DNA of 64,000 nt. Source: Thalia democratica (lineage: Eukaryota). Below are positions 1 through 64,000 of this stretch, piece after piece. The stretch lies in the NCBI GenBank assembly GCA_965202585.1, contig OZ241834.1, positions 19,778,001 to 19,842,000 of the forward strand. The letters are read 5' to 3'. The position numbers were made by a program, and so were the translations under genes. How positions within the stretch are numbered: position 1 is the stretch's first letter; each line of letters starts with the position of its first letter. Under the pieces are notes generated by a model that made no database searches, was not told the DNA's origin, and worked only from the letters and a program-made list of their open reading frames with translations.

Positions 1-2771
1 CTTTTCATAATCAATCTCAAAACTTTTTGTTACAACTGTAAAAGATCTTAAACGATAATTTACAATAAAAAAAGCTAATTAAACGTTCATAAATTTTTCA
101 ACAGTTTTTTTAAATTTAAAGTATCTTTTGTTACTTAAAACAAATTTTTAATTTTTTTGAAATTAACAAAAGTTTTCTGTAAAAACATTATTAAATTGAT
201 AACAAACAAATTTTTTGTTGGTTTCAAAAAAATGTTCGCTAAAAAGTATGAGCTAAAAAAGGAAGCTCCTATTAAGCAACTTGTTTAGTTATTTTATTAT
301 GCATAATTTTAGAGCTTTAAAAAAAAAAAAAATTAAATACATAAAACACTTGTAGAATTTAATTTTGTTATTTAATACACTCATTAATAAAATCTACTTT
401 TTGTATAATGTAAAGAAAATGTGTAAAAATAGCATTAGTTAAAGAAGGTAGCAAAAAATCAAATATTCTATATTTTATAACAAAATAAAAAGATATCATG
501 TTTGTTTTTAAAGCTTTTCTTCAAATGGCCTTAAATATTTAATGTTAAAAAATTGTTTTAAATAAAAAAACTTCGCGTACTGGACTAAATATTTTTTAAT
601 ACTTCGTTTTTGATATGCAAAACTAAAAATAACATAATAGATTTATTTAAGAGTTTCTTAGTATTGTCTCTATATATTTTGTATAATTTTAAGTTTTGTC
701 GTTTTAAATTTTACAATTCACCATAAACTTGCTTACAACAAACAAAGTTTGAAATAATTTTACCAAAACATTTATTTATACTTAACTAATTATTTAGTTA
801 TCAAAAATCACAAACTTAAATAAGTTTTTATAGTTTACAAAATCTTACACTCTTCACTTGATTTTAAGTGCTTATTAACGCTTAAATAATAATCGTTTTT
901 ATTTTGTTTGTAGTTTTTACAACTATTTGTTTTTTAAAAATTACGCGGGAAGATGAAGTACTTTTGCACACTTTTTATTTAGTAAATCACGCTTACAGGT
1001 TTTCTATTTTAGTATGAATAAAAAACATCACAAACAACTTATTTTGCTTTGTAAATATGGCGTTGGTTATTTAGATTAAACGAAACCACATAAAAAGTTA
1101 TTTTTATGACCTAAAAGTTTAAATAGTTTTCAACTTGTTTATTTAAAAAAAGTAAAAAAGTAAATTATTTGTAGTAATAAAATCTATTGAGTTTACAAAT
1201 TTTTTCATTTAGACATACAATAAACTAATTGTTTATTCTTGCTTTGTAGATACCTCATTTTTTATCTAAATAAAACAAAAACGTCTAGAAATTATTTATT
1301 TTAATCTTAATGTCCAACAAGATTTTTACGCGTTTGTTCAAGTAAATACGTTTCCAATAAATTTGGTTAAGCTTATAACATGGGTCGGCAAGCAGTTGGT
1401 TACTTGTGTTCCAGGATAAGGAATATTTTTTAATGGTCAAAACAAGCGCCTGAATGACTTCTGTGGCGAAATTCTTGTGGTAAATCATTTGTGTGGAAGT
1501 AGTTCCAATTTTAGGCTTCAGACACAGATTGGCTAATATCAACTTTATTGATAAAAAAGCTGCAAGTATTCTGAAAATAGTTTTTTTTTATTGCAGCGCA
1601 TTTTGTAGTAAATAGAACTGTATATAACAATACAGTGCATATGAGTTATAAAACAAGCTCTTTACTTTTATTACGTATTATCTTTGAAAGTATTTGATAT
1701 AGTTTAAACCAGTGTTTTCACAGTGTTCACCTAAGTAGTATGCATATAAATGTTATACTGCACAAAATAAAGTAAGTAAAGTGAAAAGTTTGTTTTCAAC
1801 TGGCGTTTGATTTGTCTTATTCTGTTAGAAAAAACTAACTATAACGAAAACAATCAGTTTACACATAGTTTATACATTAACTAATCAACACAGAAAATAA
1901 AGTAGGGCATTTAGATAAGAATATAATTTTTATAGTCTAGTGAGCACAGAACTTATTTTTCTGTAATTTTATGTGCACAGCTTTTTAATAAGTGGAAGAT
2001 CACTGGTCTAGGCTGTAACTAAAAAGAAAGAAAATTAAATATAAAAAAATTTCACAACACTCATTTAATATCTTTATTTTGTTCTTGTTTAGTTTTTTAG
2101 TTTAATATTTTTAATTTCCAATAATTAAGTAGTTAATATAAAAGTATAGCGTATAAAAAATTATTTTCATATATTTAAGGTTAATTCTACACTTTAAAAA
2201 ATAAAAGTAGTCATAAATTTGTTTTCAAATTACTAAAAAACTGTTTAAAAGACTACATTTATAACGTAATATTAAAAAATATTTTTAGACTTGATAATTT
2301 CTAAAAATCTATACCTATTCATCTATATCCTGAAGGGTTATGTCTTGTGCCTACCTGTGTTCCAGGATAAGGAATATTTTACAATGATCAAAACAAGCGC
2401 CTGAATGACTTCTGTGGCGCTGCTTTTTGTTGCATGAAAACAGCTTTGTTAAAAAACTTGTTGTTTTTGAAAGTTTGTTTGCAGTGGTTGAGGTTAAAAA
2501 AAAATTCACTTTCTTATTTTGATAGTTTTTTTTCATAACTAACAATGCTTTATTAAAAAAAGACAGCTTTTTCTCATTTAATAGATGGTTGATTTATGAA
2601 ATTTTGTTTATAGTATTGATTAATTTTATTTAAACTAGATACTAATAATTTTGTTTAAAAAAATTTTTTGTCTGCATTCTATAAGAAAAATTATCTGGAC
2701 CTTCCATATAAGCATTTGGTGTATTAAAAATTTTTCTCAAAAGAAAAAAAAAACTCTTCACTTATGGCCAG

Positions 2772-2922
2772 CATCAGACAATCCTCAATTAGAGTTCGAT
2801 TCCAATTGAGGCGCGGTAAAATTTAACTCATTTGAGAATCATCATACCGCAGTCATCATTTGATGATCTTACTGGTCTACTACTTGAGTAGACGCGGGTA
2901 AGGATCACCCATACTGAAGAGT
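2772..2922 (-). ncRNA. SNORD118: U8 (SNORD118)-type box C/D snoRNA, copy 1 (variant)
   Basis: The minus strand reads ACUCUUCAGUAUGGGUGAUCCUUACCCG, then the GUCUACU/AGUAGAC hairpin, box C AUGAUGA, the GCGGUA/UACCGC stem, the CCUCAAUUGGA/UCUAAUUGAGG stem, and GUCUGA (box D). Motif order matches vertebrate U8 as recalled (UCAG..GGG..AUCCUUACCUG...AUGAUGA...GCAAC loop...GUCUGA). Confidence 0.8.
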
Positions 2923-4701
2923 GGAATTATCTGTCAACTGTCTGTTAATATTTTATTGCATGCAAGTAATAATTTGCTTGTGACGTCATAGTACACTAGA
3001 ACGTTTTGCTTCGTTGCACACGCACACGAAAGAGAATTAAAGTACAGTAGGGTTTGATTTATATAAAAAGTAAATTTTTGTTGTGATTAAGATTAATATT
3101 TTAGTAAGATTAAACTATCTTTTTGGTATTTTACAAAATATTTTATAACGAATTCTTAGAGTTTTAACTTAAAAAAAATCATATTTCTAAGTTATTTTTT
3201 AAATTTATTTTAACAAAAATAAATATTATTATAGTTTATCTTTAGAAAACTAAGTATATATTTTAAGTATGTGTAACGAAATAATTAAGATTGTAAAATC
3301 AACAAATATTTTTTCATAGCCACTAGCAACTTAAAAAGTCTAATGACCAGACCAGCTAATTTAGTTCTATTTCGGTTCATTATTTTAAATCATAGTTTTG
3401 TAAAAGTTTGTTCAACAAATTTCCTTTTCTTTGACAATCGATTTTAAATAAAGTACATGAAACGTAGATGATGTTTTCAGATTTTAAAATAAGTAATATT
3501 TTAGCTTCGTTTTGTTTATATCGTTAAAAGTTTTATTTTTAAACTTGTTTGTACTTCGAGATAAGTCATATTTTTCTATGCTTAGTTTTAAGATAGTTAT
3601 TATGCTACTAGTATTCTATTTCTTTTTTTTCGTATATGTAAAAAAACTGTTCTCGATAATGTTAAAATCGCTTTATTAAGGCATTTTAGGATTTTTCATG
3701 TTATTTAGATGTACCAAAATCATTAAAACGCATTAACAGTATTTAAATTATAAAAAATTATCAAAAACTTTTTTTGCCGATCGTATAAAAAAAATAACCA
3801 GGAAACAATTTTGTTAGGTACTTTAAAAAAATAATTTATTGAAAAGTAAAACCCAAACAAGTGTTACAAAAAACAAGTTAAAACTTTTATTTATATCAGA
3901 AAATACTTCTAAATTATTTATACCTTTTAGTTTAATTACTGTGTAACGAACCATATTAGAAGATATAAGTTTATGATTCTGTTACCTTACTAGTTTTTAT
4001 TTACTAAAATTTATTACAAATTCCTTCATCTTTTACGTAAACTCATCACTTGCATAAAATAAATTTAGTAATTTTCAAGTAATGTGTGTTTTTACTCAAG
4101 TTCAACCATGCTCAACTAAAGTAAACACGTGAAAGTAGTAACAGCGTGACTAACAATGAATAATTAAGGTAAAACGTTGTTATAATTATTTTTTGTATCA
4201 CTTTAAATGTTTCATAAATTGTAGTATATAAGTCTCAAGTTATATAACTTTAAATATAACAAGTTAATTTAGTTAATGTAAAAGCTCGCGTTTTACTTAT
4301 ACATATACTATTGATAAAGACTAGTAGGGTATTTTTCTATTTAAAGTTTTTTTGTTTAAGTTTAGGGCTAATTTTTTATTAAATTGATATAGTTTATTCA
4401 ACGATAAAAAAGGCGCTTAGATATCTATTCCAAAGACCTAGTGCACAAAGAACCTTTCGGTTATCGAGTCGCACATCAAATATACCTTTTAATGCCTTGT
4501 CCAGGACAAAACGAAACGTTAAAGCGTTTTAGCTTAGTTATATCAAGCTTAGTTGTTTTGGCTTAGTTGTTTTAAGCTGTTACTTTTTGAATACTTTTCA
4601 GACAATAGCTAATAAGTTTAGAAAGGTTGTTTCAAAGCTAAAAAAAATACTTGTGCTATTTCACTAGTTTGAAGTTCTAGTTGATTATATTTCAATAGCT
4701 C

Positions 4702-5689
4702 CAAAGTGGGCTGAAAATAGGGCTCAAGTGGCCATTGATTATAAAATATAATATTTTGAAAAGAAAATCAAATTATGTGTTAAACACAGTTAAGAAGAAC
4801 TTTATTTCTTTGTTTCAAAATTGGTTTTGTTACATTTCTGCTTCAAGTATTTGATAAGTCATGTAAGTTTAAAGTCAACCAGGGTTTGCCTTTTGCAGTG
4901 TAGAAAACTACTGAAAATTCTTCATAGTTTTGTTGAAAAATTTGCTTGCAGAAAGTTACAAAAAAATAAATGAAATAATTATAAACATTTTTTTCCTTTT
5001 GTTTAAAATGGTTTGTTCTATATCAAAAAAAAAAAAAGTTATTTAAAAACTAAAAGTATTAGACTTTTTTTGATATTTAAAAATTATTTTTTTCTAAATA
5101 ATAAGTAAATAGGCATCAAAATATCGCTTGTATAAACCTAAAAATATAGTTGTATACTCCTCGATAGATTTTTTAAAAGTTTTGTCTATAGATTTCTTGT
5201 CGTGTTAGCTAAAAAATAGGAAAAAATATGCCAACGATGAGTTTTTTAAGATATTTAACGTTTAAAAATACCCTATATTACCCTAAAAACACCAATGAAA
5301 TTCCGGGTAATTGAGCAATTTTATAAATAAATAAAAAATACTTTTTTTATATTAAGTCAAAAAATTTATTTTTCAAATTAAACTAATCCAAAGAAAATAA
5401 ATCTAAAAAAAATATCTGCTGTACTTATTCATTTTAAGGTGTATTTTATCACTTACTGTAAGACTTATTCATTGACATAAATTTTAGGGTTATTCGGGTT
5501 ATTTTTTTTAACTTCAAAATAGCAAAAATTTAATACATTTAATTTGACGTACCTTTTTATATATTTGAGGATGATTAAACTGAACCCAACTTTTAAAAGA
5601 AGAAACCTATCTCTACACACTTAAATAAAACTCTTAGTTTAATTTTTTAGTCACTAAAATGTTCAATGTCCGTTTGCCAGCCCACTGTG
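4702..5689 (-). mobile_element. Non-autonomous Transib-like DNA element (988 bp)
   Basis: Termini CAAAGTGGGCTG...CAGCCCACTGTG. 5-bp flanks are AGCTC/TGCTC, and the paralogous site in the right duplication arm reads TGCTC. The end CACAGTGGGCWGGCAA is shared with 15283-16170. Confidence 0.6.
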
Positions 5690-6415
5690 TGCTCATCATT
5701 TAAGTGGTTTAAATACTTCAAAAAAAAGTATCTATACAAGTTTTCATTCAGATCTTGTATTATCAGCTTGAAGTTTAAAAGATAAGTATAAATTAAAATA
5801 CATTTTAAAAACCCACGGTCATAAAGTAGAAAGCAAATAAAAACAAGCCATGCAGTACAAAAGTAAACAAAAGTCTTCTTTCAGTATAGATAAGTCTACC
5901 AAAGTTGTATGTTATTGTTGTTTAAATGTTAACCTAAAAGTTTAAAACAATTTATAAAGTTATGCGTTAGTTTGTTATCACGAGTCAAAAAATATGATAC
6001 GAGAAATAAAAAAAAAAACAAAGTTATAAAAGTTAAGCATTATTACATCCAAACGCTAATTTATTTTGAAAAGGCTATTTTAACTTAAGTTTATTTAAAA
6101 ACTATCAATGTTTTCATGAGCGTTTAGTAAAACTGAGATTGTTTGCTTTTGGTTTTATTAAAATGGTTTCGTTTATAAGAACAACAAAGTATACTTAATT
6201 TAGTTTTAAAAGACTTGAACAGTTTATAAATAGTTCTTATAAACCAAAGCAGTTTTTTAATAAGTTAAATAAAAGTGTAAAAAAGATACTTAGTGCCTAA
6301 AATAAAAACTAATCCCAAATAAAAAAATATTTTCGCTTTTATCATTAAAATTTATAGAATAATATAGTTTGTGAGGGTACAAAAACCACAACAAGACGAG
6401 CGTCTTACTTGGATA

Positions 6416-8194
6416 ATGCAGGTGAACATTTCGAAACAAATGGAAATTTACGAACGTGCCCCAAACTTTTACAGTTGGGAAGAAATGAAGCCGCTCATCC
6501 CCAAGTTAAAACAGCAGGGGTTGGAGCAGTTCGTCCACAATTACACGAGAATGCGGGGTCGAGGGGACTACCCGTTTAAATGGGGCGATGAGATCGAACA
6601 GTTGATCGTCAGAGTGGACGATGAAGCCGAGACGGTCAAGTTGGTACTGAAGGCGACTGAAGTCCTCGAAAAGCTGAAAAAGTTCAACGAGACGCTGGAT
6701 GAGGAGGATCGGATCTGCTGGCAGATGGAATCGAGCGAGTTTCAGGCGGAGAGCACGCCGGGTCAACCTTTTGGAAGCTCGGTGGACGATCTGGCAAAAG
6801 TTGAGGCTAACATGAAGGCCAGAAGGGACCAAATAAACAGTTGTCTGGGCGAAAACGAAAAAATGGTGACCATGACCACATACCCGCTGATTGGCTGCGG
6901 GAACTTTACCGTACCTGCCTTGCAAGTTGGGCCAGAAGACGAAAACCCACTAACGAGATCGATATTTTTCCACGACGACGCCTGCAGCACTTCGCCGGCT
7001 TACAGAGCATGGCATTTTAATATGATGATAAGAAAAGGATCCAAGATCGTCGGCAACGTTCCGGTTTACAAGGACAAAAACATAAGGCTTCCGTTCAGAG
7101 AAAACTTTGGGCGGAAAGAAGACCGGGACGCTAGCAAGGAAGGTCACATCTATCTAGACAGCGTTTGGGTCGCCTACAGCAGCTGCTGCCTTCAAACCAC
7201 CGTTCAGCTGGCTGACTTGGACCAGTGCAAGAAAGTGTACGACCAGCTCGTGGCAATTTCGCCAATTTTGATGGCCATGAGCGCCTCCAGCCCCTTTTTT
7301 CGCGGCTTCGTCTCAGACGTGGACACCAGATGGACGATGATGGTGCAGTGCAACGACGATCGGACGCGAGAAGAAACGAAAACGGTGAAGAGCTCGCGTT
7401 GGGACTCGGCGGATATGTTCTTGCGCGAAGACCATCTCAAGCTCAACGACATTCCCGCTTCGTACGACCAAGAAGCGTTCGATTTTCTCATTTCGCGAGG
7501 TGTCGACGAGGCCGTGTCGAGGCACGTCGCCCATGTTTGGGTGCGAGACCCGTACATCGTGTCGAATGAAAACTCGGACGTTGAAGAGAGCTACTGCTAC
7601 TTCGAGCACATGAACAGTTCCGTCTATCGACCGGTGAGGTTCAAGCCGCCACCCGGACCGAAGTCGCCGATCGGCTGGAGGTGCGAGTTCCGTGTCTTGG
7701 AAATTCAACCGAGCGATTTCGAAAACGCCGCTTTTACCACGTTCGTGGTACTGTTGGTCAGGGCTTTCGCGAAGTTTGACGTGGACATGACTACTCCACT
7801 GACTGGGCATCACTCGAACATGGACAAGGCGCAAAAGAGGGACGCCGTCAGGACGCAAAAGTTCAGCTTTCCCGGCAAACTGCAAGTTGGTGGTGGTGAG
7901 AAAGGAAATGTGGTGCTGATGTCTGCAGACAAAATTATAAACGGCGACGGAGGAGACTTCATCGGGCTGATCGGGCTCGTTAAAGAGTATTTGAAGAGTG
8001 AATCTCACATCGTTGAAACTTCAGAGAAGCTCAGCGCTTACATGAGCCACTTGAGCGGCATAGCTTCAGGCGAGACGCTCACGATGGCGCAGAAAATGAG
8101 GCGGTTCGTTGAAGATCACGAAGATTACAAAGGAGACAGCGTGTTGAATCACAAGATCAACTACGACATGATGAAAGCTTTGTGGGACGTTTGA
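6416..8194 (+). CDS. GCLC: Glutamate-cysteine ligase catalytic subunit family protein (eukaryotic GCS type), intronless, with a divergent substrate pocket
   Basis: Motifs YSWEE, KWGDEIE, ESTPGQPFG, NVPVYKD, HIYLD..CCLQ, SDVDTRW, RFKPPP, IGWRCEFR, DFENAAF align with animal and yeast GCLC. The start is ATG 6416 or 6440; the ORF-track GTG at 6371 is unlikely. Stop TGA. Confidence 0.9.
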   Translation: MQVNISKQMEIYERAPNFYSWEEMKPLIPKLKQQGLEQFVHNYTRMRGRGDYPFKWGDEIEQLIVRVDDEAETVKLVLKATEVLEKLKKFNETLDEEDRICWQMESSEFQAESTPGQPFGSSVDDLAKVEANMKARRDQINSCLGENEKMVTMTTYPLIGCGNFTVPALQVGPEDENPLTRSIFFHDDACSTSPAYRAWHFNMMIRKGSKIVGNVPVYKDKNIRLPFRENFGRKEDRDASKEGHIYLDSVWVAYSSCCLQTTVQLADLDQCKKVYDQLVAISPILMAMSASSPFFRGFVSDVDTRWTMMVQCNDDRTREETKTVKSSRWDSADMFLREDHLKLNDIPASYDQEAFDFLISRGVDEAVSRHVAHVWVRDPYIVSNENSDVEESYCYFEHMNSSVYRPVRFKPPPGPKSPIGWRCEFRVLEIQPSDFENAAFTTFVVLLVRAFAKFDVDMTTPLTGHHSNMDKAQKRDAVRTQKFSFPGKLQVGGGEKGNVVLMSADKIINGDGGDFIGLIGLVKEYLKSESHIVETSEKLSAYMSHLSGIASGETLTMAQKMRRFVEDHEDYKGDSVLNHKINYDMMKALWDV

Positions 8195-9727
8195 TAGTAT
8201 TGATTTGTATAAAGTGATCTTAAAATATGCAATACAATCGGTTCTTTTTGGTCAATAAACTTTGCCTAGAGAGTAACTTTTGCTTGTACAAGTTAAATAA
8301 TTGTGTTGTCTTTTGTAAAAATACGTTTTATACATTCAACAAATTTTTTGATTAGACAAAGGTAAAAGTATCAAAAGACAGTTATTATCTTAATGGGTGT
8401 TATAAAGAATGCATAACAGTTGTTAAAATTTCTATAATTGATTAAAACTTACTTTAAAACTTACACATTTTGGTCATCAATTCATATAGTTATGTGCGGA
8501 GAAAAAATCCATATTAGTACTTAAATTTATTTTTTATTTAAACTTCAAGATATAAGTTGTAAACTAGATTTAACAGTAATTTAACGTGAATTATTTACTT
8601 TTAGCATATATTATTTTAAAGTAGATGGTAGCATATCAATTGAAATTTAGAAAGTTTATATAAGATATTTAACTATAGTTTATATGATTTTATTTACATA
8701 ATCGAATATATGAATTTTAAATTGATAATTAACTTTTGTGTAGTTTCAAAGATTTTTAAGTATAAAAAGGAAAATTAAAACTTATACTTAGACTATAAAG
8801 CAAATGTTTGTACTTAATTAAAGTTGTCTTTTTATATGTTTTAGGTACTATAAATTTCATATAAAATAAGCTAAAATTGAAATGGTTTTTAGTCTAGCTA
8901 AGTTAACACTTTTCAATAATTTTTTAATCTTTGTTTATATACTCAAAAACACTTCAAAATAAGCTAATATAATTTTGGTAAATTTGAATTTTTTTAAATA
9001 GCTTCACATAAACGATTCAATGTGATTCTAAGTTTATTTCAAAACCAGATTTTTGCAGAGGTATTACTACAATTACTCTTCGGTCAAGATAAACTGTTTA
9101 TAATAAAAAAGCTTAAAATAACTGAATGGTTTATTAATCTTTGTTCATAAACTGTGTTTCGTTTTGTTTAAAAACTTAAAAGACAATTAGAACCATATGA
9201 ATAACTTTCTTCATAGTTTTTAAAGTCGCAAAACAGTAAAAAGTAGGGTTTAAATTAGGAATTTATTCTGTTAATATCTGTATTAGTAGAAATATTTTTT
9301 TTAAATACTTTTAACACGGCTTTTATAAGTTATTTTCACAATTTTTTTCTTTTTTAAGGTATCAAAGTCGTTACAAGTTTCAGATATTTACACATTAATA
9401 AATTATTAAAGATCATTTCGTTAATCGCCTAATATTAAAAAAATATATATATTTACAAAGATTAAATTTAGTAAAACCGATTATATAAATCCAAAACAAA
9501 AGTAACTATACTACTAAAAAAAAACAAGTGTTACAGGAAATCGTTTGAAATTTTAAGTTTGTATTGAAAAATATTTTCGAATAATATATTTATTCAGCTA
9601 ATTTTAACTATCAGTTTAGTTGTTTTATAATAAACTAAACTCGATAATATAAGTCTAACTGTTAATAAAAAAAAAGGTTTAATTGTTTGCTAACAAAAGA
9701 TCCTAGTGAAGAAACTTCACTGGAAAA

Positions 9728-11623
9728 TAAATAAAAACAAATTGTACAGTAATCTTCCTTTATTGTACCAACATATGTTTCTGTGTGTTAACAAATCAAC
9801 ACACTTCAACTGGGTTCTGTAAAAATATAATTACTGTAATGAAATAAAAGAAGCATAGAGTAAAGTAGGTGTATACATGTTTTCATTAAAATATTTTTTT
9901 TTTACATATAATAGTTAGTAATAGGTAAAATACTTAATATTAAATCCGACTGTTATAAAACTATATAATATTTGTGATTATTAAGTCTAAAATAAGTAAA
10001 GTAAACTAAAATACACAACAAAACAACAAATAATAATATAAATAAACAACTCACGATAATGGAAAGAAAAACTTATTCAAACTTTACTGTTGTTAATAAA
10101 TGAACAAAATACATTCATTACATCTAATAATTACGTCACAATATAAATGAGGTTATTTCAACTATTTAATTAGTATTGCAAAGTATGTTAATTTAGGTTT
10201 TATGTTTGTAATCTATTTTGAACAAAATAAAACAAATATGTTAGTTCAAATGTAAAAACCAAAATTGAAAAATTAAAATTTAAGAAAACAAAACACAAAA
10301 AAAAAAAACTTGTTATTGAGCTTACAAAGTACTGAACGATAATTAAGTTACAGGGACATACATAAAATCACAATGACTTAAATTACATATATATTGTATT
10401 TAATAACTATTAAAATAATTGATTGATAAAGTAGCAGTCGGTAGTGTGTACACAACCGACGGTTCTTCTTCAAATAACACCTTGGCGCTTTCTCACCCTC
10501 CATATTTTTCATCCACCTTTCACATACACACACACATTCATTTAACATATATTAATAAAATTATATATCTCAAGTAATATATAGTTTTAATCAATTATTA
10601 TTTATATATCTATTTCGCATAAGTCACTTTCTATTACCGACATTTCAATATTCATTTTACCCTCGGACTATAATTCTTCACACCTTTATGTGTTAAGTTC
10701 CAAGTTTAATTTGAAGCCTGTATTCAAATCACAGATAAACCGTGCTTTTTTACCTACTACGCCCAAGAGAGCTAGTAGGTTTTTTACTGCAGGTTTATAC
10801 TTAGCATATGACCACCTCGTTGTTTTACATTTTAACTTTCATATATAATACAGTTTACTTACTTAATATTTAAAATATATGTATGGGATATTTAATTTAA
10901 ACACCCAACTGCTACTTTATCAATCAACTATTGTAATAGTTATTAAATACAATATATATATATGTAATTTAAGTCATTGTGATTTTATGTGTGTCCCTGT
11001 AACTTAATTATCGTTCAGTACTTTGTAAGCTCAATAACAAGTTTTTTTTTTTTTGTGTTTTGTTTTCTTACATTTTAATTTTTCAATTTTGATTTTTACA
11101 TTTGAACTAACATATTTGTTTTATTTTGTTCAAAATAGATTACAAACATAAAAACTAAATTAACATACTTTGTAATACTAATTAAATAGTTGAAATAACC
11201 TCATTTATATTGTGATGTAATTATTAGATGAAATGAATGTATTTTGTTCATTTATTAACAACAGTAAAATTTGAATCAATTTTTCTTTACATTAACATGA
11301 GTTGTTTGTTTATATTATTATTTGTTGTTTTGTTGTGTATTTTAGTTTACTTTACTTATTTTAGACTTAATAATCACAAACATTATATAGTTTTATAACA
11401 GTCGGATTTAATATTAAGTATTTTACCTATTATTAACTATTATCTGTAGAAAATATTTTATTTTAATGAAAACATGTTAACACCTACTTTACTCTATGCT
11501 TCTATTATTTCATTACATTAATTATTTTTTACAGAACCCAGTTGAAGTGTGTTGATTCGTTAACAAACAGAAACATATGTTGGTACAATAAAGGAAGATT
11601 ACTGTACAATCTGTTTTTATTTA
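9728..11623. repeat. Long inverted repeat: about 715-bp arms (9728-10441 and 10907-11623) around a 465-bp spacer
   Basis: The arms are reverse complements at roughly 95% identity by eye, e.g. TTGTACAGTAATCTTCCTTTATTGTACCAACATATG at 9742 and its reverse complement ending near 11610. Confidence 0.92.
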
Positions 11624-14600
11624 ATATAAGTCTATAATTTTTTTTGTTGTATTAGTTATATTAATTTAATATTTTTACAAAATTCCTCTTTCTTACGCAA
11701 ACCTATTATTTGCACACAATAATTTACACAATAATCATCTAGTTCATCATTATCTTCGTCTGATTCAATGTAGCTACTTTCATTACTTTCTACGTCAATA
11801 AGTACGTCATCACCCATATATATAACTACATACAATTCTTCTTTAAAATTTGTCATCACTAGTACTCTCATCGTCACTATCCGGTCCTTTTCCTATTATA
11901 ACATACTTATCCTGCAGTAAGTTTTTTTTACACATCAAGCCTTCAACTGAACAATCTTTTCTCCAACACTTTCGCATGAACTTTCCTCCTATAGTTTATT
12001 GGGACTTTCTGATTTTGGTGAGAGGCAAGAACTCTCATTACAGCTTTCTTTACATAATTTAAGAGCCCTGTTCTTGTTTTTACCATAAAAACCTTTTCTT
12101 CTTCTATATGTATGACTTTGCTGAAAAGTACTTTGTAGGCAGCATGTTTATGCTTTATTATTCTCGCGGGCTTCAGTTTGTCGACCCCTGATTTCACCTA
12201 ACATATTCAACATTAAAAAAACAACCTTGCGATCAAAATAAATACTTATAACTTTTTTACAAAATATTTATGTTTGTACAGGTTGTTTTGCACAAGCGTT
12301 TACTTTTACTTTAAAAAAAAACTAAAGAAGCAACAAACCTAACGCTTTCTTATTTTAATTTAACATCTTAAGTTTTATGTGTTAATTTATTTTTTTCAGA
12401 CGTGTACCTGTGAATTAAATTATTCAAAAAATTTATATAATCTTTCCTTTATTAACTACTGGTGTAACTTTTTAAGCTGTAAATCACAGAATAAATAAGT
12501 GTAATGTTTGAAATTGATAGTCAAATATATTCTTAATTTTTAAATAAATAAACGTTGTAAAAAAAGTGCTTTCTAAGCATCATAATAACGTTAATTTATT
12601 AAAAAGATGATGAAAAAAAAACGAATTTTAATACTTATAACAATGAAAAAATAAAGTTAATTATTTTCAAAGTAACTTATACTAAAGCTTTGACACGTAG
12701 CATTTCAAAATTAGTTTTTATTTTTGTTTTTTTGATTAATATTGTTAATAAAAATTAAAATATTCATTCAACATATGATTTTAATATCAGTACCTTATTT
12801 TAAAAAGTCCTTAGATATAGTAGATATATATTTATTTTGTTTTGTATAGTAATAACAAAACAGATAAAAAGCTTTTCATTGTTTTTGAAGTATAGTTTTG
12901 TCTTACTACCTCTATTAATTTTTTTAAAAGATAATTTTATTATTTAGTTACCAAATAATTTTTTTAAATTTAAACAATTATATGTCTATTATTTATTGAT
13001 GTTTTAGTTTGTTTAGTAACATTATCAACTATCAAAGACAAAGCTCTGACTATTCGGTAATTTTCTTCAAATTTATTACTTGGTTTTCTCTTTTTAAGTT
13101 AAAAGTAGAAAAAAAGTATAACTTTTTTTTAAAGATTCCAAAATACCCTTATCAAAAATACTACTTAGTCAAACCTTAGCTATATCAAATAATCATTAAC
13201 TATTCCTAATATAGTTTAAGACAAATTTATATTTTTATAGTATTTATTTATGTTTAATCACACTTAAGAATCATGCAAAAACCAATAGTTTATGTTGTTT
13301 TTTAGTTTCTTTTTATAGTTTATAATCTAAAGTAGGACTAATGAAAATTTTCTAACCATAGTTTTTATTTTTAATGTTTTATTCTGTAAATTAATGATAT
13401 CTTGTGCTATTATTCTTTATGTTTTATTATTTAAATACTAAATATTTAAAAAGTTCAAGTATATTTTTTATGATTTTTTTTTAAATAATGCTTTGTTACA
13501 GTAAAATATATGAATACGATGTATGTAACAATGTATGCACACTTTCATACGATTTGAAAGCTTTCATTTATTTGAATTATAAATTCAAACAATACAAAGC
13601 ACGTCACTAAAACAATAATAAACAAGCGTTGTTATATAGCTTTTAACACAATTTGTTTTATGAAATTTAAAAAATTGTTTGTAACGGTAAAAGTATTTTC
13701 GTAGATTTAATCTAGTTTTTCAAATTTCGTTCAGGTTAGAACAGGTTTCACTTAGACAAAAATATAAAATTTTAATTTGTAAAAAACTTTTTTAATATTT
13801 TAAAGAGAAAATAAATTGTTGTGTTAAAAGTGAATCTTGTAAATTTCAACGTAATTTGAATTTAGCTAATGTTATTTTAACCTACAATACACAGTTGAGC
13901 TTACATTTTAAGATTTTGCTAAAGCATAACATTTTTTTACTTCAAAAGTATACAATTGAGTTTTTAAAAGGGGTCATGAATTCAAAACATCTTAAAATTT
14001 TGTTTAATTTTGCAGTAAGTTCTTTCTTTTATTTCAAATAGATTTGTTTAGTAGCTAACAACTGTATTGTACAGTAATTGTTAGCATATAAATAACTTTT
14101 AAGTATTCAAAAATAAAGAAACATAAAGTATATAAAGTATTACAATGATACTTTTTAGATCGAAACTATAAAAACTGAACTTATAAGTACGTTTTTGGAA
14201 GCTTGTTACACTCTCCTACAATAACTTGTTAAACGTAAACATTTGTTTTTAAACCTACCATGTTTATTTAATTAATTTCTCTCTAAAGTTTTAATAACTT
14301 TTGACTTATAAAATTGACGATTATGTTATATCTAACGCATAAGTTTTAAAATTTGATTATTACCAAATAAAGTTGTTGGTATTTTTATTATTATATAATT
14401 TTAAGTGAGTTAATATTATTGTTTTCATAATATGTTTTTTTTTTATTGTTAAGTCTATTGTATTTAAAATTAAAATAAATATTGTTTTTAAAGTTATAGT
14501 AATTTAAATACTCCAATATTCAACTCAATAGTAAATAATATGATACCTTACAACTTTTGTTTTGTTTCAGTTTAAAATCGTTTTTTATATAAAAGACAAA

Positions 14601-15282
14601 ATTCTGAAATAACTTAAAAACGATAGTATATTAATACCCTTAAGTGTTAAAAAAAAAATTTAGGAGTTCTTATCATTTGTTTACTGGAAAAAAAATTTAA
14701 CAAAAGTGGGAACGCTTCACAACTTTGGGTGTATCCAGAAAATTAAAATATAAACAGTTTTCCACGAGGTATATTATATCATTTGTTTAAGCGTGAAAAC
14801 ATTCAAACAATCGTATTTAGTAATTTAGTCTATAAAACTTTATTTTGTTGTTATTTCAAATCATATATAAAATAAACAGGAAACGTTTTCATAAAGAAGA
14901 TTAAGAACTTACTACTTTTAAAAATTTTCTATCTTAGCACAAATTTGTCTTTATGAACTAAGGTAACTTAAGTGTTCTGTAACAAGGGTCTCGCAGATAA
15001 AAATTTACTTTTCCTTTGGTTAAAAATCAAACTTGCAGATTAAAAAAGTAGAACTTTTAAGAACCTGACAGCTTTTTACTATTTAATTTTACACTTACAC
15101 TTGAAAAGACAAATTCTAGTAAAACAGATTTTGGTTAACGAAAAACTTTTATTAACTCTAACCATAAAAAATATTAAAGTTACAAGATTAGATATTGGTT
15201 TCGTAATTTTAAATTTAACCTTGTTTTTAATAATGAAATCTGTCAGATAACAAGTTGTCTCTTTTTAAATGTTTAAATGAGA

Positions 15283-16170
15283 CACAGTGGGCAGGCAACT
15301 AGAAAAAAAAGACTTTTATTTTAAAAAATATTACTAAAATAAACAGTAAACCAAGATTCTAGAGCTTTATACAAAATTATAAAATTCCGTCTACAACATA
15401 AGTTTAACCAGATTGCGCAAGGCTATTTAAAAAATCTTCGCATAAATAAAGTTTTGATGTCCTTGCTTAAAGAAAATTGAACGCCATATACAGCCTATAA
15501 AATAAATTTTTAAGTTAAGAGTTTTTATAGTTTCTTAGTTTCAAAAGTTTTTTTTTTTTATCTTGTTTAATATTTTTTTTTTCTGAGCTTCTTTTTTTTT
15601 GTAAAAAAAAAACATTGTTAGCCTAGTAAACCTTTAAAGTTTAAGATACTTACGGACCATTTTGATATAAATGTGTGTATTATTTTTTATAAACCATAGT
15701 ATTGTTAGATTTCAATGAACTTATAAAAATATTTTTCAAAAACTCTCAAAATATTTTTTTTAATACTTTACACAGTTGTTGCCGACGTATTCTTAAGAAA
15801 TATCTTTTAGGACTTATTTTTTAAGGAGCATTATTTAATTAAAGAATGAAATGTTCTTAAACAGTATCAATACCTAATATTTAAATTGTACTAAACATTT
15901 GAAAGCTATTAAAACACAAAAGTCATTAAAATATTAGTTAAACTTGCATTAATTTTAAGTTTTAAATAAACTTAGTTTTCAACATAAAAATGCACAAAAA
16001 TACTATTTAGAAAGCTTCTACTTTAAGTCAATTAACTTTTTTTTTTTTTTTTCTTTACTTAGTTTTAAAAATAAAATTGATGCAATCTTAAGCTGCATAT
16101 TTTTTTTTTTATTCACAAATACTGATTTAATTCAAAAGTTTAATTTGATACGCCATTTCGGCCCACTCTG
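15283..16170 (+). mobile_element. Non-autonomous Transib-like DNA element (888 bp)
   Basis: Termini CACAGTGGGC...GCCCACTCTG, flanked by a perfect 5-bp direct repeat TGAGA (15278-15282 and 16171-16175). Confidence 0.7.
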
Positions 16171-16309
16171 TGAGATAAAAAAAAAATATAAATGTTATTT
16201 TTTATTAAAAGTGTAAGTACTATTTGAAGGCAAAAGCATCATTTTTAATAAGTACTTTATTTTAATATTTATTTTTAGACGAAGAATACAAGTAGTTTAA
16301 TTTGAAAAT

Positions 16310-17887
16310 ATGCCAAAAAAAGCCATCAAGCGCAAGTCGACGTCCAACACCAGCAAAAAAGTCGCCGCCAAAAAATCCGACAGCAAAAAGCCAACAGAAG
16401 CCGCCACCACTTCCGAATGCAAAAAGACTTGCTTGCCACCCATCGACAACGAATGCAGGTTGTGGCGCAGCGATCAGTACGAAGTTTACGCGGAAAACGG
16501 AACGGTTTACAACGCGATGCTCAACCAGACCAACATCAAAGACAACAACAACAAGTTCTACGTGCTGCAGGTCATCAAGGAAAAGGACGTGGACCGTTAC
16601 TGGGTCTACAACAAGTGGGGCAGGATCGGTCGCACCGTGGGCGACGATTTGAAGAGGTTCGACTCTGGTAAAGAGGCGGCGATCAAAGACTTTACTAAAA
16701 AGTTTCAGTTGAAAACAGGCAACAAGTGGGGCGGCGAGTTCAAGAAGAAAAACAAAAAGTACGACTTGATCGAGGTCGACTACTCGGAAAAGGAGGAGGA
16801 AGAAGAAAAACCTGTGGCAGACGTCAAGAAAAGCAACGCGGCGTCAAACTTGGACCTGAAACTGCAAGAGCTGATGAAGATGATATTTGACGTGAGCGAA
16901 TGGGAGCGGTCCATGACGGACTTAGGCTTCGACGTTAAAAAGTCGCCACTGGGAAAGCTGACCAAGGCGCAAGTCAAGGTGGGTTACGAGACTCTGAAGC
17001 GCGTGGCTGCCATCATCGACACGAAGAACAAAGCCGGCCTCGAGGCTGCCTGCAGCGAGTTTTACACGCGAATTCCACACAACTTCGGTATGAAGAGGCC
17101 GACGATAATAAGAACCCACGCCCAGGTCAAGGAAAAAATACAGCTGCTCGAGTCACTCGACGACGTTCAATCCGGAATGGAAATAGTGAAGTCGGACGCG
17201 GGAGGGGAAGTTTGCGTGTTGGACAGCTACTACAAGTCGCTCAACTGCGAGCTGAAGCCCCTGAACCGCCAGTCTTCAGATTACAAGCTGGTGGACGAGT
17301 TCGTGAGCAACACCCACGCCCCGACCCACTCCGCGTACGAGCTCCAGCTGATGGACGTGTACGACGTCAACAGAGTGTCCGACAGCACCAGGTACCAGAA
17401 GAGCCTCAGCCCCAAGATGCTCCTCTGGCACGGGTCGCGCCTGATGAACTGGTGCGGTATTTTGAGCCAGGGGCTGCGGATCGCGCCGCCGGAGGCGCCG
17501 GTGAGCGGGTACATGTTCGGAAAGGGGGTTTATTTCGCGGACATGGTGTCCAAGTCGGCGAACTACTGCCGCGCGTCCAAGAGAAGCCCCTACGGCTTGC
17601 TGCTGCTGTGCGAGGTGGCCGTGGGCAGCATGAACGAGAAGCTGCAGGCGGATTACCATGCCAACGAGCTGCCCAGCGGTAAGCACAGCACGAAGGGGGT
17701 GGGCAGGACTTCGCCGGACGACGGGGCGAGCAGGGTGCTGGGCGAAGACGTTAAAGTGCCGCTGGGAAAACCGAAGGTTCAGGAGGTGCGGGGCGGCTAC
17801 CTGCTGTACAACGAGTACATCGTCTATGACGTCACACAGGTCAAGCCGAAGTACCTCGTAAAAGTCAAGTTCAATTTTAAGTACTAG
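16310..17887 (+). CDS. PARP2: PARP2-like poly(ADP-ribose) polymerase (basic N-tail, WGR, regulatory helical domain, catalytic domain), intronless, 525 aa
   Basis: WGR domain (YNAMLNQTNI..NNNKFY, WGRIG), helical domain (SPLGKL, FYTRIPH), and catalytic LLWHGSR, IAPPEAPVSGYMFGKGVYFADMVSKSANYC, LLYNEYIVY give an intact H-Y-E triad and a PARP1/2-type D-loop. No zinc fingers or BRCT domain. Confidence 0.9.
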   Translation: MPKKAIKRKSTSNTSKKVAAKKSDSKKPTEAATTSECKKTCLPPIDNECRLWRSDQYEVYAENGTVYNAMLNQTNIKDNNNKFYVLQVIKEKDVDRYWVYNKWGRIGRTVGDDLKRFDSGKEAAIKDFTKKFQLKTGNKWGGEFKKKNKKYDLIEVDYSEKEEEEEKPVADVKKSNAASNLDLKLQELMKMIFDVSEWERSMTDLGFDVKKSPLGKLTKAQVKVGYETLKRVAAIIDTKNKAGLEAACSEFYTRIPHNFGMKRPTIIRTHAQVKEKIQLLESLDDVQSGMEIVKSDAGGEVCVLDSYYKSLNCELKPLNRQSSDYKLVDEFVSNTHAPTHSAYELQLMDVYDVNRVSDSTRYQKSLSPKMLLWHGSRLMNWCGILSQGLRIAPPEAPVSGYMFGKGVYFADMVSKSANYCRASKRSPYGLLLLCEVAVGSMNEKLQADYHANELPSGKHSTKGVGRTSPDDGASRVLGEDVKVPLGKPKVQEVRGGYLLYNEYIVYDVTQVKPKYLVKVKFNFKY

Positions 17888-18735
17888 CTTCACTATGTTT
17901 TAACAGAGGTTGCGCAGCAAAGCCACAACTAGTGAAAGTATACAACGCTGTGAACCAACTTTTGATTGCAATAAGTTTTTAACTATCACTGTTTAAGTGT
18001 TCGATTTTACTAGACACGTTGATTTTTATATTTGCGTTCACTTATTAACTGTTTTAAACTTTTACTTTTAAACGTTACTTGTACAATTTTGTTCGAACAC
18101 TCACAACTTTTACATTTATTCGCTCAAAGTAGTTTTTTTTTATTTTAACCGATCAAAAAGCAACCTTTATTTTGTACGTATGAAGTCATTGGTCTTTAAA
18201 AATAGTTATTTGACAGCAACTAAAAATGAATATGTGCAAATTTTTTGTATGCATTTTATTGCTAAAGTTTTCTGTTAAAATTTTATGATTTTTTAAATAT
18301 CTATTCAACTTTTCAACAACTTAAGTATATTTAGAGTTCTGTTAAATTATATATCGTTTGTAATTTTTAACAAGCAGCGGATCGGAAATTAATTGAAATT
18401 AAATTATATGTTTATTACTAAATACTCCCGACCAATGAAATATAATCAAACAGAACTCTGAACACACCTAGGTATTTGTTAAATTGAATAGAATAAAGTT
18501 TACAAGTGGCCGTATCTCCTAACAAATTTTTAAAAATTACGTAGAAGAGTGTTTGTAATTACCAAAGTAGTTTACAAACTTTTAAACAAGTACTAAATTT
18601 TCTTTAATTTAGAGACATTAAGTTTTGTACGGGAAATAAATTTTTGCTTAATTAGATTGATTATCAGTGTTTAGTATCGAAATTGTTTAATGATAATTTG
18701 TTAACTGTGTGTTTCATTTAGTTAATGATCTAAAC

Positions 18736-18986
18736 CAGGATTTCCTAAATTTTAGTAAGTCGGTAATAACTAGTAAAGGGCAAAAGAGGGGATGAGGGCA
18801 ATTTCAAACTTTTTGGCAACTTTGGAGTTTAAAACTTTACTAGATATTCTTGAGTTGTAGATGAAGAAAAAAAAAGTTCTTAGGTTATTTTAAATGGTAG
18901 CCTTTTGAGTAGTCTTGTTGGAGGGGATAATAGCCTTTTTAATTTCTATAAAGGGGGCTAGATAAAAAAAAAGTTTGGAAACCCTG
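18736..18986. mobile_element. hAT (Charlie-like) MITE, 251 bp
   Basis: TIRs CAGGATTTCCTAAA / TTTGGAAACCCTG and a perfect 8-bp TSD ATCTAAAC (18728-18735, 18987-18994) resembling the NTCTAGAN Charlie target. Confidence 0.85.
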
Positions 18987-19834
18987 ATCTAAACCATTTT
19001 TTTACTAAACCATTGTACTTTCGACTAAGGCTTATTAATAACTGAATTCTAGTAAATTTAACTGAAGTAAAAGTATACTGTGGTCAAAAGTTTATAAGTT
19101 TATAAAATATAAAATTACGAAATGATCGAGTAAAGAGTTGGGATTTAAAAATTAACTAAAGTTTTAAAGCTAAATAAATACAATACGGTTGACTAATTAA
19201 AATTATTAGATTTAATATCATACTAAAATGAACTTTGAATTGATAATAAAATTTACAAACAAAGTTGCACTTGTCAAAACAATTACCATAAAACTACTTG
19301 AAATAAAGATTTAAAAAATCTAGACTGATAAAAAAGTGTTTCAGCTTACATAAACTGAGCTTTAATGACTAAATACATAAGGCTTCCAGAATATGTAGCA
19401 CATACGTTCTCATAACTTTAATAAATAAATAAATAATTCATATAGAAACTAGTTAAAATAACACTGACTGGTAAATAACTAAAACTTTAGTATTTAGGCA
19501 TAAATAACATACATACCTAAGACATTTTTATAGAATAAAGTAGAATAAAATCTATAAAAACATAATAATTATATTTTAACTGATTATTTTTTAATTTTTG
19601 TTCTACTTCTATTATTTATGCATTTATTACAGAGTAGTCTTTATCAGAATTACTTTAAACACATCTGAATGTTTCAGAAACTATATTATTTTATTGATAA
19701 TTTTCCATATTATAACATAGTACTTCATATACTTAATAATCATTTGTAATAAGCTTTAAATTAAATTATTTTTTTATTTTTTTAGTTGCAAGTATAGAAG
19801 GAAAAATCCGAATTTAGCATATTGATATTAGATA

Positions 19835-20690
19835 AATTATACTAACTCGACGACTGATGGCGACAGCGGCGGCCCGGTCACAAACGATCATGACGACAGT
19901 TTGCACGGTGTATTGTCATCGGGGACTCCCCGGTGGATGCCGCTACAGTAACTCGGTGACGGAGATTAAACTTTTGCTATATGTGGACAATTTCATCGAA
20001 AACACTATAAAGTCGCAGACGCCGGAGCAGACGATATTGCAGCAGAGCTCTTTATAAAATCCCAGCTTTATTGCTGCCCTGCTGTCAGGGAACGCGGCGG
20101 CGAAAAGCGGCGAAGTTTACTTCACCAGGTGCAGCGGGGCTTTTTTGATGAAAACTTTGTATCGCCACCGGCCACTGCGTGCAGGGGTGCAACTACGGCG
20201 ACGGAAGATATGGATCCCTGCGAGCTTTCCGACAGGAGGAGGCGACCAAGAGACCAGGTTAGCGGCCGCGTGGTATCTTCGCGACGGCGTGGCGCTTGTC
20301 TACTTCCGGGAGACGTTTGAAATTGTCGACATGCTCAGGCTGCCAAAGGAAGCGCATATGAACAGCTGGGAAGAGTGCAGTCTATGTCAGATGGGGATGA
20401 GCTACTTTAACCCGCTGACGGGCGACGCCAGGCACGGAAGTGTCGAAGCGGCGCTGAAGTGAGAGATGATGTCGGTGGAAGCAAGTTTTGAAGACGACGG
20501 CGAGATCACGGTCAAAGCTGAGGACGGGTTCACGTCTCATTCTGGCGTCGTGTCGTACTGGCGCGACGACGAAGAAGGCGAGGTTGGGAGGATTCTGGCT
20601 TTGGAGTTTGACAGAGAGAACGAGATCGATTATTCTTCTACTAAGACGCCGAGAATAGATGATAATTGGCTGCGCAGAGGAAGTCAATAG
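19835..20690 (+). pseudogene. Decayed tandem trypsin-like (S1) serine protease: C-terminal part of one domain plus most of a second
   Basis: Across frameshifts: GDSGGPV..LHGVLSSG (19859-19924), GC..YVDNFIENTIK (19935-20010), NPSFIAALL..RCSGAFL, IATGHCV (20161-20181), RDGVALV..LP (about 20280-20345). In-frame stops TAA 20055 and TGA 20460. Confidence 0.7.
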
Positions 20691-21069
20691 GCTGGAAGCG
20701 AAAGGAAAGGTTAAGGAGTTGAAGTTGCTCTGTCTTTCCAAGAGAAAGATTTAATCAAGAAACTGTATTTCTATTTAAATGTATGAGTGAGATATAACAA
20801 CTTTGAAAAGTGTATAACGTGCAAGTAATAAATTTATGTTTAAATATTAATTGGTTTTTTATAACAGAATCATTCTAATTTATTTTGTCAGTTACTAATA
20901 TGTAGCACCATTTACCAAAAACACCACGCGCCGCCATAAATTTGTTCAAACAAAACTTTTTTTTTAGTTACCAAACTTAATATGCTTAATTAAACAAAGT
21001 TAATACCTCTGAAAATGTTTTTTTCCATTTCAACAAGCTTATCTTATTTTGAAAGTCAAATACAAGCTT

Positions 21070-21099
<30 letters not shown>
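21070..21099. repeat. (TA)n microsatellite
   Basis: About 15 TA units. Confidence 0.95.
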
Positions 21100-21100
<1 letters not shown>

Positions 21101-22832
21101 ACACTCAAATCTGTCTAAGACACAGTTAACGATATTTTTCATTTTTTCATAAACTTATATCATCGAGTTTTGTTTATAATGTAATAAATGATAGTTAAAA
21201 ATAACTAAGTAGTATACATTTAAAAAATATTTTCCAGTACAAATTTTAATTGGTTTTTAGTAACTTTTGTTTTTTTTTTCTAGTAATACAGTTGTTCTTG
21301 TTATAATTTTTCACATTCGGTTTTACAAAAATACTAAAGTTTAATCTTTGTAAACATTTTTTTACACGATCGGCGAAAAACAGAATAGTTTTTAATAATT
21401 TATTATTAAATTTATATTACAATCTATTTTGGTCCTTTGACCAAACGTTTTGAGCGTATTTTTGTCGTTCATTAAACAATAATATTAACATGTAGTAATT
21501 TTTGACTTGTAACGACTTTGTTATCTTAGAAAAAAAAAAAAAAGTGAAAATAAGTTATAAAAGTAATGTTAAAAATAATTTAAAAAAATTGTCTACAAAT
21601 ACAGTAATAAACAGAATTAAATGCTAATTTCAGCCCTAACTTTTTTACTGTTTTATAGCTTTAAAAACTATTAAAAAGCTATTTATATGGTTCTAATTGT
21701 TTTTTAAGTTTTTAAACACAACGGAACACGTTTTATGAACAAATATTAATAAACCGTTCAGTTATCAAAACTTTATTCCATACTAGAATTTTGCAGTGGT
21801 AACAATTTAAATACTCTTCGGTCAAAATAAACTGTTTATTTTAACAGAAGAGCACCGGTAGTAATACCACCGCAAAACTCTAGTTTTGGATTAAGCTTAA
21901 AATCACAATTTTTTTTATCTGAAGCTCTTTAAATTTTTTTAATTGAGCAAAACTATATTAGATTATTTTAAAGTGTTTTTGTTATATGAACAAAAATTAA
22001 AAAAGTTTTGAAAAAGAATTACCTTAGTAAGACTAAAAACTATTTCGATTTTAGCTTATTATACATTAAATTAAAAGTATTTAAAAATTATAAAGTGACA
22101 GCTTTAACTAACTACAATCATTTTCTCTATAGTCTAAGTACAAGTTTAAAGTTTTATTTTTTTATACTGATAAACTTAAGAGGTTTGTAAAACAAAACTG
22201 TTAAAACAAAAACATTTAAGATAGTAGAAAATTTACCTGAAACAAAATTAAATAAAAAGTACATTACAAAATTACGACAATAAACGACATTGTGTGTATT
22301 TCCATTATATATTAGAAAATTAAATATACTATAGTGTAGTTAGTAGTCGTTTTTGTTATTTCGTATAAATTTATTAGCTTCCAATTGATCTGTTACAATC
22401 TACTTTAAAATTTAATATATATAAAAGTAAATAATTTACGTTTAATTACTGTCAAATCTAGTTTCCAACTTATATCTTGAAGTTTAAGAAAAAATCGATA
22501 AAAATACTAATACAGTATTTTCTACGCACATACTTGTATGACTTGATAATTAAAATGTGTAAGTTTTAAGGTAAGTTTTGAGCATTTCTAAAAAGTTTAA
22601 AACTGTTATGTATTCTTTACAACACCTGTTAACTGACTTTTAATACATTTAACTTCGTTTAATTTTGAAAGCTAGTATATATATAATTATGAATATAAAA
22701 AGTAGTTTTACAAATAACATCACAATTAGTTAACTATAGTCAAGCAAAAGTTACTCTACATGCAAACCTTACATGCTAAAAAAAATTGACTGTATTGCAT
22801 ATTTTAAGATCGCTGTATACAAATCAATACTA

Positions 22833-23819
22833 TCAAACGTCCCACAAAGCCTTCATCATGTCGTAGTTGATCTTGTGATTCAACACGCTGTCTCCTTTGT
22901 AATCTTCGTGATCTTCAACGAACCGTCTCATTTTCTGCGCCATCGTGAGCGTCTCGCCTGAAGCTATGCCGCCTAAGTGGCTCATGTAAGCGCTGAGCTT
23001 CTCTGAAGTTTCAACGGTGTGAGCTTCACTCTTCAAATACTCTTTAACGAGCCCGATCAGCCCGATGAAGTCTTTCCCGTCGCCGTTTATAATTTTGTCT
23101 GCAGATATCAGCACCACATTTCCTTTCTCACCACCACCAACTTGCAGTTTGCCGGGAAAGCTGAACTTTTGCGTCCTGACGGCGTCCCTCTTTTGCGCCT
23201 TGTCCATGTTCGAGTGATGCCCAAACAGGGGAGTGGTCAAGTCCACGTCAAACTTCGCGAAAGCCCTGACCAACAGCACCACGAACGTGGCAAAAGCGGC
23301 GTTTTCGAAATCGCTCGGTTGAATTTCCAAGACACGGAACTCGCACCTCCAGCCGATCGGCGACTTCGGTCCGGGAGGCGGCTTGAACCTCACCGGTCGA
23401 TAGACGGAACTGTTCATGTGCTCGAAGTAGCAGTAGCTCTCTTCAGCGTCCGAGTTTTCATTGGACACGAGGAACGGGTCTCGCACCCAAACATGGGCGA
23501 CGTGCCTCGACACGGCCTCGTCGACACCTCGAGAAATGAGAAAATCGAACACTTGTCGGTCGTACGAAACAGGAACGTCGTTGAGCTTGAGGTGATCTTC
23601 GCGCAAGAACATATCCGCCGAGTCCCAACGCGAGCTCTTCACCGTTTTCGTTTCTTCTCGCGTCCGATCGTCGTTGCACTGCACCATCATCGTCCATCTG
23701 GTGTCCACGTCTGACACGAAGCCGCGAAAAAAGGGGCTGGAGGCGCTCATGGCCATCAAAATTGGCGAAATTGCCACGAGCTGGTCGTACACTTTCTTGC
23801 ACTGGTCCAAGTCGGCCAT
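22833..23819 (-). pseudogene. GCLC: 5'-truncated GCLC-family paralogue; open 328-aa ORF covering only the C-terminal half
   Basis: 16 amino-acid differences over 327 residues versus 7211-8194. The N-terminal half (WGDE and E..E metal ligands, CCLQ) and the native upstream region are deleted. Confidence 0.8.
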
Positions 23820-26059
23820 TTAATAAATAAAGTCTTCAAGTTAATTTGTAGTTTTTAAATAGCTTATCTTATAAATGCTATACATTATACTATTTTAAAC
23901 AAAAATAGTAAAAAAGATTTTTGTAAATAAGTTTTTCATCTATTTTTCTGTAACTTTATTCAAGTAGATTTTTGGACAAAACTATGAAGAGTTTTGAGTA
24001 CTTTCAACACTGTAAAAGGCAAAAACTGGTTGGATTTAAACTTAAATAACTTTTCAAATACTTTAAGCAGAAAGTAACAAAACCATTTTTGAAACGAAGA
24101 AATCAAGCTCAGTTTAACTATATTGAACACTTATTTTGATTTTTTATTGAGCATTTTTTTTAACAGTCAATGGCTGCTTGAACCCTGTTTTCAGCCAACT
24201 TAGGAGCAATTAAAATATACTTGACTAGAATTTCAAACGATAAAATAGCACAAATAATTTTTTTTAGCTTTGAAATAACTTTTCTAAAGTTATTACCTTA
24301 ATTCTGATATATATACAAAAACTAAAAGCTTGAAACAACTAAGCTAAAACAACTTAGCTAAATCAACTAAGCTAAAACAACTAATAAAACGTTTAAACGA
24401 CCCGCCATGTCCTGAACAAGAGTGACGTTTAGTTGACAAGAGAGAAGACATGCTTTGTTTCAAAGCATCCGTGGCGTGCGACTCGATAACCGAAAGGTTC
24501 TGCACTGTTCAAGTCTCGTGAACCTTGGACTAAATATTTTGAATGTCTTTTTTGTCGATCATTAAATTATAATAATATCATAAACAATTAAACAAAAACT
24601 CAAACAAAAAATGTAGATAGAAAAATGTCCTAGTAGTCTTTATCAATAGTATATGTATGAATAAATGGCAAGCTTTCACATTAACTTAAGTAAATTGCTA
24701 TATTCAAAATTATATAGCTTGAGACCTTTCTACTACAATCTATGAAACATTTAAAGTGATACAAAAATTATTTTTAGTAATGTTGTACCTTAATTCATTG
24801 TTAGTCATGCTGTTTTTACTTTCAAGTTTTTACTTTATATGAGTACGGTTGAAGTTGAATAAAAATGCACATGGCTAAATTATTTTATTTTTATATACTA
24901 AATTTATTTCATGCAAGTAATGAACTTGCGTTAAAGATAAAGGAGTTTGTAAAAATTTAAAATAAATAAAAAACTAATAAGAAATAAAATCATAAATTTA
25001 TATCTTCTAGTATGTTTGTTACATAATATTTAAACTGACAAGTATAAATAATTATAGTAAAAATACATAACTTAAGAATATTTGTTGACATTAACTACAG
25101 TTTTAAACTTGTTTTTGTAACACTTAATCGTTTTTTTTGTGGTTGTTCACTTATTTGTGTTTTACTTTTTAAGAGTTTGTTTTCTTAAATACCTAAATAA
25201 ATTGTTTCATTCTATTTTTTAAACGATCGGCGTAAAATAAAAGGTTTTTGACTTAAATATACTTTTAACGCGTCAAATTTTTTTTAAACACTTAAAAAAA
25301 AAGACAAAATCCTAAAATGAATGATTGAATTTTTAAAAAAGATGTTAACCAAAAAATTTTTTTTCACATATACACAAAAAATAGAAATAGAGTACTAGTA
25401 GCAAAATAACTGTCTTCAAACTAAGGAAAGAAAAATATGGTTATTACAGAAGTACAAAAAAGTATAAAATTAAAACTTTTATCAATATCAACAAAACGAT
25501 ATTAAAACACTATTTGTTTTTTTAGGTGAAAAGCTTACTAGCAAAAATTAAAAAAGTAATGAATATACCTAAACATCATGAACTTATTTAAAATTTTTTA
25601 GCGTTTGTTGATGTAAAATTATAATTCTAACAAATGAAGGGGAATAAAACAAAGAATTGTTCAAAGTTTTAAAACTTTTTAAAATGTGAGTGGTTTTAAA
25701 GAAAACGTTTGTTGGTTTTACCAGCTTAATTATTTTGGTAAACATACTAATTTTTTTTTTTCTAATTATAAACTAAGATGATAATTTTTTAATTTCACTA
25801 AACAAAAAAATAAGTTAAATTCTCATTTGTAGTAAAAGTAAAATTCTAAGAAGTTCTTATAAAGTATTTTGTCGCATACCAAAACGATAATTTGATTAAA
25901 AATCAAAAACTTACTTTTTTGAAACCAAACCCTACTGTACTTTAATTCTCTTTCATGTGCGTGTGCAATGAAGCGAAACGTTCTAGTTTACTATGACGTC
26001 ACAAGCAAATTATTACTTGCATGCAATAAAATATTAACAGACAGTTGACAGTTATCACC

Positions 26060-26211
26060 ACTCTTCAGTATAGGTGATCCTTACCTGCGTTTACTCAAGT
26101 AGTAGACCAGTAAGATCATCAAATGATGACTGCGGTATGATGATTCTCATATGAGTTATATTCTACCGCGCCTCAATTGGAATCGCAACTCTAATTGAGG
26201 ATTGTCTGATG
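26060..26211 (+). ncRNA. SNORD118: U8 (SNORD118)-type snoRNA, copy 2
   Basis: ACUCUUCAGUAUAGGUGAUCCUUACCUG, hairpin, AUGAUGA, stems GCGGUA/UACCGC and CCUCAAUUGGA/UCUAAUUGAGG with a GCAAC loop, box D CUGA at 26206-26209. Confidence 0.85.
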
Positions 26212-28118
26212 CTAGCCATGACTGAAGAGTTTTTATCTTTTGAGAAAGATTTTTAATACATTAAATGCTTATATGAAAATTCCCGGTAAATTTTTCTTAT
26301 AGAATGCAGTTAAAAATTATTTGAAACAGAAGTAATAGTATCTAGTTTAAATGAAACTTAGCAATACTATGAATAAAATTTCATAAATCAACCATATATT
26401 AAATGAGAAAAAGCTGTCTTTTTAATAAAGCATTGTTAGTTATGAAAAAAACTATCAAAATAAAAAGTTAAAATAAAATACTCTTTTTAAACCTCAACCA
26501 CTGCAAACAAACTTTCGAAAACAACAAGTTTTTTAACAAAGCTGTTTTCATGCAACAAACAGCAGCGCCACAGAAGTCATTCAGGCGCTTGTTTTGACCA
26601 TTGAAAAATATTCCTTATTCTGGAACACAAGTAGGCACAAGACATCACCCTTCAGGATATAGATGAATAGGTATAGATTTTTATAAGTTATCAAGTTTAA
26701 AAATATTTTTTAATATTACGTTATAAATGTAGTCTTTTAAACAGTTTTTTAGTAATTTGAAAAAAAAATTATGACTATTATTATTTTTTAAAGTGTAGAA
26801 TTAACCTTAAATATATGAAAATAATTTTTTATACGCTATCCTTTTATATTAACTACTAAATTATTGGAAATTGAAAATATTAAACTAAAAAACTAAACAA
26901 GAACAAAATAAAGATGTTAAATGAGTATTGTGAAACTTTTTTATATTGAATTTTCTTTCTTTTTAGTTACACCTTAGACCATTGATCTTCTGCTTATTAA
27001 AAAGCTGTGCTCATTAAATTACAGAAAAATAAGTACTGTGCTCACTAGACTATAAAAGTATAAATTCTTGTCTAAATTCCCTCTATTTTATTTTCTATAT
27101 TGATTAGTTAATGTATAAATAATTTGTAAACTGATTGTTTTCGTTATAGTTAGTTTTTTCTAACAGAATGAGGCAAATCAAACGCCAGTTAAAAAACAAA
27201 CTTTTACTTTACTTACTCTATCTTGTGCAGTATAACATTCATAAGCACACTACTTAGGTGAACACTGTGAAGACACTGGTTCAAACTATATCAAATACTT
27301 TTGAAAATAACACGTGATAAAAGTAAGAGCTTTTTTTTAACTCATATACACTGTATAGTTATATACAGTTCTATTTACTACAAAATGCGCTGCAATAAAA
27401 AAAAAACTATTTTCAGAGTACTTGCAGCTTCTTTATCAATAAAGTTGATATCAGCCAATCTGTGTCTGAAGCCTAAAACTGGAACTACTTCCTCACAAAT
27501 AATAAAAACTACAGTCATTTTTACAAAAACTAAATTAACTAAACAGAAACTTAGAATCATCAATTAGAATAAATCTAATGCAAAAATTAAAAGCATCAAA
27601 AAAGAAAAGTAGTAAATTTTATACTCACTTATACAAAAATTAAAATACATCAAGCGTACTAACAAGCATCTAGTTTTAAACAAAAAATAACAATTTTTTG
27701 AGTAGTCTTTTATTAGAAAACTGTCTTATTAATAAAGCATAACTATTTAGGAAAACACCCTTAATAAAGCAAAAAAATGCTAAGAATTTTTTTTTAACCT
27801 CAAACACTACAAACAAACTTTCGAAAATAACAAGTTATTTAACAAAGCTGTTTTCATGCAACAAAAAGCAGCGTTACAGAAGTCCTTCAGGCGCTTGTTT
27901 TGACCATTGAAAAATAAACCTTATATTAATTTTTAGATAAACAAGATTTTAGTTCTGAGTTATCAAAATAAAACTTGGAAGTTTGCTTTGAACTAAAGTT
28001 GTAAGTCTTATTTAGAAGTGAATTGTTTTTAATTGATAGCCCTATGTAGTTTAAATAAAAAAGTTCCGAGTTATTGAAAAGAAAATCAAAGCATTTTGTT
28101 AAATGTAAAAACTGTGAA

Positions 28119-30124
28119 CTAAAAATGAAATTTTATTATATCAAAACTCTCTTGTGAGCACTCGTCTTCTTTGTATGGACATTCTATTTCCCAATTACAA
28201 GATCCACGCAAGTCAAACAAACTGTTGAGTACTTTATGATCATAAGACATTAACATGTTATTTTTACTATCATTATAGTAAGCATCCAAAAAAAGAGCGC
28301 TTAAATAGTCCTGTTTAAACATCGTAATATCTTCATACTCTCCTGACACAACATCAAATGAACGATTAAACGCAGTTTGTCCTTTAGCACATCTTTGCTC
28401 GTCTACATTTTCAAATTCAATCTGAAAGTAGTTAATTGCAACGCTAAATATTATCTCAGTGCTGCAGTACTTTTCGTCAACGCCTCCCGGCAAGTCGTAC
28501 TCCAAGTTGCACAGCAAAGTAAAGTTGTATTTCTTGTAGTTTAAACCATTAACTTCGTGAAAGAAACGACAAAGAGGTCGAACTTCTGACTTTTCGCACG
28601 CACATTCATCCGACAAGTCCTGGCAATCTACTGTTCCATCGCACACTTGGTTTTTGAGGACAATTGTTCCATCAAAGCATCTAAAACACGAAATTTTTCC
28701 ATACTGATCGAAACAGCTGTCTTCTTGATTAATACAGTGTGTATTGTTTTTGTTGAAGGGTAATTTAGGCTGAGGTACTGTGACATTTTTTAAAATGTAG
28801 CCAAAGTCTAAAACATCAATTGTGGGTATTTCACACTTTAAGCCAAACATGTTCATTGAAACAAACTTTTTGATTCTTTCAAGCATCTTGCTTTGGTTTA
28901 AACGAATTATATCAGAAAAAGACTCGTTAGTAAACTTTGTTATAAAGTTAGACCGAGCATAAATAAAAGCCTTGTTAGATACAAAATAACGAAGATACGT
29001 TTGGTTGTATTTACAACCTTCTATTTCGTCGGATCCATCAATGCAGTTTACGTATCCGTTGTATTTTAGTTTCTTTGGTAAGCACCTACTTTGATCTATG
29101 CACAAAAACAACTGGTCGTGCGTGCAGTTTGTGATAAATATTTTTTTTTCTTCTATTCCAAACGGGCAGTCAGAATTACCATCTCCGACCATTTCGTAAG
29201 AAAGACATCTGTTGTGTGTGATTGCGTGGTGGTTTCCTGTTTTTAAACCATAGTAACTTAAATACAACTTACATAACTAGTTTATAAGTTAATGAAATTG
29301 TATTTTAACCTCCATTTAAGTCAGCAATTGGATTATTGTTCATTGTACAGCTAAACTCGTATTCGAAACAGATAAAATTTTCAACATTTTCATCCGACCC
29401 GTCACTGCAGTCTTGTATGTTGTTGTTGACAGAACTCCTATGAACGCACTTTGTTTTGCCTGATTTGCACTCAAACTCGAAACTATGTTCACATGCTATC
29501 TGTGAAGCCTGTTTTTTGAAGAGTTAACTTCAAGAGGTCAGTTTTAAAAAACAATTCAAGCACAGTGAGTTTACTTTTTGAATGATATAAGTTTGATATA
29601 AATATTAACTTTCTTATAGTCACAACTTGCTGCAAGTCTGTCTTGAAATGATTTTTCGCTTCCATTTCTGTTAACTTTTAACTCAATATAGTTAAAAATC
29701 CAATGAGATTCTTTTTTTATGCATGCATAACAACTAAAAACAGTTATTTTGTTAGCACTTCGAAAAAAAAAGTTATGTCTTGAGATTAAAATGATTAATA
29801 AATAAAAGTTTCCCTAAACAATTAAATCTAAATGCATACAGTTTTACCTAGTTTGAAATTTTTTTTTTACTATTTAATATATATTTAAACAACTCTGATA
29901 TTTGTTTGCACATGTTTACCGATGAAATGTGGAGTAGTTCACAAAACTTTCGTCGGTATCTATCTCTGTTATATGCATGCTGTTGTCATCGCACATGTAA
30001 TACGAGTATTCCGCACAAGCCGCCCGCCTCGTTTTTTCTTCAGCGCAAATTTGTCGTCCGTAAGTGTTCCTGCATTGTGTCTCGTTTTCAGTGCAGCTTC
30101 TTGTTGGAATGAAATTTTCATATT
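28119..30124 (-). CDS. Multi-exon cysteine-rich LDL-receptor class A repeat protein; 5' exon not located, 3' end probably frameshifted or truncated
   Basis: Phase-consistent GT-AG exons on the minus strand: 30124-29920, 29667-29610, 29508-29310, 29236-28119. LDLa motifs DCSDGSDE, CIDGSDE, QVCDGTVDCQDLSDEC, ECPYKEDEC, plus many N-glycosylation sequons. Confidence 0.75.
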
Positions 30125-30943
30125 CTGTAAAAATATGGCGAGACTTGGTGCAATTTAAGTTATCACTTTGTGTTCTTTTAAATGTTTGTTTTTATGGTAT
30201 AATAAAACTTATTTTTATAAAATATAATATAAACAAAGACGAAAATTAAAAACTTATCTTAGTGTTGTTACAAGAATATAAAAATATAGATTGTTCTAGC
30301 AATTATTTATCGATAATATTATACTTAAATTAGAATACATAAAAATTTTTAGGTACTTGGATTTGGGTAGTACTCAAATAAATAGTACTTAAAGTCATCA
30401 TCTTTTTGTGTTGTTAAATAACTTTTGATCAACAAAGTGAAAACTATTGAAAAAAGAAAAAAATAGTAGGACATGAAAATTTTAATTTCGAGTTTGTTTC
30501 TAATATATGTTTAAAAATATAAAACCTGCAGAATATTTAAATAGTTCTAGGATACTATACAACATAAAATACTTAATCTATAACTTTTTGGTAATGAAAA
30601 TAATACATAATATACATTATTATATGTCTTGAACTTTTGCTTATACAAGTAATTGCTTTTACCATTGGTATAGTTAAAAAGCTTTGTAAAGTATGCTAAA
30701 ATTTATAAAAATATAATTTTTAAAATTTTTCTTTTTCTTTAAGAAATACAACTAATCAAAGACTTTAACTATATTGTTATTTTCCTCTAAATGAATTTAT
30801 ATTGAAATTGTAGTACTTAATAAATATTAAACAAGTTACATAAAAATAAAAACAAATTAACAATATTAAAAGAAAAAAAAAACATTTTTAAGTTGTTTTG
30901 TTTGTTGATAAAACTATCTCTACTTAATTTTAATCATGTTAAC

Positions 30944-31121
30944 CAGGGGTCAACAGCCTTTGATAGTGGGGGTAAGTTTTCTAAAAAATATTTTGCGAGC
31001 ATATTAAATGAAAAAAGTCTGATACTTTTAGTATAAAAAGTTGAGCAAAACTTTTTGGCCTGAAACATGCATATTCAGAAACTTTTGGCAGACTTGGCCG
31101 CAGTCAGTTTGACAACCTCTG
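30944..31121. mobile_element. Possible degenerate hAT-type MITE
   Basis: Ends CAGGGGTCAACAGC / TTTGACAACCTCTG are imperfectly inverted; no matching TSD. Confidence 0.35.
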
Positions 31122-32211
31122 AACCAAAACATAATGACTTTTTTTAAAACTATTACGTGCATTGTAATAATGACCTACTAACAGTATTAAATGTTTTAAC
31201 CGTAAATTAAAGTCATTAAACAAGTAGAAACAATCCTGAAATACGTTTTTAAAGGTTTAACTTAATCTTAATTATAAAAAAATAAAGTTGTAGCTTGGAC
31301 TAGTTTTTCTCTAAAACAATTTTTATTTGTCAACCAATTTACATAAAACTCGATGATTAAGCTTTATACAAAATAAAAAGTAAAACATATAGACATATAG
31401 CTTTTAGTAGAATCAAATGTAATCAACATTGTTAGATCCGGCGTTAATAACTTACTGACAAAAATCCAAAGTATAGCAAAACTATTATTGAAAACGATAC
31501 TTGAAATAAAGACGGAAACGTTTAAAGATAAATTACTCCAGTTTACAACCTAAGTTATGTAAGCGGACCTATTTAAATTATAACGTTTCCTTATTTAGTC
31601 TAACTGCTTTGTTACAGTTTGATAAATATTTGCTATTTGTTGATTAGTCATTCATTTTTGTTACAATAAAAAGTCCTGTTTGGTTTGTACAGTTTTGAAT
31701 ATAAAACAACTCAAAGGTTTAGTTTAAAAGGAAATCTTTTTTAAGCTTAAACACGTGACATAAACAAACAATTTTAACATGTACATTTTGAGCTAAACTT
31801 TGTTGATGTTTTAACTAAAAAAAATAATGTTTTATTAACGAATTACTATATCAAACAACCTCATAAAGTTTTGAAAGCGTTTAAAAAACTTAGACTTTTT
31901 GTATAACATAAACTTTAGAAATAGCTGTTTCAATATATTTTTTTTCATAATAGTAGTCTAGCATAGCGTATGAATTTGAATGAAGTAATTTTATTCAACA
32001 AAATAAGTCAAATAAGTTTTTTCTCAGAAACGTAAATGTTTAATTGTTTTAATCATTGCACGGTTTTTGACAATAGTAAACAACCTTAATTTACCTAAAA
32101 GAGCTTATAGTTCTAATATCATTTGCAATTTTATATAATATTTTTTTTTAATAAATCTCTATACTTAAAGCTTTGTGAACCGTGTCTTCGGTTTTTTGTC
32201 AAACAGTGATG

Positions 32212-32390
32212 TACCGGACCCGGATCCGGTCTTTTTTTTCAAATTAGGATCCTGCCGGAACCGGATCCGGGTTTTTTTTCAAATTAAGATCCGGCCGGAA
32301 CCGAATCCGGATTTATTTTTCAAATTAAGGTCCGGCCGGAACTGGATATTTTTATCAAATTAAAATTCGGACGGATCTGGAACCGGATTT
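32212..32390. repeat. Tandem repeat, about 40-bp unit (CCGGAACCGGATCCGG-T-rich-CAAATTAAGAT), about 4.5 copies
   Basis: CAAATTA recurs at 32240, 32280, 32321 and 32356. Confidence 0.85.
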
Positions 32391-33069
32391 TTAATACTCT
32401 ATGTTATTTATAATGCAAGTAGTATAAAAACTACTATGTACAATAATGCAATTTTATATAACTAACTACTAACTAAGTATAATTGTGTGAAGTTTATCTT
32501 TTATTTGTTATATCTACCTATATGCTTTTGAATTTTGAAAAATTATAGTTTAAAAAAATTTAGATAAAAGTATTATTGGCTACTAAAATAATTAAATATA
32601 AAAAAGTTTATGATATGTTATTAAGGTCTAGTTCAGATTAACAGTTAAAAATAGTAGCTGGTATGTTTGCTAATTTTCTGAACAAAATTTACATATAAGT
32701 TTTATTAAAATTGAAAGAACAAAAGAAAAACCTGAAATTGAAAGAACAGTAAAAAAAAACTTCAAATTGAAAGTACAATAAAAAACACTAAAATATCTTT
32801 TTTGCTAAATTTATAAACTTTCCATGATTTTTGGCAACCAGAATATCACCTAATTTTAGCTAATATCAGGGTTGCCACTCTTTGATTCAAAAAAACTAAT
32901 CTGAGTGATTATAAACTTACCTGAGTCAGAATGAGGTTTAGGAAAACCATTAAAAAAATTATTACTGTAAGCTTATAATCAGTAGAACAGCTAGCCACAA
33001 GGTTGAACATTTTAAGTAATGTTTATAATTAAGGCTATAGGGGGGTTAAACACTTTTTTTACAAGTTAA

Positions 33070-33664
33070 TCTTATTTAATAGAATACTATCTTAGCTACC
33101 ATATGCTTTTTATAGCTTTACAAAATTCAAAGTAGTTTTTGTGATATAAACGGACAAAGCCGGAGAGTTCCACAGGGACCTAATAGAAGGCGCAAGCTAA
33201 AAACGCGGAAATATTAATTTCACTAAAAATCTATTTCCTCCTAGGTTTTTTAAGCTAGGTACCACAAATTTTCAAAAAATATTCCTTACACAGTTTAAAA
33301 GCTTTTGAGTGCTGGAATTTCAAATAATTGAAATTTACAAATTTAATGTCTAAAATTCACAAAAAAGAACTCTTTTTTTTGAAAAAAAGGGGAATTTTTC
33401 TCAAAATAAAAAAGTTTCTTAAGTCAAATGATTTGAAATTTAGTAAAGAGTAAACTGTAAAAATTTGAATAAGATTGCTTAAAAACTGTAGGTGGAGGTA
33501 GATTTTTAATGAAATGGTTTTTTTTTCGCCTTTTTAGTTTCCACCTTCTATAAGGAAGCTATTGAGCTGGCCGGCTTTGACCCCTTTTATCTCGAAAAAT
33601 ACTTTGAGTTTTGTTAAGCTGTAAAAAGTATCTGGTAGCTAAGATTAAAATCTATCAAAAAAGA
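33070..33664. mobile_element. MITE with about 100-bp imperfect TIRs flanked by TTAA
   Basis: Left ATCTTAGCTACCATATGCTTTTTATAGC...AAAGCCGG mirrors right CCGGCTTTG...GGTAGCTAAGAT. TTAA at 33066-33069 and 33665-33668. Confidence 0.65.
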
Positions 33665-34098
33665 TTAATTGATATTAAAAATCGATTGTCAAAGAAAAGG
33701 GCACACATTGTACAATTTTTTTCATAATTATAATTAAAAGAAAACTAATGAAAAAAAATATATATAGCTGATCTAAGTCATTAATTTTTTTTAAATGTTA
33801 GTGGTTATAAGGAAAATGTTTGTTGATTTTACTAGTTTAACTATTTAGTTATACACTCAAAATATAAACATTCAATTTTTAAAGATAAACTAAGATGATA
33901 ACTTTATTAAATTTAAAACAATACTTTTGAATATAATTTGCTTAAAAAATTTAAATTCTAATAAGTCGTTATATAGAATATTTTGCAGCATACTAAAAGG
34001 ATTAAACAAAAGCTTAACTTTTTATAAAACACAAACCCTCCTGTACTTTAATTCTCTTTCATGTTCGCGTGCGATGAAGCGAAACGTTGTAGTGTATT

Positions 34099-34132
34099 AT
34101 GACGTCACAAGCAAACTATTACTTGCATGCAA
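34099..34132 (+). promoter_or_regulatory. Candidate U8 proximal promoter: ATGACGTCAC (-67 to -58) and TTGCATGCAA (-43 to -34)
   Basis: The same motifs sit at the same distance upstream of all three U8 copies (ATGACGTCAC also at 25993-26002, and at 2980-2989 on the minus strand). Confidence 0.55.
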
Positions 34133-34165
34133 TAAAATATTTATAGACAGTTGACAATTATCACC

Positions 34166-34317
34166 ACTCTTCAGTATGGGTGATCCTTACCTGCGTCTAC
34201 TCAAGTAGTAGACCAGTAAGATCATCAAATGATGACTGCGGTATGATGATTCTCACATGAGTTATATTCTACCGCGCCTCAATTGGAATCGCAACTCTGA
34301 TTGAGGATTGTCTGATG
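34166..34317 (+). ncRNA. SNORD118: U8 (SNORD118)-type snoRNA, copy 3 (best consensus match)
   Basis: ACUCUUCAGUAUGGGUGAUCCUUACCUG, hairpin 34195-34213, box C 34229-34235, stem 34238-34275, stem 34277-34306 with a GCAAC loop, box D 34312-34315. Confidence 0.88.
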
Positions 34318-34334
34318 CTAGCCATGAATGAAGA

Positions 34335-34354
34335 GTTATCACTTTTGAGAAAGA
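34335..34354 (+). terminator. Candidate snRNA-type 3' box downstream of U8
   Basis: GTT...CTTTTGAGAAAGA about 18 nt after the RNA end, conserved after all three copies. Confidence 0.4.
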
Positions 34355-34699
34355 ATTTAATAAACTGTATGCTTAATTGGCAACTCACGATAATTTTTCT
34401 TATTCATTGTCTTATATAGTTCGAATAAAGAAAATATTTAAAACTAGTTTGCCTGTTTTCGTTTAATGTTTCCTTTGTACAAATGTCTTTTTTTTTTACT
34501 AATCAAAGTTGAAATTTAAAAACTCAATCTTTTAATATTAACAACTAAGTTAGTTTTTTTACAATAACCAAATTCATACAGGCTCTATCGTCATATTGTT
34601 TTAATTAAAATTTCTAAAGTCATTATCGTCGGAAAATTAAAACATCACGTCAGCAATCAAGTAAACTTTAAAAGTTTGTATATTTAAGTCATATTGTTT

Positions 34700-34790
34700 A
34701 TTGAAGGATAAAAAAAGCGCTCAAAATGTTTTGTCTAAGGATTTGGTGTACAAAGGAGCTTTTCAGTTATCAAGTCGTACACCACATGCT
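34700..34790 (+). repeat. Member of a dispersed family with a core of about 100 bp (also about 4405-4505, 21430-21480, 24410-24560, 36040-36110, 38420-38530)
   Basis: Shared core GCGCTCAAAA..TTTGGTCTAAGGACCTGGTG(C/T)ACAAA..TTATCAAGTCG(C/T)AC, found in both orientations. Confidence 0.7.
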
Positions 34791-37421
34791 TATAAAGTTT
34801 CTTACGAGCTATTACATATAGTTTTTTTTATCATCAGAATTTGAGATATTTTTGCTCATTTTTTGAATTTTTGTTTTTATCTGACTGTTTTTAGTTTTAT
34901 GAGCTAACTAAAACGTTACTTTTTATTTATTAAAAAAAAAAGAAAACTAGAAAAGAGACAAACTGTTCATTGTTAACACCAGCAATACAACCTTAAACTA
35001 TGTATGTTTTTTGTAAACAAAAATACGGGGTGGGCCATAAAAGTAACAATTTAATAAGTAGATTTAATAACACCTAACTAAAGTCCTTTGAACAAAATTA
35101 GGTTTTTTAACAGGTAAAAGGATATTGTTAAAGTACAGAAAAAATAACAGTTTTTAGCACTTGACCAACTTCTGATAAGTAATTTGAAATATTTTGTGGT
35201 AATTTATATTAGATAAACTATAATGTGGTTATTTCAAAAGTAGTATTAATAGCACGTGTCAATTCTTATTTAAAGTTTCCAAAAGGTATTTTCATATTTA
35301 CCCTGAAACTGAATCCAGAACTGAATTATGTAAGCAAAAAATAATTTTTGTTCGAACAGTTTGTTTATGTAGTTGAATCTTTATTGATTACATTTATACT
35401 CTATCTATATAGCTAAATAGTACAGTTGTGTTACGTTTTTATTTGTTTAATTAAACGTTTGCTTTATTTAATTATTCATTACAATTGTATTACATTTTAT
35501 TATTTTCTTAAAGATTTAAAATAAGTTAAAATATTAGTTAAAAATAGATATTTAACTAATTTTTACCTTTAGTTAAGCGCTGTTGATCGTGGACAAAAAT
35601 TTCTTCTGTTTATTTGTCTATGTTTAACGAATATTAAAAAAATTTTTTTTATTACTTTAGTAAGAAAAAAGTATAACGTATGTAGAGAAATTACTTAACA
35701 AATAATATTGTTTTTTCAATGTATCAAATAAAAGTTTTTAATAAATACAATAAACTTTAAACAGCTCTCTAAGTTATATTTTATTACTATTTCTCTTTTG
35801 GTGTGTTGGTCTTTTTAAAAGTAAAATTTGTCTTTGGTTAAACTATTTAGTGCTGTAGCGCTGCTAGTGTTTATAGTATTTTAACTGTAGAAACGAAATA
35901 CAAACAATGCTAGTTTTACAAAGCTAAGTTTTCTAAAGTGATGAAAAGCATGTAAATTATAATTTTCAGTCTTTATCACTAATATCACATTTATAAAACT
36001 TTATAATATAATTTTAAGTTAATTGAAAAAAATAAAACTAAAAGTATCAAAAAATTTGGTCTAAGGACCTGGTATACAAAAAGACCTCTTAGTCATCTAG
36101 CTGTACACAACACCCAATAACTAATCACAATATGCAATGCCTCTAATAACAGTTAAATATACTTATTGACTTTTTGATTACTTTAAAAATTTCTACACAC
36201 AGTTAATAAAAAGTATATTGAAAAATTTATTGCATAAATAAACAATTAAAACTTCAAAATAAGATACTTGTTTGGGGATTTGAGCTTCATTATTTTCCCA
36301 CCCATTGTGGTTTTTAATGTTGAAATTTTACTGAGTATTTGCTAAATGATGTATCACCAAGGGTTTTTTTTTTCATTTAAAATATATATTTTTTTTTGGT
36401 TAGTTTATGTTATTTTTAAAGGGGCAAGTGAAATTACACATGTTGAAACACTTACTTGCTTGACCTTCAAAAAATGTTAATTGTAGTAGAGGAAAGAGAA
36501 AGACTGATATTTTTCTACCATAAAAAAAAACAAGTGTTTTAGGTTAAAAATAACTCACCCGAATATATTTATTATAGCAAAAGAGTTGAAAAAACAGTGC
36601 TAAAGAACTCCTGAAAATTATTGTAATTTATAAAGTACCTGCATAGTATAAATATAAAGATATTTTAACAAAAAAATATTTTTAATTTTAAATTCAAAAA
36701 TCAGATTACATAGTTTGACTAACTTATGTTTTGGAAGTATATTTTAAAGTTAATAAAAAAGTTTTGTTTATAACAGGGCATCCAGTTTAAAATTAAAAAA
36801 AGTCTGAATCAGCTTTAGTTCATAAAGCTAAAACATAGGCTAACCAAAACTATTTGTTTTAATCATAAGAAGAAAAATAATAAATATTAACTGTATGAAT
36901 GATATTATTTGAATACTAAATAAAGTTAAAAATAACTGAAAAATAAAATTTTTTGTTAATTTGTAAATAAATTGAATAAAATAAAATTTAGGATATATTA
37001 TATATGTTGACAACTGTCTTTTAATCTTGAAAAGTACAACTTTGAGAGTTAATTGATTGTTTGATTAGTCAGAAAACTTATTTCTTTTAAACTTTTATTG
37101 CTTTTTAACTTGAATGCTTACAATAGTTGTAATTTATTGGCATATGTATAAAGTGAAAAAAAAAAACATTTAATATGTTTAATAATTGCTCTTTAAAAAC
37201 AACTTAACTAATTTAAACACACACACATACACATATATATATTTGTTTATATTAATAGTTTTTTTAAAGTTTGGTCAATAGAGCTTAACAAGTTAAGTTG
37301 CAGCTAAATAAACTTGAGCTTTACTGAGGAATACATGAAATAGAAATACCTCATTTACAAAACAGCTGTTTAAAACTGCTGTTTATTATATAATTTATGA
37401 ATATGTTACTTATATTATATT

Positions 37422-37426
<5 letters not shown>

Positions 37427-37457
<31 letters not shown>
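37427..37457. repeat. (TA)n microsatellite upstream of the CPLANE1 start
   Basis: About 15 TA units. Confidence 0.95.
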
Positions 37458-37460
<3 letters not shown>

Positions 37461-37568
37461 CTGGTATTCAACCAAATTGATTTTTTATTTTTTATCATAA
37501 AAATAAAACTACTTTAACTGAAACTTATTTTAACAGAAATTAAACAAATTATTATCTAGTAAATTCAA

Positions 37569-40500
37569 ATGCTGAAAGTTAAAGTAACCCAAGTTAGTAA
37601 AATAAAGAGAAAAAAACCATGGCCAAAACTAAAATGGATAGGGTTAAAAAATGAAAGTCTCTGTATTCATGATAAAAAGCGTCTTTCTCTTCTTTATTTA
37701 CCTTCAGGAAGAACACAAAGAGTTCCACCAGCCTTGCATCCCTACATGAAAGATGTTGTTTTGATAAACACAAGCTCAAATGGTTGGTTTTGAAATAAAA
37801 ATAAGTAATAAAGTCTTGTAGTACATCATAACAGTAGATAAGAGTTAAGCAAACTGTGGTCAGCCTAAATTTAGCCTTTAAAGCAAAAGCGGGCAACACT
37901 CGAGGTGCTTTATACCAAAAAACATACAATACAACCTTACAAAACAATTTTTTTTGGTGGTTATAAAATAACAACTAGGTTCTCAATTTAAAGATTTACA
38001 AATGCTCTAGTATTGCTTATTATATCAAATTTTTGGTTTAAAACAGTATTATTGTATTTTTACTTCAATTACTTATAATAACTTCAATGCATGGAATATT
38101 TTTCGTATAAATGTGGCCTGCAGGCTTCATTTTCTAGGAAAATTGGCAACAACTTATAAAAGACTGCTTACCCTGGTGTTAATAATAACCTAGACAAATT
38201 TTAATTGCTCCTTTTAATTAAAGTTAGTATTAGGTTATGAGTTGGTATAAATAATAGTTTACTAGCTTTATTTTAGTAGATATTTGAAATTTTTTTTTTG
38301 ACTTCAAATGCTACATGCATAATTTTTGGTTATTAATATATAATTTTATAATTTTTTTTCTTATGCTTAGACCTTAAACTGTGTACATTATACAAAATTC
38401 GTGATTATTGTTAATCTGTCCTGGACAAAATGTTAAAAGGTATCCATGGTGTGCGACTTGATAAACGACTGGTTTTTTTTGTGCACCAGGTGTTTGGACC
38501 AAATATTTTGAGCAATTTTTTTGTTGTTCAATAAACAAGATTAAAAGAAAAGTGCTGGAAAATTTTTGCTCAACTTTCTTAAACTAACTTGTAAAATTAA
38601 TAATTACAACTTACCAACTTTCTAACAGGCTTATATGTTATTCTTCTACTTCAAACTGGTAAAATTATTAAATGGACAAAGGATAAGAATTCTTTGACCA
38701 TAATTGAAAAATGTCCAGATTTTAACAAAGTTTCAAACTATGGTCAGTTTGTTCTAGTTTATTTAATTAAGTAAATATATCTTACAAAATTGGTTTTGAA
38801 TAGTATTTTTCTCTACTTAAATAATTTATTTTTTAACAATAAAGATTTATCTGTTACATTAGATGCTTTATTTTTTAAACTGAATTTTCTACTTTTTTTT
38901 TTAAATTAACAATATTTTACATAATAGTTTAAGTTTTTTAGTTTGATATGTTTATTTATCATGTTTTATAAAACTATCCGTTTTTCTTATAAATATTTTA
39001 GTTGTCTCAGTTATACTTATGGCTTATATTTTTATTAATAGAACATGATAGAAGCAAAATTTACATAAGTAATGATGGTAACACACTTGTGCTTCTGGTA
39101 AACTTTCATAATGCATGGATTTGTGAGCTAGATAATATTGTTTCTCAATCCAACAAGCTTGTTGAAGGAAAATGGTCTTTTGTGGCTATCAGCTCACATT
39201 CTATGAAAACTTTATCTAACAAAGAAACTTGTGCTGATTGCTTGTTTTTGAAAAATGAGGTCAGAATTGTGTTTTTTTAATGTTTTATTGCTTTAAGTTT
39301 TATTTAAAATTGATATAAATTACTTTATTTACTAATTCATTAAATTGTGTTGTAATTGTTTAAAAAATGAGATACTTATACTAATATAATGTTAGTTGAG
39401 ATTGTTTTTTATGATTTTTTACAAATTAAAAATCTTTAATTTGTTAACCCTCTTTTAATATTTTGCTATCTTCTTTTTTTGAAAAACTTCAGTTCCTATT
39501 TAAAATTTCAAGTTTGTTTATAACATTTAAAATGATACTTTTGTCTGAGCTCTTCAAACCTAACTCATTGATGTCTTTTGAAAAACTGTTAAATGATATG
39601 ACATAATAGAAGCTATGCATAACTTTTTATTTTTGGTATGCTTTATTTATATAAGCTTTAACTGAAAGCATATGTTTGCTAACTTTAGTTCTAAAAAAAT
39701 CAAGTAAGTCATAAACATAAAGTGAATAATTAATTATAGGTAATAGTTGACTACATCTTTTCAATACTTATTTTATTTTCTACAGTCTCAGGGAAAATGT
39801 TGTATGCTGAGCATACTTCATAACTATCAAGATAGAATGGCTGTCGTCAATGTTTTTCTTAAATGGCTTGAACCTTCACAATGCTTGGAACCTTCCGACC
39901 CAACATTCACTTCTAGTACCAGTAGAATTGATATACCACTGAAGTGTATAAACAATGACTGCAAGCCATTAAGGTTTTGTTATTGCTTTTTTTTATGAAC
40001 TTTTTATTTGTTGATAGATTACACTGAGTATTTTTGAATTTCTGAAAACAAAATCAATTGTTTTATAAGCTATTGTTAGAATTACTTTTTAAATAAACTT
40101 ATAGGCGCACAGGTGCATATGTATGTAGACTTTCACATGATACTAAAACACTTGCAATTTTTATCAATCAGAAGCAACCAAAGCATTCAGCATTATTGTT
40201 TGCTCATCCGTACACAAGAGCTGTTATTAAGTCTAGTTTACAATCACTTGGGTCCACTAGTACTCACGTGCTAGAGAAATATTCGAAGTAAGTTTAAGTT
40301 TAATGTAACACTTCTATAAATTTTCTTTTCTTTATAAAATATAGTTTTCAAATGAAAGTAAATATACACATATATCTTAAAGAATAAAAAAAGTATATAA
40401 ACTCTATGGTTAGAAGTTTTTAACAAAAGTATGGCTAACAAAATATTTTAAAAAGTGCTTGTAGTAGTTTAGCTTAATTGTTATACGATTTTTTTTGATT

Positions 40501-43500
40501 CCTTTATTTTAATACTAGCTTAAAAGTTTTGACCAATAGTTATTTTTAGTTCTACTGTTTTAATTTAGATATTTAAATAAATGGTTCAAGGTTTTTGTAA
40601 ACTAAAGTTGGTATATTTTTATTTTTTAAAGTTTCTAGTTTCTTTCTTTATACTTTAAAAGTTAATTTGCTGTAACACGTTATATTAAAAAAAGTCTCAG
40701 TTTTTGAGAGTGTTTGTGCAATCTAGTTTTAAAAGTTTTGCTTGTATTGAATAAGCCAATATATTTAATTTAACTTTTTTGTAAACTGTATTCTAATGAA
40801 ATCATTAATTAGATCGCAATAATACCTCGTTATACAATAAAAAATTAGTTTTTATAATAAAGTCTTGAAAAATAAATATATTATTTCTCCTTTAGTAGTT
40901 GAGATCTCTTTATTTGTTTTCTAAAAATCAAAACATATATTAATAAATTAGTTTATGTTTTTTTTTAATTATTAGTTCGAGTTTTTTATGAAACAGTACA
41001 GTTTAAAATCATACTGATAATGTTTTATCATAGATTTTTTTTTAAATCTATAAAAATAATAAAACTGTTTCATGAACATGAACAGCAATTTTAGAATTGA
41101 TTTTATAGCCAGAGTTTAAAAAAAAAACTAAATTTGCTATAAATTTCTAAAAGTAACTTTAAAAAAATTTAATTTTGTGAGAAGCCTGCTATGTATGTGT
41201 CATTTAACAATTAAAAATATAAACATACTAAATGTTAAATTTAAACTTGAATTAAATTCAAATTTTTATAGCAAACTTTCTAACAAAAGTAAAGTCAGCC
41301 ATGAGTTTCTTAGGGTAAATATAAAAGAAAGTTATTGCTTATTTTCATCATATATTCGATCAAATAAACATTAATAAATTGAAAACCACCTCTGCTTTTC
41401 TTAAAGAATTTTTTTTTCATTAATCTAATCAACTATTTTTGAACTAAAACTTTGTTTACTTAACATTTTCAACTGAACTCACAAAGATCTTATTGGGTGA
41501 GCGACGCTTGCTGGTCTTCGGACGATCTCCTTCTGACTTGCATCACGAGGAGAGGGAGCGTGATGATGTTCAGCAGGCTGGGAGAGTGCCTCCATATACT
41601 TTCAAGAGGCCTCATGGAATTTCCACCCACAATCTTCCTACCCTTGCTTCCTAACATAGAGCCTTATATGGAGAGGTTGCTTGTTTTGTTACTTTACTGA
41701 CATTTACTTTTAGTCGAAATTTTAAAATAACTTCAACCTATTGACTAAAGGTTAATAATTAATTTCGTTTTAGATTTAAAAAACTTAGTAATAATCTTTT
41801 AATTGAAATTAGAGTCACCTGTAGTGTGGCTTTTAAGTCGCACTTGCATAACTTTTCAACATCATAATGTTATAAAGATTACAAAAAAGACTGTTATGCA
41901 AAAGCAATAGCTAATTTTTTTTTTCTGTTATACAAACTTTCTGATTTACTTTCGAGCGTACTTATGACGTCAAAACCTTATCCTGACAGCAATGAAAAGC
42001 GCAGCAGCAGCCCTGTAGCCACACTATCATCCTCAACAACTTCTGACAACCGGCACAAGAACAAATACTCTGTGACCTTCCATCCCAGGTTGCCGGTGGT
42101 CGTGTGTTCAGACGGCATCAACGTGGTAGCCTTCCAGTTAGCTCGCAACCTGCAACCTTCCGACCTGGCAGCCGACCACCTGATTTCAGCCAACAACATG
42201 ATAAGGAGGTTGCTGAAAACTTACAGCTTCGAAGTGAGCATTTGTTGACTTTTTTGTTCTTTGTTGATGAACAAATATATTTTTTGTGTAGAAGTTCGCT
42301 TACTTGGTTTTAATAAGTTGAAAAGGTTTGTTATAGAGTTTTGAATTTGGGTGAATGTGTTTCTATAATTGCTTAGTATATTTCATATCAAATAGATAAA
42401 TAAAAATATATATAAAGTTTTAAAATAGTCATATACTTTAAAAAATTATATATGTGTATAATTTTTGTCAGTTCTCTTTTATAGACACAGTCCTAAGAAT
42501 AAAACTGGCAAAATAGAGACTTTTAAAACTTAGTTTTTACAAAAAATTGTCTAAATTTTATTTGATTACACTGTCAAATCAAGTTTTCAGGATTTAAAAA
42601 AACAGTGTATTAAATGAAATTCATAATTAAAATTTATAAACGTTTTCACAGTTAAAAGTAGCAAAATCATCCAAATTAGCATTGAGGAACGCTCTAATTG
42701 ATTCTGCCAAGTTTGAGGAACACTCTTTTGTTTTATTTTTGAAAAATCTTAAAGGTAAATTCAAGGTATGTGTTGTTAGTTATTATTTTTTTATTACATT
42801 AAAGATATTTAAAAGTTTTTTTTGATAGCATTTACCAAATTTATGGTCTATTATAGAAAAAGAAAACGAAATTAGATAGCACAAATCAATTTTCTCAATC
42901 TTTAGTCGACACTGCAAATAGCTGTCAATCGGACGAGGATGTTAAAATGCTGCAGTATGAGTGAGTTTTTAAATTGTTGTTTATGTCATTTAAAAAGTTC
43001 TTTTTATAGATTTTAAGTATTTGAAGAAAAAATTTTAAATAAATTTAGGTTTGAAGAAAAAGAAAATGAAGATTTGTCAGGTTGTTATTGTTTTAGAATT
43101 AACATTTGTAATCTTAAGATTGAAGAAATAAAAAATACCTATTTTTTAAAGTTTAGATTAGTTTTATAGTGGTTTCTTTTAACAAACATAGTTTACATCT
43201 TTCAGTAAATAAACTATAAAACTTTATATTTTTATAGATATTTTATAAGTTTTACAAACTTTTCACGTAAAAACGTCTTTAAATTTAAAATTTAAGACTG
43301 TGATAAAAAAGCCACTTGCGCTTCATTCGTATACTTGAGTAAATAATAACTACTATTAATTTATAAATCTTCACTTAAATGCGTATAAAAACAAGAACGT
43401 TTGTTTTAGTTTGAAATAACATATATACAAACTACAACCATTTAATCAGAAGTTTTATTTTACTGATAGAAGATGAAACTGCTACAATCGAACAAAACGT

Positions 43501-46500
43501 TCCAAAGTTGGGGGTCATTGCGAGTGGCGACAGCGGTAAAGTGAGGTTCGGTGATTTGCACCAATCGGGAGGGAGATTTTCCGACTTGCACCAATCAAAA
43601 TCCGCCGTTGACGACGATGCCAGCTTGTTTGTCGTCGATGAAAACGAGCTTCCACGTGATTTTAGTGAGTGTTTTTGTTGATCATAAATGACTTGTTCAC
43701 AGATAATATGGTGTTTGAACAAAATGTTCAAAAATGTCAATTACAATTAAATTTCAATACTATCTCTAAAAAACTTTTGAAATTAACCTTACAGAAAATT
43801 TCATTTTTAAAGATTAAATTAGTTTTTTATATGCCAAATTAATCTTATAACATGGTGGCCCGGAATCCTGGAAAAATCTGAAACTTAAAACAATTTTTAA
43901 ATGAAACTTTATTACATACAAAAAGTAATATGCATATTTTTTTGTATCATTTAGAATTTTGTTTATTATAAAACACATTTAAAGTAGGCTTACTGTATCT
44001 TTTCAATATTTTTATACTTATTAAGACAGCTTTCTATCTTAAATTTAGTTTTATTTTAAAAATAGACAAATAAACTTGTACTTTCAAAAACCTGGAAGAA
44101 ATTCAGAAAGCCTGGGTTTTTTTAAACCTATGGCAACCATATTATAAGTTGATTATTAGATTAGAAAATAAAGATGTAGTATTACGTTTTTAAAGTTTTG
44201 AAAGTCCTCATTGTATTTAACCTTTGTTCAGTCTCATTTTTGCTAAATATCCTATATGTTTTAAACCTTCAGACTCAATGATGAGCGCACTGGAGAAAAT
44301 CGTTGAGAAAATGAAAAGTGCATGGGGCCTCATAATGGTATCGACGTCTTCTTCCAAAGTGCACACCAACCAGCTGGCAAGCACCGATCACTTGGAGTCG
44401 TTCTTCCACCAGACGTTGGAAGTAGTTTGCTCAATGCTGGTTGAAGTCAGTTTGTAGCTTCAAATTGGTGTAGTTGTAAACGCATTGTGAAACTTAAAGT
44501 AAATTATCAGTGTATTTATTATTGTTAAAAAGCAAAATGATAGCTTTTGTCAGTCTGATATTTTTGATATTTGTTTCAATACAATTTTTTTTAATTATAT
44601 TTTTGTACTTAGCTGTTGGCAAACAACAGGCGCAAGACTTGTGCTTATACGTTCCGTGGAGCGCCCAAATGGCCGAACAAAGGATCGGCGAGAAGCAAAC
44701 TCAAGTGCTCCAATTGAAATCCCGAGAGCGCATTTGCTTGCTGTTGAAAAAGATCGCCAAACAGCTGATGCTGGTGGGATGTTGGGGCGGGGGCGCAGAG
44801 ATCGTGGCGTCGTCGGTTCGGACCGTCGCGAGGTCGATCCTGAGGAGCAAGCACCGGTCTCCCGAAGGCGTTCTCACGGTTGAGGATGTCTGTAAGAATA
44901 TTGCGACCTGCGTCGCCGTCGTAACTGAAGCCGAACAAGTTTTGAGCAAAGCTTTTGTGTAAGTTTTAAGTTTTTGATTTATACCCGGTGTGGTTGCTTT
45001 TGAATTTTTTTTTTATCAAGCCCAGGTGTACGATTTTTAATAAAACATCGAATTTTCTAAAGTGAAAGTTTAAAAAAAACAAACCACAGTTTCGAAAAAA
45101 GCCACAGTGGGATAGTTGATGGTGAAATGTTACATGTCGACACTTACAGTAAGTTCAGTGTATACGAATCATTTTCAGACGATATTGTGTTGCCTCAGCT
45201 TTGGATTGATATTCAATTCTTTGCTGAAAAATTAAATTTTACCAAGTACAAAGAACAAGTGAGTGCCAAGTACTTTAGTTAATTTATTAAAAATAATACT
45301 AAATCAATAGATTGCAGTGAACTGTTTTAAGACTGAAAGAGATTGATATTCCCTGAAATAGTTATTAATCATAAATGAATACAAGTATCTGACATTTTTA
45401 AGCTGAGTAAATGATATTGAAAATAATATTAAGCACACAAAGTTGTCAAAAGTTTATATAATATTAAGGATATACATTTTGTTTTAATTGGTATAGTAAT
45501 TATTTATATCAACAGCATTTCATTGTAAAAAATTCAATTGTAATTTTAAAAATTTAAGTGAGGTAAGTACTAATAAAGCTTAGTTATTTTTGTAAACTAG
45601 TTAATTTGTTTAATGTGCTGTACTTTTAAGACTTTGCAATAAGAATTGTTAGTTCTGTAGACATCTATGTTTGTTTTAGAACTGATAAAGATTTTTATTT
45701 TAAAGGTTTATGTTTTTTTCATAAAATGTATAAGGAGTTATATCACAGTTCATTAAGACAAAAAGAGCGTATGTATTACAAACAAAAAAATATTTACAGA
45801 TTAGTTTAACATAGTTTTTTAATACATTAACAATGCAGAAAATTTTTAAATAACTTGAAGGTTTACTAAATGCTTTTGAAGTTACTAAACTAAAACTTAG
45901 TTTTAGCGCAAAAAAATGTCTCTTTTGAAGATGATCTCTTAAAACATGCGCTTTTCATGACTACCAAAACAGGAAAAATTTTAGCAGACAAATATTTAAC
46001 GCTGATAACTGTTTTTGATAACTTTTTATTTTAGCGCTCGGTTCGCTCTATTTTTAGTTATAAGTTGTTTTTGTAAATAAAAATTCTAATTTTAGAAAAA
46101 GCTCTAAGCATTTTAAATACATTTAGTTATATTTGTGCTTGAAAAATTATTTATTACAAAATAACCATAATCTTTCTAGAGGTATAACAAAGAAAATGTC
46201 TAATCTACCAAATTAACTTTCTGATATTTGATGAATTACTATAACTTTTTCTTGACAACTTTTTTTTTATCTTGCGGGCAACTTACTACAATGACAGTCA
46301 TAACAATTCCTTAAAGAAAATGTTAACCACAAACAATCTAATTAAGTTAAATCTAGCAAATTATTACAACATGAATTAATTAGCTATACGACTGAGATCA
46401 TCAGTATTGTACACTACATAGTGACGCTCTAGACCAAGGTTTCCCAAAATTTTTTGCAAATGGCCACCTTTAAAGAAATTGGAATGGCAATGGCCCCCTT

Positions 46501-49500
46501 CAACAAGATTACTCATAAACTACGACAGAAAACACGGAATACATTTTCTTTTTTTTTGCTCTTCGTCTGCAACTCAAGAATATCTAGTGTAAGTTTCTAA
46601 ACTACTATAAAATACACATAAGATCTTTTTTTTTTTGCTCTTTATCTGCAACTCATGAATATCTAGTGTAAGTTTCAAGTTATGGCCTCATGCCCCCCCC
46701 CCCCCCCCCTGTGGCTCCTTTACTGCTCATGCCCCCCCCCCCCCCCCCCTCTTCCCCCTTTGCTGCTCGTGGCCCCCTGAGTATCTGTCATGGCCCCCTA
46801 GGGTGCCACTTGGCCCAATTTGGGAAACCCTGCTCTAAACAAATGTTTGTAAATTAAAATCTGTTTTTTTTTGTTTCCCTCGCTGTTAAATCTTCAAAGT
46901 TATATGATTCTAGGTGGTGTGCTTTATTTTCAAGGTCTACTTATGTTTTTAAGTTTCTATGCACTTTTGTAATATATTTTTGTCCAACATTTGTAAGGGA
47001 AAAATACCTTCAATATATATGTCAAGCACATAAAAGTATTTTATACTTGGTAAAAACTTTTAAAGTAAAAGTTTGCAGACAAAGTCAGAAAAACTTGCAG
47101 ATAATCAACGTTTTAAAAAGTGATATAAAATATTGGTTGAAACTTTTCACGCTTTATAAATCAGACACTATTTAATTAAGCTAAGAAAAGTAGTACTTCT
47201 AAATAATTTTTGTAAATGAATTCAAATTTACTTTTTATCTTAAGTTCTAAGATTAAAACTGTATGAAGTTTTAAAACTTAACATTAAGTTTTGTCTTATT
47301 TAATAAAACTCTTTTTTATTCTTTACACAAAAACAAAAACGATCAAAATTACTATATAAGTTGAATTTTTTTTCAGAACTTCATAGGACATAAACGAATT
47401 TTGGGACTGATACAAAAAAAGATACTTTTTCTGGTTCCCGACAATCATTTTCAGAAATATGGTTCAAGTCAAAGTAACTTGATTGAAATGGAACGACTTT
47501 TGTACTCATACCAGTTGAAAGATGCGCTAAATCTTGCTGATCAATTGTGCTCTAATCTTGTCAATGTCTCGAATATTGATGAAGTTAAATGGAAAAGTAT
47601 GTTTCATTTAATCTATTTTATAAAAAAAATATACAATTTTTTAAAATATGTTTTTTTTTTCTAAACATAGCTATTTGAAAAATGTTAATTTGTACATTAT
47701 GAGTACTAAATTTTTTTAGGATATCTTTTATTAATGTATAAAATAAACAACTTTTAAGAACAAATAAAAATTATGTTGCAATTTCAAAACGCATTCGTGA
47801 CCATTTTTATTAAATTTTTTAAACCAATTGACCAGGTTTACTTCCAGTTGAGCTTTTGATATCAGTCATGTGCAGTTATTTTTGTGATGAAAAGATATCA
47901 TTCTGTGTTAGATTAAAGTATAATAAACGAAAGGTGACATTAGATAGAAGAAAAATCACAAACTATATCAAGTTAGTCACTTTTTGAAATAAAACAAATA
48001 CTATCTAAAAGTACTTTGCTATTTTAAGCGAGATCAAATAAGTTAATTTGTTTAATTTTTTTAAATTCCACCTAGTTAAATTTATTGTTCCTAAATCTAA
48101 GCTTAGTATCTGAAACATTATTATGTCTTGAACCAAGAGAGCAAACGGTTGAAAAAATTCGCAGAGACCTCAAGCTGGAAAGTTTTTGGAATGTCGAGCG
48201 AGCAGTGAACTACTTGCTGTACTGCGGCAGAATGGAACAGGCTCGCAAGCTGGCTGCTAAGCTGAACGACAGGAGAGCGTCGCTGGTAATCGCGTCCGTG
48301 TGTTACAACTTGAAGGTCAAACCTAAAAGCAATCCGTGCTCCGACATGCTTTTCGACGAGTTTCAAAGCAAGCTGAAGGGCGTTTTAGAAAATGTTTGTT
48401 TGTATTGAAAGTTTATATTAATGTATTTAATTACTTTCTACAAATACTTAAAAAAGGATTTTTTGTTAATGGTAAAATAGTTTTGTATGTACGTTTTCTT
48501 TATTATAGTTGCTAGTAGATAAGTTGTACTTTAAATTTTTCAAATATTTACAATTATTATTTTGCAATTAAAAAAAAACTATGATAACTTTACTAAATTC
48601 AAAATTGCAAAATTTTTTCATGACTGAGAGTTTCTGAATGAAAATAAATAGTATCCATTAATAAGATTATAAGAACTTGTTTAATATAAATAGTAAAATT
48701 GAAACAACATAATTTAACTAGTATTTTTATGTTTATAAGTTTGAAATAATAATTGCTAGCCATACAAGTTCATCAATGGTAGTGTTTATCAGTTAATAAT
48801 CTTGTTAACTTAATATAAATTTATAATATAAATTAACTAACCTTTGTACTAGGATGTTTTACAACATACATTTTTTACGCAGACAACGAAGGACGTGAGT
48901 TTAAGTGATATGTATCCGTACCTAGTAGATGTTTTTCAAATTTCTCTTATGACTGGAGTCGACATGGTGACTCATTCAATTAAAAAATTGTTTGAGAAAA
49001 TTAAAAGTCGAGTTGGAGAGTTACCACTTCTGGTTGATGCGGATATCTATTTACCCTCACCACCTTCCTACCTCCCTCAAAATAACTTAAATATCAATAG
49101 CAAAGGTATTATAGATTTTATATCGTTATTTTATGCTAAAAGTGTATAATTAAAAATTTAAGTCTGTAAAGTGTAAAAATAATTGATTTTTTAATTAGAT
49201 GTATCGTTATCAGTTCTGCTTACAGTTGTAAAGCTTATAAGTAATTATCTGTATTTATAGTTTATTTTTTTCTTGTTTTATAAATATTGATTTGTATACA
49301 TAATATCTAATGCTAACAAAAAACTATTTGACACTTAGAGTTTTTAATGTTTTTCTGAAACTGTATGTTAAAATATTTACTTTAAAATATTTATTTAAAA
49401 TCGATAGAAGGTTTGTTTGATACTAAAAGTTTATTTACACAATCGTTGTATTTCAAACTTTAATAAAGTTTTTTTTTCATACTAACATTGCATCTTTTTC

Positions 49501-52500
49501 TTTTATGAAACTGATCCTGCTTTTAAATGGTAACATGCAAAATAATGTTCACAGATTCGCTTAACCAGTCACAGCTGAGTTTGGCAGTGAGAACCATCGT
49601 ACTCGTCTATCACGCGATCGGGGTAACCCCCTTTCTCGTCGGCTGGTACGTTGAAAAACTGCAGCTCCAGGTGGACTTTGACGTCACGGACAATTCAACC
49701 AATCATATAGCGCGAACGCCCGATTTTCAGTACTTGCAAAACTCGTTTCGTAACATCGTCTCGCTGCTGTTCATGCTCCACGCCAGGGATCAACTCTCCT
49801 TCCACATAAGGGAGTACCAAAATTTCAAAATGTCTAAAGATTTTGATCCGTCAAAACAGGAATCGTTAAAATCTACTGTTGTCAAAGCGCTGAGGTGGGC
49901 CGCGCTGCTGTCAACGTTTGAAAGCGTTAAAAGTATAGAACTTGCAGACATCGCGCTCTGCTTGGCGGCCGACGTTCCGGTCTGCGAGGAAACGGTCGAC
50001 CTCGTGGCTGAAGTTGTGGCAAGTTGTGAAGAGCAAAATGTTTCGAAAGTGCAGGAGCGCGTCAAAGTGTGGGAAAGCAAGCTGAGGCAAACTCTCGATG
50101 ATACTGACCAGCCCTTCACAGTCCGGTTCGCGGAAAAGAGGGCAGAGTTCAAGCTGAGCTCCCGTTTTAACGCTTTCGCTCTGTCGGGAAGCGAAGGTGA
50201 ATTGAGTTCCGTTCTCACAACCGAGCATCGGCACGAGGTGTGCGCCGAGTACAAGGCTTTCGCGTCCCAGTTTCTAACGATAGTTCACAGCAAGCATCAA
50301 GACTGCAAGGCTTCGGTCGCGCAGAAGAAGAAAAGCAAAGTTTCCTCGGACGCACAAAGTTTGCTCGTGTTGGGCAACAGGAACTTTTACGGCAGAACGC
50401 AGATGTATGACCTCACTCACGAAGTGGCGTTTGAGAAGAAACATTCGAGTTTTTTGGAGAAATGCCCGGAAAAGCTTCAGAAAAAGGTAAAGAGGCTCGC
50501 GCCGTACGCCAAGTGGCTGGTAAACTGGTCGGCGAAAGCTCTCGCTTTTTCCAGCTGTGGTTCGAGCAGCCTGCCTGCCACGATCAGAGTCAAGGTCACC
50601 AGCGAAAAGCTTCTGATTGGTCTTTGCTTCGCAGAGCTGCGATCGTTTGACTGGTGCAAAGAAAGCAGGAATAGAAAGCTGGCTGATGCGGATAAGTTTG
50701 CAGAAAACAAAGAAGATGAGATCAACAAAACTGAAATTAGATCAAATAATGGAGAAGCTTTAGAGGAAAATAAAGAAAATGTATCTTGTGAAACTACTAC
50801 GGTCTTAAACAACAGTGAAGTTTTAGGGGAAAATAAAGAAAATATAATGCTAGAAACAATTAAAAATATAAGTAGCGAAGAAGTTTTAGACGAAAACAAA
50901 GAAAACGCCAAGTCATTATCAACAGAAAAGGACGAAATTACACAAGTTTCATCAATATTAACGGTAATTTTTATAATTTTAAAATCTTCTGTTTTATTTT
51001 AATTATACAGTAGTAAGCATGGAACTATAAAATTGTTCTAACAACTAGACATTTGAAAGTAAATTTATAATGTTTTATGAAAACTTTTATACTAATTTTT
51101 TACTAATATCAAATCTGTGTTCTTTTTTTCTTGGACTGTTAACGGTCTGCATTTTTCAAAGATAAAACACCAACGTGAATTTTTTTTTGAACATTCCTTC
51201 CGTTTGAGGTGTACTTAAAAAGCAAGTTTAAACGTTTAAGAAAAAGTAAGAGGAATAGTTAAACAAAATGTGCGGCTCTTCGTCAGCTAGTATATAACTA
51301 ACCACTTATATTATAAGGACTTCTGATATTTTTTTATCTTAACTTCTAACATTTTAAAAATATTTGTAAAACAATTGGTAAATTTATTTTGTACTATGGA
51401 TAAACGGCTAACACTGTCCGATAAGCGCAACAATTAAGTACACCTCAAACGGAAGGAATGTTCAAAAAAAAAATTCACGTTGTCTTCGAAAAATGCAGAC
51501 CGTTAACAGTTTCAAATTTAAGTGTTAAAAGTCAACTTTATAAACGTAAGGTCTGCTTTTAAAACAACTATAGTTTAACAAACGTTCAGGAGCGCGATGA
51601 GAACACGCTGCAGCAGCCTTCCACGAATGTTTCAAACAACAACAACACTGATGTGACGACCATGAGCCCGTTCAGCAGCAAAGGTATTTGATTAAAAATA
51701 ATTTGTTATGACCAGCTTGGTATGTGATTAAATTTCGTTAGAAATAAGTTTAATTTTTTGAAGTTTAACTTTAAATGAACTAATGCATGTTTTTTTAAGA
51801 TCAATTTTGTCATCTTAAATTAAAAGTTTGTAGGATAGTTTTCAACTTAAAAATAACCTATTTTTAAATTTTTCCAGTGAAAAATTCCGAAGAAGAAGTG
51901 ACGACATATGACAAAAAAGACACTATTCAAAGCAGCTTGATAGACACAATTCCACGCGAAACTTCTTCAATAAAGGATGAGGAAGAGATTTCATCGAGAA
52001 AATCTACTAGTTAGAAATACATAGAAATATTAGTTCTATACATTTCTAGAAATACTTAATTTTAAACTTTTACCACTTTAATTGTTTTGTCTGGTTATTA
52101 AGTTTGGTACGAATTATAACGAACGAAAAACGAAGGTTTTTATCTAAAATGTATATATAACTATTTATACTAACACTCAAAAGGTGCTAAAGAATGACAA
52201 TGATATAGTAAATTTAAATGTGCCCTGAGGTTTATATATAGATTTAAAAATAATTATGAGAAATTAAAACGTTTTATATAAAATGTAAATTTAATCTTCA
52301 AAAAATATTCTATTTTAATAAGCTTATGTTTGTTAATACTTGAATTAGTTTACGAGAAAAAACTCTTTTAAGTTTTATAATGTTTACTTAACAATTTTCA
52401 GCAAGCATTTTTTCTTAGAAAAACAGCTAGTTAAGAAATTATTCAAAAGAGCAATTATAAGTATTTAAGCATTTTAAAAGAATCTTTGCCACAATATATT

Positions 52501-55500
52501 TATGTATCTTCTGAACCAATGATGTAGAAAAAATATTTTTGTGTACTATTTTGTTTTTACTTACACCCAGGCTCTATCACAAAATCCTTTTAAGATAAAA
52601 AAAAAATATGCTCGTAACTCTTACCGTCAAATCTTTTTTTTCAAAACTAGAACACATATGCATATTTTTTTTTAATTCCAGCTAGCCAGGACGACTTGCG
52701 AGCCGAAGCTCGTTCTGCAAAAGAAGAAAACGTCATTCCCGTTCAAAGCGGATACGCGGGAAATTCTGGCAACTACTCAAACCACATACCACCAAGCCAG
52801 CTGCCGAGGGAAGACATTTCGCAAACCGTCAGGAACGAAATAAACAACGTCCTTCTCGCCCAGCAGGTGTCGCTGCTCAGTCAGATTTTGCTCAACCAGA
52901 CTCTGGTGCCCGGCACGAACGCCAACAACGGTCCGGTGAACGACATGCTGCAGAGACTTCAGGTTCCCTTGAAGCTGCCCCACAATAATGAAAACGTGAA
53001 CAAAGTTTCTTCTGAGCCGAGCGAAGGGGAGGTTTTTCCTCAGATTGTCCAGCAGAACCAGTCAGCTCCGACCAGTCGCCCGACTGTGAGAAGTAACGGG
53101 ACAAATAAGATGCCCCTTCTCAAGCTCGCTAATAAAGATGCCAAAACTGAGTTAAAGATGTTCCACGGGGTCCAGCTCATAACGCTGCCGAAATCAAACA
53201 CTCAGAAAAATGTCGCTCTGGTGAAAACTGATAAAACTAAACTTGCGTGGACAAAGAATAACGATCCAAAAAGCAATAAGCCAAAATTAAATTTGCTTAT
53301 TGGCACAAAACCAATTAAAGCAAATAAAAAAGAACTTGTTCAGGAAACTTGTCCTAAACTTTTACAGGCTAGTGTACCAATAAAACCAAAGCAAGTTGTT
53401 AATAACCCCAGCTTGTCGACTCCTGTTTACAGAGAAAATAATTTCAATGAGTTGTCTAACCATAATGATATGATAAGCAATAATTATCAAGTTCAAACTC
53501 AACACATAAATAAACCAACCACTAGTTCACAACCCAGCAAACCACCACCAAGACTACGTATGCTTACAAACATAACTCACTCGTACCAAAATAGAGCTCC
53601 TACGGCTCAAGTCAACCACTTCAACAGAGTTCCTAAGCTGATTGACCCAAGAGAAGTTTTAGGTTACCACAATAAGAAGTATGGACAGTTTTTAAATTTG
53701 CAGGTTTGTGCGAATGTAATAATTTTTGTGAATCAATTTTATTTTGATAATTACTAAAGCTATTTGTGTTTTTTTATAGTTAAATTAAATAAATATTTTT
53801 TATTTAAAACCAAAGTACTCTAATAAACAGTTCGTTTGAACAAAACTCATTTTTCATATGACTTAAATTTTTGTTAAACAAACTTATATGTACTCTTTAA
53901 AAATAAGTTTAGTTTTACTGATTATTTAACCTGATATATATTTTATTTGAGCATTTTAAAAGAAAAGTTAATTTTATGAAATAAACAGTTTTTTTTCATG
54001 TTACCACCAATAGTTGTACAAGTTTTAAAATCTTATCGCAGTTTCTTAATTTGTTGTTGGTAAAAAGTCAACAAAATCTGTTGGTATATCACCTCATAAG
54101 ATAACTTTAACAGAAGCGTTAGTTTAATATTCACTGCTTCTAACTAGTAACTCTTTCAATCCATTTGTTTAACTTAACAAAACTTAAACTGATAGCTTAC
54201 AAATATTGTAGAAACCAAACAATGGGTTTACTCGTATTGTAAATGAAGTACCAAAAGAAATAGCTCAGCAAACACATAAAAAACCTTCGATGAAATTGCT
54301 CAGTGTCAAGAAGCCTGGTTTTGTAGAAAACAACAAAAAACTCAAAAATGAGACATCATGTCCTGAAGTACATAAAGTTTCAAAGACTGAAGAAAAAGGT
54401 GAGCTTTGTGTTATTTTTATACAAACTTAGTATGTCTGTTTTTTTTTATAGTACCTAGTTATGTATCTATCTGATGTATGAAAATTTTTAATTATTGTCA
54501 ATATAGCATTTAAACTTTTGTAAAATTCTTAAACACGTGCTCATAGTTGCCATAATTTATAGCTTGTTTTTTGCCTTTATTTGTGTCAGTAAATAACTTC
54601 CACTAGGACAAACAAAAAGTTATAAATAATCGGAACTACTTACGCGCTATGATTATTTATCTTTATTTTTTGGTTATTTTTCAACAGTGTATACTTTTAA
54701 GAAACTGTCACCGAGAAGAGCTTTGTAGAGAAGCAAGATAATGAGAAAGCGGAGAAGGAGGAATGTTTCGAAGGATATTTCACCCCTGACGAGATAAGAG
54801 AGCAGGTCGAAAAAGTCATTCTGGAAAACAAACTGAACAGCAGAGACGCGGATTTTGTAACCAGCGCTCAAATCCACGCACAAGCCTGCTTTCAAAAGCG
54901 ACAGGTCTGTTTTTATTTATTTGTTTTTTTTATTTAGTTACTTATATTATTACTACGCTAAAATAGATAGTTTTTAATAAAGGTAATTAAAACACCACTT
55001 TTTTATGACTTTTCTTTAAGTTTAAAACTTTAAAGCTAAGAATAGAAAATAGTTAGTTTTAATCTTAAGTTTAGCCAGATTATTAACAAAATATTTTTTT
55101 CAAAGTAGACATACAATAAAAATACATATTGCTTCAAAGATGTAATTAGCTGTTAGAATAACAAACAAGTAAAAAAGTTTGTTATAGAAAAATGTAACAT
55201 AAATATAGCAGAGTGCAAACTTTTTTTGTAATACTTGTATTTTTCGTTTAATTTTAAAATTTTGCCTACTTAACTTGTAACATATTCCTAGTTTTGCCAG
55301 TTTAAGTGTTTTGTAAGTCTTTTAGTGTGAAGGTAAGTATAGAGGAAATTTTTTATCATAAAAATTAATTTTTGGAAGTTTCTTTTATCTGTTTTAGACT
55401 GTTAAGTAGTACATATAAAAATATTATTTCAAAACAAGTTTACTGTGTACTAATTATTATGCGTATTTTTAAAACTGAAGTATAAATTGTTAAATATATT

Positions 55501-58500
55501 ATGAATTTAATGTTCAAAAAAATAAATAAATAAACGGATGTAGGTTTCCCTATGAGAATAAAATTGTTTAATTTGTTATATCAGCATTGCTGCACTTTGT
55601 TTTAGATATTGTACATTCAGATTAAGGACATTGGGAGTGTTGAATCACTTTTTTGTCTAGTTCTTTACATAGATATTTAAGCTATCAGTAACTTTTTACC
55701 ATTTGTTAAAGTTGTAAAAAATTTAAGATAAAAGCGATCAAATTTTGAGAGTTTCATACATCATTACTTATTTAAGGCGCAAATTTAAAAATCCGAAAAA
55801 AGAAAGACTATTTCATATAAAAAATATCTCCTCGTACAACTTTTGAGCATTCTTTTTTATTTTTTAAGTATAATCTTTTAAAAATTTAGAATACTCTGTA
55901 AAAAAAATTCCAACTGTCCTCTTTCTTCAAAGATGCAAAAAGGAAAAAGACTTTTTTGGTCAAAGAATTTTTATTTTTTAACAATTTTATCAATGCGTGT
56001 TTTGGAAGATTTTTCTAAATATTATTACAAGGGATGCTTGCTGTACAATTAAGTTCTTTAACTCAGTAAACAAAAAAGAAAATATATTTTTAAAATATTT
56101 TTAAGTTTATTAGTTACTTTAGTGATTGTCTTACCGCTGAGCAGTTTTTCAGACTACAAAGCTTATTCAAGAAAATTTAAGTTTCTTAGAAAATTGACAA
56201 TAAAAAATTGCAGTTCATAAGTTTTTATCGCAAGCTTTTTACAAAATGACTGTTTCTCAAAATTATATTTAAGTTATTTTTTACTTTTCATAAAAACTGA
56301 CTTATACTTTTAGTTTTCGTTTAAAAGACAATTTTAATTTAAAAAAAGCATTGTACCTCATATACCCTAATTCCCAATATTTCAAACCGAAATTCACATT
56401 TTAAGTTTTAAATTTCAGACGGTGAAAAAAGTGCGCATGAAAAACGCTAAACTTCAAACGGAGGACAGTAAAAACAACAAGGAAGAAATGAAGTTGGTGG
56501 ACTACAATGATGAGTTGCAGACGAATCCACTTCAGCCCCCTCCAGACGTATTCATGAAGCTCAGGTTATCATTGAAGGATAAAAACTCTTACATAACTTA
56601 GATTAAATAATGTTTCAATTATAACGTGGAAAAAAAATACTCTTAGGTTTTTTCGCTTAACTTCTATGGTTATATAGAGGTTATTAAGTAAGAACTATAC
56701 AAAATGAGGTATACCGAGGATAGCTTTTAGATTTATTGTATCGAAAAAGTTTTTAGGTTTGGTGTGTTTTTTTTTATGCAATCAGTGCTAATAATTGTGT
56801 CTATGTTTTTAAATAAAATACTTAAGTTGTTAGTAAATTTAGTCTATGTTTTTTTTTCAAGTTTTCAATTAACTATTTCTTTTCAAAAAAAAACCTTGTT
56901 ATCCAGACACGATTACGACCGGTTGTTCGAGGAACAAAATGACGATTGCAAAGAGTTCATTCACGTGGCTGACGTAAAAGTTTCTGACGTGAAAAGCGGG
57001 ATTGACGTAAACGTTGGTTTATTTGCACCAGAAACACTTGTAGTTGCTTTTCAAAATATCTATCTTTTCAAAATTTGCAGGATAAAGCTCACCCGAAAAC
57101 TGCAGAAAGTCGCATTGAAAACGAGTTTCCAGGATTTAAAGAACAGGAAAGTATATTGAAAAAGCATGTTGAAGCCTCAACAAAGGTTCGGAATTTTCGT
57201 TTAGTACGATTTTAAATATGTCAAATACCTCTGAAGTTTAAGCTAACTTTTTTATTTTATTTTTACAACATTTTTAACATTTCAAGTGAATGAATATGTG
57301 TTTACTTAAAAGTAATTTGTATGTTAAAACCTCTTTTCTCGACTTAATACTTTTAACAATGGTCGTTGAGAAAAAAAAGTTTAAATAAGTTGTTTTATTT
57401 TACATTAAAATATTCACAGAATACAAATTAATTTTAAAATTACCTTAAATCTTTCCAGCACAGTATACTTTTCTTTATTGGATTTCTTTTTTTCTTGATC
57501 GTAGTTAATTATTTAGGAAGTTGTATTTCAAAAATTTTTAAAAGAAATCTGCAATATTTCTGCTTAAAAAATCTACGACTAGTTTCAAAAAATCATTCTC
57601 AAGTAGATATAAGAATTATGAACAGAGCATTTTTAGTTTAGTATAAAAAAGTGAAAACATGCAATACAGTGACGTAACGTTCATCTTTAATTTTAAGTAA
57701 AAATTAATAACATTTTATATCACTTGAATTATTTTTCTTGAGATAAAGTAACTTTTTTACGTACTAATTGAAATTTTAAAAGTAAGGTTTAAATAAAAAA
57801 GGAGTACTCAAATTATTTTGGAAAGATTAAGGTACAAATTTTAATAAACAAAAATAAGTTTAAGTATAATAAAGAAATTAAAAAGTTTTTTAGTTTGAAT
57901 GTTTATCTGTAAAAAGATAGTATTGTTTTGTTTATATTAATTTTAGCTTGTAATTTATTTGTCCATTTGCTTTCTAAAAAATCTAGTTCTGTTTTATCTT
58001 TGAGCTGTCCAAAAAAGTTATTGTAAAAGCATTTTCAAATTTTTTAAATATAGTTGGATGATTTTTGTTATAATGAAGTTTAAGTGCAGCTCGATCGTTT
58101 ATCTCATTCTTATCCATGTTTTTCCAATTATATCTATTCGAGCACCACCTTTGCGAAAAGGATGTTATCGTCTGTCCAACATAATACTCATTACATTCCT
58201 TGCATTCTTCCGTATAGATCCCAAAATTTTTACAATTTAATTTCTTTTTTAATTTAATTAATTTTCCGGTTTTTAATGTCAAACTATCAGTGATTTTAAC
58301 CATTCCTTTATTACCATTTCGATCGCACAGCATACATTTCCCACATGGGTAAGAAATACTTTTATCAGCATTTGGTTGATGAGCAATTATTTTATAATTG
58401 ATAAGTAACGTTGCTAGTGTGTTTGGTCGTTTATATGTTATCATTGTGTTTGGGTTAAGTTGTTTTTCTTAAAAAAAAAAAACAAAAAAAAAACATTAAA

Positions 58501-61500
58501 ATATGAGTATCAAAATAATTTTATAAATTAAGGTATTTTCACCTACGACATTTTTCAAGGCTTGAAATTTTTAAATTCATTGTTAAATTAATATCTCAGT
58601 ATAGCAGTGTTACAAGATTGAGATATTTATTTGTATTGTTTTTTATACTTTTATCTTATTTTCACCAGTGTTTTACTGTTTTAAAAACGTATAAAAAATA
58701 TATGTAATATGGACTGAAAGTTCACATCTATACTTTATTTTATATACAAATGTTTTCTTTTTATAAATGTTTTTTGCACTTATTAGGAATTTTTATTGTA
58801 ATTTTAGTGTGGAAATTTACTGAACTCTAATACTTTACTTTTGTTTTACATTAGAAGACTCTGAAGTAGAATAAGAATTTCCTTATTTATTATATGTCAA
58901 GTGGTTCTCTCCTTATAGGTTTATTAGCTAATATATCTAGGTTTTAACATTTTAAGAAAATATGCAGAGAAAGTATAAGATAGTTTAAGGTTAAAAATTA
59001 TTTAAAAAAATTAAGTAAACAACTGCAAAAAAATATATATGTTTTTTAAATGAATTAACCGATATAACTTATTTAAAAAACTATTAAGAATTATATTATT
59101 CAAGATGGGTTTGAAAATGTAAAAAGAGGATACTAATTTAACAAAGTAGTGTTTTCAAATAATTGTAATATTCTTTCATTTCAATTAGCTTTCATCTTCT
59201 ATAAGAAACCTATTAACCTATTGATCTCTAGTTTCTTTTATCTATTTATTTTACTTAGCTTAAATAGAAGTATACAAAGTTAAATAAAAAAGGTAAAAAG
59301 TGTTAATCAATAAATCATTTGTTAATTAAAAAAAATTAACTTTTAAATTTTAAAAATAAACCTTAAACTTTTTAGGCTGTAAAAAGGTTAATTGTAAATA
59401 TTTCAGATTATATAATGATAGGTTACAAAATACTTTTTTATTTGCAATGTTGTTTTTTAAAGTTTTTATTATGTTATATTGTTTCATTATAAGTATTTTA
59501 CTGTAAAAAAAATTGTTGAAAGTTTCTCTTCATTTTTAAATTAAAAATATAAAGAACTTTAAGTTTTATGTAATAATTGTAATTAATGTTGCTTAGTAAT
59601 TTTGTTTTGTTTAATAACTATATGTTTTTTGCGCTATAAATTTTAAAAATAAAGTTATAGAAAAGTAAGTTTGCTATAACTAGTTAATTTTATCGTCTAA
59701 AAGTTTAAAAAAACTTTTTGCATATTAGAAGAAAAGTTTTCAAAAAATACAAGCTTTTAAAAAGCTTACAACAACTACCGGTTATTAATTATATAAATAA
59801 AAAATCATTTTACAAGTTCTAAACTTTTTCTTATAGAATTAATTAGACTCATAAGGTGTCAGATCTTCCTCTGCTATCACTTTGCGTTGGTGACGTTTTA
59901 GTTAGTGATTCTTTAGCTCCTTACTATTGGTCTTTTTTGATATAGTATGAGAATTATAGTTTAAGGGTAGAAATTAGAGGCTTATTGTCAACAAGTTTAA
60001 GAATATTGTTATTAAATCTAGTTAAGTATTGTAGGTTAAGGGGACTGCAGTATTTCATATAATGACTTGCATTTAAGTTAGAATGACTAAAGGTTCTAGA
60101 TTAGAGGTAACGAACTAGAGTTAAGGGTATGAGGTGTTAAGGTTGTATAGTTGGACGTGCAAAACTTTCACTCACACAAAAAGTTTAGTTGTGCAAATGT
60201 GATGTCTACATGTTATATTTGTGTTTAAAGTATGATATTATCTAGATTCTAGATGAACACAAAATAGTCTTTTTTTAGGTTTTGGAAATACGAAATGGTA
60301 CAAGAGAAGCTTGGACAAAGCAAATGAGACAAATGAGTTTACAATTAGAAGCTATGCAAAGTCAAGCAAGTGATATGCACCAGCAATTCAAAGTTTGTAC
60401 TTAAATAAAAAATAGTCTTATATCTATGTTTTCTTGCCAACACTTTATAGCGTAATATCACAAAAGATAAATTTTAACTTTTATATTAATTTATTAAAGA
60501 AAAAAAAAAATTTATTAGTTTTGTAATCAACAAAATTTTGTTCAAAATGACTAAAATAACTAAGTCTTTTGAGCTTAAGTGTAAATGTTTTTACCGTAAG
60601 CATAACTAAAGTATGTTTTGATTGAACATTCTAAAAATTTAAAAATAATTTGTTTTCTTCAGTTCATCTTTTAATATTAAATTAATTTTAATCATAATTT
60701 TTGAAGCTTGTATTTTAAAAACGTGAAATATTCTAATCTTATCTTTTTACAAAGCTTTTGAACTCAAGGTTGCAGATTAAGATACATTTTACTCTTTTTA
60801 AAAGTTTAACATTTATAGTTATGTTACTCATTACTACTTTTAAAAATATACTGGTTTTGTTTTAATTTTCACAAACCGCCACTGACAGTTTCTCATATTT
60901 TTTATAACACAGGAAAGCGCAAGTTTGGCCATAGCAGCAGAAATTATAACCCACAACAAGGACCAAAAGTCGCAGCAAACAGACCGCGTTGCTTTGGAAA
61001 ACCAAAGTTTGTCGCCCATAAAAGAGCTGGCATTCGTAGACGCTCAGTTGCCGCCTAAGGTTCCTGAACCAACTCCAAATATGATATTTCCGAAATACGA
61101 GCCCCTCGTTCCGCATGATTTCACAAACGAAGAGGTTGGTGACCTCACGATGACGTATGGAAACAAACTGAAGGAAGCGTACGAGCTGCTCGGACCCTTG
61201 AAAACTTCCGAAGGTGGGTTTTGTTTCAGAAAATTTTATACCAGTTTTTTGTTGTGTATTAATTTCACTCATATAGTAAGTATTTTATATTGTACGATTG
61301 ATTTTGACATCTTTGGGTCAAATAGTTTTAGTGGTAATTTAAAACTAATGTTTTATAAACTTGCTAAATATATGCGCCTTGAGTTTATGTTTTTGTTGTG
61401 TGCATCGACTACTTGATTTTGATCTTGCAATAATAAACTTACACAACTTTAAATACCCTCATTAGAACCATTACGCCACCAAGCCTCTAAAGTACCATTC

Positions 61501-63772
61501 AAGTGTTTCAAGTAAATACGTGCTATAACATTTAATATTTTTTAAACAAAAGTTTTTTGTTTGTAGTTGAGCTTATTGAAAGTATTAGCAAAGAAGAAAC
61601 ATTATCGGTCGACGAACAGTCTGAAGATGTTATTGATCCGAATGCTGTTGAAGATGATGTGGATGACTTTAAAATTTCTGATGAAGAATATAATAAGTGG
61701 ATGAAAAGCATCACTTCTTACATGTGTGAAGCACAAAAAAATCAAGGTTTTAATATATTTTGAATATTTTTTTAGTTTGTGTGTTTTGTACTATTAGTGT
61801 ATTCCTTTTCAAAAAAATTTGAGCTTTACCATGATTTTTATTCTAAAAAACTGTTCCTACATTTTATATTGACAACAACTTATTGTTAATTTTTTTATTA
61901 TAAAAAAACATTTATTTTAAAAGATAATAATATTTTTTACATTTTTATCTTGTCTTTTATTGCAAACAACATTAAAGGAGTTTTTAGGTCGATATTTTTT
62001 TATGTATATATATTTTTAAGAATAAATTATCTTTCTTTTTAAGTTATGGTTAAATTAGAAAAATAAAATTTTAAACGTTAACGTTTATTTGTCTATCTAT
62101 ATTTTATATATTCAAAGTGTAAGTGTTCACGGTATAAAATTCAAACTTTATAACTTTAATTGATTTTAAGTATTGAAATTTACAGAATTTTTAGATATTG
62201 ACGAAAACGAACTTTCAAAAGATGTAAAATTTGCAAGCGAAATGAATCAGGCTTCCGAACCTACATTGTTAGAACATTTATTAATATTCCTAATTTGTTT
62301 TGAGTTATATAAAATTATTTGGCGTTTTTTCCTTGTAGGTTTATGAATTATATAGTTTTACCCAAAATGTTTTTACATGGTACTAATCAAGCATGAACTA
62401 CAAAAAATTAAATTTACAATTATGTTTAATCAAGTAGCCAAAAAATATAACCTTTAATTAAATAATAATAAATAAATTTTAATTTTATGAAATAGATAGT
62501 TTTATTTCATTTAATTATAAATTGAATAAGCAATTTTTATCATTTAATTAAAGTCTGTAACAGATGATTTTTCACAGTTATTATATCTATATTAAATTAT
62601 CAGGTAAAACATAAATTTTTATTTTATTTTTATTATACCATAGAGAAGACTTGAAGAAAATAGAGCTTAGAAGATGGATGAACCGTAAAAAAGCTCAAAG
62701 AAATCGTGAATACATGAAAAAAGTTAATGAAATGAGAGGTAAGGAGCACAATCCGTTTAAAAGCTCTGGAAAGATGCTCAATTCTCAAGAAATCAATCGA
62801 TTAAATGACTTTAGAGAGTCTAAAAAAAGGTTACAATTTGTTTATGTTTTTTTCAACCAAATAGACAGGCATACTAGTTGTGTGTACTGGTATTATTGAT
62901 TTCTTTTTGATACAATTTAATTAAAGTTAGAGTTGTAGTAAGATTTATGATATTGTAAGAAGAAATATACAATTTTGTCGTTGAAGATTGACAAATTTAA
63001 GTAGAAAATGTTTTTAGAAATATTTCAAAATACCACATGAATATGACTGCCCAAAGTGGAATACAATTGATTGACCAGCTACAAAACGAAACTAGGTTAT
63101 TTTGTCAAATGTAGTTTAATTACATTACATCTAATTGTTATATTTAAATTTTTGTAGGAAACCAAAACAAGTAAAGAAGAAGATGTTACAAGAAAGAAAA
63201 AGTGAGTTTATGTATAACCTACCAATATAAATTTTTACTACTTTATCTAATGTACAAAAGTTGCACATATTAAGTTTCTGTGGTAGTTAGAAATGTATTT
63301 ATAAAACATCTTTTTATATTGTTTGAAAATAGTTTAAATACTTCAAATTATTATTCTTTATTAGAAACAAAACCCTGTATGGTAAGTACTTAACGTATGT
63401 AAAAATATTTAAATTAATACTGTATTGCTATAAATAAAAGTTATTCTAGCAAAGAACTTATAATAGATTGTGCATTTTTGTAACTACATGTGATATTTTA
63501 TTTATTTATTTTAACAACTATGTAAGACAATACTTTATAACTTTTTTTTTTAGTATAATAATAAAAAAGTTTTTATCCATTAATCTGATTGGTTTTTCAA
63601 GCAGTTTTTTATCAATTAAAAGCGTTTTTGTTTGCATTCAATGTTGTTACTTAAACGTGCAAAAAATACTTACATATATAATAGTGTTTATTGTAATTTC
63701 TTAGCTACGAATAAGAAAACTAAGTACAAATTACAAATGGGCAATACCTACAGCAATTCCGAAAACACCAAT
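37569..63772 (+). CDS. CPLANE1: Ciliogenesis and planar polarity effector 1 (C5orf42/JBTS17) orthologue; continues beyond the window
   Basis: The N-terminus KRKKPWPKLKWIG..LHPYMKDVVLINTSSN, then INQKQPK, SYWVSDACW..RRGS, HPRLPVVVCSDG, WNVERAVNYLL, IYLPSPP and the Joubert-domain ELRRWMNRKKAQRNREY..RGKEHNPF match human CPLANE1 as recalled. Hand-built phase-consistent GT-AG exons: 37569-37782, 38629-38742, 39042-39259, 39786-39973, 40105-40287, 41487-41675, 41990-42233, 42652-42765, 42857-42960, 43049-43080, 43470-43664, 44273-44449, 44613-44958, 45108-45258, 47377-47596, 48107-48393, 48853-49105, 49555-50963, 51590-51683, 51878-52009, 52682-53703, 54212-54398, 54702-54904, 56419-56564, 56907-57006, 57081-57185, 60279-60392, 60913-61213, 61567-61746, 62186-62267, 62644-62829, 63018-63095, 63158-63201, 63365-63381, 63705-63772 (about 2565 codons). 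Small and 3' exons are less certain. Confidence 0.9.
43851..44141. mobile_element. Small intronic MITE
   Basis: Ends CATGGTGGCC / GGCAACCATA, flanked by TTATAA on both sides, with subterminal CCTGGAA repeats. Confidence 0.45.
46435..46832. mobile_element. hAT (Charlie-like) MITE in a CPLANE1 intron, 398 bp, with long poly-C tracts
   Basis: TIRs CAAGGTTTCCCAAA / TTTGGGAAACCCTG; 8-bp TSD CTCTAGAC / CTCTAAAC. Confidence 0.85.
51143..51502. mobile_element. MITE with about 70-76-bp near-perfect TIRs flanked by TTAA, in a CPLANE1 intron
   Basis: 51143-51218 (CGGTCTGCATTTTTC...GGTGTACTTAA) is the reverse complement of 51434-51502 apart from a short indel. Confidence 0.8.
57983..58444 (-). mobile_element. 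Penelope-like retroelement remnant (GIY-YIG endonuclease region), antisense in a CPLANE1 intron
   Basis: YKRPNTL..PCGKCMLC..LNCKNFGIY..CKECNEYYVGQT..FSQRW..ALKLHY is a typical Penelope C-terminal GIY-YIG domain. No RT domain is present. Confidence 0.8.
59850..60140 (-). mobile_element. Possible decayed LINE 3' end
   Basis: The minus strand is C/A-skewed, with the broken peptide CSPLNLQYLTRFNNNILKLVDNKPLISTLKL*FSYY loosely resembling CR1/L2-type ORF2 tails. Weak evidence. Confidence 0.3.
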
Positions 63773-64000
63773 GTAAGTTTGAATTTAGTGTAACTAAGAA
63801 CAAAAAGCTTACATGCAAAACATTTTGTATTGTAAATACTTAAAATAAAACTTAAGTGTTTTTTTTTTTCAATTTGCTCTCTAGTACTTGCTTACCTTAT
63901 ACTTTTGTTTTATGAGGCATAATCTGGATCTCGAAAATCAAAATAAATAAAAATGTACATATGTTTTAAACAACATTAATTAATTCTTAATAAAGAATTG

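What the first reader, a model, noticed from the sequence alone, without database searches (positions are those of the whole stretch)
2772..34317. Three U8-type snoRNA genes absent from the ORF track, with a 5' end complementary to the LSU rRNA motif ACCCGCUGAA
Seen: three copies of about 150 nt (2772-2922 minus, 26060-26211, 34166-34317), far more alike than their distant flanks. Each has CCUUACC(U/C)G, three hairpins with G-U-tolerant variation, box C, a UGAUU-containing third stem-loop, and box D. UUCAG(UA)UGGGU can form 10 bp, with a 2-nt bulge, to the universal 28S 5' motif ACCCGCUGAA. Established: U8 is an independently transcribed snoRNA needed for 5.8S/28S processing and is poorly annotated outside vertebrates. 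Inference: a multi-copy invertebrate U8 locus with a lengthened 5' pairing segment.
Basis: partly seen in the sequence, partly recalled or inferred. Interest (0 to 1): 0.72.

Follow-up and report, generated by a model that had tools for sequence, protein, structure and literature searches.

The report
U8 snoRNA genes in a tunicate
The three repeats are real, independently promoted U8 small nucleolar RNA genes in what looks like a sea-squirt genome, showing that this ribosome-processing RNA, still called vertebrate-specific in recent papers, exists outside vertebrates with its precursor and pairing features intact.

Summary
Observation confirmed. All three copies match Rfam U8 (RF00096) over the full model: 48.3, 53.5 and 58.1 bits against a gathering score of 41.

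They belong to a family of 17 copies in this 800-Mb genome: 15 full-length, one divergent but intact variant, and one pseudogene. This is not a SINE.

Every intact copy has the CRE-like octamer TGACGTCA about 66 nt upstream. The same element sits upstream of this genome's U1, U3 and U6 genes. U8 lacks the U6-type TATA box and T-run terminator, so it is probably a Pol II snRNA-type gene.

Paralogs keep three hairpins through compensatory changes: 13 pairs changed on both sides, against 4.2 in shuffles.

- A 3' trailer pairs with the RNA's 5' end, like the pre-U8 duplex described in human.
- The 5' end's best rRNA partner is about 400 nt from the 28S 3' end (15 bp, -18.3 kcal/mol), not ACCCGCUGAA (10 bp, about -12). 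This fits the region reported by PARIS2 in mammals.

The "lengthened 5' segment" is not supported. I found no RNA evidence for expression.

The genome is probably an ascidian tunicate. Standard Rfam annotation would find these genes, so this is a new member of a known kind, of moderate interest.

The parts
2978..2988 (-). Copy A promoter element TGACGTCACAA (CRE-like octamer at about -66)
   Evidence: There are 5 matches in the window against 0.03 expected. The same octamer lies upstream of this genome's U1, U3 and U6 genes.
2773..2922 (-). Copy A U8 RNA body. The 5' antisense element is 2906-2922, box C 2853-2859 and box D 2774-2777. It carries a U-to-C change in the stem-loop 1 closing stem and a 1-nt deletion in the GCAAC loop.
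   Evidence: Rfam U8 48.3 bits, model 1-135. Folds.
2730..2767 (-). Copy A 3' trailer. CCAUAAGUGAAGAG (2754-2767) is complementary to the 5' end. A T-run and a weak downstream hairpin follow.
25994..26004 (+). Copy B promoter element TGACGTCACAA at -66
26060..26211 (+). Copy B U8 RNA body. Box C is 26123-26129 and box D 26206-26209. A G13-to-A change in the 5' antisense element weakens both predicted duplexes.
   Evidence: Rfam U8 53.5 bits. Duplex energies.
26216..26250 (+). Copy B 3' trailer. CCAU-G-ACUGAAGAG (26216-26229) pairs with nt 2-14 of the RNA. The downstream hairpin AUCUUU-UGAG-AAAGAU is at 26235-26250.
34100..34110 (+). Copy C promoter element TGACGTCACAA at -66
34166..34317 (+). 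Copy C U8 RNA body, the most canonical of the three. Box C is 34229-34235 and box D 34312-34315.
   Evidence: Rfam U8 58.1 bits. The mature form folds with a free 5' end, z = -4.3.
34322..34353 (+). Copy C 3' trailer. CCAUGAAUGAAGAG (34322-34335) pairs with the 5' end. The downstream hairpin is at 34342-34353.
   Evidence: The precursor's minimum-energy fold contains the 5'-end/3'-trailer helix: -63.9 kcal/mol, z = -5.7. Duplex p = 0.001 against shuffled trailer.
1649..8286 (.). Left arm of an inverted segmental duplication whose right arm is 22741-27339. It carries U8 copies A and B and a pair of glutamate-cysteine-ligase-family ORFs.
   Evidence: the repeat finder pairs I1, I2, I5, I6 and I7. 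Pfam PF03074 on 6371-8194 (+) and 22833-23819 (-).

Best explanation
These are paralogous genes for the U8 box C/D snoRNA of a non-vertebrate chordate, probably an ascidian tunicate.

Gene model:
- Each gene is its own transcription unit. A CRE-like octamer sits at about -66 and is shared with the genome's U1, U3 and U6 genes.
- There is no U6-type TATA box or T-run terminator, and some copies have T4-T5 runs inside the RNA body. Transcription is therefore most likely by RNA polymerase II (inferred).
- The primary transcript carries a 3' trailer of about 20 nt whose CCAU..ACUGAAGAG segment pairs with nt 1-14 of the RNA. This sequesters the 5' antisense element in the precursor. The pairing is shown in silico and is conserved in the paralogs and in two of three metagenomic lineages.
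- A covarying hairpin about 25 nt past box D probably acts in 3'-end formation (inferred).

Proposed action (inferred):
- After trimming, the mature RNA of about 150 nt forms a box C/D snoRNP.
- Its freed 5' end pairs with pre-28S rRNA, most probably with UACCCUACUGAUGGAG about 400 nt from the 28S 3' end.
- By my mapping onto 23S architecture, that sequence is the 3' strand of the long-range helix closing domain V (H73).
- U8 would hold that strand open until it is released, as proposed for vertebrate U8 in 5.8S/28S maturation.
For: - Family match: full-length Rfam U8 hits above the gathering score for all three copies, 15 in the genome and 17 by blastn.
- Structure: on 14 paralogs, 93.6% of cells are paired against about 42% with slid partners. 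13 pairs changed on both sides against 4.2 in shuffles, 0/500. All three hairpins refold in every divergent paralog.
- Conserved loops: the GCAAC loop and GAUU are shared with the Rfam consensus.
- Promoter: TGACGTCA lies at -64 to -77 in all 15 copies, at -75 in U1 and U3, and at -83 with a TATA at -31 in U6.
- Precursor helix: it is part of the minimum-energy fold, z = -5.7. Trailer-shuffle p is 0.012 or lower in 5 of 6 distinct tunicate trailers, and 0.000 and 0.008 in two metagenomic lineages. It matches the human pre-U8 duplex of bioRxiv 10.1101/2019.12.12.874594.
- Target: the top-ranked duplex over 6 kb of pre-rRNA is at 28S ~3225, -18.3 kcal/mol. The same site is favoured by three other U8 lineages, -17.9 to -20.4 against -10.8 to -12.2 for the 28S 5' motif. 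PARIS2 places the mammalian U8 site about 500 nt from the 28S 3' end (PMC8058046).
Against: - No RNA evidence. The sequencing runs found are DNA-like contigs, so expression, ends, cap and localisation are unknown.
- Duplex energy alone is not significant. Shuffled 17-mers reach -18.3 somewhere in 6 kb of rRNA 43% of the time. The argument rests on which site ranks first.
- I could not read the exact PARIS2 coordinates.
- The 5'/3'-trailer helix shows only one-sided (U.G) changes because the 5' side is invariant. It is absent in one metagenomic lineage (p = 0.46).
- Copies A and B carry changes at otherwise invariant positions and may be weaker alleles.
- The CM does not align the GAUU region confidently to the vertebrate LSm octamer.
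Confidence: 0.85

Rival explanations
1. One reading: U8 whose lengthened 5' end acts by pairing with the 28S 5' motif ACCCGCUGAA, following the classical 28S 5'-end model.
For: UUCAG..UGGGU can pair with ACCCGCUGAA in this genome's 28S. The divergent paralog at C8:57101689 has CGGGU, which turns the U.G pair into C-G. Genetic work in Xenopus implicated the 28S 5' end, as summarised in PMC8993069.
Against: The duplex is only -12.3 to -12.7 kcal/mol, reached by 22% of shuffles against a 93-nt target. It is weaker than the domain V/VI site in all five U8 sequences tested. The CM alignment shows no insertion in the 5' segment.
Confidence: 0.2
2. The copies are retroposed pseudogenes or a SINE derived from a snoRNA, not working genes.
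For: The family is multi-copy and dispersed. One copy (C10:8885349) is clearly dead: its CRE is mutated and a 59-nt deletion removes box D. C6:54204052 has box D changed to UUGA.
Against: There are only 17 copies. All intact ones keep the upstream promoter, which a retrocopy would lack. Compensatory changes maintain the hairpins. There are no poly-A tails. Copies A and B arose by DNA-level inverted duplication.
Confidence: 0.04
3. A lineage-specific snRNA-promoter small RNA that only resembles U8, and is not orthologous to it. Other parts of this genome hold large families of snRNA-promoter mini-genes.
For: Earlier notes on this genome describe many CRE-driven cassettes of unknown function. 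The SL2 region aligns poorly to the model.
Against: The model is covered end to end at 48-65 bits. AUCCUUACC, boxes C and D and the GCAAC loop are conserved in order and spacing. Metagenomic relatives score 63-72 bits.
Confidence: 0.05

Closest known systems
Vertebrate U8 snoRNA (SNORD118; Rfam RF00096)
   Same: - Length of about 140-150 nt.
- A 5' single-stranded antisense element followed by AUCCUUACC.
- Stem-loop 1, box C, a GAUU-bearing stem-loop 2, stem-loop 3 with a GCAAC loop, and box D.
- Its own snRNA-type promoter.
- A 3'-extended precursor whose trailer pairs with the 5' end.
- Multi-copy clusters, as in zebrafish and Xenopus.
   Different: - The host is a tunicate.
- The 5' terminus reads ACUCUUCAG rather than the consensus UCaUCAG. 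This matches a local difference in this species' 28S (GGAG after CUGAU).
- The promoter uses the tunicate CRE-like octamer.
- SL2 is longer, and the CM does not align its GAUU to the vertebrate octamer.
- A covarying hairpin lies downstream of the trailer.
C. elegans CeR-2 RNA (proposed U8 analogue, PMC2943600)
   Same: A non-vertebrate, independently transcribed box C/D RNA proposed to act in ITS2 and 26S processing, with a 5' end complementary to the large-subunit rRNA.
   Different: CeR-2 was proposed from function and loose resemblance. The present RNA is a sequence-and-structure homologue that passes the Rfam U8 model.
U3 snoRNA genes of the same genome
   Same: The same CRE-like promoter element, a downstream hairpin with a UGAG-type loop, and multi-copy organisation. 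On C1 and on the near-identical contig C353, a U3 gene and a U8 gene lie tail to tail about 360 nt apart.
   Different: A different RNA body and a different target (18S processing). The CRE sits at -75 and -103 rather than -66.

Membership tests
U8 snoRNA (RF00096) | Covariance-model score above the curated gathering score, over the full model | tested here: met
   48.3, 53.5 and 58.1 bits against 41, model positions 1-135. 15 genome copies score 48-65 bits.
U8 snoRNA (RF00096) | Box C (RUGAUGA) and box D (CUGA) | tested here: met
   AUGAUGA is invariant in all 14 aligned paralogs. CUGA is kept in 13; C6:54204052 reads UUGA.
U8 snoRNA (RF00096) | Conserved 5' region with AUCCUUACC, followed by stem-loop 1 | tested here: met
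   GAUCCUUACC is invariant. Stem-loop 1 is kept with compensatory changes, including a wholly different stem at C8:57101689.
U8 snoRNA (RF00096) | LSm-binding motif (conserved GAUU) in stem-loop 2 | tested here: inconclusive
   AUGAUUCUC is invariant in all paralogs and is similar in two metagenomic lineages. The CM does not align it to the vertebrate UGAUUA. Binding cannot be tested here.
U8 snoRNA (RF00096) | Stem-loop 3 with a conserved loop (GCAAC) | tested here: met
   GCAAC is present in copies B and C and in most paralogs, and is upper-case in the Rfam consensus. Copy A has a 1-nt deletion. The stem has 4 pairs changed on both sides.
U8 snoRNA (RF00096) | Independent snRNA-type transcription unit, not intronic | tested here: met
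   The CRE-like octamer sits at a fixed distance in all 15 copies and is shared with U1, U3 and U6. The choice of polymerase is inferred.
U8 snoRNA (RF00096) | 3'-extended precursor whose trailer pairs with the 5' end | tested here: met
   The helix is part of the minimum-energy fold of the precursor. It is 88.5% paired across paralogs. Trailer-shuffle p is 0.012 or lower in 5 of 6 trailers. All of this is in silico.
U8 snoRNA (RF00096) | 5' end complementary to 28S rRNA | tested here: inconclusive
   There are 15 bp to 28S ~3225 (-18.3 kcal/mol, the top site) and 10 bp to ACCCGCUGAA (about -12). Neither energy beats shuffles on its own.
U8 snoRNA (RF00096) | Expressed, TMG-capped, nucleolar, and required for 5.8S/28S maturation | not testable with these tools
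   No RNA run holds the locus, and the runs found are contigs with flanks.

The most novel reading that the evidence does not exclude
The U8 5' element is an ancient antisense guide to the 3' strand of the 28S helix that closes domain V, and the pre-U8 3' trailer is a built-in mimic of that rRNA target.

- In one metagenomic lineage the trailer reads ACCCUACUGAUG, the same 12 nt as the 28S site.
- In the tunicate paralog at C8:34444381 the trailer reads CCUAAACUGAUGGG.

The precursor would then be auto-inhibited until it is trimmed. The tunicate and metagenomic sequences would give independent phylogenetic support to the site near the 28S 3' end seen by crosslinking in mammals, as against the classical 28S 5'-end model.
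Probability: 0.35. Interest if true: 0.6.

Novelty: new member of a known kind. Interest (0 to 1): 0.45.

Why it matters
Reviews and preprints up to 2025 still call U8 vertebrate-specific. One asks why it is not conserved in non-vertebrates (PMC8993069; bioRxiv 10.1101/2025.10.10.681432).

A clear U8 family in a tunicate, plus three further non-human-type lineages in metagenomes, shows which features predate vertebrates: the RNA itself, its snRNA-type gene, its GCAAC loop and its 5'-end/3'-trailer precursor duplex. [quoted passage not shown]

The pairing data also bear on the open question of where U8 binds 28S.

Against this, a routine Rfam scan finds these genes. From memory only, Marz et al. 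2011 (RNA Biol 8:938) reported U8 homologues outside vertebrates; the paper is not held in the library and I could not check it.

Tried and rejected
- **SINE or retro-pseudogene.** Rejected on copy number (17) and on the conserved upstream promoter.
- **Lengthened 5' segment.** Rejected from the CM alignment.
- **Pol III gene.** Judged unlikely. There is no U6-type TATA at -31, the trailers of divergent copies have no consistent T-run, and some copies have T4-T5 runs inside the RNA body.
- **Energy statistics for rRNA pairing.** Neither site beats shuffles on its own (p = 0.22 and 0.43).
- **Expression.** The one sequencing-run search gave only DNA-like Logan contigs, and laying them showed flanks, paralog variants and the pseudogene's deletion, but no RNA.
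- **Fifth CRE-like site (41962-41972, minus strand).** No RNA family or obvious gene lies downstream of it.
- **Literature.** Marz 2011, Peculis 1997, Tomasevic 2002 and Lu 2016 are not held. The PARIS2 supplements held no U8 coordinates.
- **Species identification.** The protein-atlas look-up on the PARP ORF did not identify the phylum.
- **U2 search.** The genome-wide U2 search failed on the server. U2 was later seen inside the rDNA unit.
- **Human sequence.** The metagenome pattern was written so that the vertebrate-type GGAUAAUCC would not match, and none of the six confirmed U8 hits looked human.
Full report
**1. Observation**

A scan of the whole window against Rfam at gathering thresholds returns exactly three hits. 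All are U8 (RF00096), all cover model positions 1-135, and they score as follows against a cut-off of 41 bits:
- 2773-2920 (-): 48.3 bits
- 26062-26210 (+): 53.5 bits
- 34168-34316 (+): 58.1 bits

Box C (AUGAUGA), box D (CUGA), the AUCCUUACC block and three hairpins are present in each copy.

The three-way alignment is nearly invariant from about 130 nt upstream to about 40 nt downstream of the RNA.

Copies A and B also share flanks, because they lie in an inverted segmental duplication (1649-8286 against 22741-27339). That duplication also carries a pair of glutamate-cysteine-ligase-family ORFs. Copy C shares only the ~300-nt gene unit with B (25915-26214 against 34021-34320, 93%).

**2. Family size and integrity**

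The window is C10:19778001-19842000 of an 801.8-Mb assembly.
- The U8 model finds 15 copies above threshold, and blastn finds 17.
- A fourth member of the local cluster lies 8.4 kb before the window start (C10:19769563, minus strand). The cluster therefore reads -,-,+,+.
- Other copies are on C6 (four), C2 (two), C1 and C8, and on the short contigs C58 and C353. The C353 copy is near-identical to the C1 copy, so the short contigs probably duplicate chromosomal loci.
- One copy (C10:8885349) is a pseudogene. Its promoter octamer is mutated and a 59-nt deletion removes box D.
- One copy (C8:57101689) is a divergent but intact variant.

Seventeen copies, each with a promoter, is a gene family and not a SINE.

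**3. Selection on structure**

I aligned 14 distinct paralogs from +1 to +215 (A2) and tested a structure drawn from copy B.
- 93.6% of cells form standard pairs, against 40-44% when partners are slid by 1-3 columns.
- 13 pairs have changes on both sides, against 4.2 ± 1.6 in shuffles (0 of 500 shuffles reach 13).
- Folding each hairpin separately shows all three retained in every intact paralog. This holds for a wholly different stem-loop 1 at C8:57101689 and for rebuilt stem-loops 2 and 3 in the C2 copies.
- Invariant single-stranded features are GAUCCUUACC, box C, AUGAUUCUC, and box D in 13 of the 14. The GCAAC loop of stem-loop 3 is kept in most and is upper-case in the Rfam consensus.

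The 2025 zebrafish study calls the stem-loop 3 loop essential and conserved (bioRxiv 10.1101/2025.10.10.681432).

Within the window, copy C is the canonical one.
- Copy B has G13-to-A in the 5' element.
- Copy A has a U-to-C change that opens the base of stem-loop 1 and a 1-nt deletion in the GCAAC loop.

**4. Promoter and 3' end**

I fetched U1, U3 and U6 genes of the same genome and compared their flanks with those of U8.

| Gene | TGACGTCA position | Other signals |
|---|---|---|
| U8 | -66 (range -64 to -77), all 15 copies | no TATA at -31, no consistent T-run in the trailer |
| U1 | -75 | none |
| U3 | -75 (as TGATGTCA), second site at -103 | none |
| U6 | -83 | TATATAT at -31; T-run terminator |

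In the window, TGACGTCAYAA occurs five times against 0.03 expected. Four of the five belong to the three U8 promoters.

Divergent U8 copies lack any consistent T-run in the trailer, and several copies have T4-T5 runs inside the RNA body. I therefore infer Pol II snRNA-type transcription, as for vertebrate U8.

About 25 nt past box D lies a short hairpin (AUCUUU-UGAG-AAAGAU in copy B). Five of its six pairs change on both sides among paralogs. U3 genes have a similar hairpin with a UGAG-type loop just downstream. I take it for a 3'-end formation signal; this is inference.

**5. Precursor duplex**

Between box D and that hairpin every copy has CCAU..(A/G)NUGAAGAG, which is complementary to nt 1-14 of the RNA.
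- The predicted precursor of copy C (173 nt) has this helix in its minimum-energy and centroid folds: -63.9 kcal/mol, z = -5.7.
- The 152-nt mature form leaves nt 1-13 unpaired in the centroid.
- Across paralogs the helix is 88.5% paired. Its changes are one-sided and U.G-compatible, which is expected because the 5' strand is invariant.
- Against shuffled trailers the duplex has p of 0.012 or lower in five of six distinct tunicate trailers.

This is the arrangement reported for human pre-U8. There, mutations in the 5' end or the 3' extension change processing, and a compensatory pair restores it (bioRxiv 10.1101/2019.12.12.874594).

**6. What the 5' end pairs with**

I took this genome's rDNA unit (L055). 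It holds 5.8S, a 222-nt ITS2 and a 3631-nt 28S.

The 10-bp pairing with a 2-nt bulge exists. However, the duplex is only -12.3 to -12.7 kcal/mol, and 22% of shuffles match it on a 93-nt target.

Scanning U8 nt 1-17 over 5.8S, ITS2, 28S and 400 nt of 3' ETS, and then over 6 kb including 18S, gives the best site at 28S ~3225. The sequence there is UACCCUACUGAUGGAG: 15 bp with a single bulge on each strand, -18.3 kcal/mol. The next best site scores -14.0.

Energy alone is not significant, because shuffled 17-mers find a site at -18.3 or better somewhere in 6 kb 43% of the time. What matters is where the site lies.
- It is about 400 nt from the 28S 3' end.
- In the Rfam LSU consensus it sits right after the hairpin CCGUCGUGAGACAGGUU and just before the sarcin-ricin loop.
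- It is the 3' strand of a long-range helix. By my knowledge of 23S architecture this is H73, which closes domain V.

I could not read the exact PARIS2 coordinates, so the homology of the two sites is probable but not shown.

**7. Other lineages**

A single metagenome scan used a pattern that excludes the vertebrate-type GGAUAAUCC. It gave 26 loci, and I submitted seven U8-like ones to cmscan. Six of those seven are U8 by Rfam at 63-72 bits, and they fall into three lineages: L061/L065, L070/L071/L075 and L077.

Their 5' ends differ from one another at paired positions only by wobble-compatible transitions (A-to-G opposite U, C-to-U opposite G). All prefer the domain V/VI site (-17.9 to -20.4 kcal/mol) to ACCCGCUGAA (-10.8 to -12.2). 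These energies use the tunicate 28S as a proxy, since each lineage's own rRNA is unknown.

- In the L070 lineage the 3' trailer begins ACACCCUACUGAUGC. That is a near copy of the 28S site, and it pairs with the 5' end at about -19 to -20 kcal/mol.
- L077 also has a significant trailer duplex (p = 0.008).
- L061/L065 does not (p = 0.46).

The source organisms of these contigs are unknown.

**8. The host**

- The 28S is short (3631 nt), and the 5.8S departs from the metazoan sequence I recall from memory.
- The rDNA unit carries U2, U5 and 5S genes downstream of 28S on the same strand.
- The 16-nt spliced leader that I recall from Ciona, followed by GT, occurs 1048 times against 22 for the reversed control. 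One copy lies in each rDNA unit.

This supports an ascidian-type tunicate, as earlier notes on this genome also say. The leader sequence came from memory, so I treat the identification as likely, not certain.

**9. Comparison and novelty**

The RNA passes every sequence-level membership test for U8 that I could run. Expression, cap, localisation and function could not be tested.

The "lengthened 5' pairing segment" is not there: cmscan aligns positions 1-23 without any insertion.

The field's reviews still describe U8 as vertebrate-specific (PMC8993069; the 2020 and 2025 bioRxiv papers). In 2010 no invertebrate homologue was known apart from the C. elegans candidate CeR-2 (PMC2943600). From memory only, Marz et al. 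2011 reported U8 homologues outside vertebrates, and the Rfam model clearly reaches them.

This is therefore a new member of a known kind, in the sister group of vertebrates. Its value lies in showing which U8 features are ancestral and in adding comparative weight to the site near the 28S 3' end.

**10. Limits**

No human sequence was given to any tool. Comparisons with vertebrate U8 rest on the Rfam consensus printed and on the cited papers.

Noticed in passing
window 1649-8286 and 22741-27339: A large inverted segmental duplication (arms 84-95% alike) duplicates a glutamate-cysteine-ligase-family ORF (6371-8194 + and 22833-23819 -, Pfam PF03074). The arms flank an apparently intronless PARP-family ORF with WGR, regulatory and catalytic domains at 16310-17887.
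   Followed up: partly
L055 (G000:C26:5000-14500), minus strand: The ~15-kb rDNA repeat carries four more genes on the same strand after 28S: U2 (3168-3363), U5 (2972-3086), a spliced-leader-type gene (ATTCTATTTGAATAAG|GT at about 2130-2147) and 5S rRNA (1062-1180). This is an unusual linkage of Pol I, II and III genes in one unit.
   Followed up: partly
G000:C1:69845221-69845918 and C353:25735-26435: A U3 gene and a U8 gene lie tail to tail about 360 nt apart. U1, U3 and U6 are each present in at least 33-50 copies in this genome.
   Followed up: no
window 41962-41972 (-): A fifth TGACGTCATAA site has no recognisable small-RNA gene downstream. It sits next to coding-like sequence.
   Followed up: partly
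window 9898-10308 and 11043-11453: Inverted repeat with 411-nt arms, 96% complementary and 734 nt apart. It may be a foldback or terminal-inverted-repeat element.
   Followed up: no
L061/L065, L070/L071/L075, L077: Three U8 lineages from unidentified organisms in metagenomes. Each has a CCCA(C/T)A-type box about 55-70 nt upstream, resembling the ACCCACAAAC box upstream of this genome's rDNA-linked spliced-leader gene.
   Followed up: partly
L057, L059, L067, L068: Four metagenomic contigs share a GUGAUCCUUACCUG...GAUGAUGA unit that resembles the start of U8. The one tested (L057) did not reach the Rfam threshold. Its nature is unknown.
   Followed up: partly
window 28119-29267 (-): A 382-aa ORF with two LDL-receptor class A repeats lies between U8 copies B and C.
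   Followed up: no

Follow-up and report, generated by a model that had tools for sequence, protein, structure and literature searches.

The catalytic subunit of eukaryotic glutamate-cysteine ligase (GCLC) is regarded as an enzyme of one function, with an active site that has been frozen from fungi to humans. No eukaryotic GCLC paralogue dedicated to another activity is known to us, and a search of the literature for such a paralogue found none. Related cases have been described around this enzyme. The GS-like effectors of cyst nematodes are neofunctionalised glutathione synthetase paralogues (PMC5919673). They resemble the GCLC-derived protein described here, which we term D-type, in that a housekeeping ligase of the glutathione pathway was duplicated, its fold was kept, its active site was altered and its activity is changed or unknown. 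They differ in that glutathione synthetase is the ATP-grasp enzyme of the second step and that the effectors are secreted with signal peptides, whereas neither a signal peptide nor an effector context was seen for the D-type protein. GCLC itself makes gamma-glutamyl peptides under cysteine starvation (bioRxiv 10.1101/2020.05.29.123802), that is, the scaffold can join glutamate to acceptors other than cysteine. The unmodified enzyme does this as a side activity, while the change in the D-type pocket is genetically fixed. The gamma-glutamyl-amine ligases of the glutamine-synthetase family, such as the 1-naphthylamine GS (PDB 8X6Z), are distant fold relatives of the D-type protein with a weak Foldseek match (E ~4e-4); they illustrate the way in which a glutamate-activating ligase of the superfamily can accept an amine, but they belong to another family (~9% identity) and offer only a mechanistic analogy for a speculative amine acceptor.

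Divergent GCLC duplicates exist elsewhere, namely copy B of Clavelina lepadiformis, Btru_050935 of Bulinus truncatus and GCS-domain proteins of Dysidea avara and Ceratobasidium. Like the D-type protein they lie on accelerated branches and deviate at overlapping sets of normally invariant columns (193, 203, 204, 253-255, 263, 313, 326, 329, 400, 403 and 486), and the column overlap between independent divergent GCLC copies and the D-type has p values of 0.001-0.016. A canonical GCLC is also found in Clavelina (P0244) and in Bulinus (Btru_050936, which has a consecutive locus tag and lies on the same contig as Btru_050935). Unlike the D-type protein, these duplicates carry 8-13 deviations from the conserved columns instead of 26-30, all of them keep R196, and they have an independent origin. 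To our knowledge none of the four has been functionally characterised.

The gene analysed here lies in a window of 64,000 nucleotides from the salp Thalia democratica. Its product shares with canonical eukaryotic GCLC the fold (TMq 0.88), the domain, the Mg2+/ATP ligands and the arginine that binds the glutamate gamma-carboxylate. However, it is 36-44% identical to any canonical GCLC, while canonical tunicate and vertebrate GCLCs are 56-66% identical to each other. It has other residues in place of the invariant R196, H194, R205, K359, Y362, Q441 and N444 (yeast Gsh1 numbering) and of the GFGMG loop, it lacks the C-terminal tail and the TRC cysteine, and its gene is multi-copy and intronless.

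Results

An intact GCLC-type gene in an inverted duplication

The open frame extends over 6371..8194(+), with the first ATG at 6416, zero internal stops and the stop codon at 8192-8194 (Table 1). The start codon of the relatives aligns with Met9 of the window protein, and the ATG at 6440 is by this alignment the likely true start. The two gene copies of the window are highly identical up to 8286, beyond the candidate polyadenylation signal, and RNA contigs of at least 90% likeness end at ~8213, short of it. The protein scores 346.9 bits with the Pfam family GCS (PF03074), for which the cut-off is 25 bits (E 2.2e-103); the match takes in positions 1-369 of the 372 in the profile, and the sequence match to yeast Gsh1 (3IG5) has an E value of 1.2e-64. 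An AlphaFold2 model (pLDDT 91.9, pTM 0.92) has the same yeast structure as its best PDB match in Foldseek (E 6e-45, TMq 0.88). Pfam GCS2 (PF04107), with 18.6 bits over no more than 58 residues, stays below its gathering score of 21 bits, and the structural match of the model to YbdK has a TMq of 0.45. Sequence comparison and predicted structure thus identify the protein as a clear homologue of eukaryotic GCLC with a Gsh1-type fold. The motifs quoted in the initial annotation were all recovered from the translation: WGDEIE (56-61), WQMESSEFQAES (102-113), SPAY (193-196), DSVWVAYSSCCLQ (248-260), DTRW (303-306), SRWDS (327-331), HMNSSVYRPVRFK (398-410) and EFR (424-426).

Table 1. Features of the 64-kb window, numbered from its first nucleotide
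Feature	Position	Strand	Description and basis
D-type GCLC-derived ligase gene	6416..8194	+	intact, intronless, 592 aa; ORF, Pfam, yeast Gsh1 alignment and model
Candidate polyadenylation signal AATAAA	8254..8259	+	read from sequence, 60 nt past the stop codon
Left arm of large inverted segmental duplication	1484..9657		carries the full gene; blastn and repeat search
Right arm of inverted duplication	21150..27503		without equivalent of left 5072-7208
Partial D-type copy	22833..23819	-	codons 265-592, 328-aa open frame, 94.8% aa identity to the full copy
PARP2-like gene	16310..17887	+	WGR, regulatory and catalytic domains (Pfam), intronless; between the arms, no functional link

Three blocks of the left arm (1484-5071, 7209-8660 and 8753-9657) have their counterparts in the right arm, where the order is inverted. 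The gap in the right arm corresponds to the upstream region and the first 793 bp of the coding sequence and is a clean deletion of 2.1 kb. Since DNA on both sides of the gene was duplicated with it (~1.4 kb on the 3' side and 3.6 kb upstream), a retrocopy origin of the partial copy is ruled out; by the arrangement of the matching blocks it is a deletion derivative that arose by an inverted segmental duplication and a later 2.1-kb deletion. The partial copy lacks the N-terminal 264 residues, with all Mg-binding glutamates, and is therefore probably a pseudogene remnant; compared with the full copy its dN/dS is 0.33 at a dS of 0.076. The coding part of the two arms is 96.7% identical and the non-coding arm DNA 69-80%, which suggests gene conversion or constraint.

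The PARP2-like gene, which served as a marker of the host's taxonomic position, has its best named matches in Ciona, Styela and Clavelina (48-50%), and in a tree it falls inside the tunicates at a thaliacean position. The D-type coding region has 52% GC, compared with 22-23% in its flanks. The same contrast occurs at the PARP2-like gene and at exon-like islands elsewhere in the window, and it agrees with the published description of T. democratica (PMC13746493). One GC-rich island (19801-20750) contains no ORF of at least 120 aa and no Pfam match, and it resembles neither GCL nor PARP.

Catalytic residues are kept and substrate-site residues are replaced

Five D-type members were compared with a conservation reference of 125 canonical GCLCs. 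The catalytic core had been described as intact at the outset, and the yeast alignment and the five-member comparison bear this out. The ligands of Mg2+ and ATP and of the glutamate gamma-carboxylate are invariant in 5/5 clade members (window D58, E59, E61, E105, E112, Q260, R305, K410, E424 and R426, equivalent to yeast D49, E50, E52, E96, E103, Q268, R313, K451, E470 and R472); the roles of yeast D49, E50, E52, E96, E103, K451 and R472 are those given in PMC5613772 (Table 3).

The clade shows 26-30 deviations at the 130 columns with a conservation of 95% or more among canonical GCLCs, compared with a canonical median of 1 and a maximum of 13. While 90/130 columns are kept in 5/5 members, 40 are changed in the clade; 19 columns are changed in 5/5 members, with the same new residue in every member at 10 of the 19, and 30/40 still vary among the members. 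The arginine of the HPRF motif (yeast R196), which each of the 125 canonical sequences carries (100% Arg), is replaced in the window protein (R195A). The replacements at yeast positions are H194 by S/Y, R196 by A, F197 by Y, R205 by M/L, F260-G263 by V-A-Y-S, K359 by S, Q441 by N, N444 by V/T and W445 by Y/F, the last in 3/5 members with W retained in 2/5. The equivalents of yeast V321 and H436 are replaced as well. Tyr362 of the SRY motif, which is Tyr in 97% of the canonical sequences, is Trp in 5/5 clade members. Since a few canonical-looking sequences carry Phe or Trp in this column, Tyr362 may be non-essential.

The yeast cysteine-site residues on which the initial annotation had relied do fall on changed positions (Y97 to S, R196 to A, F197 to Y, M258 to V, M262 to Y and W445 to Y). 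Tyr97, Arg196/Phe197, Met258 and Met262 are presumed cysteine-site residues, and for Trp445 and Glu96 contacts to the cysteine moiety are tabulated in PMC5613772 (Table 3). In that table Tyr362 is a ligand of the glutamate alpha-carboxylate and not an acceptor residue, so that the change in the D-type protein is not purely acceptor-side. The statement that the acceptor site is changed at every position has to be narrowed: the excess of deviations at conserved columns stands, but columns 103, 107, 108 and 111 also vary among canonical GCLCs. Likewise, a pocket-focused change describes the altered, normally invariant substrate-site motifs, but not the glutamate-side Tyr362 or the C-terminal domain, which is altered too. 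Judged by motif position and one contact table, the replaced residues appear to surround the second-substrate site and the Gly-rich loop that covers it.

At the C-terminal end, the TRC column is Cys in 79% of the canonical sequences and E/K/R in the D-type clade, R549 is changed to I/V and W560 to K, and the protein ends at least ~45 residues before the canonical C-terminus. The Cys of the TRC motif (human C553) and the C-terminal tail are associated with pairing to the modifier subunit GCLM.

Descent from a thaliacean GCLC

The clade to which the window protein belongs is narrow (70-88% identity) and has members known only from Tara Oceans data, and in a set of 1.84 billion cluster representatives no intermediates between this clade and canonical GCLC occur. 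The clade has 24 rare residue states in common with canonical pelagic-tunicate GCLC, compared with 8 for ascidians, 2 for vertebrates and 1-6 for control groups. A topology that unites it with the pelagic-tunicate group as one clade was not rejected in the AU test (p 0.48), and the tunicate-specific states W375, V427 and Q559 are present in the D-type protein. By these shared characters the D-type gene descends from the thaliacean (salp-group) GCLC lineage. An affinity to any single canonical thaliacean sequence gave no clear signal. The stem of the clade, with ~2.6 substitutions per site compared with ~0.3 for the canonical thaliacean stem, marks a burst of change. Related pelagic tunicates (salp-like) carry a fully canonical GCLC, hence the D-type is a derived form.

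A canonical GCLC (P0007) and a PARP homologue (P0124) come from the same sequencing run. The canonical P0241 resembles the window genes in its GC3 of 0.73, but its 3' UTR has 46-52% GC. In a scan of metagenome contigs with a thaliacean GCLC alignment, all matches were GCLCs of unrelated eukaryotes, with at most 55% identity over the full length; contigs L081 and L082 are not thaliacean-specific, and contigs L085 and L086 carry canonical P0242-type exons of a composition unlike the window (exons ~40% GC). Within the 64-kb window there is no canonical GCLC exon. Between thaliaceans and ascidians the identity is 65% for canonical GCLC and 52-54% for PARP2. With the D-type protein this order is reversed (41% compared with 61-65% for PARP2), and it is still reversed within the clade (88% compared with 94%).

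Selection, expression and copy number

Between D-type copies dN/dS is 0.11-0.24 with dS up to >1, and five ORFs are intact. The coding alignments thus show that the clade has been kept by purifying selection, across no fewer than five related species or copies, in agreement with the earlier view that the gene is not in decay. JGI contigs of ~2 kb, which were taken as transcripts of the D-type gene, have AT-rich UTRs and AATAAA. In metatranscriptome run X12 depth is seen over the ORF only (6606-8213) and is essentially zero in both flanks (1.2 in one bin). The D-type gene is transcribed. In the DNA runs of organisms A and B, 201 and 238 contig pieces cover the ORF at 90-99% identity, and the summed word depth over the ORF exceeds that of the unique flank contig by a factor of 4-10. 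The gene is multi-copy, with a second copy inside the window, a state that is unusual for a housekeeping GCLC.

Discussion

Neofunctionalisation of a thaliacean GCLC derivative is the best-supported reading of the locus, and we give it about an even chance of being right. The D-type enzyme would still form the gamma-glutamyl (acyl) phosphate from glutamate and ATP, and would pass the activated glutamate on to some nucleophile that is not L-cysteine, or to a wider range of them. One can speculate that the acceptor is without an alpha-carboxylate or has an extra positive charge, for example an amine, and the loss of four conserved basic residues (R196, R205, K359 and window R486) may be a hint in this direction. 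The enzyme probably works without a modifier subunit, as the TRC Cys, the KRASGE Arg and the Trp are replaced and a tail of at least 45 residues is absent. Most likely the D-type genes would form a paralogue family beside a canonical GCLC, which is known from relatives.

Some of the data count against a new specificity. The variation within the clade at 30/40 changed conserved columns fits relaxed constraint equally well. Canonical GCLC is already promiscuous for acceptor amino acids (bioRxiv 10.1101/2020.05.29.123802), and hence an altered pocket need not give a new product. The columns at which other lineages tolerate change may simply be those under the weakest constraint among the conserved ones. 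It is a tentative proposal, and one that we would sooner expect to fail than to hold, that Thalia-type salps evolved from their own GCLC a multi-copy family of ATP-dependent ligases with an acceptor other than cysteine for the glutamate, possibly an amine without an alpha-carboxylate, and that the 'specificity' columns repeatedly remodelled in independent GCLC duplicates of other animals and fungi mark an unrecognised, recurrent class of GCLC-derived gamma-glutamyl ligases.

As the searches, which covered metagenome contigs and the 64-kb window, gave no canonical GCLC for this genome, the D-type gene could also be the sole GCLC of Thalia-type salps, a fast-evolved orthologue with compensating pocket changes that would still make gamma-glutamylcysteine for glutathione. 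The conservation of all catalytic residues, the expression of the clade, the purifying selection on it and its descent from the thaliacean GCLC lineage fit such an orthologue. Salps are reported to be fast-evolving (PMC5174732), and the PARP2-like neighbour is intronless too, so that the absence of introns is no mark of a retro-paralogue. We nevertheless consider a sole GCLC the less likely reading, since canonical GCLC normally evolves more slowly than PARP2 and the D-type protein faster, also within the clade, and since residues invariant from fungi to vertebrates are lost, including R196 (125/125 canonical sequences). The multi-copy state of the gene and the pocket columns that are still variable within the clade also speak against it.

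Another reading is a paralogue under relaxed constraint or in a regulatory role whose ligase activity is weak or absent. It would be a pseudoenzyme, or a duplicate drifting toward loss, with an ORF kept open by frequent gene conversion among the copies of a multi-copy family. Both the 30/40 variable columns and the replacement of the glutamate alpha-carboxylate ligand Tyr362 fit this reading. Signs of conversion are present in the higher identity of the coding part compared with the flanks of the window copies (96.7% and 69-80%), and the truncated copy likewise keeps an open frame. However, a dN/dS of 0.11-0.24 at dS up to >1 is not explicable by conversion inside one genome, every Mg/ATP ligand is invariant in 5/5 members, 90/130 conserved columns are kept in 5/5 and the metatranscriptome depth over the ORF is substantial, which makes this reading improbable. 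A foreign gene, brought in by horizontal transfer or with an integrated virus or transposon, might be suspected from the GC-rich, intronless coding region in AT-rich, duplicated DNA, but it is very improbable and was rejected, because the identical GC contrast occurs at the PARP2-like gene, which is tunicate by its tree, and at the exon-like islands, the composition matches the published description of the species (PMC13746493), the 24 rare states and W375, V427 and Q559 are held in common with thaliacean or tunicate GCLC, and the 1.84 billion representatives include no closer non-tunicate donor.

If the proposal of a non-cysteine acceptor is true, the D-type enzyme would be the first in the eukaryotic GCL family to be dedicated to a new activity. 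If, on the other hand, the D-type gene is the only GCLC, residues thought to be essential for gamma-Glu-Cys synthesis would be dispensable. The parallels in Clavelina, Bulinus, Dysidea and Ceratobasidium hint at a recurring re-purposing of GCLC. The D-type family is a natural experiment on GCL acceptor specificity, feedback or modifier control, and may point the way to a new gamma-glutamyl metabolite in a bloom-forming animal of ecological importance.

The D-type gene and its relatives

The D-type gene, which encodes a divergent relative of the catalytic subunit of glutamate-cysteine ligase (GCLC), forms a 1.8-kb island of 52% GC (GC3 0.67) in surrounding DNA of 22-23% GC. Its product belongs to the Pfam family GCS (PF03074, E 2.2e-103), matches yeast Gsh1 (3IG5) with E 1.2e-64 in phmmer, and contains all the motif strings quoted in the initial annotation. 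The AlphaFold2 model, based on an alignment of 42 sequences, has a mean pLDDT of 91.9 and a pTM of 0.92. The top PDB match of this predicted structure is again 3IG5 (E 6e-45, TM 0.88 by query), with YbdK and the plant and bacterial GCLs far behind. Translation more likely starts at 6440 (Met9) than at 6416, since the relatives begin at the residue aligned with Met9.

The closest proteins are Tara Oceans sequences of 88, 86, 73 and 70% identity, which form with the D-type protein a divergent clade of five. Two of the four lie on metagenomic DNA contigs as an uninterrupted GC-rich ORF with AT-rich flanks, like the D-type gene itself, and two on ~2-kb JGI contigs with short AT-rich UTRs, one of which stops soon after AATAAA; the JGI contigs are taken as transcripts. 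The next matches were ordinary GCLCs at 38-42%, both by word-indexed search and when 1.84 billion cluster representatives were scanned exhaustively with HMMER; neither gave intermediates between these and the divergent clade.

Features of the window
Feature	Position	Strand	Remarks
D-type open frame	6371..8194	+	first ATG 6416; 592 codons, uninterrupted
Partial D-type copy	22833-23819	-	328-aa frame, 94.8% identical to D-type C-terminal part
Inverted segmental duplication	1484-9657 and 21150-27503		two arms
PARP2-like gene	16310-17887	+	intact, intronless; WGR, regulatory and catalytic domains; GC3 0.79
U8-snoRNA-like	2773-2920	-	Rfam RF00096
U8-snoRNA-like	26062-26210	+	Rfam RF00096
U8-snoRNA-like	34168-34316	+	Rfam RF00096
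Inverted repeat	9898-10308 and 11043-11453		411 nt, 96% complementary, 734-nt spacer; looks like a foldback-type element
GC-rich island	19801-20750		950 bp, 52% GC, in spacer separating duplication arms
ORF	28119-29267	-	two LDL-receptor class A repeats
Series of GC-rich islands	41451-54900		150-1250 bp, 42-52% GC, AT-rich DNA between; looks like a multi-exon gene
ORF in island series	49527-51002	+	no Pfam match
ORF in island series	52696-53757	+	no Pfam match
ORF	57983-58444	-	weak match to GIY-YIG nuclease, E 2e-4, narrowly missing Pfam cut-off; a Penelope-like or other mobile element is a possible source

Conserved and altered residues

Residues were related to yeast Gsh1 by a gap-free HMMER alignment (yeast = D-type numbering - 9 in the first block, + 8 near Q268). 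Yeast Q268, R313 and E470, which we take to be further contacts, are conserved in the D-type protein. Among the substrate contacts listed in Table 3 of PMC5613772, those to ADP (D49, K451), to Mg2+ (E50, E52, E96, E103) and to the amino group and gamma-carboxylate of glutamate (E52, R472) are all intact in this alignment (yeast numbering). The first half-reaction is very probably still catalysed. The same source lists Tyr362 as a ligand of the glutamate alpha-carboxylate and Trp445 as a contact of the cysteine moiety; the former is Trp in every member of the divergent clade, the latter Tyr or Phe in three of the five.

The clade was compared with an alignment of 125 canonical animal, fungal and protist GCLCs, which has 130 columns with a conservation of 95% or more. 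Each clade member departs from the canonical state at 26-30 of them, against a median of 1 and a maximum of 13 for canonical GCLCs. While 90 columns are unchanged across all five members, 19 are altered in all five, ten of them being fixed for a single new residue (L54F, Y62Q, R195A, I203M, G255S, K326S, Y329W, Q400N, V423C, R486P). The column of R195 (yeast R196, HPRF motif) holds Arg in 125 of 125 canonical sequences. In the C-terminal domain the Cys of TRC has become E, K or R, the Arg of KRASGE I or V, and one conserved Trp K; the D-type C-terminus falls short of canonical GCLCs by about 45 residues or more. Thus the initial view of a pocket-focused change holds broadly, though not exclusively.

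Descent and host lineage

Related pelagic tunicates possess a fully canonical GCLC (P0007, P0241-P0243) that carries all canonical motifs and is 63-66% identical to ascidian and 56-58% to vertebrate GCLC. P0007 stems from run ERR6349556, which also gives a PARP homologue (P0124) 61% identical to the window PARP; the sources of P0241-P0243 are JGI contigs and, for P0241, a Logan run assembly as well. In the GCLC tree the canonical sequences recover tunicate phylogeny, with the pelagic group sister to Phlebobranchia plus Aplousobranchia, and the attachment point of the divergent clade (stem 2.58 substitutions per site) is left open. The log-likelihood drops by 1.4 units when the clade is constrained to join the pelagic canonical group (AU p 0.48). 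A count of rare states (frequency at most 15% elsewhere), which is insensitive to long branches, found 24 common to these two groups; ascidians share 8 with the clade, vertebrates 2 and six control groups 1-6. The tunicate-wide states W375, V427 and Q559 are also present in the clade. The AU test and the shared rare states thus show that the D-type protein derives from the thaliacean GCLC.

Between thaliaceans and ascidians canonical GCLC is 65% and PARP2 53% identical, GCLC being normally the slower. The divergent clade reverses this order (GCLC 41%, PARP2 61-65%), and the inversion persists within it (88% vs 94%), which indicates a lasting shift in constraint, beyond a mere burst.

The nearest named relatives of the window PARP2-like protein are from Ciona, Styela and Clavelina (48-50%). 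It groups with four marine sequences within the tunicates, after Styela, which is the published position of Thaliacea. Many marine metagenome contigs carry relatives with 83-94% identity, likewise as uninterrupted ORFs. The window composition agrees with that described for the salp Thalia democratica, where genome GC is 25.3% and coding sequence about 17 points higher (PMC13746493).

Two marine metagenome contigs (L085, L086) hold genomic pieces of a P0242-type canonical thaliacean GCLC as several short exons with short AT-rich introns in DNA of 28% GC; the canonical thaliacean gene is intron-rich, whereas the D-type gene has no introns. Transcripts of P0241 start (L011 1-48, L013 1-47) with what remains of a template-switch oligo and then ATTCTATTTGAATAAG, which we take to be the 16-nt ascidian spliced leader; if so, this canonical mRNA would be trans-spliced. 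No leader of this type was found at the assembled 5' ends of two D-type transcripts (L002, L005).

Duplication, copy number and transcription

The partial D-type copy lies in the right arm of the inverted segmental duplication, where a clean 2.1-kb deletion has removed codons 1-264 together with the region upstream; its reading as a retrocopy was rejected. The D-type coding part is 96.7% identical between the arms, with high identity extending to 8286, whereas the remaining arm sequence is just 69-80% identical. This difference suggests gene conversion among D-type family members, or constraint. The three U8-snoRNA-like sequences (48-58 bits, gathering score 41) each lie within a ~300-nt repeat, two of them inside the arms. 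In the island at 19801-20750 we found no ORF of at least 120 aa, no Pfam match and no GCL or PARP similarity; it could be a decayed gene, or else a transcript that is untranslated or non-coding.

Reads were placed on 5400-9400. The runs from two organisms, A and B, cover the D-type gene plus its flanks and are thus genomic DNA. They gave 201 and 238 contig pieces, mostly at 90-99% identity, and a summed word depth across the ORF several-fold above the unique flank contig, which points to several diverged copies of the gene. Coverage by the metatranscriptome X12 is limited to 6606-8213, the flanks being near empty (depth 1.2, one bin), and there are multiple distinct 3' ends, one identical to that of the P0003 transcript. 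Hence D-type genes are transcribed in the sea, a statement about the gene type, not the window's exact allele.

Possible functions of the D-type family

The second-substrate site has been rebuilt along with the loop that covers it and the C-terminal region, and all three continue to evolve. We give about even odds to a paralogue family whose acceptor or specificity has changed. The D-type protein lacks four conserved basic residues, a loss that may hint at an acceptor that is cationic or has no alpha-carboxylate. That the D-type protein is instead the sole GCLC and still ligates cysteine is a weaker possibility. A relaxed or regulatory protein is improbable. Pairwise dN/dS values in the clade are 0.11-0.24 (dS 0.33 to >1) and every reading frame is intact, which rules out neutral decay. 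Thaliacean descent (AU test, rare states) rejects an ancient paralogue and likewise a foreign gene, an origin we consider highly implausible.

The outliers of the canonical set are themselves divergent copies, from Clavelina lepadiformis (copy B, P0011), Bulinus truncatus (Btru_050935, P0054), Dysidea avara (P0080) and Ceratobasidium sp. (P0089), which are independent of each other and of the salp clade. Between 6 and 9 of their 8-13 deviations fall at columns of the salp clade (hypergeometric p 0.001-0.016). In Clavelina and Bulinus a canonical GCLC of the same species was found besides the divergent copy, and in Bulinus the two have consecutive locus tags on a single contig. These divergent proteins may represent a recurrent class of GCLC derivatives, but the overlapping columns may simply be the most change-tolerant among the conserved ones.
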